A stretch of 63,903 bases of DNA, the filler included, from Octopus bimaculoides (Eukaryota): NCBI RefSeq assembly GCF_001194135.2. It is 6 parts of 6 records of this genome, joined end to end, with 100 filler letters (N's around TTAATTAATTAA, not from the genome) between each part and the next. Parts side by side here need not be neighbours in the genome. Positions count along the whole stretch, not along the records: positions 1 to 30,645 come from NC_068996.1; positions 30,746 to 37,582 come from NC_068989.1; positions 37,683 to 43,370 come from NC_069004.1; 3 more parts are not named here. The stretch is one strand, 5' to 3'. Positions 1-63,903 of the stretch are shown here, piece by piece; the first letter of the stretch is position 1, and each line of letters starts with the position of its first letter. The translations under genes were made by a program, and so were the position numbers. Below the pieces are notes generated by a model, which saw nothing but the letters and a program-made list of their open reading frames with translations, searched no databases and was not told where the DNA came from.

Positions 1-1
1 T

Positions 2-331
2 AGTTTGCAAGAGGGTGTCATAGAATTGGTCTTTCAGACCATCTGGTAGCCCCGGTTGAGGTGCATAGGCTGAGATGACAGTGGCTAATCTATGATGAAG
101 CACTAGTCTGATCTTAAGTACTATGTCACTTACTCTAACGATCTCGATTACCTTATCCACCCATTTCTCTGCTAGAAGTATTCCTACGCCCCCGACCCCG
201 TCAGTGTTCCCTGCCCAGAAAATCTTGTACCTGTGTTCTTTGCCTGTGAGGACCCTCGCAGAACCTCCTCTCCATCTTACTTCCTGGATGCAGCACATAT
301 CTACGCGTCTCCGTTCAAGCATCTCAACAAT
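2..331 (-). mobile_element. RTE-clade LINE fragment, apurinic endonuclease (APE) domain; open frame running off the window start
   Basis: Minus-strand translation IVEMLERRRVDMCCIQEVRWRGGSARVLTGKEHRYKIFWAGNTDGVGGVGILLAEKW...VISAYAPQPGLPDGLKDQFYDTLLQT, with the APE motifs IQE, GVG and SAYAPQ. Absent from the ORF track, probably because no stop lies inside the window. Confidence 0.9.
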
Positions 332-893
332 ATATATATATATAAGCACAGTTCCAGCTCAGTCTTGATCCAGCTGTGGCCATCCACATTTTTAATATCT
401 ACAGTTGTATTATCAAATGTATCAGTTCCTTTTTTGTTTTTTAAGATGGTAGGACATAATTTAGAAATATATATCTGCTATTGCTGACAACATGACTATT
501 CATATAGAAGATCCATCCACTCAAATTTGAACACAAGTTGTTTAAGCAGATACCTTTTATTAAGGGCATAAGTGTCCCTAACAAGTTACTTGACCACAAA
601 GGTGGAAAGGTTCAAATTACTTGCTGGATGACAATCACATGTAGGTCTGACCATAGGTATAGACATGTATGCTTATAATTCACCCTTCTTCTTTCTAGAA
701 TATGTACCATGATAATCATAATTAACCAATCAATAATCTTGACTCAAAATTTTTGTTTTTATCATAAATGTATTAATAGGTTTCTACTTATTTAGTTCCC
801 ATGTATTAATTCGTTTATATTAGAATTTTAATGTATTCAAGTTTTGAAATATAATTGAAGATGATAACAGAGAATCTTTAAATAATATTTCAG

Positions 894-1119
894 GTTTATG
901 CATGGGGAGATAATGACCATGGACAACAAGGAAATGGAACCACCACTGTCAATAGAAAACCAGCTCTTGTTCATGGACTGGAAAGTTTCAAAATAACCAA
1001 AGTTGCATGTGGTTCTTCCCATAGCATTGCATGGGCGACCACAGATCTTGCTGCACCAACAACTCATGAACCTGTACTTTTTTCTGCTTCCCGAGATCCT
1101 CTTGGTTCTACACTCTTAG
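894..1119 (+). CDS. HERC2: HERC2 E3 ubiquitin ligase, exon 1 in window (end of RCC1-like domain 2)
   Basis: tttcag|GTT...TTAG|gtaaaa. Encodes [75 protein letters not shown], recognisably orthologous to human HERC2 as I recall it ([23 protein letters not shown]...DPLGASYLG). 226 nt, ends phase 1. Confidence 0.96.
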
Positions 1120-1170
1120 GTAAAACTGTTGAATTTAATTTTATTTTGATTTGATTTTTTTGTAAATATA

Positions 1171-1540
1171 GGCACAGGTATGGCTGTGTGATAAGAAGCT
1201 TGCTTCCCGACCACATGGTCCCAGGGTCAGTCCCACTCTGTGGCACCTTGCACAAATGTCTTCTACAATAGCCTCAGGCCAACCAAAGTCTTGTGCATGA
1301 TAAAACTGAAAGATGCCTATCATGTGTGTCTGTCTTTGTATCTGTGTTAGTCCCCCACCACTGCGTGACAACTGGTGTTGGTTTGTTTATGTCCCATAAC
1401 TTAGCAGTTCAGCAAAGGAGACTTGTAGAGTAAATAAGCTTTAAAAAAGAGTGAGTACTGAGGTTGATTCATTCAATTAAAAGTCTTTTAAGGTGGTGCC
1501 CCAGCATGGCTACTGTCTAATGACTGAAACAAATAAAAGA
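1171..1540 (+). mobile_element. tRNA-headed SINE, family 'A' (my label)
   Basis: A-box-like TGGCTGTGTGA, B-box-like GGTCAGTCCC, body gcaccttg..tatagcctcagg, tail cagcatggc...aatgactgaaacaaataaaaga. Other copies: 16956-17190(+), 24635-24821(+), about 29372-29800(+), 39714-40013(-), 42752-43165(+), 60289-60440(+, internally deleted), about 13260-13385(-). Confidence 0.85.
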
Positions 1541-1545
1541 TAATA

Positions 1546-2129
1546 CAGTTCTATATTTAAGATATTTGATGGATATTTGTCCTCATCTTGTTTGATGAGG
1601 CTGATATACAACGTTTCGGCTGATATACTCTCCATCCTTCATCAGGTGTCTTGAGGAAATTTCAAACCAGAGTTCTCATTCCTAAGGTATTTTTCGATAT
1701 TATTATTATCGTTATTAGTCAGGTCACTGCTTGGAATCGAACTCAGAATCTTGGGGTTAGTAGCCCATACTCTTAACCACTACACCATATGCGTGTGGGC
1801 AATTATGGAGTGAATTTTAGGGCTTATAAATCTAATATTTTCCTATCCTTCCTTAATATTGGTTCCCATATGCTACTCATATCTGTACTCAGTCTGCTTA
1901 GGAGGTTGTTGTGCCCTAGCATATGTGCTGCTTCTTTTGGATTTCATATTTTCCAGTGGTGTTTTCTGTCTATTATTTTAACTTTATCCCACAGGGGGAG
2001 GTGGTCTCCGTTTTTCCATATTAGATTTATAAGCCCTAAAATTCACTCCATACTTGCCCACAGGCATATGACGTAAGATTCCGAGTTCGATTCGAAGCAG
2101 TGACCTAAATAATAATAACATTGAAAAAT
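1546..2129. mobile_element. Fold-back element family 'C', copy 1: tRNA-like head plus hammerhead motif (left arm minus strand, right arm plus strand and truncated)
   Basis: 1781-1838 and 2018-2075 are reverse complements (54/58 identical). The left arm carries CTGATGA (1645-1639) and GAAA (1617-1614) on the minus strand. It shares its left end cagttctatatttaaga with the copies at 21212 and 41635. Confidence 0.85.
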
Positions 2130-3070
2130 GTGGTGGTGGTGGTGTTAGTGGTAATGGGTTTAATACCATCATCTGAACCTTGTATATTTTTAGCTGAATC
2201 CACTCTATGGAAAGCACTCAGTGAAGGCATCTAGTTTTAAGCATGTAGGTTTTAAGCAGGTAAAAAGACAGCAGGTATCAGCTGGAGAGAGGAAGTTTTG
2301 GTAACTATTACGACTGCTTGCAACTAAAGAGTCTGAGATATGATACTGTACAAACTGGATACATTTTTTAAATAGCCTTACAGTTCACAGTTGCTAGTTC
2401 AAATCTAGGCAGGATTTTTCAATATCCCAGAAAAAGATTCCCTTAAGATTTTCTTTTTCTTTTCTTTTTTTTTTTGTGAATTTTAGAATTCCTTTTAGAT
2501 GAGGGTGTAGGGAAAGATGGATGAGAGTAAGAGCTGTTAATATTCACTTATGATTGTTACAATTTAATGTTTATGGTGTGTAGAGGAGCATGGTCAAGAT
2601 GGTAGAGACCCGATAGGATGTAGTACTGAAGAATAATGACTGGATTGAAGGAGTGTGTGTGTGTATAAAGCATAGTGGGAGTATTAAGTGGAGGGCTTTA
2701 TTAGGTGGTTGTGTATGGATTTCAGAAGATTAGAAGCTAATAGAAATTATAATAGAAAGAACGAGGGAAGAAACAATCCAACATTATAGTTTGTTGTTAA
2801 GTAACAAGACACAAGCTTTTACACAGTTGTTTATTTTATTGTTTCTTAATACCACAGTTTGTTAGTGGTTGTGGGTATAAGTGGTTTTTCTGTAGTGAAA
2901 GTCTACCACCATATACAATAAGGGTTTTTGTTCAGTGAACAAGCCCTTAGAGTTTTCTTTATATATGAGATCCTCTGTCCAACATGGAAAACAGACATCA
3001 AATGTTGATAATAATAATAATAATTCATTTTGCAAGATTCTTGATGTGAAACCGTGTGTAGAAACAGATA

Positions 3071-3317
3071 TTGTTGTATTTGGGGATGGTCATGTTGCCA
3101 GTTTAGCCTATAAAAATACAAAATGGCTGAAAGGAAAGACACACACATAAGAAAGAAGAAAGCAAAGGACCATTGATGAGGTCACGAAAGAACTCTGGCC
3201 GAAATAGGATTAATGTAATATAATGTAATATAAAGCTGAAGCAAATTAACATCAAATATATAGTGTGTGTGTTTTTATTGGCTAAACTGGCAACATGACC
3301 ATCCCCAAATACAACAA
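3071..3317. mobile_element. Fold-back/MITE-like element with 38-bp perfect inverted arms
   Basis: 3071-3108 ttgttgtatttggggatggtcatgttgccagtttagcc is the exact reverse complement of 3280-3317, and the match extends imperfectly inward about 12 nt. Confidence 0.85.
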
Positions 3318-3609
3318 CAACAACAATAATAATAATGATAATGAGTATGATGATTCAAAGCTGGGTTATTTGCAAGGACCTGAAGTGGAGTTTTGCCACA
3401 AGCCATGAATTGTGGTTTCTCTCATCCTCTCTTTCTGCCAGTCTTAGAGGTTCTGTTGGGCATCATCGTCATTGTTGCTGTTCTTGATTTTAAAAAAACC
3501 TAAGAACAGTGGTGTAACCATTGTCATTTTACTGCTTAGAAACAAAAGCATTTGTTTTTGTACTTAAATCAATTAATATTTTTTTCCACTTTAATTCATA
3601 TCATACCAG

Positions 3610-3778
3610 GTTTAAATGAAGGAGTCAATGATGAGATAACATCCTCAGTTATTCCTGCAACTACTACCAAACCGAAACGACCATCTTTGTCAAAGATCAT
3701 TCTTTCTTTGGAATCTGATGCCAGTAAACAACAAGCTTTGAACCATATACTCACTGCTCTACAGATCAAATACGCCAG
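3610..3778 (+). CDS. HERC2: HERC2 exon 2 in window
   Basis: ccag|GT...GCCAG|gtgagt. GLNEGVNDEITSSVIPATTTKPKRPSLSKIILSLESDASKQQALNHILTALQIKYAR matches HERC2 RPSL.KI.LSL...KQQAL.HILTALQI.YAR. 169 nt, phase 1 to 2. Confidence 0.95.
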
Positions 3779-3989
3779 GTGAGTGACTTCAGTGTTCACA
3801 CCAAATTATGACTTCATTATATATTTTTTAAATTTCCACTATCTATTTCTTCACAGCCCCTAGTGATTATTTCTTTCTGTCTCGTCTAAATGTGAGTAAC
3901 TTTGCATCTCCTCTACAAGAAGTTGCTCTGCCCCCATCTCCTTCTTTCATACTTGTTCTCACACTGTGTGTGTGTTTGTGTGTTACTGT

Positions 3990-4149
3990 CTCGTTGCAAC
4001 CTTATTAGTCCTGGTATCAAAAAAACAGGCACTAGATGGGCAGCCAGCTCTAGAAACAATGCCAAAGCAGACATTGGGGTACAATGTTGTCCTTGGACCC
4101 ATCTCTGTCAAACAATCCAACCTGTGCCAATATGGAACATGGACATTAA

Positions 4150-4183
<34 letters not shown>

Positions 4184-4597
4184 GTTTCCAATTTCAGAAT
4201 CACTGATTATTCATAAATATTTCTTTCTTTTATTATTCTTGCTTGCTATGCTCAAGATATCCTGTGCCTTGCTGTACATAAGAAGACCTGTCCACCACAG
4301 CAGAATTGATATCCTGGTGGGTTTTTTTGTCTTGGAAATTACTTGGTGACCCTGTTGGTGCTGGTGCCACATGAAAAGCACCCATGCCAGTGCCACATAT
4401 AAAACACCTGTGCCAATGCCATGTAAAAAGCACTCTGTAAAGTGGTTGGCATTAGGAAGGGCATCCAGCTGTAGAAACTATGCCAGAACAGATGATGAAG
4501 CTTGGTACAAACCCTGACTCTACAAGCTACCATCAAACCATCCAACTCATGCCAGCATGGAGAATGGACATTAAATGATGATGATGATGATGATGAT
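3990..4597 (+). mobile_element. Two short elements ending in the RTE-type 3' tail (...gcatggagaatggacattaaa(tga)n); 5'-truncated LINE ends or tail-sharing SINEs
   Basis: Match the 3' end of the RTE LINE at about 16670-16844 (ttaggaagggcatccagctgtagaaact...gcatggaaagcagacattaaacgatgatgatg). More copies at about 5690-5890(+), 6625-6776(+), 14098-14250(-), 14611-14790(-), 25871-26080(-). Confidence 0.8.
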
Positions 4598-4645
4598 TTA
4601 ATAACTTATATATTACAACATAATATTCATCATCATAATTATTAT

Positions 4646-5083
4646 GGTGGCAAATAGGCAGAACCATTAGCACACTGGGCAAGATTCTTAGCGATTTTGT
4701 CCACCTCTATGTTCTGATTCAAATTCTGCTGAATTTGACATTGCCTGTCATCCTTTCAGAGGCAATAAAATAAGTGCCAGTTGTGCGTTGGGGTCAATGT
4801 AATTGACTTGCCCCTCCCTTGAAACTGCTGGTCTTGTGCCAAAATTTGAAACCATTATTATTATTATTAAGGTGGTGAGCTGGCAGAATTGTTAGTGCGC
4901 TGGATGAAATGCTTAGCAATATTTTGTCCGTCATTATTTTCTGAGTTCAAATTCTGCTGCAGTTGACTTTATCTTTCATCCTTTCAGGGTCAATAAAATA
5001 AGTATCAGTTGAACACTGGGGTCAATGTAATCAACCCATCCCCTCTCTTGAAACTGTTGGCCTTGTGCCAAAATTTGAAACCA
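4646..5083 (+). mobile_element. Two tandem tRNA-headed SINEs, family 'B' (4646-4856, 4871-5083)
   Basis: Head ggtggtgagctggcagaa, B-box-like gagttcaaattc, core gactttgcctttcatcctttc.gggtc.ataaa. Other copies: 17478-17665(+), 26275-26480(-), 28610-28745(+), 36989-37140(+), 39215-39405(+), 51899-52126(+), 62106-62255(+), 62263-62428(+), 63520-63730(-). Confidence 0.85.
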
Positions 5084-5171
5084 TCATCATCATTATTATT
5101 ATTATTGGTAGTGGTACTGGTAATGGTGGTGGTGGTGGTGATATTTACTGTTGTTATTATACTTGTTGTAG

Positions 5172-5391
5172 GGATGCAATAGTTGGATCATTAATGAAAG
5201 AAGTTCAAGCTGTGAATCCCAGCAGTTGCCTGGAAAATCAACGTTCAGCTCAGTTTCACCAGTCCTCACCTGTCATGTTAGCATCAATTGGTACTACAGA
5301 AGAACTGGCACCAACTGTTCACTCTACTCCTACAATAGCAGCATTATCTGAACGAGATTCCACGGCAATGGTAGATTCCTCTCATTCAGAT
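5172..5391 (+). CDS. HERC2: HERC2 exon 3 in window (poorly conserved linker)
   Basis: tgtag|G GAT GCA ATA GTT GGA...TCA GAT|gtaagt. DAIVGSLM continues the conserved YAR-DA.VG motif. 220 nt, phase 2 to 0, frame-consistent with both neighbours. Confidence 0.9.
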
Positions 5392-6804
5392 GTAAGTTTT
5401 TTTTGGTTTGTTTTTTGTTTACTTTGTTTTTCCACTTTTATAAACTGATGCTGTTTCTTATAATATTAGATGATCCTATGTACCCCCCCCCCCTAGACAA
5501 CCCTATCGCTAATCCCTTCCTTCTCTCCTGATCACCGCCATACTCCCCCATCCTCTCCTCTTACATATCCTCCCTCATCACCCATTTAAAATCCTCACCT
5601 ACTCTTCTATTCCTTCTCAATTAGAGGAGCCACTTCAGGCTCTTAGTTTTTATAATTTGTAAAGCTATCTTTATTAGTACTGGTGCCATGAAAAAAATTC
5701 ACACTGTATACGGTGTAAAATGTTTGGTGTTAGGAAGGGCATCAAACTGTAGAGACCATGCCAAAGCAAACATTGAAGCATTGTGTAGTCCTTGTACTGT
5801 TCGATCCTGTCAAACCATCTAACCCATGCCAGCTTGGAAGCTGAATATTAAATGATGGTAATGCTGCTGTTGATGATGATGATTGTGATGATGTTTGTTT
5901 GTATATATGTATACCTGGAAGGAGGGACAGATGGACAGACAGTTCATTGGCTCATATTTGGCTCATTGAATTAAGGTGTAAGTGACTGAGTATTCCACAG
6001 ACATTAGAACTTTTAATGTAATTCTCAGGCAGTGTGATACTGTATAATTAGGTCATATCTTTTGAAATCCAGGTACAATCAACCTGATGAGCTTATTCAG
6101 TTTTTTCATCTATCCAGTTTTGATCAAAAGACATGGCTTTATTCAAGCCTGTAGAAAAAATACTTGCTCAAGATGCCATGACTTCATGGTTGTGATACAG
6201 CTCCTTAACCATTGTTTGGTAAGAATCTTGCTTCCCAACCACAAGGATCAAATGTGATGCTTATGTATTCACATTATTTTGAATTAATCATGCATTATCT
6301 AATAGCTTAGAGATGTTGATGATGTGGTTGTAAATTTTTTGAATGATGTTGTAGGGTAGGTGTGAGGTGTTGGATCTCACAAATTTGATCATGAGACAGA
6401 ATATTTGGACTGGATATGGCAGTTTCAATGCTAAGGGATTAATTGTATTATTACAACTATAGAAGAATTTTGCAAAACATTTACAATTTTAGGGTTCAGA
6501 TTTCATCATCAAAACTTAATTTACCTTCATTTGGTCATCTTTTTGGCACTGAATGAATCCCATTCTACATTTCCAACAGATGTCATGGATTACATGTCAG
6601 TCTATTACCACACACACACATTGTAAATTGGTTGGCATTAGGAAGGACATTCAGCCATAGAAACCATGCCAATATCAAGACATTGGAGCATGATGCTGTC
6701 TTTAGATCTGTTTGATGCTGTCAAACCATCCAGCACATGCCAGCTAAGGAGATTGACATTAAAAGATGATGATGATACCTGTGCATGCACACACACACTC
6801 TCTT

Positions 6805-6843
<39 letters not shown>

Positions 6844-7296
6844 AGCTTTGACAGTGTTCAATGAATGGAACCCACTAAATATTCCAAACAGTTGAATTCT
6901 TAAGATAATTCTAAGATAGAACCAACATGGTGGCCATCATGTGACAAGGCTATATATTTGAATTGCATATACAGTCCATTCAATAAACAAGCTTCCATAG
7001 AATTTCTATCTATTCAGATTCTACTGTCAGTACTTGAGTTCATCTTGAAGCCATGATAGAAAAATACTCTTCCAAGACTTTGTGGTTTGTGACTGAAATC
7101 CAGGAATAATGATTGTAAATTAGACTTTTTAGAAACTCATCCTCTACCTATATGCACACATTTATATATATGCACACACACAAACACACATGTATTCAGA
7201 CATGTGTACAAATATTGAAACTTGGGATAGGTACTTAGGAATTGAATGCTAGTCTATATCTTTATTTTTTTGTTACTTTTTAATTAAATGTCTTTA

Positions 7297-7328
<32 letters not shown>

Positions 7329-7586
7329 ATACATATACATACATACATAAATGTGTGTGCATATATATATATATATGTTTTGCAAAATTCTTCTATAGTT
7401 GTAATTATACAGGTAGTGCTATTAAGTTAGACATGGCTTGGGCCTATATTGCTGAAACCTATCAAAGTTATATATATATATATATATGTATATATATGTA
7501 TATATATATGTATATATATATGTGTGTGTGATATATATATATATATATATAAAATGTATGTATCCATCTTATTAAACTTATTACAG

Positions 7587-7886
7587 ACATTTTGTCCTGG
7601 AGAAATATCATCTTTTCCAAGTATGCACAGTTTGGCTGCAAAAGTTTCCCCTGCAACTAGCATAATTGCTGAGACATTTACCTCACCTGATCAAGTAACG
7701 AGTACTTTGGAAATCATAAAGCCAGCTTATCCCGAAGGCCTCGATGAGTTCACCAGCAAACTGACTGCTGACGATGCAAGAGTTCTTGTTGATCTTCTTA
7801 AACTTGCTGTTGCAAATCGAGCTGGTGAGAAAGGGAAGGATACACTAGCTGGTATCTTAAAAGCCGTTGACAAGGCGTATCCTCAG
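7587..7886 (+). CDS. HERC2: HERC2 exon 4 in window
   Basis: ttacag|ACA...CCT CAG|gtaagt. ...SIIAETFT...LDEFTSKLTADDARVLVDLLKLAVANRAGEKGKDTLAGILKAVDKAYPQ. 300 nt, phase 0 to 0. Confidence 0.95.
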
Positions 7887-8390
7887 GTAAGTTCTTTCAG
7901 TCTTGTCCGTTGAATCCATGGTAAAATTGGTGAGTATTTTTGTATGTGTGTGTATTGTATTATGTATGTTATTGTAATGTGTGTGTATGTGTACTTTGTT
8001 GTTTGTGCGTGGCATTGTTGTATGAGTGTGTTATGTATATCTTGTAAATGTAGTGTACTCTAAAACTGTCTGTGTATGTGACAGAGAGAGAGAGAGAGAT
8101 TTTATATTTTCACACTATTGCTGTTTTGCTCCTAACCGAAATATTCCAACTATTAGAAACCCAGTCCACATAACTGTTAACAGACAACCATTGTATATAG
8201 TTTGTTGCCTCATGCAGAGTAACTTTGTTGAATTAGTCAATATATCTTAACTTACAGTACATTGTTTAGCACCTCAGCTAGAGAAAGCTCTCAGAATCTG
8301 TTGCTATAAATTTCACGATTCCTTTGGAAATCGATTAAATTCAGTTTTCTCCTTTTTTGTGTGTGTGAAAAATTTACTTCTATTGTGCAG

Positions 8391-8544
8391 GTTGCAGAGA
8401 TGTTGCTGGAACTGTGTGTCACAGAACTGGAAGATGTGGCTGCTGATACTGAATCTGGACGTACTTTACCACAACCTGTTGTACAAGAGAGTCCTCATCA
8501 TTATTCAGATGACCTATCACTATCAGGCCATGTGAAAATACCTG
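8391..8544 (+). CDS. HERC2: HERC2 exon 5 in window
   Basis: gtgcag|GTT...CCT G|gtcagt. VAEMLLELCVTELEDVAADTESGRTLPQPVVQESPHHYSDDLSLSGHVKIPG, a highly conserved HERC2 segment. 154 nt. Confidence 0.96.
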
Positions 8545-8849
8545 GTCAGTGATTTTCATTAACAAAATACTTTTGTTGTTGTTCTTAATTAGCTGAAATA
8601 CTGTTGCTGCTGTTATTGTTTACCTCCACGTCAACCTTGATCCCAGCAGACCTACAATCATATGTTTTCCAACCATAAGTATCAATCTTTTATATACATC
8701 ACTCAGTACCATGGAAGAGAGAGTGTGTACCTTAACTAGGCCCTACTGAGGGACCAGTCATTTAAGTTGATGCAGTATTGTCACAAGTACAATTAAGGAT
8801 ATAGAAACTAAGAAGGCAACTTGCACATCAGGAGTAAGCAGGTTGATGA

Positions 8850-9074
8850 TTAACTCTTTAGCATTTAAACCGGTCATATCTGGCCAAAATATTCTACCTC
8901 TTTTATGTTCAAATCAGCCAGATCCTGTCTCTCACACCTACCCTATAATGTCATTTTAAAAATATGCAATCACACAAGTGAAATCTTGAAACTACAAGAT
9001 AAAGCATGATTAATTTAAAACAAAGTGACTTAAGCATAGCATTTAACAGAGTAATATGAATGCTAAAGGGTTAA
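8850..9074. mobile_element. piggyBac-like MITE (family 'E'), about 225 bp
   Basis: TTAA|CTCTTTAGCATT ... AATGCTAAAGGG|TTAA. Second copy 13442-13666 (TTAACCCTTTAGCATT...AATGCTAGAGTTAA); partial copy about 6270-6442; interrupted copy about 21019-24286. TTAA target and CCC..GGG ends are typical of the piggyBac superfamily. Confidence 0.75.
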
Positions 9075-9169
9075 AATATTTGACACAGCAGAATATGTAT
9101 TGGTCACTTACATAAATCATATAGTATAGGGAGGAATCACATATTCACAATGACTGGCATAGCAGCATA

Positions 9170-10060
9170 TTTTGTCATCTGCTCAAGAACAAAGAAAATA
9201 CACTCAAGAGAGGAAATATAGAGGCATCAAATTGTTGGGTCAAGTTATGAAAATGATAGGAAAAATTATAATGCAATTGTCTAGGAACCTAATTATTTTA
9301 GATGAAATACAGTTCAGTTTTGGTACCACATTCCTCAGATATTTAGCTAAAAATAAGCTTCCTAAACCTAATAGCCATTCACCTGGACAGGGCCTCAAAT
9401 GGGGTACCATAATCTGTAATCTTATGGTTATTAAGATAACTAAGAAAAGATGAATAACTTGTGAGGCCCTCACATGTACAAAAATAATCAGCAATGAGTT
9501 TAGCATACAGGCAGATGCTCATCAAGGTTTACTCTTCTTTTCATCCATTAATATTTTAGTGTTCCAGGTAATAAAACGATTTCAATGCTATGGGAACTCT
9601 TGTATGTTGATGACTTAGTTTTTAAGGTCAAATCTGTAGTAGATTTGGAGAAATTCCAGACAGGGAAGGGAAACCTGAAATCAAAGACTAAAATTTTAGT
9701 AAGTAGGACAGGATCCTGCTACTGTCAGGGAAATTGCTTTGATGATATGTAGAAAAGTAATTGGAAGAAAATTCATACAATGTACTAATGTAAACTATGG
9801 ATGTACAAGGCATGTAATGATATCACAGGCTGGCTGGCAGGGAATATACATTCCATATGTAGCAGGGACACAGAAGTAGTAAGAATCTCTTGCAGCATTT
9901 TCTTATCTACACAGACAAGTCTGCATTGCAAATTTGGATTTTTCATCAGAATCAAAAAATAGTTCACTGATGAACACTTAAGATTTTATAAACATAAATA
10001 GCCCCTAACTATGATCAATCACATTAGTCATATCTGGTTGGAAGGACCCCTAAAGTCAAC
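9170..10060 (+). mobile_element. Highly decayed RTE LINE reverse-transcriptase relic
   Basis: Fragments RGIKLLGQVMK, ILDEIQFSF, WELLYVDDL (9591-9617) and KTKILVSR, then a decayed version of the Cys-rich segment seen intact at 15539-15670. Confidence 0.7.
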
Positions 10061-10306
10061 TGATGCTGTCCCTTTTTCTCAGATTAAATAATTAAAGTGA
10101 AAGGTATTCTTCCAGTGTTAATTACAAAAAATAATATAAATTGGTAAAGTGTTGGAATTAGCAATTAAATACTTCAGATCATTGTATTTCTGGATTAATT
10201 ATGTTTGTTTAAAACATTTGAATATATTTAATATTGTTTTAAAATTCGAAATAATGGTTTACTTTATTATTATTTTTTTTTAAAAAACCAATGACCAAAA
10301 ATACAG

Positions 10307-10414
10307 GCGCTGAATGTTTACGAGTTGAGTTTGATCGCTTGTGTTCAACAGAACGACGACATGATCCATTGACCATTATGGATGGATCTGGAAGAACTGT
10401 TTCTGTACGATCAG
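10307..10414 (+). CDS. HERC2: HERC2 exon 6 in window
   Basis: atacag|GC...TCA G|gtataa. GAECLRVEFDRLCSTERRHDPLTIMDGSGRTVSVRSG. 108 nt, phase 1 to 1. Confidence 0.95.
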
Positions 10415-10559
10415 GTATAAAATATACAAATTTCTTTTCATTATGTACAAGACCAATTTTATAGGGACCCGATGAAATATAAAACTTTTTTTTTCAAAAA
10501 TGTGTCATGCATACTTTTCCAAACCATATTAGCAATGTCACATGATCACACACCACGTG

Positions 10560-10780
10560 TCCAACCAGGCTATCAGATGTTGTTACACATCACTGGTCAC
10601 AATGCACTTTTTTCCATTGTTTAGCCTTCAAATGATGCTACCCCACTGACTAGGCAAGCAGGCCAACATTCTCTGGAGCAACGTGAAAAAAAAGATTTTG
10701 CTCATGAACACAATGCACCACCCAGTTGGGGAATTGAACCCACAATCTAGCACTAGGTCACACACCTTCACATTAGCAAT
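10560..10780 (-). mobile_element. tRNA-headed SINE, family D'-like
   Basis: Reverse complement shows B-box ggttcaattcccc and ttcacgttgctccag, shared with 39483-39712(+), 47455-47702(-) and 58180-58345(-). Confidence 0.7.
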
Positions 10781-11054
10781 GTAAATGAGGTTCACTGAGT
10801 TGCTGTCTTAGTTCACCCACCCAAAGCTTACTTCTAGCAATCTTGAAGAACTGATAAAGAATCAGTCAAGTACTAAAGTCAATGTAACTGACTACTCCAA
10901 CCACCAAAACTCAGGCCATGTGCCCATGAGAAACAATTGCTGCTGCTGCTGCTGCTGTTGTTGTTGTTGCTTCTTCTGCTGCTGTTGTTGTTGTTGTTGT
11001 TGTTGAAAAAGAAATCATCATTATTATTATTAATTAATTTTTTTTAAATTTCAG

Positions 11055-11345
11055 GCAGGGAATGGTCTGATTGGTCAACAGAACTGAGAATTCCTGGAGA
11101 CGAACTACGGTGGAAGTTTACTAGTGATGGTTCTGTTAATGGTTGGGGTTGGAGATTTACTGTTTACCCAATCATGCCAACTGCAGCACCTATGGATATG
11201 TTAACTGACAGAACTGTTCTTTCCCAGCCTTCTATAGATTTGGTTATTTGTCTTCTTGATTTGGAACTGGATGCTAGTTCTGACTGCAGCATTGTACCTA
11301 GACTAGCTGCTGCTCTGGCAGCATGTGCTCAACTGAGCTCTTTAG
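11055..11345 (+). CDS. HERC2: HERC2 exon 7 in window
   Basis: tttcag|GC...TTA G|gttagt. [42 protein letters not shown]...[18 protein letters not shown]. 291 nt. Confidence 0.97.
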
Positions 11346-11802
11346 GTTAGTACAGACATTCAGCTTTCTCTTTAACTAATGCTATTCTGAAAAAAAAAAA
11401 TTTCTGTTTTTCTTTTATAAAGTGTATTCTTTGAATGAGAGTGGAAGAAAACCACAAAGTTTCATTTGCAGTCATTAGACAAATAGCTTTAGATATTATT
11501 ATTTATAAAATATTAAGTAAAAATTTTGAATATTTACAAATTTATTTTTATCAGAGATTCTATGTTGTTATTTTATATTAAAGTTATTACAAGTAAATAA
11601 ACTAATTACTAATTAGTTAGAATACTGATTGCCCTAAATTTTCTTACTTGATATACATTTTAAATTTTAATTATTGAGAGTTTGCACCATTACATAGTTT
11701 AGGAAAACAGTTCAGTTTTATTACATTTGAAATTCCAATAATTCTTATAAAGTTAGTGTTATATAAGGTTACTGGATTACTGATTACATGGTCATGCATA
11801 TT

Positions 11803-11836
<34 letters not shown>

Positions 11837-12428
11837 AAGGACCACACACACACACACAATATTCTATTACTAATAAGTGTGCTAAGTTATTGAAAGTTAC
11901 ATATCTCGGCCTCATACACAGACATATTTGTATGTAAGGCCAAGATTTGTAACTATTAACAGTCCACCTGTCTATAATGTGGAACCACAGGGTGGTATAA
12001 TCTGTTACTGTACACAAGACTATAAAATTGATGAGTGTTAAATACAATGGAGTAAAATCCAATAGTAGGGTACCTCTCTTGTTTGGGAGAAAGAGAGAGG
12101 GCAGTGAACATTGGGCTTGTAACCCATTCCCACAAAATAACTAGAATTGTTACAGAAATCAATGCTGTAAGATGATGTATCAGGTTTATGTATTCTTCAG
12201 CATTTTAGGAGTAGACTGAATGGCTACATTAAAAAACATTACTGTGTTTCTTTAGAATATTAATATTGAAAGATTAGTGTAATAGTTTCTACTACAAATT
12301 TCTGCTTTATAGAGGCAATATTCCATATACACATTTTATGCTGACTTTGAAAATTAGAGTTCTTCATAAAAATAAAGGGTAATCTTGTTTCATTGTAATT
12401 ATTGTTTCTCCTTTGAATACAATTCCAG

Positions 12429-12571
12429 GTGCACAGCAGAGAATGTGGGCTCTGCAAAAGCTTCGAAAGATCATGGCAGTCAATTATGGGGTTAATTTGA
12501 ATGTGAACACTCTAATTTCCAGTCCTACAACTGATTCACCTGATCAAGAAACCTCTAGAACCCCAACAATG
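12429..12571 (+). CDS. HERC2: HERC2 exon 8 in window
   Basis: ttccag|GT...ACA ATG|gtaatt. GAQQRMWALQKLRKIMAVNYGVNLNVNTLISSPTTDSPDQETSRTPTM (HERC2 RMWAL.RLRK motif). 143 nt, phase 1 to 0. Confidence 0.93.
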
Positions 12572-13778
12572 GTAATTACTATATGTGTATCTATGTGTAT
12601 GTTTGCATGTGTGTGTGTGTCTGTTTTAAATATAGTTGTATCCCCATTGCTTAACCAACATGGTTTTTGTAGTTGTTGTTGTTGTATTTGTATCACCACA
12701 AGGTTGGAACTAACACCTTGTGGATCAGTGGTGTTGTTCTGAATAAGCAACCCTGTAATTAAAGGTGTTCCAACCTTATCCAACCTGTCATTTTTGTATA
12801 TCTGTGACTATATTCTCCAATGTCTTTTCATTTCTGTTTTTAAGAATTGGAGTATAGTCTGACAAAGATTTAGCTGTTATTTCTAGAAAAACTGTGTGAC
12901 CACATAGAGTCTCCTTCATTGTTTCGAATACCATTCTACAATTGAGTCTTTGACATAACAATTCTCACTTCTCTAGTCCCTGGTTTCATAAACTTCTTGT
13001 TCAACTTAATTTGTACCACATCTCCATGGCCAAACAGTTGTATCCTTGTTGTTTTAATATCCATATTTCCATAATTGTGTGGGGCAGACAGAAATTGTTG
13101 AGACCGACCTTCACTTGTTTCTAACTAAGGAAATTTTTTCTGAAGATCAGATATGGTATCACAGAAGACTGGAAGCAAAGGACAGCTCTTACATAACTGT
13201 GACATTTACAAATATTATTTGAAGTCAAAGCAAAGAAACAGTAATTCATACACATAGACGACAGGTTTCTATCAGTTTCCATCTGTCAAATCCACTCACA
13301 AGGCTTTAGTTAGCCTGAGGCCATAGTAGAACATACTTGTACAAGGTGCCACATATTGAGACTGAATCTGAAACCATATACTGAGCTTAAAACTTCAATT
13401 CTGCACATGGAAGATGATTATTCTTTTACCAGATTCCATCATTAACCCTTTAGCATTTTACCCGGCCATTCCAGCCAAAACATTCTATTTGTCATATGTT
13501 TAAACTGGTCAAATGCAGTCTCTTAAACCTACCCTACAATGTCTGACTAAAAGTAAACAATCCCAAAATTGAAATCTCAAAGCAACAAGATAATGCATGA
13601 TTAAATCAAAACAATGGGAATAAATAAGCTTTATATTTGACAAACTAATCTGAATGCTAGAGTTAAACCCCATCATATAGTGGGGGGAGAGTAGAGTTGC
13701 AAATTTCTTTAATCATATTCCTCAATTTCCTGTGTAGTATTAAAACTTATTTATTGTTTCTCTTTTATTCTCTTGTAG

Positions 13779-13904
13779 TCCCTCAGTGGAACAGCTCTTG
13801 CTTCACTTGTAAAAGGGTTACCTGAAGCTTTACAACGGCAGTATGAATATGAAGATCCTATAGTACGCAGTGGTAAACATCTTATGCATAGTCCATTCTT
13901 CAAG
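13779..13904 (+). CDS. HERC2: HERC2 exon 9, last HERC2 exon found in window
   Basis: ttgtag|TCC...TTC AAG|gtaagc. SLSGTALASLVKGLPEALQRQYEYEDPIVRSGKHLMHSPFFK. 126 nt, phase 0. Confidence 0.96.
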
Positions 13905-13942
13905 GTAAGCTTATTATACATACATTCACGTGTGTGTGTGTG

Positions 13943-14001
<59 letters not shown>

Positions 14002-15504
14002 CCTGCCAAAAGTTTATTTATGTCTCCTTTCAGTATTTCTTAATCCTTTTGTTTCTAGTTTCTCTCCATTTTCTTCTGTGCTTCATTTTGTCATCATCAT
14101 CATCATTTTAATGCCCATGTTCCATGTTAGCATGGGTTGGATGGGGTTCAATAGGTTACAACATGCTGCATCAGGTCCCATTGTCAGTGTTGGCATGGTT
14201 TCTATGGCTGGATACCCTTCCTAATACCAACTACTTTACAGGATGTACTGTGTGTATTTTACCATGGCATTGCCGCTAGTGAGGTTGCTATGCAGCTTGC
14301 AAGACTATGAACCCTAAGAGGAGAGGGGGAAATTGTATGTCAATAGCATAATGAGTAGAGAAGAGGAATATGTATGAGAGAAAGGGCCAGAGCAGAATGA
14401 TTTTCTTGCTGTAGAACACCTGACTACTCATATTTTAGAACAGGTGTGTGGATGGGAGTAGAGCTGCAAAGTGATATATGTCTTATTTTCTATTATTATT
14501 ATTTTTTTACCCCAAGCCTCTCCACTGCTTTTGTTTCTTCTGGTGTTTCTAGTTGCCAATTTTGCAGCACTTTACCTTCTTCTATCCAATTCATTGGCTT
14601 CCTGTGACATCATCATCATCATCTTTTAACGTCTGTCTTCCATGCTGGCATGGGTTGGATGATTTGACAGGAACTGACAAGCTAGAAGCTGCACCAACCT
14701 CTTTTGTCAGATTTGGCATGGTTTCTATGGCTGGATGCTCTTCCTTATTGCAACCACTTCACAGAGTGTAACTGAATGTGTTTTACACAGCACAAGCACT
14801 AACAAAATCTGTTTGGCATAGTTTTTAGATAATCATTTTTTTTTTTTTTTTTTTGGTGCAATTCCTTGTTCAACAGTTTCTCTGAATTTCTCAGATTATC
14901 ATTATCCATTTTATTTACAATTACTGATTGTATATTTCACTTACACTCCTTCGATATTCTCATATCATTCACATACTTCATTTCATCTCTTTCTTTTTAT
15001 CTTGTAGTTCTCTTATTTTTTACCTCCAAATCTGCCTCCACTTCTCTCTTATACATACACACTCATTTTGCTTTCATACATGAATTTCTCTTTCTATATC
15101 TCTCAATCACTCACTTCCTATACTTCTCTTATTTCATCATATTATATCTCTAATTCCTTTTGTCTCGTGTAACACTTTTTTCCATCTCTCTGTACATTTC
15201 ACTGTCTGCACCTAGCTGTTGGATGATTGCATACAGTTTCTTTCCTCAACCCTTTCTGTCTGTTCCCTCCCATTCTCTACAAAAAAGACAGCTACTTTAT
15301 ATTTTAAGCCATGATAAAACTGAGAAGTCCATTGAATAGGAGTGGATGCTTGCATGTGTGATGCACGTATGTACACACATCTGAATATGTGTTCATATAC
15401 AGCTAAACACATATTTATATATAAGTATATATATATATATATATATATATACTTATACACATATGTATGTTCGTGTATGTATGTATACACACACACATAT
15501 ATAT

Positions 15505-16844
15505 AAACAAAACACAAACCCCTTCAGGTAGATGGCCCTGCTCGATCTGTAGAAAAGGCGTGGGTAGGAACTCTATAAGATGCACCCAGTGCAAGCTATG
15601 GACACATAAGAGGTGCAGCAATATCAAAGGAAGGTTAACTAGGAAGTTAGTTTTCGTTTGTAGCAGATGTTCAGGAGCTATAAACACTGTGAATGTGCAG
15701 AAAACAACTTCTGCCACATTCCAGGGAGAAAAACTAGACGTAGTTGATAGCTTCTGCTATCTAGGTGACCAAGTTAGTAGTGGGGGAGGGTGCGCTGAAA
15801 GTGTAGCTGCTAAAATAAGAATAGCCTGGGCAAAGTTCAGAGAGCTCTTACCTCTGCTAATGACAAGGGGCTTCTCACTCAGAGTAAAAGGCAGACTGTA
15901 TGATGCATGTGTACGAACAGCCATGCTACATGGCAGTGAAACATGGGCTGTGACTGCTGAGGACATGTGTAAGCTCGCAAGGAATGAAGCCAGTATGCTC
16001 CAATGGATGAGTAATGTCAGTGTGCATACTAGACAGAGTGTAAGTACCTTTAGAGAAAAGTTGAACATAAGAAGCATCAGTTGTGGTGTGCAAGAGAGAC
16101 GATTGCGCTGGTATGGGCATGTGGTGAGAATGGATGAGGATAGCTGTGTGAAAAAGTGCCACACCCTAGCAGCTGAAGGAACCTGCAGAAGAGGTAGGCC
16201 CAGGAAGACCTGGGATGAGGTGGTGAGGCACGACCTTCGAACATTGGGCCTCACCGAGGCAATGACTTCTGAATGAGATCTTTGGAAATATGCTGTGTGT
16301 GAGAAGACCCGGCAGGCAAAGTGCGACCTAAATCCAAAGCCTCTGCCAGGATGCCTACCTTCCTACGTTGGACACTAAACTCCACTTGCGAAGACCTGTT
16401 GAGGCAAGTGAAATCGAACTAATTATGATGGATGGCACCCACGCCAACGTCGCCTCCTTCATTGGACACAGAAACTTGGCTTGCAAAGACCTGTTGATGC
16501 AAGCTAAAGCGAAATCATGATGGCACCTGTGCCAGTGGCACGTGTAAGGACATTCGAGCAAGATCGTTGCCAGTGCCGCTGGACTGGCTCCCATGCAGGT
16601 GGCACATAAAAGACACCATTTTGAGTGTGGCTGTTGCCAGTACCACCTGACTGGCCTTCATGCCGGTGACACGTAAAAGCACCCACTACACTCTCTGAGT
16701 GGTTGGCGTTAGGAAGGGCATCCAGCTGTAGAAACTCTGCCAAATCAGATTGGAGCCTGGTGTAGCCACCTGGTTCACCAGTTGTCAGTCAAATTGTCCA
16801 ACCCATGCTAGCATGGAAAGCAGACATTAAACGATGATGATGAT
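15505..16844 (+). mobile_element. 5'-truncated RTE-clade LINE (PHD-like finger, RT C-terminus, 3' UTR, (GAT)n tail)
   Basis: ORF 15467-16276 (its N-terminus is microsatellite): CSIC..CTQC..HKRC..CSRC, FCYLG, RIAWAKFREL, MLHGSETW, RRLRWYGHVVRM, GRPRKTW. Ends ...cagacattaaacgatgatgatgat. Confidence 0.92.
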
Positions 16845-17697
16845 ATATATATATAAAGACTTTTTCAATTCCAGAGCATTATACTAATACATCTATTTGT
16901 TTTCTACTCCACCTGTCTTTGTTGTTTTTTTGTGAATTTTCCCTATATATATATAGGTACAAGCGTGGCTGCTTTGTAAGAAGCTTGCTTCCCAACCTTG
17001 AGCAACTGTCTTCTACTTTATCCCTGGACCAACAAAAGCCTTGTATGCAGATTTGTTAGATGGAAATAGAAAGAAGTCCTTCATATTTGTGTGTTGGTTT
17101 ATTTATGTCTCCACAGCTTAGTAGTTTGGCAAAAAGACACTGATAGAATAAACAGCAGGCTTTAAAAAAAATATAAGTAGTTGGGTTGATTTGTTCAAAC
17201 ACATAGTTGTGTGTTTGTGCACATATGCCTACATACATATATATACATACATGCACACATACACACACATTAATTATACATTTGCAAGAAGAGTGTTGAT
17301 TGTAACATTGAAGCTTTGGCCAGCTAACCTTCATTGGACTGTAAGGGTGAAACTTTGAAGTTACTGTCATCACACTTAATAAATATATACTCTACAAAAG
17401 TATTAAGTAATCCGTTGGTTTTAATGTTAATTTTTTTTCCTCCCCCATTATGACTCAACATAAGGTGTGAATACTGGACAGAATACTCAGTGACATTTCT
17501 TCTAGTTCTTCACATTCTGAGTTGAAATGCCTCTGAAGTTGACTTTGCCTTTCATCCTTTCAATAATAATAGAATAAGTACCAGTCAAGCACTGGGGTCG
17601 ATGTAATCAATTTCCCCCTTCGCTCAAAATTGCTAGCCATGTGCCAGAATTAGAAAGGATTATAACTCAACATGCAAACAAACACACACACACACAC

Positions 17698-17780
<83 letters not shown>

Positions 17781-18337
17781 TAAATATACATATANNNNNN
17801 NNNNNNNNNNNNNNNNNNNNNNNNNNNNNNNNNNNNNNNNNNNNNNNNNNNNNNNNNNNNNNNNNNNNNNNNNNNNNNNNNNNNNNNNNNNNNNNNNNNN
17901 NNNNNNNNNNNNNNNNNNNNNNNNNNNNNNNNNNNNNNNNNNNNNNNNNNNNNNNNNNNNNNNNNNNNNNNNNNNNNNNNNNNNNNNNNNNNNNNNNNNN
18001 NNNNNNNNNNNNNNNNNNNNNNNNNNNNNNNNNNNNNNNNNNNNNNNNNNNNNNNNNNNNNNNNNNNNNNNNNNNNNNNNNNNNNNNNNNNNNNNNNNNN
18101 NNNNNNNNNNNNNNNNNNNNNNNNNNNNNNNNNNNNNNNNNNNNNNNNNNNNNNNNNNNNNNNNNNNNNNNNNNNNNNNNNNNNNNNNNNNNNNNNNNNN
18201 NNNNNNNNNNNNNNNNNNNNNNNNNNNNNNNNNNNNNNNNNNNNNNNNNNNNNNNNNNNNNNNNNNNNNNNNNNNNNNNNNNNNNNNNNNNNNNNNNNNN
18301 NNNNNNNNNNNNNNNNNNNNNNNNNNNNNNNNNNNNN

Positions 18338-18415
<78 letters not shown>

Positions 18416-18799
18416 TAAATATACATATATACATAATATATATATATACATACACACACACATTATATACATACCTATATTCACATACATTACACACACA
18501 CACATATTGGTATATAAAAAATTGTGCCACAAGACATTTCTGTAGGAAATAGTTTCTAGTGGCTTCGTTTCTGCTGCTGCTGCTAGAATTGTGTCATGGT
18601 AACCTTCTTTGTTCTTGAAATGGAAAATACGAAAAGATACATTTTCTATTATTGTCTTGTGATAATAAGATGGGAAGTTGAAAGGAATATCGTATGCTGT
18701 GTGTGTTTGTGTGTGCATACAAATATGTGTATATGTATACGTGTATTTATGTACACATGTATTTATGTACGTATACATCTAAGTTTCTGTATATGTGTA

Positions 18800-18840
<41 letters not shown>

Positions 18841-18867
18841 GTGGGATTCTCAGATTTNNNNNNNNNN

Positions 18868-19102
18868 ATTTGACCCCTTGGGGAGTCCATATAAGATTTT
18901 ATTGTTAAAACTTATCTGCAATAAATTGGTTATACTTCTACAATAAACAAAATATTTTAATTTTTTTTATACAATTCTTAATAATGTTTAAGGTTAAAAA
19001 GTATAGTAAGATTTTTTAAACATCAAATGGCTAGCAGGGTCCATCTGAATAAAATAGGAATCACAGTGGTCCATAGGTAAAAAAAATGGTTGAGAAACAC
19101 TG
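18868..19102. mobile_element. hAT/Charlie-like MITE
   Basis: Ends ggttgagaaacactg (Charlie-type TIR). A related copy at about 56027-56240 begins ctgtggttttcaac and shares gtccatataagatttt and ttttaaa(a)catc.aatggcta. Confidence 0.6.
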
Positions 19103-20579
19103 CAACCCATAAAGAAACTCTCAACTGCCTCCCCACACACATTTTATCTTGATCTCTTAACTGAAAACACACGCACCCATCCACTCATGAATATATTTTC
19201 CAATAAAATTGTACAGAAATACAAATTCACACACACACACACTACAAACTAATTTTCCTTAGTGACCACCAAAGTACTGTATGTGGTAACCTAACAAGAG
19301 TCTTCTCCAAGTCAATAAATGCCAGAAATAGCAGTTCACTCTTAACTAGATATAGTGGTTTTCTCTTTCTTCTGCAGTTGCTCTCTAGGAAGATTGCATC
19401 TGTGGTGCCTCTTCCAAACATACAGCTGATCTATATTTCATCTAGACTAAGGGTGCCATGGATCAATTGTATTGTCTCTCTCTCTCATTTCATAGACTGA
19501 TCTTACAATTTGATGGTCTATAATTTCTTATCTCTAAAGTTCCCCTTTTCCCTTGCAGCAGTTTATAATGATTATTACTGCACTAATTGATTGCATATAA
19601 TCAAGGCTGGTTTAAAACCCATACAGGTCCTCAACAGTTAAAAGATTTTGGTGTCTTCATATANNNNNNNNNNNNNNNNNNNNNNNNNNNNNNNNNNNNN
19701 NNNNNNNNNNNNNNNNNNNNNNNNNNNNNNNNNNNNNNNNNNNNNNNNNNNNNNNNNNNNNNNNNNNNNNNNNNNNNNNNNNNNNNNNNNNNNNNNNNNN
19801 NNNNNNNNNNNNNNNNNNNNNNNNNNNNNNNNNNNNNNNNNNNNNNNNNNNNNNNNNNNNNNNNNNNNNNNNNNNNNNNNNNNNNNNNNNNNNNNNNNNN
19901 NNNNNNNNNNNNNNNNNNNNNNNNNNNNNNNNNNNNNNNNNNNNNNNNNNNNNNNNNNNNNNNNNNNNNNNNNNNNNNNNNNNNNNNNNNNNNNNNNNNN
20001 NNNNNNNNNNNNNNNNNNNNNNNNNNNNNNNNNNNNNNNNNNNNNNNNNNNNNNNNNNNNNNNNNNNNNNNNNNNNNNNNNNNNNNNNNNNNNNNNNNNN
20101 NNNNNNNNNNNNNNNNNNNNNNNNNNNNNNNNNNNNNNNNNNNNNNNNNNNNNNNNNNNNNNNNNNNNNNNNNNNNNNNNNNNNNNNNNNNNNNNNNNNN
20201 NNNNNNNNNNNNNNNNNNNNNNNNNNNNNNNNNNNNNNNNNNNNNNNNNNNNNNNNNNNNNNNNNNNNNNNNNNNNNNNNNNNNNNNNNNNNNNNNNNNN
20301 NNNNNNNNNNNNNNNNNNNNNNNNNNNNNNNNNNNNNNNNNNNNNNNNNNNNNNNNNNNNNNNNNNNNNNNNNNNNNNNNNNNNNNNNNNNNNNNNNNNN
20401 NNNNNNNNNNNNNNNNNNNNNNNNNNNNNNNNNNNNNNNNNNNNNNNNNNNNNNNNNNNNNNNNNNNNNNNNNNNNNNNNNNNNNNNNNNNNNNNNNNNN
20501 NNNNNNNNNNNNNNNNNNNNNNNNNNNNNNNNNNNNNNNNNNNNNNNNNNNNNNNNNNNNNNNNNNNNNNNNNNNNNNN

Positions 20580-20770
20580 CGGGTATTCACATTGACATTA
20601 CACATCCAACGGAGCATACTGGCTTCATTCCTTGCGAGCTTACGTATGTCCTCAGCAGTTACAGCCCATGTTTCACTGCCATGTAGCATGGCTGTTCGTA
20701 CGCATGCATCATACAGTCTGCCTTTTACTCTGAGTGAGAGTCCCTTTGTCGCCAGCAGGGGTAAGAGCTC
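20580..20770 (-). mobile_element. Fragment of the same RTE LINE family as 15505-16844
   Basis: LATKGLSLRVKGRLYDACVRTAMLHGSETWAVTAEDIRKLARNEASMLRWMCNVNVN; abuts a gap. Confidence 0.9.
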
Positions 20771-21290
20771 TTATATATATATATATATAATTCAAAATAT
20801 AAACAATATTAAACCATAAAATAAATTTTTATTCTTCAAAATGAACCAAAACTAACTATAAAATGGAAAATAACGTTTATTTTTGTATACTTCCACTTTA
20901 TTTATATTTGAAAAGTTTTCTATTTGTTTAAATTGCAAAGTCTTTCATCAGATCCTCAAAATTCATCTCATGTAACAGATCTAGTTTTGTACTTAGTGGA
21001 GATAGGGCATTCTGAATATTGTTTTAGCATTTAAACTGGCCATATCCAGCTGAAATATTCTACTTGTTTTATGTTCAAAATGGCTAAATCTGGTTTCTCA
21101 CACCAACCCTACAATATATCATTCTAAAAATTAACAGTTACCTCATCAAAACTTCAAAGCTACAAGATAGTATATGATTTAATTCAAAACAATGTGAATG
21201 AAAATCTATTACAGTTCTATATTTAAGAGATGAGGAATTATGTACATTATTTACATTTGACGGATATTTGTCCTCATCTTGTTTGTTGTT

Positions 21291-21336
21291 AACACAACGT
21301 TTCAGCTGATATACCTTCCAGCCTTCATCAGGTGTC
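21291..21336 (-). ncRNA. Minimal type I hammerhead ribozyme motif (best-preserved copy)
   Basis: Minus strand: GACAC-CUGAUGA-A-GGCUG[GAAGGUAUAU]CAGCU-GAAA-CGU-U-GUGUU. Stem I GACAC/GUGUU, stem II GGCUG/CAGCU, palindromic ACGU as stem III. Related motifs at 1606-1650(-), 24149-24194(+), 41821-41863(+). Activity untested. Confidence 0.7.
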
Positions 21337-21545
21337 TTGGGGAAATTTCAAACCTGGGTTCTCATTCCTAAGATATTTTTTTCAATGTTATAATTATTAT
21401 TGTTATTATTATTCAGGGCACTGCCTGGAATCAAACTCGGAATCTTGGGGGTTAGTAGCCTGTGCTCTTAACCACTACTAACACCAAGATTCCGAGTTCA
21501 ATTCCAGGCAGTGCCTTGAATAATAATAATAATAATTATCATTAA

Positions 21546-24110
21546 TTTGCTTTATTGGCCACAAGTGCTAATATCAATCAAAAACATGTAAGGACAAAGA
21601 CAGGACGGAGGACACAAAAGGTTTTGTCCGAAAAGTAGAAAAACGATTGTGTAAACAGAGGAAGAAAACGGTAAAAGATATAACAAATAAATAAATGAAT
21701 AATAAATAAATAAATAAATAAAACTCCCAAAAGGGGTAGGCACTTCGAAAAAGAAAACGTTACTCGTGGAAAAACCCATAACACCATGGGAGCCTGGTCA
21801 GAAAGATAAGAAAGAGGTTATAGAGCCCTTTCTCCTTTTACATTACTTTTTTTCCTACAGGTGTGTTCTCAGAATTGGTCCGTTTATACTGGCCATTCTT
21901 CCAACAGTCACCCATCTTTCAACAAATTTGCTATGAGACAGCACTTCCCTCTCTACTCTCATCCTCCTTTTCAAGTGGAACTTGAAGAAGTGGATGAGGC
22001 CTTGGCCAAAGAGGAAAGTGTCTGCCTTTAGCCCTTTCAAACGGATCCACCATACCACCTCTTTCGCTACAGCCACTAGGCATAGGAAAATTGCCTTGCT
22101 CTCTCGGTTAAAGGAGGTTGGCTGGTCAATCCTCACGATGGATTCAGCTGATAGCTGGATCCGTCCTACACGTGACAGTAGCTGTTCGACATAAACCCAC
22201 AGGTCAGCAATACTCGGGCACTGGACGAGTGCGTGCAGAACGGTTTTGTCGTCCTGAGCGCATCTTGGGCAGGCCCAGTTGACGGCACTTCCGTGCCGGT
22301 ATAGTTTATCTCGAACAGGTAGCGCACCTCAGTAGCACTGCCAGGTGAAGGACCTTTGGAAATTTTCCATGGGCTTCGGCCCGAAAGTTTAACTGATTAT
22401 CTTTGNNNNNNNNNNGCTAGAGTGGAGCTACTACCGATCGCACTGCCCGCCTGACTGAGGGTGGTGAGAGCTTGGCGGCACTCGAGGTGCGAAGCGCCCT
22501 TTCTCGGTCTACGTTTGATCCAGGATTGCAGCTCTGTTAAAGAAACGAGCTGCAGAAAATCGCATCTCATGAACAGCGACCACACTTGTTCACCGTCCAG
22601 GAAATGCTTGAGATGTCATAGCCTGAGCGCATGTTTGCACATCAGTAGCCACGGCATGCCAAGGCCTCTGTTCAGCGGCTGTTGACAGCAGATGGAGTGC
22701 CTGACCAGTGGTACCTAACCCTTCCACAAAAAGTCGAAGAGCAAGCGTACTATCTTGGTTAACCAGCAGTCGGGATAAGGGACGACGGTCAAGCGGTAAT
22801 AGATGACGGATGTGATGTACACATTCGCCACCTCCGCTCGACCTTTCAAGGGGAGCTTCCTCTCGGCCCATTTCTGGGTGAGATTGGCCACCCTGTTCGT
22901 CACTTCTTCCCAGTTTTTCTCCAACTGGAGGTCCGGACTGAACCAGACGCCGAGCAGTTTAACGGGTCCGTCTGTCCAGCACCCTACGATGGTGTTGGAC
23001 GGCATGGACTTGCCCCTCCAGGTGCCTAGTTGCAAGCCCACTGACTTTTCCACGTTAATTTTCGCACCTGTCACCGCTTCATACTCATTTAGTGTCTCGC
23101 CAATCAGGTCAATATGCTTGTGGCTCGACACCATCACGGTGACGTCGTCGGCATAGGCAGACATGCTCTTCCCACATCCCAGATCGCGCGGGACACCCCT
23201 CAAAGCCTCCAACTTCCGCAGTAATGGCTTGAGAGTCAACACATACAGAAGGGAGGAGAGAGGGCATCCTTGGCGAACCGAACGCGAGATGTTGAACGGT
23301 TCCGGTAGATGGCCGTTCACCTGTATGACCGAGCAGATGCCGCTGTATAAAGCAGCTATCCACCTGTGGAAGACCAGACTGAAGCCAGCTGTCTTGAGAA
23401 CAGCTGCCAGGTATCGATGGTCGACTCTATCGAAGGCTTTAGACTGATCTAAATTGATCAAAGCCCCACCCACATCAGCTTTGTTACTCACCCTCTCTAT
23501 GATGTAGCGCATGAGATGGAGGTCGTTGTGGATAGACCTGGTCAGCACGGCGCATGTCTGTGCCTTGNNNNNNNNNNNNNNNNNNNNNNNNNNNNNNNNN
23601 NNNNNNNNNNNNNNNNNNNNNNNNNNNNNNNNNNNNNNNNNNNNNNNNNNNNNNNNNNNNNNNNNNNNNNNNNNNNNNNNNNNNNNNNNNNNNNNNNNNN
23701 NNNNNNNNNNNNNNNNNNNNNNNNNNNNNNNNNNNNNNNNNNNNNNNNNNNNNNNNNNNNNNNNNNNNNNNNNNNNNNNNNNNNNNNNNNNNNNNNNNNN
23801 NNNNNNNNNNNNNNNNNNNNNNNNNNNNNNNNNNNNNNNNNNNNNNNNNNNNNNNNNNNNNNNNNNNNNNNNNNNNNNNNNNNNNNNNNNNNNNNNNNNN
23901 NNNNNNNNNNNNNGATCTACCTCTCGTGCAGCCTTTCATCGCTTCCTGTACTTCCCAGGCAGATATGGGTCCTTCGCAGCACTCGGCTTCGCTGGTCGAG
24001 AGTTGCGGCAGGCCGTCTAGGTATACACCGAAGTCTGTCCCGTCGTCCGTCCTACCGTTCGTCCCGAACAATCAATCAAAGTGCTGCTGAAAAGCCGCAC
24101 ACATCTGCTT
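21546..24110 (-). mobile_element. Tx1/L1-clade LINE, 5'-truncated ORF2 (RT plus C-terminal CCHC zinc knuckle), frameshifted, partly gapped
   Basis: LDQSKAFDRVDH, SVRQGCPLS, AYADDV, KLLGVWF in ORF 22715-23548. CPRCAQDDKTVLHALVQC near 22220-22280. AATAAA close to the 3' end at about 21551-21556. Confidence 0.92.
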
Positions 24111-24425
24111 ACCTTAGGAATGAGAACCCAGGTTTGAAATTTCCCCAAGACACCTGATGAAGGCGGGAGGGTATATCAGCTGAAATATTGTGTTGACAAC
24201 AAACAAGATGAGGACAAATATCCGTCAAATGTAAATAATGAAAATGCATTACTTTTGACAGAATAATGTAAATGCTAAAGGGTTAAAGTTTTTTTTCTTT
24301 TGTGCTGTAAACTATTTACCATTCCTGTAGTGCTCCACTTCCCTTGATACCCTACGCGTGTGCTTATTTTGCTTAATTGGTGATCCAGTGCTGCTTATAA
24401 CACCTTCCAGTTTACTTGATATTAT

Positions 24426-24625
24426 TCAGGTGATTAACATGTATCTTACATCACCAGATATTCTGAGTATCTCAGTTACTATCCCTGATGGATCAGTAGC
24501 TTTCTTTATCTTCATACCTTTAATTGCTTTATTTACTACACTGTTGTCAACTTGAATTGCCATTCTCTCTATTGGGTCAACTTGAGGTAGGCCTCCTTCT
24601 TTACTCCATGCATTCTTCTTGTCTA
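24426..24625 (-). mobile_element. Decayed RTE RT N-terminal fragment
   Basis: VDNSVVNKAIKGMKIKKATDPSGIVTEILRISG resembles the RTE 'kai..mk.gka.gpsgi..eml' segment. Confidence 0.6.
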
Positions 24626-24821
24626 ATCTCCACAGGTGCAGGAGTGGCTGTGTGATAAGTAGCTTTCTTACCAACCACATGGTTCTGTGTTCAGTCCCAC
24701 TGCATGGCACCTTGGGCAAGTGCCTTCTACTATAGCCTCAGGCCAACCAAAGCCTTGTGAGTGGAATTGGTAGACGGAAACTGAAAGAAGCCCATCGTAT
24801 ATATGTATATGTAAATATATA

Positions 24822-25600
24822 CAGGGGTTGGACAAAATAATGGAAATACCTTAAAATTTCAAACAAATTTATCTTAATATGGGGTAGGACCGCCTTTGGC
24901 AGTAATTACATCTTGAATTCTATGAGGTATGGACTTGTACAAAGTTTGAATTGTTCCCAAAAGAATTTTTGTTCATTCTTCAGCTAAAACAGTCTCCAGT
25001 TCTTGTAGTGATGATGGTGGNNNNNNNNNNNNNNNNNNNNNNNNNNNNNNNNNNNNNNNNNNNNNNNNNNNNNNNNNNNNNNNNNNNNNNNNNNNNNNNN
25101 NNNNNNNNNNNNNNNNNNNNNNNNNNNNNNNNNNNNNNNNNNNNNNNNNNNNNNNNNNNNNNNNNNNNNNNNNNNNNNNNNNNNNNNNNNNNNNNNNNNN
25201 NNNNNNNCTGGGGACTGTGGTGGCCAGATAAGATGTTCAACTTCACTAGAATGTTCCTCGTGCCATTCAGTTACAACTTTAGCTGTGTGAATTGGTGCCT
25301 TATCATCCTGAAAGATTGCGTTTCTCTCCGGAAACAGTTCTACAACCATAGGATGAATTTGATCAGATAAAATGCTTAAATAGTCTTGACTATTAATTCT
25401 ACCATGAAGGGAAACCATTGAGCCGGCAGATATCCAAGATATAGCCCCCCAGATCATCACAGATCCTCCTGCATATTTAACAGTTGGAAGAAGACAGTGT
25501 GGGTCAAATGCTTCTTTTGGCTGTCTCCACATGTCAACCACTTTACAGTGTGCTGGGTGTTTTTCTAGCACTAGTGAAGTCACTAAATAACTTGCAAGAC
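24822..25600 (-). mobile_element. Tc1 (DD34E-type) transposon fragment
   Basis: PTVKYAGGSVMIWGAIS...AIFQDDKAPIHTAK...LIWPPQSP. One end reads TA|CAGGGGTTGGACAAAATAATGGAAA, inserted in the TA tract of a family-A SINE. Confidence 0.9.
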
Positions 25601-27759
25601 AAAGAAAAGAAAAGCCCTTTAACTGAGTGGGGTTTAAGTTGAGGGTAGTAGTATTATGCCAGCTGCTGTGAAGCTAAAGTATGATAGAGAAACAGGTACA
25701 GGTGTCTTGTATAGAAAGGATACTGCATTATGAGGGTTAGTGGGAAGGAAAATATGACCAGATGTTACAGTGAAGTTTCTTAATAATAATGTTGTATTTT
25801 GAGTTTAAATTATTAGTTTGTACTTTGTATTATTAAAATTAAGTGTACCATATTTGATGGCATAAAAGATCATCATCATCATTTAACATTTGTTTTCCAT
25901 GCTGGTATGGGTTGAACTGTTTGGCAGGAGCTGGCAAGCCAGAAAACTGCACTAGGCTTCTTCACTGCCTGTTTTAGCATGGTTTTTATGACTGTATGTC
26001 CTTAATGCCAACCACCTTATAGAGTGGACTGAGTGCTTTTTACATGGCGCCAGCACTAATGAGGTCTATTTTGGCATGGTTATACACAAATATATTAAAT
26101 ACACCCCAATTTCTGCGGTATATATTTATGAAAAAATGTTTTTAATGCATTAAAGCATGTAATATAAACCCAGCTTCATATATAGGATCTAGGGTGGGTT
26201 TTTTTAGGGGTTTTTTGTGACATTTTTGTGTGGTAAAAATGCATCTTATATACCTTCAAATATAGTACAAACAGTATTAGTTTCAAATTTTGGCACAAGG
26301 CCAGCAATTTCGAGGGAGCAAGGAAGTCAATTACATTAACCCTAGTGCTCAACAAGTATTTATTTTATTTACCCCGAAAGGATGAAAAGCAATATTGACC
26401 TCACCAGAATTTGAACTCAGAACATAAAGCTGGAAGAAATGCCACTAAGCATTTTGTCTGACATGCTAACGATTCTTCCATTTCACAATGTAAATTTTTA
26501 AGAAATTCTTTCGTTGTGTCTGTATGTGTGCATATTTTGAATGAACCAAAGTGTGCAGTTTACAAGTACATGCTCACAAGAGCTCTGTTTATATTATGTC
26601 TTTTTTCTTTGTTGTCATTGAGGTAGGTACACAGGAATTTATTATTGGATGTCTTTGGAAACTTCTATAGTTGATGGTATGATTTCTGTTGCGAAAATCT
26701 CTTGAACTGCAGAAAAATGTTTGATTTAAAGATCCAAAAGTCTTCACAGCAAAAAAACGAAAATATGCTTACGGAGAACACAAAATTCCAGTGTTTTCCT
26801 GGAAGTGACCTTATTGTAAAGTAGAAACTTAATGCTAATATGAATAAACAAAATATATAGTCGTGTCTCTGGTACTTCAAATTCAGTGAGTGCACTCAAG
26901 TAGTTTTAGTGGAAGCACTTGACAGTTTTCAGTTGCCTTTATAACTGATCGTCTCTTTCCTAATTAACAATAAAAGTGAGAAGATATATTATAAAGTAGA
27001 GAAAGTATATTACCTGGAGTAAAAAAAGTGTATGTGGTGAGGGAGGAGAAATTCGACATTACTTGTCAGTAACAGAATTATCTCCCTCTTCCCCTATCTC
27101 TCTCTCTCTCTCTCTTCCTTTTTCAAAGGTTGACGATGTTAAGTTTGTATGTAAAGAGTGATTTGTTGCGTGGTTGTGAGACTTTGCATTGAATGTGAAA
27201 CATCTGCAGAAGTGCTGTATGGCATAGCAAGAAATTAGATATGTTTTGTTGTGTGTAAGGTAAAGCACAGGTAAACTAGAGAGAATACTAAATTATAGAG
27301 GCATCAGGTGACGTCTGTAGAAGAGTCTCTGTTCTATCAAGGACGAAATGAAAAAGGACTGATGAATGCTGTGAGGAAATATCACATTTCATTTTAACAC
27401 TATAAATAATAGTGGAAATAGCTAAATATTTTAAGTCATTAATTGACACCACATGACCTGTACATAACACTGTTTATATAATTACATATAAATGAAAAAA
27501 AATGTGTTAAGATATTAAATAAAACAAATCCCCCTTCTCAAAAGAAAAAAAAAAAATTGAAGTTTTTCTGTGATCCTGTGACATTTCCGTATGATAGTGT
27601 GTGTGTGTGTGTTACAGATCCTAATTTTATATTTTCTTTCAATATATCAGATCCCTATGTTTGTAACGAAACTTATTTTTTTTAATAGAAGCAATTTTTT
27701 TTTTGTGGAATTCTGGTTTAAGCATACCATGTTAACCTCTCATAACTTTTTTAAAAAAT

Positions 27760-28150
27760 TCCAGAATTATTTTTGAAAAACTTTGCAAATTTTGTTTAAT
27801 ACACGGGGATTCATACAATTATAAAAAAAAATTAACATTTTTTGTTCGCGATTTAGCTGGTGTTTTAGCACATCCCACGACCACCTGATACCTTCCTCGT
27901 TTCTTTGTCACTCTGACATCAATTTCAATATTTTTCGCCTCATAACTATATTAAATGAAATGATAATGCACCCAAAGGCGGTCCATTGCAAGGACTGAAA
28001 CAAAAAATTCGTATTTTAAACTCTGATTTTTTAAAAATCGAAAAAGTGTAGAAATTTTAGGATTGATAGGGAATTTTTTTCCTCACAAATGTATGAATTC
28101 CCGTGTACAAAACACGGGAAATTTTGCAAAAATTTTCTGGAAAAAAAAAA
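27760..28150. mobile_element. MITE-like inverted repeat
   Basis: acacggggattcataca (about 27801-27817) vs tgtatgaattcccgtgt (about 28090-28106), 1 mismatch, plus weaker outer inverted matches (tttgcaaa motifs). Confidence 0.5.
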
Positions 28151-30645
28151 ATTTATTAGGGAGTTATCCGGGGTACTTAAACGGAATTCCGCCCGCTTGC
28201 ATTTTCCCTGATATTCTTAGTAATTTTTCACATATTTATAGTTGCTAAGGTTATTTTCATTAACTTCTCTGTAGGTTAAATTAACAAGCTGTTTCTCTTT
28301 TACTCCCTTTATCAACATTATGTATAAATTTATATTATTTTTATATCGTCGAAAATCAGGATTAATATTCTAATTCTATTGGGTATTTCAGTTTGTAATG
28401 TATCTAAATGTGTTGTTAAATATATTTTAACCTATAAATTATTGTTTTAGGAGCCATTTCTCTTTAAATCCTGATTTCTAATCATGCCGAGGTTAGGTTT
28501 GTTTTTTCTCCTCTTATCGTCAATAAAATAAATAACAGTCAAATACTAGGATCGATTTCATTGATTCTTAACCTTCGAACTTTTGTTAGAAGGAATTAAA
28601 AAGGCACAACGGACAAAATGCTTAGCGGCATTTGTTCCAGTTTTGCGTTCTGGGTTCAAATTCCTCCGAGGTCGACTTTGCCTTTGGGATCAATGCACGT
28701 GTCTCCTCCGCCAAAATTTAAGGCCTTGTGCCTATAGTAGATAGAATTATTATTTAGGAATTTATTTTCAAACTACTAAATTTGCTAAGATAAACCTTCA
28801 CCTGTAATGTGGTTAAAAAGAATGGTGTTCCTACTTTAGAATAATCATTGTCTATTTAAGAACGTTATAGCTTTTTAGTGATAGTTTGAAACAAACACAA
28901 AACCAGACATTGTAGCGGGTATAGTCAATTATACTGAACAATTACTTTGACTGAGTCGACATTTTATCGACCCGAGGAAAGAAAGGCAAAAAAGACGATT
29001 TCTCGACGTTTGAACTCTAAATACAACGAACTATTGTTTTATGCTTTTTTCTTTTCTTTTTTTCACACGTGTCCCATGTTAACAACAAGAATTCCGTTAA
29101 CATGAAATTAGAGGCTCGAAATGTTAGACTTGTCTTTTTTGGTAAAGTAATATATTCTACTTCGGGAAACTTTTTCCTATTTAAATATTTGCATAGACAA
29201 ACTACCACTGGTTACTCTAGTATTCATTAAGCAGTACATAATAAATTACACGTGTACCCGTTTTCATTCATTAATGTTTCGCATAAGTCGTTCCGGTCAT
29301 CAACACCTACCCGCATAGGTCACTCGACCTGCAAAAATTAACTGCAGAATCTCCTTCAAATTACATTACTTGTCTCTGTGATTAAGAAGCTTGCCTTGCA
29401 ACGACATGGTTTCGCGTTCAGTCCCACTTCGCTGAACATTGTGCAAGTCTCTTTGGCGGACGTAAAGAATGTGGACCGCATCTACTTTCGTGTTTTTTTT
29501 AAACAAAAAACAAAAAAAAACGAAAGGGAGTGCGGTCCACATTCTTACGTCCGCCATGTCTTCTATAGACCTGCACTTACCTTGTAAATGAATTTGGTAG
29601 ATGGGAACTTTGTGGAACTCGTGTATGTGTGTGGTCTCCACCGCGGCTTGGCAGCCAGCGTTCCTTATGTTTCCCCTCCCCCGTAATGTAGCGATTTGGT
29701 CAGAGACACCGATAGAATAAGTATTAGGTTGTAAAAGAAATACAAAAATCCTTCAAGGCTTTTTCCTAATTTGTCTGAAACAGCTAAAAGAAAAGGTTAA
29801 AGATAAAAAAATGGTGAAAGACAATGTAGAAATATCCCAGGAGTAGAAGCATTGAAACAAAATTTTAAAAATGAAAACAAAAGCGTTGGTTGATTAGTTT
29901 GTAATACAGGTAATAAAGTTGATAAACACGATTTGAAACGTATTTACATGAATCACAAAATACAGGTTTAAAAATATTGAAAAAATTATGTAGTGTATTA
30001 TCTCGACAGCTGTTTCAAGATAGTCATAATTTATGTAAATACCATATTCATAATAAGTAATATGTTCGTGATGTCATAGGTGTGCCACGAGCTATATATA
30101 TTCAGCTAGGCATCCCTTTTGAAGAGTGGAGTGGCGAATACAACATTATGCATTATTAGTTAAGTTACGAGAGAACTAAGGTTAGAGTCTAAGATTGGCG
30201 TTTAGTGTTGAATTAAGAATAAAGATTTAGGGTTACGATTATGTTGCAATTTTTTGATTTTTAAATTTTGAAAAAAAGAAAAGTTTCTGTTGGGGATTTC
30301 AGCTACTATTTCATAATTGGGATCTATTTTAAAACGGGGGCGCCAGTTTTCATTTATGTTTTATGTAATGTTTTTGGTACGGAAAGACTTTCAAACTTCG
30401 TATACTTATCTATTTTGTGCTATAGAACAGAAAAATATTTTTGTATTCGAATTTATTTCATGTAAAAAATTGTCTTATTTCGATAATTTCTACTAATCAC
30501 TGACGTCTATTCAGTTGAAAACAGTTAGCGCTGTAACGGTGTATATCGTATTAATCCCCTAACCCTAACCCTAACTAGACTGTTAACCGTAACCGTAACC
30601 CTAACTCTAGAATCCGAACTCTAAAATTGTTACACACATAGATAC

Positions 30646-30745
30646 NNNNNNNNNNNNNNNNNNNNNNNNNNNNNNNNNNNNNNNNNNNNTTAATTAATTA
30701 ANNNNNNNNNNNNNNNNNNNNNNNNNNNNNNNNNNNNNNNNNNNN
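30646..30745. other. Assembly scaffold-join linker: 44 N + TTAATTAATTAA + 44 N (also 37583-37682, 43371-43470, 54112-54211, 62006-62105)
   Basis: The identical 100-nt structure occurs five times. The 12-mer is self-complementary and gives a stop in all six frames. Confidence 0.95.
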
Positions 30746-30782
<37 letters not shown>

Positions 30783-31335
30783 ATGTATGTATGACTGTAT
30801 CTTTGACCTTTACATTGTCAAAACAAAGGATTAAATCCTATAAAACCGAAAGCTATAAAAATTACTGTCACATCCTGTACCAACCTAATAACTGAGAAAC
30901 ACCTACACACTTGTTTACACAGTTCTGCTGAACAATAACATAATCTCAAATTTAATCAATAACTATTTCTCCAAAACACCTCTCCATAACAACTCACTCT
31001 AAAAAATCTAATTATCACGCCACTCGAACTCACACACACCGAAGGATGCTTTTAACCCAACAGAGACTATATATAGGCCAGATTAACTCAATGCACGTAG
31101 CTCGAGGATGGGTTAACTGGCCGAAACTTCTAAGTCACTCTCAACAATATTCCTGATATGAATAATAATTTGTACTCTATAAAAGTATAGAGTAACCCAT
31201 CATATTAATGTAAAGTTGTTTTCTGTAACTGAATACACAAATACACTCAAACACAGACAGACACACACACACAAACATATATATCGTAGCACTCCATCGG
31301 TTACGACGACGAGGGTTCCAGTTGATCAGATGAAA

Positions 31336-31561
31336 TGGGTTGTCGGGAAATTCGTGCCGATTTATAGTAGTTTACCTTTCGATTTATTTGCCATGAAACC
31401 ACCTCAATTCTGGGAAGAGGGTATTTTCAAGTTAAAGGGAAGATGGAGACGCATTGTGCAACAAAATGGCTCATATTTGGTTGATTAAAAATGTAATCGC
31501 AAGTATTTATTGACCTTTTTCTTGCCTTTAAAAATCGGCACAAACTTACCGGACAACCCAA
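31336..31561. mobile_element. Mariner-derived MITE, about 225 bp
   Basis: TIRs tgggttgtcgggaaattcgtgccgattt and aaatcggcacaaacttaccggacaacccaa. Internal FWEEGIFKLKGRWRRIVQQNGSY is a mariner transposase C-terminus. Confidence 0.85.
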
Positions 31562-31569
31562 TGTATAGT

Positions 31570-31906
31570 GGAGGCGCAATGGGCCAGTGGTTAGGGCAAC
31601 AGACTCGCAGTCGTAGGATCGCGGTTTCGATTCCCAGACAGGGTGTTGTGAGTGTTTATTGAACGAAAACACCTAAAGCTCCACGTGGCTCCGGCAGTGG
31701 GTGGTAGCGAACCCTGCTGTACTCTTTCACTACAACTTTCTCTCACTCTTTCTTCCTGTTTCTATTGTACCTTGTCACACTCTGTGTCACGCTAAATCTC
31801 CCCAAGAACTACGTTAAAGGTACACGTGTCTGTAAAGTGCTCAGCCACTTGCACGTTAATTTCATGGATCAACTGGATCCCTCGTCATTGTAACCGACGG
31901 AGTGCC
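31570..31906 (+). mobile_element. tRNA-headed SINE, family 'D'
   Basis: ggcgcaatgggccagtggttaggg (A box) ... ggtttcgattccc (B box). Copies at 40707-41030(+), about 57790-58200(-) and a tail fragment at 31289-31333(-). Confidence 0.85.
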
Positions 31907-33097
31907 ACGGCGATATATATANNNNNNNNNNNNNNNNNNNNNNNNNNNNNNNNNNNNNNNNNNNNNNNNNNNNNNNNNNNNNNNNNNNNNNNNNNNNNNN
32001 NNNNNNNNNNNNNNNNNNNNNNNNNNNNNNNNNNNNNNNNNNNNNNNNNNNNNNNNNNNNNNNNNNNNNNNNNNNNNNNNNNNNNNNNNNNNNNNNNNNN
32101 NNNNNNNNNNNNNNNNNNNNNNNNNNNNNNNNNNNNNNNNNNNNNNNNNNNNNNNNNNNNNNNNNNNNNNNNNNNNNNNNNNNNNNNNNNNNNNNNNNNN
32201 NNNNNNNNNNNNNNNNNNNNNNNNNNNNNNNNNNNNNNNNNNNNNNNNNNNNNNNNNNNNNNNNNNNNNNNNNNNNNNNNNNNNNNNNNNNNNNNNNNNN
32301 NNNNNNNNNNNNNNNNNNNNNNNNNNNNNNNNNNNNNNNNNNNNNNNNNNNNNNNNNNNNNNNNNNNNNNNNNNNNNNNNNNNNNNNNNNNNNNNNNNNN
32401 NNNNNNNNNNNNNNNNNNNNNNNNNNNNNNNNNNNNNNNNNNNNNNNNNNNNNNNNNNNNNNNNNNNNNNNNNNNNNNNNNNNNNNNNNNNNNNNNNNNN
32501 NNNNNNNNNNNNNNNNNNNNNNNNNNNNNNNNNNNNNNNNNNNNNNNNNNNNNNNNNNNNNNNNNNNNNNNNNNNNNNNNNNNNNNNNNNNNNNNNNNNN
32601 NNNNNNNNNNNNNNNNNNNNNNNNNNNNNNNNNNNNNNNNNNNNNNNNNNNNNNNNNNNNNNNNNNNNNNNNNNNNNNNNNNNNNNNNNNNNNNNNNNNN
32701 NNNNNNNNNNNNNNNNNNNNNNNNNNNNNNNNNNNNNNNNNNNNNNNNNNNNNNNNNNNNNNNNNNNNNNNNNNNNNNNNNNNNNAGATACAAAGATAGA
32801 GAGAGTCGCGTCAGAAAAATAATGTTCAAAACTTACTTGCAAGGGTAACGCGTGCGTTCGATCGTGTGATACAAATAATATATGAGTATATGCATATATA
32901 TGTACATGTATGTACATACCTTCATCTACATGTATATATAGATGCATACCTGGGTACATGACGTTGCAAAAAAAAACATGGACAAAATGATAAACAAGGT
33001 ACAAAAAACACACAGGCCACATAGAGAACATTTCCTTCATCAGCTGCCACCATTATAACACTGGCGTTTCGAAGATTTAGGGCATGACGCATATATA

Positions 33098-33811
33098 CGA
33101 AGGAGAGTAAAAAATTATGCGCACTCTTGTTTTTTTAATGTATTTACTCAAAAGCAGAGGATAAACAAGTACGTCATTTTTCTATATAGTCTCCTTCCTT
33201 TTCAAGACACTTGGTCCACAGCTTGCCTATTCCCTCCAAGAAGAAAGTTTTTGGTTGGCCGTGCAACCATTTATGCACCGATTCCTTCACATCTTCATCT
33301 ATAGGAAATCGACGACCTCGTAAACCATCTTTGATATGATAGGCGTAAACCATCTTTGATATGATAGTCGGTAGAAGCAAGATCTGGGCTGTAGGCAGGA
33401 TGTTTCAGCACCTCAAAATCCAATTGGTTAATTGTTTCAACGGTCTGGGCGGCCGTGTGCGGGCGTGTATTATCATGCAACAACAAAACTTTCTTCGACA
33501 ACAGACTTCGGCGCTTGGTGCGAATTGTTCAGTTTGCTGAACACTTTATCTTGCACTGTTGATCGTACACTTTTGATCGGATCACTACTCTTTGTTCTTC
33601 TTTGTTGTACATTGCTAGTGGAGTTGTCATGCTTACACTGTAAAGCCACAAAAAAAAAATAAATAAATAAAATAAAATGGCGCGATCAGACTCAAATTTC
33701 GATCACGTTTCCACAATAGTTCCAACTATAAAAACGCATGCGCAGAAGGCAGTGTGACAATAATAAAGATAAGTTATGGTGAAAGTGCGGATAACTTTTG
33801 ACATCCCCTCA
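33098..33811 (-). mobile_element. Internally deleted mariner (DD34D) element with both TIRs and TA target sites
   Basis: TA|CGAAGGAGAGTAAAAAATTATGCGCACT ... AGTGCGGATAACTTTTGACATCCCCTCA|TA. LLHDNTRPHTA, HPAYSPDLA and KWLHGQPKTFFLEGI motifs. Confidence 0.9.
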
Positions 33812-34177
33812 TATATTTATATATATATATATATATNNNNNNNNNNNNNNNNNNNNNNNNNNNNNNNNNNNNNNNNNNNNNNNNNNNNNNNNNNNNNNNN
33901 NNNNNNNNNNNNNNNNNNNNNNNNNNNNNNNNNNNNNNNNNNNNNNNNNNNNNNNNNNNNNNNNNNNNNNNNNNNNNNNNNNNNNNNNNNNNNNNNNNNN
34001 NNNNNNNNNNNNNNNNNNNNNNNNNNNNNNNNNNNNNNNNNNNNNNNNNNNNNNNNNNNNNNNNNNNNNNNNNNNNNNNNNNNNNNNNNNNNNNNNNNNN
34101 NNNNNNNNNNNNNNNNNNNNNNNNNNNNNNNNNNNNNNNNNNNNNNNNNNNNNNNNNNNNNNNNNNNNNNNNNNNNA

Positions 34178-35276
34178 TTTGTTGATGAAGGTCTGGATCT
34201 TCTTGTAGTTGCTGCAGGTGGCTCTCCATGTTTCAGAGCCATACAAAAGCACAGATTTTACGTTTGAACTAAATAAGCGAAGTTTAGTTCGAGTTGAGAT
34301 GGCAGTAGACTTCCATACCGGCCGAAGAATAGCGAAGGCTTGCCAAGCCTTCTTGCTTCTTGCAGTGATGTCCTCGTCTGATCCACCTGATTTGCTGATA
34401 TTGCTGCCAAGATAGACAAACTCACTAACGTCCTCCACAGGTACCCCCCCCCCGATTGTGATTGGCTCTTCTTGCTTGTTGTTGATACGCAGTACTTTTG
34501 TATTTTCCTGGCTGATCCTCAAACTCACTCGCCGTGAAGTTTCTCTTAGGTGGTCTACCTTATCTTGCATATCTTGCATATCTTGCAGGCGATGTGACAG
34601 TAGCGCGAGATCATCTGCGTAATCCAGGTCCTCCAACTTGTTCATCGGTGTCCACTGAATACCTTTCCCGGAGGTAGCGTAGGCCGTCCTGGTGAGCCAG
34701 TCCAGCACAACGAGGAACAGGATCGGTGACAACAAACAGCCCTGTCTGACTCCCGTGCTGACCCTGAATTCCTCCGACAATGGATGACCTGGCAAGAAAA
34801 CTCGTAGAGTAATCGAATAATGCCCACGATCTTCTCTGGCACACCATAGTGTCGTAAGATGTCCCAGATTGTCTGCCTGTCTACGCTGTCAAATGCTTTT
34901 TTCAAAGTCGACGAAGCACACATAGAGTGACGTTTGCCATTCCATTGTCTGCTCAAGATGATTCTGAGTGTCACAGTCTGGTCCATACATGATCTCTCCT
35001 TTCTGAAACCTGCCTGCTCATCTCTGAGTTGCTTCTCAATGGTATCTTTCAATCGCTCCAGGATGATTCTTGTAAGGACTTTGCTTGGAATGGAAAGCTA
35101 GGTAATTCCCCCTCCTCTTTTCGCATTGTGATAAATCCCCACTCTTCGGCAGCTTCACCAAAAGACCCTTCTTCCAGTCAGTTGGGATCTTCTCTGTCGT
35201 CCATACCAGGTTCAGCACATGGTGCATATGATCGATCATCTCTTCTCCTCCTGCCTTCAGTGCCTCTGCTGGTATG
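34178..35276 (-). mobile_element. RTE-clade LINE RT fragment (second RTE family, no PHD insert), frameshifted, bounded by gaps
   Basis: IPTDWKKGLLVKLPK, EQAGFRKERSC, GVRQGCLLSPILF, LDYADDL, FVYLGS and LLYGSETW spread over three frames. Confidence 0.93.
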
Positions 35277-37689
35277 NNNNNNNNNNNNNNNNNNNNNNNN
35301 NNNNNNNNNNNNNNNNNNNNNNNNNNNNNNNNNNNNNNNNNNNNNNNNNNNNNNNNNNNNNNNNNNNNNNNNNNNNNNNNNNNNNNNNNNNNNNNNNNNN
35401 NNNNNNNNNNNNNNNNNNNNNNNNNNNNNNNNNNNNNNNNNNNNNNNNNNNNNNNNNNNNNNNNNNNNNNNNNNNNNNNNNNNNNNNNNNNNNNNNNNNN
35501 NNNNNNNNNNNNNNNNNNNNNNNNNNNNNNNNNNNNNNNNNNNNNNNNNNNNNNNNNNNNNNNNNNNNNNNNNNNNNNNNGGGGCGAGAGAGAGAGAGAG
35601 AAAACAGACAAACAGATACTTGCATACATATATATATATACATTCATGCATATACAAACACACAAATACTTCTCATTTTTGACATGAGAAAATCTTAAAC
35701 GCACAGTTGACTTGAGAATGTGAGCTTGTTTATAAAAGCAAATATTTCTCAGAAATTATCGTGTGAGGTGGATTTTTTTAAATGCCTACTTTTGCTGTTT
35801 TTTCTTTCTTTAAGCCTGTTTTGTTGTTCTTATTCTAGGTGGCGTCAGAAAACGCTTGCGGTTTCAGTTTAAAATAGCAGCCACTACTCCTTTAACTGAC
35901 ATCTAGCTTTAGCATGCCAGCATTTCATATGTCACCGTTGCGTTTTTACTCAGCTTAGCAAAAAAATTTATTGCATAGCTAACGTCCAAATTGCCATCAC
36001 GTCCCGACTGCATTTTGCGAACAAGTCAGTTTTAATTAGGAGTGATTAGTAGGGTGTGTTCAAAGTAGAGTAACAACCGTCTCCTTCAGTCTGGAATAAC
36101 AAAAGTTAACAGATCGGCTTAGGAATATCATTGGATCTGTCCAGCGCTTCTCATCACTTTGACATTTAGTGAATATGTTTTCTTTTTTATCTTTATAGTA
36201 AATATTCGACACGATCACTGACATTTTTGCTCTGTAGCTATTAGATTTAAACAAATATGATGAAAATATATGCAGGGTGGGAGTGAAGAGCATTAAAGAC
36301 CAGAATCTAGTCTGTGGACAAAAGGCTTTGTTACTTAAAGCTTGATTTTTTTTTCAATAGAAAGACAGAAATGGAAGAACGACTTCAAGGTAGTTTGGCA
36401 CCAATGTGAGAAAGAAAACTTTGTAGGCGCTCTTCCTTAAGCAAATCTACGAATTTTGTCGATATTGTTCTCTAGCCTTAGGTAATCCCTGGCCATGTAG
36501 ACCTATGGTTAAAAGCATTCTGGTCATGCCCACCCTGTCTTATTTTCAGGCAAAGGCTGTCTAGAAAGACAGTTGGATATGATTTAAGTGAGATTTCGTT
36601 ACTATTTCTAGCTTCCCTAGTGGATTCATCAAGTTAATACTAATTTTAGAATTGACCACTTTGTGTGAATAGCCAATACATTGTCCCTTACAATGCAAAA
36701 TATTTCGTTCAAATAGGAATATTTCATGCCTAAACGAATTTCTCTTCTTGAAAGAGAATATTTTTCTTCAAAATTCTTTCCTTCTCTTTCTTTCAGAATC
36801 ATGAAAACTATTTCCTTTGTATCATAATACTGGCTTACAGTTTTATTAATATCGTCTGTGAAATCGTACAGTTAATTCAACAGGTTGGTATAGTTTGAAC
36901 TTTCATATTCGAAAGGATAATGTGTCAAATTTCTTAAACCATATCCATCAGTATTTGTTTCAGTTTCAGAACAATATTCCATTTAATGTTACGTTCTGAG
37001 TTCAAACTCCGCCGAGGTCGACTTTGCCTTCATCCTTTCGGGGTCGATAAATTAAGTACCAGTTGCGTATTAGGGTCAATCTAATCGACTGGTCCCCTCC
37101 CCAAAAATTTCAGGCCTTGTACCTAGAGTAGAAAAGAATGTTCCAGTTAATGTGGATTAATGGTTGTCAAAATTAACTTATCCAGCCGACAGGTCTGCCT
37201 TATCCGTCGTCGATGTACTGAAGTACTTACAAACAACAATGTCTACTTTGTCATTCATTCAAAGCAAATGTGATTTCATGGAAGAAGGCAAATGAAAGAA
37301 GTGGGAAGTGAAAAAACTTTATCTTCGGTTTTCAGCTCTTGGTGGAATCGTTGGCGTGTCATCATCAAATCAATGCACTTCTAAATCTGGCAGAGCCTAT
37401 CTCCATCCGGGTTTGACGACAGCCAATTTTTTTCCAAGGATTAAGACAGAGAGGAAGAGAAGGAGGGGAGAGACGAGAGGGGGGAAGAGGAGGGACGAAG
37501 AGAGAAAGACAGACAGACAGAAAAAGAGGAAGAGTCACTCCCAGTATTACACTGTTACTTTAGCGGCTCCAGAGGGATGAAANNNNNNNNNNNNNNNNNN
37601 NNNNNNNNNNNNNNNNNNNNNNNNNNTTAATTAATTAANNNNNNNNNNNNNNNNNNNNNNNNNNNNNNNNNNNNNNNNNNNNCATACAC

Positions 37690-38790
37690 ACAGTGTGTCC
37701 CAAAATGAAGGCGACCAACTTTTTCAATTTTGCCGAAGTAAAATAAGGTTATAATTCAGGTCTGAGCATTGCAATGCGATGGTAAAGGAACCACATTTAT
37801 GACATGACTGCATTTATTCGACATGACCACCTCTGTTTTCAATCACAGCCTTAAGTTTAGGTGTGAATGCTTCACACGCACCACAAAGCTGTTCTTGCAA
37901 AATCAAAGCCCTGTTTCTGGTGTACTTTTTGCCTTCAGAGCATTGAGCGAAGCATGACGAGTTCTTGAGACCCTCGTCTCCAAAATGGGCCAAACAGAAA
38001 AATTCCAACAGGTTGAGATAGGGGCTCCTTGAGGGCCATACAGCTGTGGGATGGTGCTGAGTCCTGTTGGAGGATCCAATGTGCGCCTTGAAAGTGCTCA
38101 TTCGTCCATGGAAGCAGTTTAGCTTTCAGAATATCGCTAATGTATCACTGGGTGTTAATTTTAACACCTGAGGGCACAAAAGCCAGAGGATAGACCTTCC
38201 AGTGGCTGTTACAGCCACCCAAACCATAGCTGACTGGATATTGATGTCAGTTTACATGTCTACCCTCAATGGAGTCAGATACATTCCAAAGTCGGTCATT
38301 CTGGTGGTTTACTGTCTGTTTGATGTCAAATTTCTTTTCATCAGTGAACATCAGATTACCTTCTGCAACCTGACGCAGGATAAGATGACTTCATTCCAGT
38401 GTCATGACCTTATAAGCTCGCATGAGCTCATGATGGCGGGATCATCTTGCAGGGGTGGGTCCTGAGATCCTCCCTCCAGCACTCAATACATCAATGTTCA
38501 GATTATTTTTGCTGTGGCAGCCAGTTTCCTGATGGAAGGGCGAGGATTTTGCTATATCATTTCTGTGGTACTTTTGACAAGCTGAGGAGTCCGCACACTT
38601 CTTTTTCGGCCAGGTCCAGGTCGATCAGCGGTGAAACCAGTCTCTTGAAATTTCTTGACAATTTTCCAGACTGTTGCTCGGTTAATTTTAAGTTTTTTTT
38701 TTTTGGCTATAATTGTGAAATTAATAATTTCACCTACTTTGTGGAGGGCTACGATTGCATTTCGGTATATAGCCATTATCTAATTTATAA
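37690..38790 (-). mobile_element. Tc1/mariner-superfamily relic (maT-like)
   Basis: HTH-like RNAIVALHKVG...INRATVWKIVKKFQETG..DRPGPGRKRSVRT, WPSRSPYLNLLEF, KAVIENRGGHVE; end cagtgtgtcccaaaa. Confidence 0.8.
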
Positions 38791-38829
38791 ATCTGAATTT
38801 ATTTAGTCTGTACATGGAACCATTCATGA

Positions 38830-39110
38830 AGAACTGAACGTACAGTTTGGAGTTGGTGTGGCTAATGTACATGGAACCATTCATGAAGAACTGAATATGC
38901 ACAAAATTCGTTTGCAGGTTGCTCAGTGATGAGCATCAAAATTGTCATTGCCCCTCCCTACAGTCCAGACCTTGTTCTTTATGGCTTTTATTTGTTCCCA
39001 AGCTGAAGGGAGCAGTGACAAGGGTCCCGGACACCTTCATGAAATGGTAACAGCACTATAATAAGTGCATTGACGTCAGAGGTTAAGGTTATCTTTAGAG
39101 ATTCTCTATA
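38830..39110 (+). mobile_element. Decayed mariner C-terminal fragment
   Basis: cctccctacagtccagaccttg (PPYSPDL), ttcccaagctgaag, aagtgcattgacgtcagagg (KCIDVRG). Confidence 0.6.
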
Positions 39111-41099
39111 GAAATTAGAGTCAATACAGAAAGTTGCAATGTTTTGTATATGAATATGTCTTTGTAAACAATGCGATCGATGGAAAAAAAAATAGGTAAT
39201 TAGCATATGGTTAAGGTGGTGAGCTGCCAAAATTGTTAGTGTACTGGGTTAAATTCTTAGTGGTATTTCATCTGCTGCTACGTTCTGAGTTCAAATTCCA
39301 TCGAGGTCGGCTTTGCCTTTCATCTTTTCAGGGTTGATAAATTAAGTACCAGTTGCGTACTGAGGTCAATGTAATCAACTAGTCTCCTCCCAACAAACTT
39401 CAAGACTTCTTGCTCCTTCATCAGCAACCATCCAATTCCATTAACCATCCTCAAATACTTTGCTTAAACAGCTTCTAAATATAGCTATGGCTTTGTGGTT
39501 CGAGTATTTGGCTCACAATGGTAAGGCCGCGAGTTCAATTCCCAGCATTGCTTTGTGTCCTTCAACAAGACACTTTATTTCACGTTACTCCAGTCCATTC
39601 AGCTGGCAAAAGTGAGTGGGACCTGTAATTCAAAGGATCAGCTTTTGTTACATTCTGTGTCAGGCTGAATCTCCCTGAGAACTACATTTTGTGTCTGTGG
39701 AGTGCTCAGCCACTTTACTCTTTTACTTGTTTCAGTCATTTGACTGCGGCCATGCTGGAGCACCGCCTTTAGTCGAGCAAATCAACTCCAAGACTAACTC
39801 TTTGTAAGCCTAGTACTTATTCTATCGGTCTCTTTTGCTGAACCGTTAAGTTACGGGGACGTAAACACACCAGCATCAGTTGTCAAGCAATGTTGGCGGG
39901 ACAAACACAGACACACAAACACACACACATATACACGACGGGCTTCTTTCAGTTTCCGTCTACCAAATCCACTCACAAGGCTTTTGTCGGCCCAAGGCTA
40001 TAGTAGAAGACACNNNNNNNNNNNNNNNNNNNNNNNNNNNNNNNNNNNNNNNNNNNNNNNNNNNNNNNNNNNNNNNNNNNNNNNNNNNNNNNNNNNNNNN
40101 NNNNNNNNNNNNNNNNNNNNNNNNNNNNNNNNNNNNNNNNNNNNNNNNNNNNNNNNNNNNNNNNNNNNNNNNNNNNNNNNNNNNNNNNNNNNNNNNNNNN
40201 NNNNNNNNNNNNNNNNNNNNNNNNNNNNNNNNNNNNNNNNNNNNNNNNNNNNNNNNNNNNNNNNNNNNNNNNNNNNNNNNNNNNNNNNNNNNNNNNNNNN
40301 NNNNNNNNNNNNNNNNNNNNNNNNNNNNNNNNNNNNNNNNNNNNNNNNNNNNNNNNNNNNNNNNNNNNNNNNNNNNNNNNNNNNNNNNNNNNNNNNNNNN
40401 NNNNNNNNNNNNNNNNNNNNNNNNNNNNNNNNNNNNNNNNNNNNNNNNNNNNNNNNNNNNNNNNNNNNNNNNNNNNNNNNNNNNNNNNNNNNNNNNNNNN
40501 NNNNNNNNNNNNNNNNNNNNNNNNNNNNNNNNNNNNNNNNNNNNNNNNNNNNNNNNNNNNNNNNNNNNNNNNNNNNNNNNNNNNNNNNNNNNNNNNNNNN
40601 NNNNNNNNNNNNNNNNNNNNNNNNNNNNNNNNNNNNNNNNNNNNNNNNNNNNNNNNNNNNNNNNNNNNNNNNNNNNNNNNNNNNNNNNNNNNNNNNNNNN
40701 NNNNNNGTTTCGATTCCCAGACCGGGCGTTGTGAGTGTTTATTGAGCGAAAACACCTAAAGCTCCATGAGGCTCCGGCAGGGGATGGTGGCGAACCCTGG
40801 TGTACTCTTCCACCACAACTTTCTCTCACTCTTACTTCCTGTTTCTGTTGTGCCTGCAATTCAAAGGGTCAGCCTTGTCACACTGTGTCACGCTGAATAT
40901 CCCCGAGAACTACGTTAAGGGTACACGTGTCTGTGGAGTGCTCAGCCACTTGCATGTTAATTTCACGAGCAGGCTGTTCCGTTGATCGGATCAACTGGAA
41001 CCCTTGACATCGTAAGCGGTGGAGTGCCAACACACACTCACATAGTGATAGAGTTTCATTATTTGGATAAAATATTTTCAGTGAAATTCAGAAACACAC

Positions 41100-42560
41100 G
41101 ATCAGTAAATAATACACGAAGTCACTGAAAAATATGACAGCAACTGTAATTGCCAACAGATCATCATCATCATCAATAAGATGTACACATTCCTTTTTAT
41201 TTTTAATGACTTCAGTACAATCCCCATCCACAAGATTTGACCAATTTCCCACATTGTTCTGACTTAATTCTATTCCATTCTTCCTGAAGTTTTCCCAACA
41301 AACTCATAACATTCGCATGTTGGTGCTCTCTGATCTTATCACCAAATACCTTCCAGAAGTTTTCAATGGGATTATGGTCAGGGCTCTGAACTGGTCAATG
41401 CATCACAGCAAGATTTTCAGCTTCAAACACCTTAACTATTTTCAGCTACATTATTCTGCACAAAGATTGGTTGATGAGTTTGAGATGACCTCATAGCGGC
41501 ACAACATGCTGCAGAATGATGTTTTTGCATATGGCTGCATTGACATTACCATGGATCCAGATCAAAGACCCAAAACCTGTTGCAGAAATCATTCCCCACA
41601 CCATTAAACACCCACCTCCAAACTTCACTGATTTCAGTTCTATATTTAAGAGATGAGGAATTACGTACATTATTTACATTTCACAGACGTATGGTGTAGT
41701 GGTTAAGAGTGCGAGCTACTAACCCCAAGATTCCGAGTTCAATTCCAGGTAGTGACCTGAATAATAATAACATTAAAAAAAACCCTTAGGAATGTGAACC
41801 TAGTTTCGAAATTTCCCCAAGACACCTGATGAAGGCTGGAGGGTATATCAGCCGAAACATGTTAACAACAAAATGAGGACAAATATAGATAATGTTCACT
41901 GATTTCTTCACACATTTAGGGAGCAATCTTTCACTTATCAACGAAACCGAACTGGCTTACATCACTGAAGAACACACATCGCCAGTCGTCGTCCATTCAA
42001 ATTAGACGCTAATTAGCAAAGACTAACCTCACTTTTTGGTCCATCATACTGTGGCGGGGGAACAGGCACGAAGTCCAACTTCCTTCAAATGACAAGCCAC
42101 ACTCTTTTGAGACACATTTATTCTATAATCACAATTTACTCGGTGAGGAATTCCTGCAGCACAATCAAAACAGTCTCTTAATGACAGCCTCTGAATCACA
42201 CAGTTTTGCCAGACACTTGTCTTCCACGGGTCTCGCTAGTTTTTCTAATGACGCAAACAACCTCGTTTCTTCATAAACCTCGAGTATTCTTCAAACAGCA
42301 CTCTTTGATCTGTTAATGTCTCTGGCAATAGCAGAAACTGACATTCCTTCTTTTCTCAACATGACCACTCCTTTCTTGAGGCTTTCATCAACTTTATGTT
42401 GGCTTTCCATGGTTAATAATTCACTGCTGTTCAATATAAACCGCCACATTCTTCTTAGGTCAACTTACTTTACATTGGTTGGAGTGTTGCCAGGTTTCAC
42501 CTTTCGAATTTTACACCATACCATCTCTAATTTTGTCCATCTTGTATTTTGCAAATAAGC
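41100..42560 (-). mobile_element. Tc1 transposase pseudogene interrupted by a family-C element
   Basis: ATG at 42410: MESQHKVDESLKKGVVMLRKEGMSVSAIARDINRSKSAV*RILEVY (in-frame stop). Later LLPKCVKKSVKFGGGCLMVWGMISATG is restored once 41635-41894 and one TSD copy are removed. Confidence 0.85.
41635..41894. mobile_element. Fold-back family 'C', copy 3
   Basis: 46-bp left-end stub in one orientation, then a + strand head (A box 41692-41702, loop CTACTAA, B box 41735-41746), (AAT)n and CTGATGA..GAAA (41826-41857). Flanked by ttcactgatttc at 41624-41635 and 41895-41906. Confidence 0.88.
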
Positions 42561-43507
42561 ATTTTCTCTATTCTGCTGTGTCTGGGGAGAGTCATTCTCT
42601 TTTAGTGCCTCTTATAATTTAACACATGCACTGGTAAAATTTCCACTCATTTTCCCAAAAATTTTCATTGTTTCATGCAACCTTTTCAAAAGTCAACAAC
42701 TATTGAAAAAGGTTGCAAGACGCAACAAAAATTTTAGGAAAAATAAATATAGGCGCAAGAGTGGCTGTCTGGTAAGTAGCTTGCTTACTAACCACATGGT
42801 CCTGGGTTCAGTCCCACTGCATGACACCTTGGACAAGTGTCTTCTACTATAGCCTCAGGTCAACTAAAGCCTTGTGAGTGGATTTGGTAGACGGAAACTG
42901 AAAGAAGCCTGTCGTTTAAGTATATATATATATATATATGCTTGTGTGTGAGTGTGTATATGTTTGTGACTGTGTTTGTTTCCCCAACGTCGCTTGACAA
43001 CAGATGCTGGTGTGTTTACGTCCCTGTAGCTTAGAGGTTCAGCAAAAGAGACTGATAGAATAAGTACTAGGCTTACAAAGAATAAGCTCTGGGGTCAATT
43101 TTCTCAACTAAAGGTGGTGCTCTAGCATGGCCACAGTCAAATGACTGAAACAAGTAAAAAAGTAAATGAGTGGAAATTTTACCGGTGAGTGTGTTAAATT
43201 ATAAGGCACCAAAAGAGAATGACTCTCCCCAGACACAACAGAATATGCTTCAACACACGTACTCACATAAAGAATCTTGCTAACCAAATCCAAAAACGAA
43301 ATTTACTCTATTATAAATTATTTTGCTATTAATCACTTCCTACAAAATTTATTGTAAATAATTAACACACNNNNNNNNNNNNNNNNNNNNNNNNNNNNNN
43401 NNNNNNNNNNNNNNTTAATTAATTAANNNNNNNNNNNNNNNNNNNNNNNNNNNNNNNNNNNNNNNNNNNNATATATATATATATGTATAGTGATATACAT
43501 ATATATA

Positions 43508-43554
<47 letters not shown>

Positions 43555-44335
43555 GTATTCAGCGAGGGGGAAGGGAGATAAGTAGATAGTTTCAAATATT
43601 GATTGACATATAGATATTACCGGTGTCCAAAAATGTTCCAAACCAATTCTTTTCTTTCTTTATCATGTAAACGTCTATATCTGATTGCAGTCGTGAAAGA
43701 CATTGTTATGTCTATGAGACATATTATTGCTGAAATTCGTGTCGATATCTGTCCTTTATCTCAGAAAGAAAAAAAAATCTTTAACTCTTTGTATGTTAAT
43801 TCGTTGAGATTTTATTCGTAATTATCCACTATCATGTGAGTATCTTACAATCAGCAATGATATATATCTATCTACTTCTTCCTACGAAGGCTAATATAGG
43901 GAATCAAATGGCGTTGAGTACATCCCAGCCTATTTTGCTTACTACATTTATACTACTAAATTACTTGAAATACTTACACTTAGTTTCATCACGTTTTAGT
44001 TATACAAATTTGCGTGGGACAAAGTGATCGAAAGTCTCTCTATGCCTCAAAATATCCTCATTTATTTAGATTTTTTTTAAAAATGGATTTGTTGAAATGA
44101 ACAATGCTATACTGATAACGTATAACACTGAATACGTTAATCTACAGAGTTTTCCCTTTTTATGGAAGTAATAATACACTTAAGTTCTTTGAAATTGTCC
44201 TCCTGTTTTTGTTTTTTTTTCCAGTATTGCTAACTATCATCGTTATGTTGTGTTTACCCTGAGCTACACGCAAAGAACATTTAAGTCTTAATTACATTTT
44301 ATTTCATCGTGTAAAACATTTCTCATACTCGGTCC

Positions 44336-45017
44336 ATGTCGCCTTTGTTTAAACTCATGACTCTGTCGCCATTGTTTAAACTCATGACTCTGTCGCCTTT
44401 GTTTAAACTCATGACTCTGTCGCCATTGTTTAAACTGATGACTCTGTCGACTTTGTTTAAACTAATGACTCTGTCGCCTTTGTTTAAACTGATGACTCTG
44501 TCGCCATTGTTTAAACTCATGACTCTGTCGCCTTTGCTTAAACTGATGACTCTGTCGACTTTGTTTAAACTCATGACTCTGTCGCCATTGCTTAGACTGA
44601 TGACTCTGTCACCTTTGTTTAAACTGATGGCTCTGTCGCCTTTGTTTAAAATGATGACTCCGTCGCCTTTGTTTAAACTCCAGACTCTGTCGCCATTGTT
44701 TAAACTGATGACTCTGTCGCCTTTGTTTAAACTCATGACTCTGTCGCCATTGTTTAAACTCATGACTCTGTCGCCATTGTTTAAACTGATGACTCTGTCA
44801 CCTTTGTTTAAACTGATGGCTCTGTCGCCTTTGTTTAAAATGATGACTCCGTCGCCTTTGTTTAAACTCCTGACTCTGTCGCCTTTGTTTAAACTCATGA
44901 CTCTGTCGCCTTTGTTTAAACTCATGACTCTGTCGCATTTGTTTAAACTCATGACTCTGTCGCCTTTGTTTAAACTCATGACTCTGTCGCCTTTGTTTAA
45001 ACTCGTGACTCTGTCAC
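44336..45017. repeat. 27-bp minisatellite, 24 full plus 2 partial units, consensus ATGACTCTGTCGCCTTTGTTTAAACTC
   Basis: Direct reading. No indels between units; higher-order repeat of 7 units (189 bp). Confidence 0.97.
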
Positions 45018-45544
45018 GACTGCTCCTCGTCAGATACTCAACTGTCCACTCCTACCTTCAGAGAGTTGAACACAACATTGGAAATTAACAAAACGCTTGC
45101 CAGTTTTATAAGGACTTTTGTTAATGTCTCTGCTTATTGATATATACTGAAATATATCATATAGTGATGTATTTTCAAGTAACAGGTTGAGTAGTGTTTA
45201 GAAGCTGTTCAATCTACTCTATTAACTAATCCACGTCTCCCAGTATAGTCTGACGAACGGACATAACGACTAGACATCTGTAGTCATTACTCATTAATTT
45301 TGCCTGCGTCTCTATGCTATGCATGCATACATACACACGCACATACACACAAACACACACATAGGTGCATACATACATACCCACATGCATACATACATAC
45401 ATACATGCATAGATACATACATGCATATATACATACATATATACATACATACATGTATGCATGAATATATTAATATATAAACATATACATATATACATAT
45501 ATATGGGTGCGTTAGGGAACGTACACGTGAGTGTATGCGTCCGT

Positions 45545-45672
<128 letters not shown>

Positions 45673-47167
45673 GTCTTCGAGAAAATGTATGCATATGCAA
45701 ATTATTGTCCACCGGGATTTTGCCGATGTTGCATCTGTATTTGAATATCACTGTGACAAGGCCTTCATTAGACGCTTTAGTCGATTTCTAAAACCTCTAA
45801 ATTTATAACCAACAACTTCTAATAAAACTTGTGTGACATCTGATTAGCCAAGCTAACATCTACAGATCTTGTATTTATAGAACATTTTCCCACACTGTAT
45901 TTATATAATCAATATATCCAGGTTTTCCATTCGGTGTTGAAATCCACAGCGGTTACCTGCATCATCAGTTTGATTATTTTTGTCTATGTAGTTAGCATCT
46001 GCACTTTTTCTCATTATAGCAGTTATGTATACATTAGTTATGCCTTGATAATCGTTAAGATGTCGTGCCATAGCTTATGTAAGCTCGCTATTTAAATGAT
46101 TCCGTATTCAACATTTCCAGAATTGGTCTCTTCAGCCGCATATCTTTCGAATCTACATCATTAACAGCGGTAAAGTTCTTAGCTACTCTACGTACTTCAA
46201 GAGTCTATCTGCATAATTCTATGCATAAAATGAAAAACTACAAACGATTTGATTTTGTACTGTATATCTACCGTGAGAATATTTGAAATGGTCAGCGTGT
46301 TGTATCAGTGCGAACAACATCAGTGTGTGTCGTTCATTTTCATGCTGTCAATTTCTAGAGTCTATTTTTATAGCAGGCGTACGTTTTTTCTGCTTTCATC
46401 ACCCTGAAGATATTCAAGTTTACTTTAGACAAACATCGTTGCCATAAGACCGATGAGTAATGGTAATAAATGATACGTGTTTCTCTCTAAACAATATAAA
46501 ATATATTGGCTCGACAATGACAAAATCTAAAGAAACAGGTATTTGATAAGAGTAAAAAGCGAAAAAGAGTTAAAGGCAAGACTTTTTGTTTTTAAGGAAG
46601 AAAATGCGTAAAAAGTTCAACAAAATATCTTTAGTAAAATAATGCAGAAACGGGAAAGGAAATGCAGAGGGCTGAGTAGAGAAACACATCGAAAATAAAA
46701 TTTATTTGCCATAATGAAGTTTACAATAAAACAAAGAATATCTTAGGGTACAAAAAAGAAATATAAAGTGATTAAAATGAGAAAGACGAAAAAAAAAAGA
46801 TGGGAAGCAAAGACGGGAAGTGGATTTAATAATCAATGGGANNNNNNNNNNNNNNNNNNNNNNNNNNNNNNNNNNNNNNNNNNNNNNNNNNNNNNNNNNN
46901 NNNNNNNNNNNNNNNNNNNNNNNNNNNNNNNNNNNNNNNNNNNNNNNNNNNNNNNNNNNNNNNNNNNNNNNNNNNNNNNNNNNNNNNNNNNNNNNNNNNN
47001 NNNNNNNNNNNNNNNNNNNNNNNNNNNNNNNNNNNNNNNNNNNNNNNNNNNNNNNNNNNNNNNNNNNNNNNNNNNNNNNNNNNNNNNNNNNNNNNNNNNN
47101 NNNNNNNNNNNNNNNNNNNNNNNNNNNNNNNNNNNNNNNNNNNNNNNNNNNNNNNNNNNNNNNNNNN

Positions 47168-47201
<34 letters not shown>

Positions 47202-47815
47202 TTTATATTTGTTACCGTGGAGAAAGAGACGTGCTACCATGATAAAATGAATGCAGATGGAATGGACGGTGGAATGAGGAAAAAGACCGAATGGAATACC
47301 AAGGAAGAATTAACGCAGATCGTGCTGATACGACATCATAAGGATGGAACTGAGGCCGTGTAGACCGATAAGGAAAGCGAGTAATAGGCATGTTTGAAGA
47401 AGTCTCGTTGACCGTTGTTCTGCCAGTACAGGAAGATATTAGACATGTAAAAAGAATAAAGTTACCTTCTCGCGTCATACCAACTCATAAGAGCTGGTTT
47501 CCATGGCATAAATATTTCCCCCACACTTGAACGGTATGCCGGTCCTTCGCAGGACTATTCATTTTTGCCAGATGAGCAGACTGGAGCAACGTGAAATGAA
47601 GTGTTTTGCTCAAGAACGCAACGCGTCTCTCGGTACAGGAATCGAAACCACTATCATACGATCGTGAGTCCAACACACTAACCACTAAACCACGTGCCTC
47701 CTGAAAGTGAAAGTACCTTCTCGTGTCATACCAGCTCATAAGGGCCCGTTCCATGGTTTCAATCTTAGAGTTGTATGTATGCATGTTTGTATGTATGTAT
47801 ATATAAATATATATA

Positions 47816-47881
<66 letters not shown>

Positions 47882-48587
47882 TGTGTGTGTGTGTGTGTAT
47901 AGCTAAACCAAATATTTTATAAAATGTAATGATTCATATAATATTTATCCCAATAGAAATTGGTAGACATTCGCAATAGGAATTTTATTTTGTTTATTCT
48001 TCGAATCTTTTTGACGTTCTTATCTTTTAATACAGAAATGTAATTATATTTAAACAAGTAATTACAAGAGTAGTTAAAAAAATATAAATAGGTGCTCCTT
48101 TAATTCGCAATTAGTTAAAAAACAGGTCTTTGAATAAAATTAATCCAATTGCAAATATATGTATATATATATTTATGCAAAACAATGTTTCTCTCAAGCA
48201 TTATTCCTCTTTTAAAAGGCCGAAGTTTTCTCGCATCCATACTATACCACTGAAGGCAGTGCTTCATTATGATTGTAGCGTAATGATTGAAGCCACTAAC
48301 ATAATAAATATACGAAGTGAAAGCGGATGAGAATGAAATAAGCGAGAGAGTTAATAGTAGAAAAAGTGAAAAATATGATATATGCTGAGCGCGCACGTGT
48401 GTATGTGTGAATGCGATTGTTGGGGAGCGTTCTTTGTGTATGTATGCGTGGAAGTGGAGAGAGTGTAGGAATATAGGTAGAAATAGCTAAGAGGCGGGAG
48501 TAATGCAGACAGTGTTAATCAGGTTAAGAACCTGATAAAGAGAAATAGGTGACTGAGACAGAGTAAAAGACACCAAGGTATCCCTTC

Positions 48588-48638
<51 letters not shown>

Positions 48639-48674
48639 ATTAGCTAGCTATCTCTCTCTCTCTCTCTATCTATA

Positions 48675-48729
<55 letters not shown>

Positions 48730-48738
48730 TTATCTATC
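48588..48738. repeat. (TATC)n microsatellite
   Basis: Direct reading; ends at a gap. Confidence 0.95.
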
Positions 48739-49309
48739 NNNNNNNNNNNNNNNNNNNNNNNNNNNNNNNNNNNNNNNNNNNNNNNNNNNNNNNNNNNNNN
48801 NNNNNNNNNNNNNNNNNNNNNNNNNNNNNNNNNNNNNNNNNNNNNNNNNNNNNNNNNNNNNNNNNNNNNNNNNNNNNNNNNNNNNNNNNNNNNNNNNNNN
48901 NNNNNNNNNNNNNNNNNNNNNNNNNNNNNNNNNNNNNNNNNNNNNNNNNNNNNNNNNNNNNNNNNNNNNNNNNNNNNNNNNNNNNNNNNNNNNNNNNNNN
49001 NNNNNNNNNNNNNNNNNNNNNNNNNNNNNNNNNNNNNNNNNNNNNNNNNNNNNNNNNNNNNNNNNNNNNNNNNNNNNNNNNNNNNNNNNNNNNNNNNNNN
49101 NNNNNNNNNNNNNNNNNNNNNNNNNNNNNNNATATATATATGTGTGTGTTTATGTCTGTGCGTATATATGTATAGATGTACGTACGTATATATCTGTATA
49201 TATGTATGCATGCATGTATGTATTTATGTATGTATGTATGTATATATGTATGTATGTATGCATGTATGTATGAATGTATGTATGCAGTAAGTCCCAAAGA
49301 GATAAGCAT

Positions 49310-49358
49310 GGCTGAGATAGATAGAATATAAAAGATAGACAGAAACGAGAGTGAAAGT

Positions 49359-49397
<39 letters not shown>

Positions 49398-50340
49398 CGA
49401 CTGAAAGGGAGAGAGGGAGTAGGAATGAAAATCAAAGAATGTAAATGAAAAAATAGTGAAAGGAAAAGTAGAAAATTAATGTCAGCGATGTTACTGGAGT
49501 AAAGAGGAAAAGGAAGTTGATGTGAAAGTAGAGAACGGAGAAAGATGGAGAAAAATGAAAATGATATAGTTCAGAGGGAAAAAACAAGACTAGAGGAAAG
49601 GAAAGAATAAGAAAGAAAAGAAAAAAAAAGGTGAAGAATTAACAATGAAAAGGAGAACAGGAGTTTGATGAACTAGAAAGAAAGAAAAACGGAAGAAAAG
49701 TATAGCGATTTAAAAACATGGAGGCAAAAGATGTATCATAGAGAGATATGAATAAAAATAAGGAGAAAGTAAATAGAATGACGGAAAGTAGAGTGTAAAA
49801 GTTGAAAGAAAGTGATAAGGGTAGTAGAGTGAAAAATGATAGAACAGAGAGAGGGAGAGAGAGGGGGAGAGAGAAAATGGTGAATAGAAAAAGAAATACA
49901 TTAAATGAGTTGAAAGTGATGTTAGGGGAGGAAAATGAAAAAAGAAAGAAGAGTACAAATTGACGATGATGATCAGATGGAAAGAAGGATTATGACTTCT
50001 AAATGGAAAGTTTGTCATGATAAACAGAGAGATGACAGCTGGAAAGAGGAAAAGAAGGAAAGAGAAAATGTTTGAATTTGGATGAAAGAAATGTTGAGAA
50101 CAGCGTGTGGGTGTGAATGGAAAGAAAATAAAGGGATAGAAAGGAATCGAACAGATATAAAAAAGAGTGGAAAATATAATATTGTGAATGGAGGAATGGT
50201 GTTAAATACAAGCACAACCTGAAGAGAGAGAGAGAGAGAGAATGAGAGATAGAGAATGAGTGACTTATAATGAAAGAAAAAGAAGGTGAAAAACAAAACA
50301 GACATAAATAAGAAAAAGCAACAAAATAGGATTAGGAAAG
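49310..50340. repeat. About 1-kb purine-rich (A/G) low-complexity tract
   Basis: Plus strand strongly dominated by A and G, with (GA)n runs. Confidence 0.85.
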
Positions 50341-53051
50341 ATTTACACCGCCATTATTCTTCTTGTCACGATATTTTTTCAATGAAAATGTTTCACTTCA
50401 AAGAGAAACATAAAATAAAATACTTTCCCTATTCTAAAAATAAATAACAGAAACAGTACAAACGCCTCCTGGGACAAATCGATTTGATATATTTAAATAT
50501 TGTTCAAATCCATGATTATTTATTGCAAATGATTTAAGGTTCGTATATCCACCGGTTGTTTTTATATCCATCATTAGGGTAGCGAAATGCTTCTTTTACA
50601 AGCTATAATTTTCCTACACATTTAAACCGTCTTCAATATGGTGCATGAACTAACAAGATAATGAATGATCCGATATTAGTAAAGAATTAGAGGACGTAAA
50701 AAGGTATTATCTGAGATAGTCCATGAAAGAGTTAATATGAATATGAACCCACCGGTTACCCGCGGTAACAGAGAGATTACCATCAGATACAAACAGAGTA
50801 CAAGTGAGCAGATTATTAGTGACAATATCGACAGAGACAAACCCATCGAAATTCTACGAATGAAATACAGCAAGTGCAGTGCATGAAGAAAAACTTGGAA
50901 AAGAAACCTTGTGCGATGAGAAAATATGACAGGAAACAGTTGATTAATTAAAGAAATGCTGAAGCAAGAAAGCAACATGATGCAGGATTTCATGCTCTGC
51001 TCCACCGATACGATATTAAGATGAACAAGTAGCATTTGAAAACTACAGCTTTGACTAAATCTACAGGCCCTGTCTTCATGGTACTGTTTTGAGGTTCATA
51101 ATTGAGCCTGTTAGCGGTTAAGATATTTGTGAAGTGCGATTTCGTCCTCGTCAGCCCTAACTTAATGACCTTCAAACATTATTTGAAGTAATGATATTCC
51201 TGTTATTCAGCGACTTTCCAGTATCTTCTTTCATGTTTTTTTTATTGAGGAAGACAATAGTTCCAGGAGTATCTTTTGGAATTTTAATTGTGCATTTTGC
51301 TATCTTGAATCTGATGCAAAGTTTACAAAACCTAAATAAAACTGCTATTATTTCTTAATTCAATGAAAGTTCAGCGTTTTCCTTCGTAAAAATAAATTTG
51401 ATCAACCAGCACATGAGCAATTTCATATATTGTCGCTACTGAATCTTTAGGAAGAGAAGGCAAATACTGTATATGCATCAGTATGCAGAATATTTGTCGA
51501 ATGCACGATATTCCACAACCCATTAACTGAACTTGATATACATATATTTTTGATAGAGTTGTCACGATTTTCACGGGCACAGCGAGAAAATAACAAAAAA
51601 TTGTTTGTGCGAGTCCCCTTCTGATAAGAATCTGACATCACGCAATGCAATTTACTTCTCTGTAATGAAATGAGTACCCTGCGTTTGTTAGCGGTAACTG
51701 AGTCCCTGCACAGGATAAATACACTATAAATTATTCAATACAAGCACTGCCAACAGGTTATCTTCTATTTCCAGATGGTTAGCTTGAATGTCATAATGAT
51801 GTGCTGGATGTTCAGGAAAACAAGTGTGTTCGAAGAGAAAGGGAACATGCAGGAGTTTTACTATTGCCGTTTGCATGGAGATATATAATGGCATTTAAGG
51901 CAGCAAGCTGGCAGAAACGTTTGCACGCCGGGCGAAATGCTTAGCGGTATTTCGTCAGCCGCTACGTTCTGAGTTCAAATTCTGCCAAGGTTGACTTTGC
52001 CTTTCATCCTTTCGGGGTCGATAAATTAAGTACCAGTTACGCACTGAGGTCGATGTAATCGACTTAATCCCTTTGTCTGTCCTTGTTTGTCCCTTCTATG
52101 TTTAGCCCCTTGTGGGCAATAAAGAATTGGATATATATAATGGCATTTGTTTTCACAATGTAATAATAGCAAGAGTGAGGAGTCTAAGGCAGGTCGTGTG
52201 TGAGTGTGTATATGTTAAATAAAATATGATAACAGAGCCAACGCAATTTCACATTCCTAGGACGTTTATAAATGTCCTAGGAATATTAAATTACCTGCGC
52301 TTTGTTATCTTATTGTATTCTTTATACATATATATATATATATATGTTGATCCCTTAGTTGAGCTAAATATTTCATAGCGTTGCCCCAAAATGGCCGCAG
52401 CCTTATGACCAAGGCTAATAAGAGTACGGAAATTAATGAAATAAATATAATTCTGTTTGTATACGTGTGTACGTGTGCATGTGTGTATATGTGTAAGTGT
52501 ATGTATGTATATGCAAGTGCATTTGTGTATATGTGTGTGTTTATGTGTGTGTGTATGTATGCGTGTGTATGTGTGTGTGTGTATACTAGTTTTGGTGTTG
52601 TATTGTCTGAATCGTTAGAATGTCCTATGAGATTATTCCTTCATGTATCTAAGATAACTAAGGTTATTTGGTATGTACATTTGTAACGCAAACTTCTATG
52701 ACTTTTTTGGTTCCACGCAGCTCCACCTTTGGTCTGTCATATAAAACATGATCATTATAAAGTGGCGAAAATTTCGTATAGAGGCGACTTCTAGTTTTCC
52801 ACAATAAACTTTCTGCATGCCGACGCTATTTTTCAGCAGAAAAGCTGATATAAAGCAAATACAGACAAAATTAGACGAAACGCAGGTAAGAAGAAAAAGA
52901 AATAGAAAAGTACGGAATACTTATGAAGAAGTTTGAAATACAATTTCAACAGAAAACACGAACGAAATAATTTGAAACCAATGTTGTGACACGTTAAACT
53001 CAAGAATAGCTGCATATGATAGCACTACCATTACAGAAACGTTATCCATTT

Positions 53052-53084
<33 letters not shown>

Positions 53085-54077
53085 AATATGCGAAAGCGAA
53101 TGTCAGTGTGTCAGTGTGTCACACATTTTCAACTTTGTTCCTCTGACCGCCTCTCTCACTATTCACTGATACCTCTAACTGTATCAAGTAATTTAACCAT
53201 AATACGTGCTTCATAACGTTTGGAACTGAAATACGTATTGAACTCACTCTCTCATACAATATTATCTCTCTCGTAACTTTCTACCATGAAAATGTTGGAA
53301 ATTTTGTACTTTTGCAGTTATTAATGAAATTTGTCGGACCTATTTTCATACCCATCAGCCGTCGGAGCTATAGAAACGTAGCGCACTCCTACTGATTGAA
53401 AATAGATTCGACTAATGTTGTTATTACCTTAAAAAATACTAAAATGATACTAAATTTCAAACATCTTTATGTTCAAATACGTTTAGAGCAATTCCAAACC
53501 ATAAAAATCGCACTTTAAAATAGTGTTTAGTGACAGCGGTGTAATTTTCCTTCAAACTACGAACAGTAGTTCAGTTACGTACCGGCTACTACAAATAATT
53601 GTTTGTACGAAAAGTAATGCTCTACTTACATCAAATTGTCTTTAAATTAAATGATGGCAGAAAAATTATCGTTGAATTTTTAAAAGGTAAGTTTATTGTT
53701 GCCTACGGCCAGCTACGTGTTAGTTGTGCAAGGGTAGGGAATGGAAGCAAGTAATTTGAACTGACCCCCGAATGGGAACACAAAAATAAATGTTGGTGAA
53801 CACGCAGCTTTGCAATAAGTTCTAAGTCGACAAATTATATCATTGATTTGAGGAAAATTGTTCATTGCTTCAAAAATATTGTTCAAGTTGAATAAGATTT
53901 AATATGTACTCAATGCATGAAAGGTTATTGTTGGCCCCAAGGTCCAAAGAAGTGCCCTCCAGAGCGGCTTTAAAGGTAATATATATGTGTGTGTGTGTGT
54001 GTCTGTGTGTGTGTGTGTGTGTCTGTGTCTGTGTGTCTCTGTGTTTGTGTGTCAGTGTGTCTGTGTGTGTGTGTGAG

Positions 54078-54109
<32 letters not shown>

Positions 54110-54211
54110 TANNNNNNNNNNNNNNNNNNNNNNNNNNNNNNNNNNNNNNNNNNNNTTAATTAATTAANNNNNNNNNNNNNNNNNNNNNNNNNNNNNNNNN
54201 NNNNNNNNNNN

Positions 54212-54285
<74 letters not shown>

Positions 54286-54664
54286 GTATATATACATACA
54301 CACACTTATATATATATATATATACACACACATATATATACACACACATGTATAAACATATATATCTATATGTGCGCATATGCCACACACACACACACAC
54401 ATGTATATATATATACACATGTACACATGCATACGTACACACCTACACATACATATACATACATACACATTCACACATACACACACACACACATATTCGG
54501 TCAGGAAGACCTTCACATCATCAACCTACACAACAGCCATCCTGTTTCTGTTGCCCATGGGATGTTGAACCTCAACATCTGTCCCCGTTGCACACCCACA
54601 CTTCCACACATATTCGGGATGCAGTTAAACCAGGGAAATAAGAAAGGCCGTACAAGCGTACACG

Positions 54665-54754
54665 TGTATGTATGTATGTATGTATGCATGTATGTATGCA
54701 TGTATGTATGCATGTATGTATGTATGTATGTATGTATGTATGTATGTATGTATG

Positions 54755-54797
<43 letters not shown>

Positions 54798-54968
54798 ATG
54801 TATGTATGTATATGTATGTATGTATGTATGTATGTATATGTATGTATATGTATGTATATGTATGTATATGTATGTATGTATATATCTATGTATATGTATG
54901 TGTATGTATGTATATATGTATGAATATATGTATGTATATGTATGTATGTATATATGTATGTCTATATG

Positions 54969-55000
<32 letters not shown>

Positions 55001-55215
55001 TGTATGTCTATATGTATATGTATGTATGTATGTGTATGTATGTATGTATGTATGCATGCATGTATGCATGTATGTATGTATGTACGTACGTACATACGTA
55101 TGTATGTATGTATGTATGTATGTATGTATGTATGTATGTATGTGTTTGTGTGTGTATGTATGTATGTATGTATGTGCGTGTGTGTGTATGTGTGTGTGAA
55201 TGTGCGTGTATGAGT
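54665..55215. repeat. Compound (TATG)n/(TCTG)n microsatellite
   Basis: Direct reading; a similar tract lies at 61191-61660. Confidence 0.95.
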
Positions 55216-55364
55216 GTCTGAATGTGTGTATATGTGTTTTTTTTTTCTATGGTGAACTTTGATAAACTTTAAAGGAACCGAAATAAAACTCTTCTTCATC
55301 TCTGTTTTGTCCTTTTCCCTGGGCAAAAAAATAATTATAAGAAACAAGAAGAAAAAGGAGGAGG

Positions 55365-55448
55365 AGGAGGAGGAGGAGGAGAAGAAGAAGAAGAAGAAGA
55401 AGAAGAAGAAGAAGAAGAAGAAGAAGAAGAAGAAGAAGAAGAAGAAGA
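55365..55448. repeat. (GAG)n(GAA)n triplet repeat
   Basis: Direct reading. Confidence 0.95.
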
Positions 55449-56959
55449 ATGACAGCAACCACAACAGCAACAATATGAATCAGAAAAAAGTAACAACAAC
55501 GTTGACATTTAATGTATATAACTTATAAAGTTTTGTACAAATGTGCATGTGTGTGTGTGTGTGTGTGTGCGTGCAAATGTGTGTCTGTGTGTATGCATGT
55601 GTATGTGTGTAGGTCTATACATGCATTCTTACATAAGCTAACACGTACGCGCATACACATGTGTTTACATACATTCATGTAAACATGCATAAACAGTCAA
55701 AAACATCAAGACACACTGCTCCAGGAAAAGTTGTTTCGTCAGTTCTTCCTCCAAAGAATGTCCATGAGGTTGTGGCTTGAATGAAATTTCGTTTCATTCG
55801 TCTCGGAAATACCATTTGAAGTATGTGTAACAATTAAATTAAGGAGAGTTTGTTGGGTATCAATAAAGTTATCCCATATATAAGGTCACCAACCCACGGG
55901 AAAGCATGGGGTATGCCAACTCAGACAGCTTTGCTATATCGTCTTTTGTTTTGAAGGACAAACAGACACTTCCATTTCTCGTACCCTTATTAAGAGAGCA
56001 CACATGTTAATACACATCGTCTAGAGCTGTGGTTTTCAACTGAGGTCCATATAAGATTTTGTTCTTAAAGTTTAGAGGTAATAAATTGGTTTTAATTCTA
56101 CAATATATAAATTATCTTAACAGCTTTTTCAGGCAGTTCCTAATAATATTTAATTATAAAAATACAATAGAATTTTTTAAAACATCGAATGGCTACGGGG
56201 TTCCAGTGGCATATAATGGGAATCAAAGGCAAAAACGGGTCCAGAACTATTGGTCTAGAGATTCCTTTAACTGTTCCTTTGAGAGCAATATGAAAGCCAT
56301 CTCCGGCGTTCGCGAATGAGAGATATATATCGACTGTCTTGCCTATTACTGAATAAATCCTGCAGGCAAGGAGGTATTTTCCTTTGTAACATTCCTTTGC
56401 TCTGCCTCATTCTTAGATTGCTTACATCTAAAACCTCCCTTTGGTTTGTAATGCTTGCAAAAGAACTTTTGGTAATTTTATCAATGTCGTACAATTTTGC
56501 ATTATTGTCGAGTCTGTTAGTAATTTTGTGCGTTGAAAAGAACAAAATAGAAGAGAATAGAACCGAAATAAATTGAAATAAAGGATACCTAGAGACATTA
56601 AAATTTGGTTAGATATAGATTAAAAATTAAATTAACTAATCTTCCGTAGAATTACAGCGAGATGACATACTTTTTATTGATGACCTTCAACTCAAGAAAG
56701 TGGCAGAAAAGCAATCGCTTGACCTGATAGAAACAACCGCTAAATACTATTCATATTAAACCATAAAAATGTCCTAAAAAAGAAATGACACATTAGACGT
56801 TTAAGCTTCCAGCCAAATGTAACAGCACAAATGTAACTAACGGAAAACAAGCCAGATGTAACAGCACAAATCTGACTTTTCAGTCCCGTTAAAAATTTAT
56901 ACTCTCTTATACAAATGTGGCAATGATGGACGCCTCTTGCTGTAGGCGTTACACATACA

Positions 56960-56991
<32 letters not shown>

Positions 56992-58572
56992 CATACACAT
57001 AGAAATATGTACATATATGTGCACGCACTATATGAATGAAAGTATATCTCCCACGCACTTATGCACACAGGAACATCCAAACTCCTCACACACATGCTCA
57101 CACCAAAAACAATTCAGGTATCCACAAATCCGGAGTATTGTCTTGACAGATACAAAAGAGTTTTGTCACTTTGATGGTGATCGGATTGAATTCTGCAATG
57201 GTAAAGAAAAAACATCAAATAAATCCCAAAGAAGCATACCCCGCTACATACACATGCAACTCCCCGCGCACGCATTCACGCACTCCCATCCCACACACAC
57301 ACTTACACAACTTGCTACAAGGCAAGAACATGCATCGTATCCTGTTTATGTCGTATGTCGTATCTGAAGTTGGCTCTTCCATTTTATTTTTACTCATAGA
57401 CTACGAACATTCGTCGAGTAAATTTAGTGAAAAATACCTCGCCAAGACGAGTTATGATGCGCGTTGTGAGATACGTATGTATTATATTTCGCATAGCCAG
57501 GAATACAATTATCAAAGAGCTCTTTCTTATTTTTAAGACATAAAGACGTGATTTCAGAGAGAGATACATTGCTGTTTCTTGCCGATCAATTAACCGTATA
57601 GGTCTTCTCTCGTTGATTTAGCGTCGTTCAGAAGTGTTGCTGTATTTAGAACGTTTGAACTGGAGGGTTACTCCCCTTATCTCACTTCACTTACTTAAGG
57701 AGGCGAGAAAAGAACTAAGACATGAGAGAGGGTAAAGTTAACACAGCAAGTTTGTAGGGCAATGATTGAATGATTAAAAGAAAAGGGAGCACTCTGTCGG
57801 TCACGACGTCGAGGGTTCCANNNNNNNNNNGTATAGGTCTTCTCTCGTTGATTTAGCGTCGTTCAGAAGTGTTGCTGTATTTAGAACGTTTGAACTGGAG
57901 GGTTACTCCCCTTATCTCACTTCACTTACTTAAGGAGGCGAGAAAAGAACTAAGACATGAGAGAGGGTAAAGTTAACACAGCAAGTTTGTAGGGCAATGA
58001 TTGAATGATTAAAAGAAAAGGGAGCACTCTGTCGGTCACGACGTCGAGGGTTCCAGTCGATCCGATCAACGGAACAGCTTGCTCGTGAAATTAACGTGCA
58101 AGTGGCTGAGCATTCCACAGACATGTGTGCCCTTAACGTAGTTCTCAGTGAGATTCAGCGTGACACAGAGTGTGACAAGGCTGGCCCCTTTGAAATACAG
58201 TTACTACTTATTTTTGCCAGCTGATTGGCCTGGAGCAACGTGAAATAAAGTGTCTTGCTCAAGGATGCAACACGTCGCCGGGAATTGAACACACGAAGTT
58301 ACGATTGTGAGCCGAATGCTTTGACCACTTAGCCACGCGCTTTCACATTGAATGATTAGATGCAGGGGAATGAGTGAATGAAACGCCGAGACGGCGTGGA
58401 AGAAAAGCATGCATTGATGATGTTGATGATGATGATGACGACAATAATGATGGACGAGGGACGTTGAGGAGTAGGAGGAGGGAGAAAAGGACTGATTGAT
58501 GAATAAGGGTAATAAAACAGAGCAAAAAGTATGAATGATGGCACATTGCGCGGATGTACAGAGTTACTACAA

Positions 58573-58585
58573 TATCATCATCATT

Positions 58586-58642
<57 letters not shown>
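58573..58642. repeat. (CAT)n triplet repeat
   Basis: Direct reading. Confidence 0.95.
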
Positions 58643-58646
<4 letters not shown>

Positions 58647-59676
58647 CCACCATCAACATCATCTTTGTGTGTGTATTTGCGGCGTGTGTACGTGTATATG
58701 CATGTGGGTGTATGTATGTATGCATGTATCTATAAACAAATACATATACATACATGTATATGTATACATATATATGTATACATATATATGTATATATTGC
58801 AACGTCCTGTACCCAGATATGCATCTATATATACATGTAGATGTAGGTATGTACATACATGTATGTATGTATGTATGTATGTATGTATGTATGTATGTAT
58901 AAATGTATGTATGTATACATCGCCCATAACTTCTGCTATTCACTTGCTTTGCTTATATTTACGCCATGTGTCTGACTACCATATATGGTGTTTATAATAA
59001 CTTTTAGTTCTCAGGACATCCAAACTCTGCTACGAAGATCTGTGCCGTATTTCCGGAGATGGCGGTTACGTCAACGCATTCTCATCTTCAGAGAATCTTC
59101 ATCCAATCTACTCGCTAACTTCGCCGATTCTTTATCGTCTCTTCTCATCTTCCTTTATTTTCTTCGTCTTCTTTCTCTCTCCTCGTTTTCATTCTTGTTT
59201 TTTTTTCTCCTCTTTTCTCTTCAACTCAACTTCCCTTTTCATTTCGTCGACGCCGCTGTGGTCCCATTGTCGTCCTACACATCCCCCCATATCAAACTCA
59301 ACCATCCAAACTGAAGTTTCTCCACCGCCATGGACCGAGTCTGCTATAGCCTCGAGTCGAACGAGGAAGAAGACTCTACTTGGTCAGACGAACGGCTAGA
59401 AATAACAGTCAAATCTTCCTCTAATAATACTTTACCCTCTTAGAGGAAGAAGACTCTACTTGGTCAGACGAACGGCTAGAAATAGATGTTTTATATGACA
59501 CATTCTACCAGTGTTCCAAGTATCAAAGTGTTTCGTTAATGAAAAATGTGGCCCCCGTTTTAAAAAAGATCCTGNNNNNNNNNNATAGATGTTTTATATG
59601 ACACATTCTACCAGTGTTCCAAGTATCAAAGTGTTTCGTTAATGAAAAATGTGGCCCCCGTTTTAAAAAAGATCCT

Positions 59677-59772
59677 GAATGTGTGTGAGTGTGAATGTGT
59701 GTGAGTGTGAATGTGTGTGAGTGTGAATGTGTGTGAGTGTGAATGTGTGTGAGTGTGAATGTGTGTGAGTGT
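59677..59772. repeat. 16-bp tandem repeat (GAATGTGTGTGAGTGT) x6
   Basis: Direct reading. Confidence 0.9.
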
Positions 59773-59868
59773 AAGTGTGTGGAAACATTTTATGGTTTTT
59801 TATATAGGTAATTTTTGCTACGCACCCACGCTCTGTTTCTCCTTCTCCATTTTCTCTCTACTTCTCCC

Positions 59869-59902
<34 letters not shown>

Positions 59903-62429
59903 ACGCACACACACATATTATTTAACTAGTTTCAGCGACTGAACTGTGACCCAGCTGGAGCAAGGCACTGATGAGTTCAATTTACGATATCGTCCCCAAC
60001 ATGTCTTAAATGGGGTTCTGTCGATGCATATTTTGGTGAACCGTTTGTTTAAGGGAGACGCAAGCAAACCAACACCGGATGTCACACAGGCAGATACTTA
60101 TACGCACGTATAGATATGTACATAACGGGCTTCAGCACAGTTTCTGCGTACTAAATCCTGTTTCGAAATTGTGAGTCAACTCTAGGTAAGAGTAGAAAAC
60201 ACAAGCTTATGATGATGGCCAGAAACTCGAACCCGAAACTACATGGATTCGAAGTGAGCTTTTTAAAGCGTACACCTATGACTACGCATATGTAGGAGTG
60301 GCTGTGTGGTAAGTAGCTTGCTTACGAACCACATGGTTCCGGGTTCAGTCCCACTGTGTGGCACCTTGGGTAAGTGTCTTCTACTAAAGGCGGTGCTCCA
60401 GCATGGCCAAAGTCAAATGACTGAAACAAGTAAAAGAGTATAAACACGTTACATTTATACATATATATAAATACGGATCTTTTTTAAAACGGGGGCCACA
60501 TTTTTCATTAACGAAACACTTTGAAACTTGGAACACTGGTAGAATGTGTCATATAAAACATCTTTTTCTCTTAGTCTTCTTAAAAAAAAAGAAATCCATA
60601 AATTATTCGTANNNNNNNNNNNNNNNNNNNNNNNNNNNNNNNNNNNNNNNNNNNNNNNNNNNNNNNNNNNNNNNNNNNNNNNNNNNNNNNNNNNNNNNNN
60701 NNNNNNNNNNNNNNNNNNNNNNNNNNNNNNNNNNNNNNNNNNNNNNNNNNNNNNNNNNNNNNNNNNNNNNNNNNNNNNNNNNNNNNNNNNNNNNNNNNNN
60801 NNNNNNNNNNNNNNNNNNNNNNNNNNNNNNNNNNNNNNNNNNNNNNNNNNNNNNNNNNNNNNNNNNNNNNNNNNNNNNNNNNNNNNNNNNNNNNNNNNNN
60901 NNNNNNNNNNNNNNNNNNNNNNNNNNNNNNNNNNNNNNNNNNNNNNNNNNNNNNNNNNNNNNNNNNNNNNNNNNNNNNNNNNNNNNNNNNNNNNNNNNNN
61001 NNNNNNNNNNNNNNNNNNNNNNNNNNNNNNNNNNNNNNNNNNNNNNNNNNNNNNNNNNNNNNNNNNNNNNNNNNNNNNNNNNNNNNNNNNNNNNNNNNNN
61101 NNNNNNNNNNNNNNNNNNNNNNNNNNNNNNNNNNNNNNNNNNNNNNNNNNNNNNNNNNNNNNNNNNNNNNNNNNNNNNNNNNNNNNNNNNGTAGGTAGGT
61201 AAGTAGGTATGTATGTATGTATGCGTATGCATGCATGTATGTGTGTATGTATGCATGTATGTTTGTATATATGTGTGTATGCATGTGGGCGTATACATGT
61301 ATGTATGTATGCATACATGTGTGTATGCATGTATGTATGTATGTATGTATGTATGCATATATGTATGAAATATTATGTATGTATGTATGTATGTATGTAT
61401 GCATACATGTGTGTATGCATGTATGTATGTATGTATGTATGTATGCATATATATATGTAATATTATGTATGTATGTATGTATGTATGTATTACGTATGTA
61501 TGTATACATGCATGTATGTATGTATGTATGTATGTATGCATGCATGTATCATGTATGTATGTACGTATGTATGCATGTATGCATTTTGTAAGTTCATATG
61601 CACGTACGTATGTACTTACGTATGTATGTGTGCGTGTGTCTATGTGTGTGCGTGTGCGTGCGTTAATTTTTGTTAAATGCGTTAAGGAGGAAATCCAAAG
61701 AATTCTGAGAAAATTGAAAGCGATATTGTGGAAGTGCATAGGGGTGGCGTGGTGAAGGTTTGGTGAGGTGAGTTAGCAATTGCTGGGTGGCGTGGTGTTG
61801 CAGGATGGTCGTGGATGGGAATACAGTGGTGGCCATTGGACTGGTGATGATGTTGACGGTGGTAGTGGTGGAAATGGTGGAGGTGGTGGTGGTGGTGTTG
61901 GCGCTGATGGAGATGGTGGTGATGGAATACAGAGTCGTTGTCGGACTGGTGGAGGTGGTGGCGATGGTGATGGTGGTGGTGGTGGTGGTGTTGGTGGTGG
62001 TGATGNNNNNNNNNNNNNNNNNNNNNNNNNNNNNNNNNNNNNNNNNNNNTTAATTAATTAANNNNNNNNNNNNNNNNNNNNNNNNNNNNNNNNNNNNNNN
62101 NNNNNTTCCGCCGAGGTCGACTTTACCTTTCATCTTTTTCGGGGTCGATAAATTAAGTACCAGTTACGCACTGGGGTCGATATAATCGACTTAATCCCTT
62201 TGTCTGTCCTTGTTTGTCCCCTCTATGTTTAGCCCCTTGTGGGCAATAAAGAAATAAGAAACATCAGCACGCCGGGCGAAATGCTTAGCGGTATTTCGTC
62301 TGTCTTTACGTTCTGAGTTCGAATTCCGCCGATGTTGACTTTGCCTTACAAGTTGCATACTGGGGTCGATCTAATAGACTTGCCCCCTCCCCCCAAATTT
62401 CGAGCCTTGTGCCTAGAGTAGAAAAGAAT

Positions 62430-63445
62430 ATATTCTCCTTCATTGTTCACGATCTTTTGCCAACATTCCACTAGCTTGTCAGTGCGCTGACGGGAGAAAT
62501 CACCGAGTTTTGGACTCGAAGAATTCAGTGAACCACGTTTTTAGCTCGACATAGTTGTTGAATGAAACAACTCACAGACTGTTGGAGAACGACCGTAAGA
62601 GGTGATAATCTGAAGGCTGTGCATCAGGAGAAAACGATCGGTGCGATAGAACTTCCCAACCAAGCTCTTGAATAGCATTTTTGTTCAAATTAGCGACACA
62701 GGAATGGGCGTTTTCGTGTTGGAAGAGCACGCCTTGTCGGACAGTCAGGGTGTATCACTGGGTTGCCTCGCTCACCCTGTGCATTTGTTGAACGTAAAGC
62801 TCTGTATTGACGATGTAGCTGTTTTCAAGCATTTCCCAGTGGATTAGCCCTTTCCAATCCCATTAAGCGTAAATTGTTGTCTTACGTGGATGCATGGCTC
62901 AAGATGTGACTTGTTTGTTGGCGTTCAGCCATTTTTTTCTGTTTTATACCGACGTAAAGACACCATTTTTCATCGCTGATGACAATGTAGTAAAGAAATT
63001 TGTGCTTGTGTCCACGAGTAGCTGTGTGTCGAGCGAGAAAACTGGCGGTGACAGAGAAGCACTGGAGATTGTCTCTTTTTTTCAGAACGTGTGACACTCA
63101 TAGACCGAGTTTTGGGCCCTTATCCAGCTAGTGAAGATGACAAATGATGGTATCGTGAGAGCGTCCTGTCTATTGGGCCAATTCCCTAAGGGACTGTCGC
63201 GTATCCTCGTGGATGAGCTCGTTCAATCGATCCGCATTTAACTTAATAGCTCGACTGGAACGCGGAGAGTCTGTGAGGTCGAATTTCCCTTCCTTGAAGA
63301 ATGAAAATCATTTCTGTGCAGCACTTACAGAAATAATGCTTTCTTAGTACACAACTCAAATGTCTCGAGCTGTTATTGAAAACGAAGAGATGCAGGAGTC
63401 GAAAATGCTCATTGTTTTATATTCGGTATTCCATCGTCATATGTC
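62430..63445 (-). mobile_element. Decayed near-full-length mariner transposase
   Basis: NEHFR.L.LF.FN, KEGKFDLTDSPRS, RHTATRGHKHKFLYYIVISDEKWCLYV, QGVLFQHENAHS and LGWEVLSHRSFSPD, with stops and frameshifts. Confidence 0.88.
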
Positions 63446-63903
63446 CGAAATGCCGCTAAGCAATTTGTCCGGCATGCTAACGATTTTGCCAGCTCACTGC
63501 CTTAATAATTATATTAATAATGGTTTCAAATTTTGGCACGAGGACCGAAATTTTGGGGAGTGGGATAGTCGATTGCATCGACCCAGTACCCAGCTAGTGC
63601 TCGTTTTATCGACCCCGAAAAGATGAAAAGCAAAGTCGACCTCGGCGGAATTTGGACTCAGAACGTAAAGATGGACGAAATACCGCTAAGTATTTTACTC
63701 GGCGGTCTACCGATTCTGCCAGCTCGGCGCCTTTTTTTTTTCCCTTCCATAAATAATAAAATTAGCTTTTTGATTTATCTTTTATGCTTCAGTCAACTAA
63801 ACCCTTCAAGGCCGTGCCCTGTGCTATAGCATTGTCATAAGAGTTTAGTCGAACTCCGGTATATAGTTTTTAAACAGTGTGGTACTTATTCTATTGGTTA
63901 CAT

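What the first reader, a model, noticed from the sequence alone, without database searches (positions are those of the whole stretch)
1546..41894. tRNA-headed, hammerhead-bearing retroelement family (SINE/Penelope hybrid candidate); three insertions in this window
Seen: one family (1546-2129, 21212-24237, 41635-41894) has the sense layout tRNA-like head (A box TGGTGTAGTGG, 7-nt loop CTACTAA, B box GAGTTCRATTCC) - (AAT)n - spacer - GACAC CTGATGA A GGCTG(n10)CAGCC GAAA CGT T GTGTT - tail ending ...cttaaatatagaactg. This folds as a type I hammerhead: stem I GACAC/GUGUU, 5-bp stem II, core CUGAUGA/GAAA, and a loopless palindromic ACGU stem III that can only form between two molecules. The predicted cleavage triplet is GUU. 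Established: Penelope-like elements carry such minimal hammerheads, which cleave as dimers; tRNA heads supply internal Pol III promoters for SINEs. Inference: a non-autonomous Pol III-driven element that uses a Penelope-type ribozyme for end processing and borrows PLE RT/GIY-YIG machinery. I do not know this combination as described for cephalopods. Caveats: no copy is perfect (G-U at the stem II base in 21291-21336, stem II mismatch at about 1635, stem III decayed at 24186 and 41858), and I recognised no PLE ORF here.
Basis: partly seen in the sequence, partly recalled or inferred. Interest (0 to 1): 0.85.

Follow-up and report, generated by a model that had tools for sequence, protein, structure and literature searches.

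The report
Penelope retrotransposon with tRNA-derived promoter module
These repeats are the short terminal parts of a protein-coding Penelope-like jumping gene of an octopus-type genome, which carries the usual predicted self-cutting RNA motif plus a piece of a tRNA gene that likely serves as its promoter, so that its truncated copies look like, and may act as, SINEs.

Summary
The motifs are there, but the family is not a stand-alone SINE. In locus 1 the tRNA-like part lies about 30 nt behind the stop codon of a Penelope-like (PLE) RT/GIY-YIG gene end (82% identical to an Octopus vulgaris gene model). The hammerhead sits inside the start of the same kind of reading frame. All three loci are head-to-head pairs. 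A 33-nt tail occurs on one arm only, and two loci have 11-bp target duplications: the PLE signature. The repeat is therefore the pseudo-LTR (pLTR) of a Penelope/Poseidon-type element, and its minimal hammerhead is ordinary. The unusual part is a tRNA-derived A/B-box module at the promoter position. It is joined to the gene end in contigs of four runs from three organisms and absent in 0 of 41 distant PLE loci; I found no such case in ten literature searches. Many copies appear to begin at this module, and laid depth there is about 4-8 times that of the gene end (rough). Likely mechanism: RNA starts at the module and reverse transcription starts internally downstream, giving SINE-like solo pLTRs. 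Pol III use and cleavage are untested.

The parts
1824..2018 (-). 3' end of a PLE reading frame (C-terminal part of the GIY-YIG endonuclease), stop TAA at 1826-1824; one in-frame TGA in this copy
   Evidence: 82% to P0001, E 1.6e-22; aligns to the C-terminus of RT + GIY-YIG proteins of 826-868 aa; 46-48 contigs per DNA run go on into further coding sequence at 2020
1722..1797 (-). tRNA-derived module: A box 1787-1777, 7-nt loop, B box 1744-1733; imperfect palindrome at its 5' edge
   Evidence: (profile of 95 real tRNAs, E 2.7e-6, partly circular); no intact cloverleaf
1697..1719 (-). (AAT)n microsatellite behind the tRNA module
   Evidence: sequence
1546..1679 (-). putative start of the PLE reading frame (ATG 1679) with hammerhead 1650-1605 and a deleted form of the tail region
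2018..2129 (+). inverted second arm of locus 1: last codons and stop, tRNA module with internal deletion, (AAT)n; ends before the hammerhead; no target duplication found
21212..21480 (-). solo pLTR arm of locus 2: 5'-clipped tRNA module, (AAT)n, ATG 21365, tail
21291..21336 (-). minimal type I hammerhead (best copy): stem I 5 bp, CUGAUGA, extra A, stem II 5 bp, GAAA, palindromic ACGU, predicted cut after GUU (21296)
   Evidence: fits the published consensus
21228..21279 (-). predicted stem-loop; the tail-less 3' end (21245) is the last base of its inner loop
   Evidence: 21212-21300: z -2.66, 6 of 200 shuffles as good
21212..21244 (-). 33-nt PLE 'tail', on one arm only
   Evidence: same tail at 41635-41667
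21481..24240 (+). inverted second arm of locus 2 (21481-21540 and 24110-24240), tail-less, split by a LINE
21541..24109 (-). unrelated L1/Tx1-type LINE inserted in the (AAT)n of the plus arm (not part of the family)
   Evidence: RVT_1 E 4.7e-21, zf-RVT E 5.2e-6
21201..21211 (+). target duplication of locus 2, left copy (right copy 24241-24251; 9 of 11 letters alike)
41635..41681 (-). short inverted arm of locus 3: 14 nt plus the 33-nt tail
41682..41894 (+). solo pLTR arm of locus 3, beginning about 4 nt before the tRNA module; A box 41692-41702, B box 41735-41746, hammerhead core 41826, tail-less
41624..41634 (+). target duplication of locus 3, left copy (right copy 41895-41905; 11 of 11 letters alike)

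Best explanation
The three loci are 5'-truncated, head-to-head insertions of a protein-coding Penelope-like retrotransposon (likely Poseidon-type) whose terminal repeat holds, in order, the gene's stop codon, a tRNA-derived A/B-box module that likely acts as the internal promoter, the likely start of the gene with a predicted minimal hammerhead inside it, and the two sites where reverse transcription is inferred to begin. Shown: the order of these parts, the PLE insertion signature, the join of module and gene end in many copies, and a preferred 5' edge at the module. Inferred, by analogy with anole Poseidon: the element's RT/GIY-YIG protein nicks AT-rich DNA and starts cDNA internally, 79 or 112 nt past the start of hammerhead stem II (the two sites bound the 33-nt tail). 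On an RNA that begins at the module, the cDNA reaches the RNA's 5' end after about 270 nt and gives a SINE-looking solo pLTR (loci 2, 3). On a tandem read-through RNA it runs on into the upstream gene end (locus 1). The hammerhead would cleave only as a dimer or with protein help, and the inserts came from uncut RNA.
For: Gene end directly before the module. Relatives are single-ORF RT + GIY-YIG proteins of about 770-870 aa. At seven positions (1985, 1946, 1941, 1939, 1891, 1886, 1859) the letter most laid depth carries gives the residue of P0001, and the window copy's stop is a minority letter (72-93% otherwise), so the source was coding (read by hand). 7 of the 32 contig pieces shown run from inside the module into the gene end, in all four runs, with 13-33 differences from the window copy. 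Gene start: the 51-codon frame over hammerhead and tail matches the N-terminus of P0311 (E 3e-4; score 63, 0 of 300 shuffles; next best of 24 long proteins x 6 frames was 39). An independent O. vulgaris locus (P0001) fuses the antisense of this family's 3' end to GIY-YIG sequence (12 of 13 residues). Tail, inverted arms, target duplications: as described for PLEs (10.1101/2021.04.23.441226; PMC3846280, which also reports ORF start and 5' palindromes in pLTRs; passages). Stem II to tail end is 112 nt against RT starts 111-118 nt after the same landmark in anole Poseidon (PMC11167929). Preferred 5' edge: 118, 92 and 108 contigs leave the reference at 1792 into unlike sequence (agreement 0.44), the locus 3 layout recurs (joint 1594-1792 on opposite strands in 6, 2, 0 and 2 contigs), and depth steps about 4-8-fold in the three genomic-type runs. 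Boxes kept while the cloverleaf decayed; no run of four T on the sense strand of four segments.
Against: No full-length or tandem copy was seen (no genome held), so the tail-to-gene link rests on homology to 1 of 24 proteins, and a database search with that peptide found nothing. No transcript start, strand or polymerase was observed; contig depth is not copy number. Pol III is held to be unsuited to long coding RNA (PMC10886601, passage), and the one mapped Penelope promoter is LINE-like (PMC2377424, passages); distant PLE frames carry about 4 T4 runs per kb, so the lack of T4 in 221 nt of gene end is weak. The 5' edge coincides with a palindrome, and palindromes mark pLTR 5' ends in rotifer Penelope with no tRNA mentioned in the passages I read (PMC3846280), so the edge need not be a start site. 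Three of four arms have a TGA at codon 6 of the putative start frame (family majority 60-72% otherwise).
Confidence: 0.62

Rival explanations
1. The short copies are a self-propagating SINE subfamily: solo pLTRs are transcribed by Pol III from the module and are re-mobilised in trans by the parent PLE's protein. It can hold together with the best explanation.
For: Depth step and loose ends at the module; ratio of pLTR part to gene end 16 in the run guessed to be RNA, against 3.9, 4.2 and 8.4 in the others; no T4 terminator between module and tail; pLTRs alone sufficed in trans in rotifer Penelope (PMC3846280, passage); pLTR-derived non-autonomous retrozymes (10.64898/2026.07.22.740005).
Against: Anole Poseidon needs the first 172 nt of its ORF as template, beyond its RT starts (PMC11167929), and solo copies here end at the inferred RT starts. 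Locus 3 begins with the same few bases that precede the module in the gene-linked copy; no diagnostic differences between short and long copies were seen in six arm pieces. X15 is only guessed to be RNA.
Confidence: 0.33
2. The tRNA piece is a passenger: an old tRNA pseudogene or simple SINE with an (AAT)n tail landed behind the stop codon and was carried along. The element uses a Pol II promoter or read-through, and copies pile up at the module's edge because cDNA folds back at the palindrome there.
For: tRNA + (AAT)n looks like a SINE insertion; the cloverleaf is lost; the palindrome at the edge matches self-priming junctions proposed for Penelope (PMC3846280, passage); no expression evidence.
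Against: A and B boxes and their spacing are kept while stems are broken; the majority letter at 1784 moves the A box closer to tRNA type and none of the 40 variant rows shown falls in the B box (37 rows not shown); the module sits where PLE promoters sit.
Confidence: 0.3
3. The tRNA-like fold is a processing signal (RNase P type) that sets the RNA's 5' end in a longer transcript, not a promoter.
For: Would also give a preferred 5' edge at the module.
Against: Acceptor, D and T stems pair poorly; ARAGORN and a tRNA covariance model do not recognise a cloverleaf (7.5 bits, E 7).
Confidence: 0.06
4. An ordinary DNA MITE with terminal inverted repeats in which the motifs are chance.
For: Inverted ends and target duplications; hammerhead shape alone is not above chance.
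Against: Arms are unequal and joined head to head at varying points, a tail sits on one arm only, and the repeat is fused to RT/GIY-YIG coding sequence.
Confidence: 0.01

Closest known systems
Penelope/Poseidon PLEs, e.g. anole Poseidon PAc (PMC11167929) and Adineta vaga Penelope (PMC3846280)
   Same: RT followed by GIY-YIG, pLTR that holds the ORF start and a hammerhead, 31-40-nt tail on one end, inverted 5'-truncated arm, 8-11-bp target duplications, palindrome at the pLTR 5' end
   Different: a tRNA-derived A/B-box module with (AAT)n between stop and start; the one mapped Penelope promoter is a TATA-less LINE-like one (PMC2377424)
Minimal type I hammerheads of metazoan PLEs (PMC4209133)
   Same: CUGANGA + extra base, G-C first pair of stem II, short stem I, palindromic stem III; exact fit to the supplement's consensus
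   Different: nothing of note; activity not tested here
Schistosoma SINE-like hammerhead repeats (Sm-alpha, Sj-alpha; PMC6765202, passages)
   Same: Pol III-type promoter followed by a hammerhead
   Different: described as non-coding, often tandem, with an active ribozyme that frees copies; here dispersed inverted pairs, a minimal ribozyme, and the same repeat attached to a coding PLE
TRIMp3 elements: Cassandra, Helenus, Ajax (PMC10886601)
   Same: small-RNA-derived Pol III boxes inside the terminal repeat of a retroelement, boxes kept and RNA fold lost
   Different: those are non-autonomous LTR elements whose autonomous partners are expected to use Pol II; here the module is in the pLTR of a PLE and is joined to coding sequence
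Animal non-LTR retrozymes (PMC7229834; 10.64898/2026.07.22.740005)
   Same: short hammerhead repeats related to PLE pLTRs
   Different: tandem arrays, reported without recognisable promoter (PMC7761336); here no tandem array was seen and a tRNA module is present

Membership tests
Canonical EN+ PLE | Single ORF with PLE-type RT followed by C-terminal GIY-YIG endonuclease | tested here: inconclusive
   Only the last 64 codons are in the window; they align to the C-terminus of RT + GIY-YIG proteins (57-65% to the closest long ones). The family's own RT part was not seen.
Canonical EN+ PLE | Inverted 5'-truncated arm at the 5' end | tested here: met
   3 of 3 loci; opposite-strand joints in contigs
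Canonical EN+ PLE | 30-40-nt tail on one end only | tested here: met
   33 nt in loci 2 and 3; partly deleted in locus 1
Canonical EN+ PLE | Short target duplication | tested here: met
   11 of 11 at locus 3, 9 of 11 at locus 2, none found at locus 1
Canonical EN+ PLE | pLTR includes the ORF start and a hammerhead | tested here: met
   (match to 1 of 24 long relatives)
Canonical EN+ PLE | Partial tandem pLTR-ORF-pLTR copies | not testable with these tools
   no genome held; contig pieces short
Penelope/Poseidon clade | No extra zinc finger in the RT-EN linker (unlike Neptune, Nematis); EN C-terminal (unlike Naiad) | tested here: inconclusive
   closest long relatives lack a linker Cys cluster on inspection; the family's own linker and a tree with named references were not available
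Minimal type I hammerhead | Core CUGANGA / GAAA / NUH, extra base before stem II, stems I and II | tested here: met
   family-majority letters restore both stems; best copy 21291-21336
Minimal type I hammerhead | Compensatory changes in stems | tested here: inconclusive
   0 of 10 pairs in 4 arms; too few and too similar
Minimal type I hammerhead | Self-cleavage | not testable with these tools
   needs a bench assay
tRNA-derived SINE | tRNA-derived head with A and B boxes | tested here: met
   a motif taken from the head fell in ARAGORN tRNA genes in 102 of 120 loci; profile match over positions 8-66; isotype not settled (best pairs Asn and Met)
tRNA-derived SINE | Head is the 5' end of the element, with no coding sequence upstream | tested here: not met
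   gene end upstream in locus 1 and in 7 of 32 contig pieces shown; met only for a subset of copies
tRNA-derived SINE | Pol III transcription and independent amplification | not testable with these tools
   contigs show no starts or strand
Non-LTR retrozyme | Head-to-tail tandem units, each with a hammerhead | tested here: not met
   0 of 3 loci are tandem; not excluded elsewhere in the genome
Octopus SINEs OK, OR1, OR2 (Ohshima and Okada 1994) | Sequence identity to those families | not testable with these tools
   paper seen only as a reference title; no Repbase, Dfam or SINEBase sequences on hand

The most novel reading that the evidence does not exclude
A protein-coding Penelope-like retrotransposon has taken a tRNA gene as the promoter of its terminal repeat. 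Because PLE reverse transcription starts internally just downstream, every transcript from that promoter yields a ready-made, promoter-bearing, hammerhead-bearing SINE. This octopus family would be a SINE birth caught with its autonomous parent still attached, and a model for how tRNA-plus-hammerhead repeats such as Schistosoma Sm-alpha arise.
Probability: 0.3. Interest if true: 0.78.

Novelty: new variant of a known kind. Interest (0 to 1): 0.55.

Why it matters
How PLEs are transcribed and which short elements ride on them are open questions: a promoter has been mapped in one Drosophila element in the papers I read, and PLE-dependent non-autonomous elements are argued mostly from co-occurrence and pLTR similarity. 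A high-copy family in which a tRNA-type promoter, the hammerhead, the gene start and both inferred RT start sites lie within about 270 nt, with the coding parent identifiable, makes three things testable on one short RNA: Pol III or Pol II use, the need for cleavage, and trans-mobilisation of a solo pLTR. It also warns that some 'tRNA-SINE' or MITE calls and short gene models in octopus genomes (P0001 is one) are PLE ends.

Tried and rejected
Whole genome not held, so no copy count, end map or full-length copy. Rfam: no hammerhead or tRNA family among 150 of 157 rows shown for the window, and none for 41600-41950. ARAGORN: none; at lowered thresholds only noisy calls. A covariance model from 24 phage tRNAs scored locus 1 at 7.5 bits, E 7. 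blastn of the heads against phages gave only E 0.2-9 matches, some on annotated tRNAs; used as a lead only. An exact 24-nt hammerhead stretch was absent from metagenome, genome and viral contigs; the protein alignment found no relative in viral contigs. The N-terminal peptide found no database hit. My first B-box control missed its positive control and was redone; 40 of 81 PLE loci were left out there (no C-terminal match, or under 400 nt behind it), and only 5 of the 41 kept showed a hammerhead by my descriptor, so many may lack a whole pLTR. A GT...AG pair across the tail (38 nt) was considered as an intron and dropped as too short. The core-like motif at 51154 (-) has no room for stem II. 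PMC5785218 (Lunse et al.) is not held. Look-ups in earlier findings by place and sequence were empty.

Full report
Observation. Each locus is a head-to-head pair of unequal arms. The interval 21541-24109 is an unrelated L1/Tx1-type LINE. No genome is held. For breadth I used public runs: 17 of 24 listed runs, from three coded organisms, hold at least half of 25 sampled words. I laid 4 of them on 1520-2030; 22,051, 16,027, 12,234 and 2,807 contigs were laid (depth is not a copy number).

The missed gene end. The minus arm of locus 1 runs about 220 nt further upstream than the tRNA-like part. Bases 2018-1827 read as 64 codons with one stop inside, ending at TAA 1826-1824. The best database hit is an Octopus vulgaris hypothetical protein, P0001 (82%, E 1.6e-22; 5 of 5 candidates passed). 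A longer hit, P0003, led to 805 relatives at E 1e-20 or better and to full-length proteins of about 770-870 aa. All 12 relatives scanned have RVT_1 and 2 of 12 a weak GIY-YIG match; the alignment shows the RT motifs and the endonuclease with the window peptide at the C-terminus, and the nearest Atlas clusters of P0279 carry RVT_1, some also GIY-YIG. At seven positions the majority letter of the laid contigs gives the residue of P0001, and the stop in the window copy is a minority letter (read by hand), so the source was coding. In each of the three larger runs 46-48 contigs go on at 2020 into sequence that continues the endonuclease frame, and 7 of the 32 pieces shown (of 53,727) bridge module and gene end, in all four runs.

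The missed gene start. From ATG 21365 (-) a frame of 51 codons, with one TGA in this copy, runs through the hammerhead to the end of the repeat. It matches the N-terminus of P0311 (14 of 39 identical, E 3e-4; score 63, 0 of 300 shuffles; the next best of 24 long proteins in six frames scored 39; the other 23 gave no clear match). A database search with it found nothing. This layout is that of anole Poseidon, whose ORF starts inside the hammerhead and whose RT starts internally 111-118 nt later, the tail lying between two start sites (PMC11167929, main text read), and of rotifer Penelope, whose pLTR holds the first 12-22 codons (PMC3846280, passages). [quoted passage not shown] The N-terminus of P0001 is the antisense reading of this family's 3' end (12 of 13 residues): a second locus with an inverted arm fused to endonuclease sequence.

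Insertion signature. A 33-nt tail on one arm only, and target duplications of 11 of 11 (locus 3) and 9 of 11 (locus 2); none found for locus 1. Inverted arms and a 30-40-bp one-sided tail are the described marks of PLEs (10.1101/2021.04.23.441226 and PMC8969392, passages). The repeat is thus a pLTR, and loci 2 and 3 are solo pLTR pairs.

The hammerhead. It fits the published consensus for metazoan PLE minimal hammerheads, including the extra base before stem II and the palindromic stem III (PMC4209133, parts 1-2 of 4 and a supplement passage; one supplement file could not be searched). Majority letters restore both stems (94-99% at 1635). On its own the shape is not above chance, Rfam does not list it, and four arms show no compensatory change. 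Such ribozymes cleave weakly as dimers (PMC4209133), and in anole Poseidon only with protein and without being needed for insertion (PMC11167929).

The tRNA module. The A+B pattern is not found in 40 simulated windows. A motif taken from the head fell inside ARAGORN tRNA genes in 102 of 120 viral loci. A profile of 95 of these matches loci 1 and 3 over positions 8-66 (E 2.7e-6 and 5.3e-5; partly circular, since the motif came from the head). The isotype is unsettled. The cloverleaf is lost. Among 81 distant PLE loci (29-45% identical), 41 had a C-terminal match and at least 400 nt behind it; 0 of 41 had an A or B box or a profile match, while the positive control was found; only 5 of the 41 showed a hammerhead by my descriptor, which weakens this control.

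A preferred 5' edge. At 1792, 118, 92 and 108 contigs leave the reference into sequence that starts with the other half of an 18-nt palindrome and then disagrees (agreement 0.44, median 57-107 nt). The layout of locus 3 recurs as a joint in 6, 2, 0 and 2 contigs. Median depth over module and hammerhead against the gene end is 3.9, 4.2, 8.4 and 16.3, the last in a run only guessed to be RNA; it is a step, not a slope. No run of four T lies on the sense strand of four segments, which is weak given about 4 per kb in relatives.

Mechanism. Shown: order of parts, PLE signature, coding link, preferred edge. Inferred: the module is the internal promoter, RT starts at the two 3' ends, cDNA stops at the RNA's 5' end (solo pLTR) or runs into the upstream gene end on tandem RNA. 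Against: Pol III is thought unsuited to long coding RNA (PMC10886601, passages); D. virilis Penelope has a LINE-like internal promoter (PMC2377424, passages); palindromes mark pLTR 5' ends in rotifer Penelope anyway. Whether solo copies multiply on their own is open: pLTRs sufficed in trans in rotifers, but anole Poseidon needs 172 nt of ORF, more than solo copies keep.

What is known. Hammerheads in pLTRs, pLTR-derived retrozymes (10.64898/2026.07.22.740005, parts 1-3 of 5; its supplements are closed; PMC7229834 and PMC7761336, passages), Pol III promoter plus hammerhead in Schistosoma (PMC6765202, passages) and tRNA boxes in LTRs of TRIMs are all described. Penelope is listed as abundant in coleoids (PMC8967140, passages), and 235 hammerheads were counted in giant squid (PMC6962438, passages). 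Ten full-text searches and passages of PMC9115989 and PMC4758252 showed no coding PLE with a tRNA-derived module in its pLTR. Repbase, Dfam, most subscription papers, Lunse et al. and Ohshima and Okada 1994 could not be seen, so the family may be catalogued. Three earlier AI notes of this scan report non-coding tRNA-bearing repeats with PLE-type ends in other animals (unchecked); this family would add a case with hammerhead and coding parent.

Verdict. A new variant of a known kind: an octopus-type Penelope-like element, ordinary in ribozyme and insertion marks, unusual in its tRNA-derived module. Interest 0.55; 0.78 if Pol III use and SINE-like spread of solo pLTRs are shown (probability about 0.3).

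Noticed in passing
window 21541-24109 (-): L1/Tx1-type LINE (RVT_1, zf-RVT) whose 3' end abuts the (AAT)n of the PLE arm, so it likely targeted that microsatellite; gaps of N inside.
   Followed up: partly
window 1340-1545: Locus 1 is inserted at the end of another repeat with 4 more matches in the window (72-86% alike), probably a SINE tail.
   Followed up: partly
window 58276-58338 (-), 39497-39548 (+), 31575-31636 (+), 47632-47694 (-): Other tRNA-like heads, belonging to different repeat families that share a body segment; unrelated to the PLE module.
   Followed up: partly
P0001 (Octopus vulgaris gene model, 120 aa): The model is read across a PLE inversion junction: antisense of the 3' end, then endonuclease; probably not a host gene.
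   Followed up: yes
window 15425-16273 (+), 33812-35755 (-), 24987-25484 (-): Other transposon fragments: a PHD-bearing LINE-like frame, RT-like frames (by eye), and a DDE_3 (Tc1-like) frame.
   Followed up: no
window 44315-45085: Long tandem repeat with a unit of about 30 bp, open in frames on both strands.
   Followed up: no
window about 7600-7910 (+): Exon-like peptide; recalled, not tested, as resembling the ubiquitin ligase HERC2, which would place these insertions in or near a host gene.
   Followed up: no
window 51154 (-): Hammerhead-core-like letters with no room for stem II; likely chance.
   Followed up: partly
L081 454-1680: A contig of a bacterial MAG carries a PLE frame followed by a minimal hammerhead; likely animal host DNA in the bin.
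   Followed up: no
L001 about 2060: Distant PLE locus with a hammerhead-like motif of the U3-A8 core variant behind its frame.
   Followed up: no
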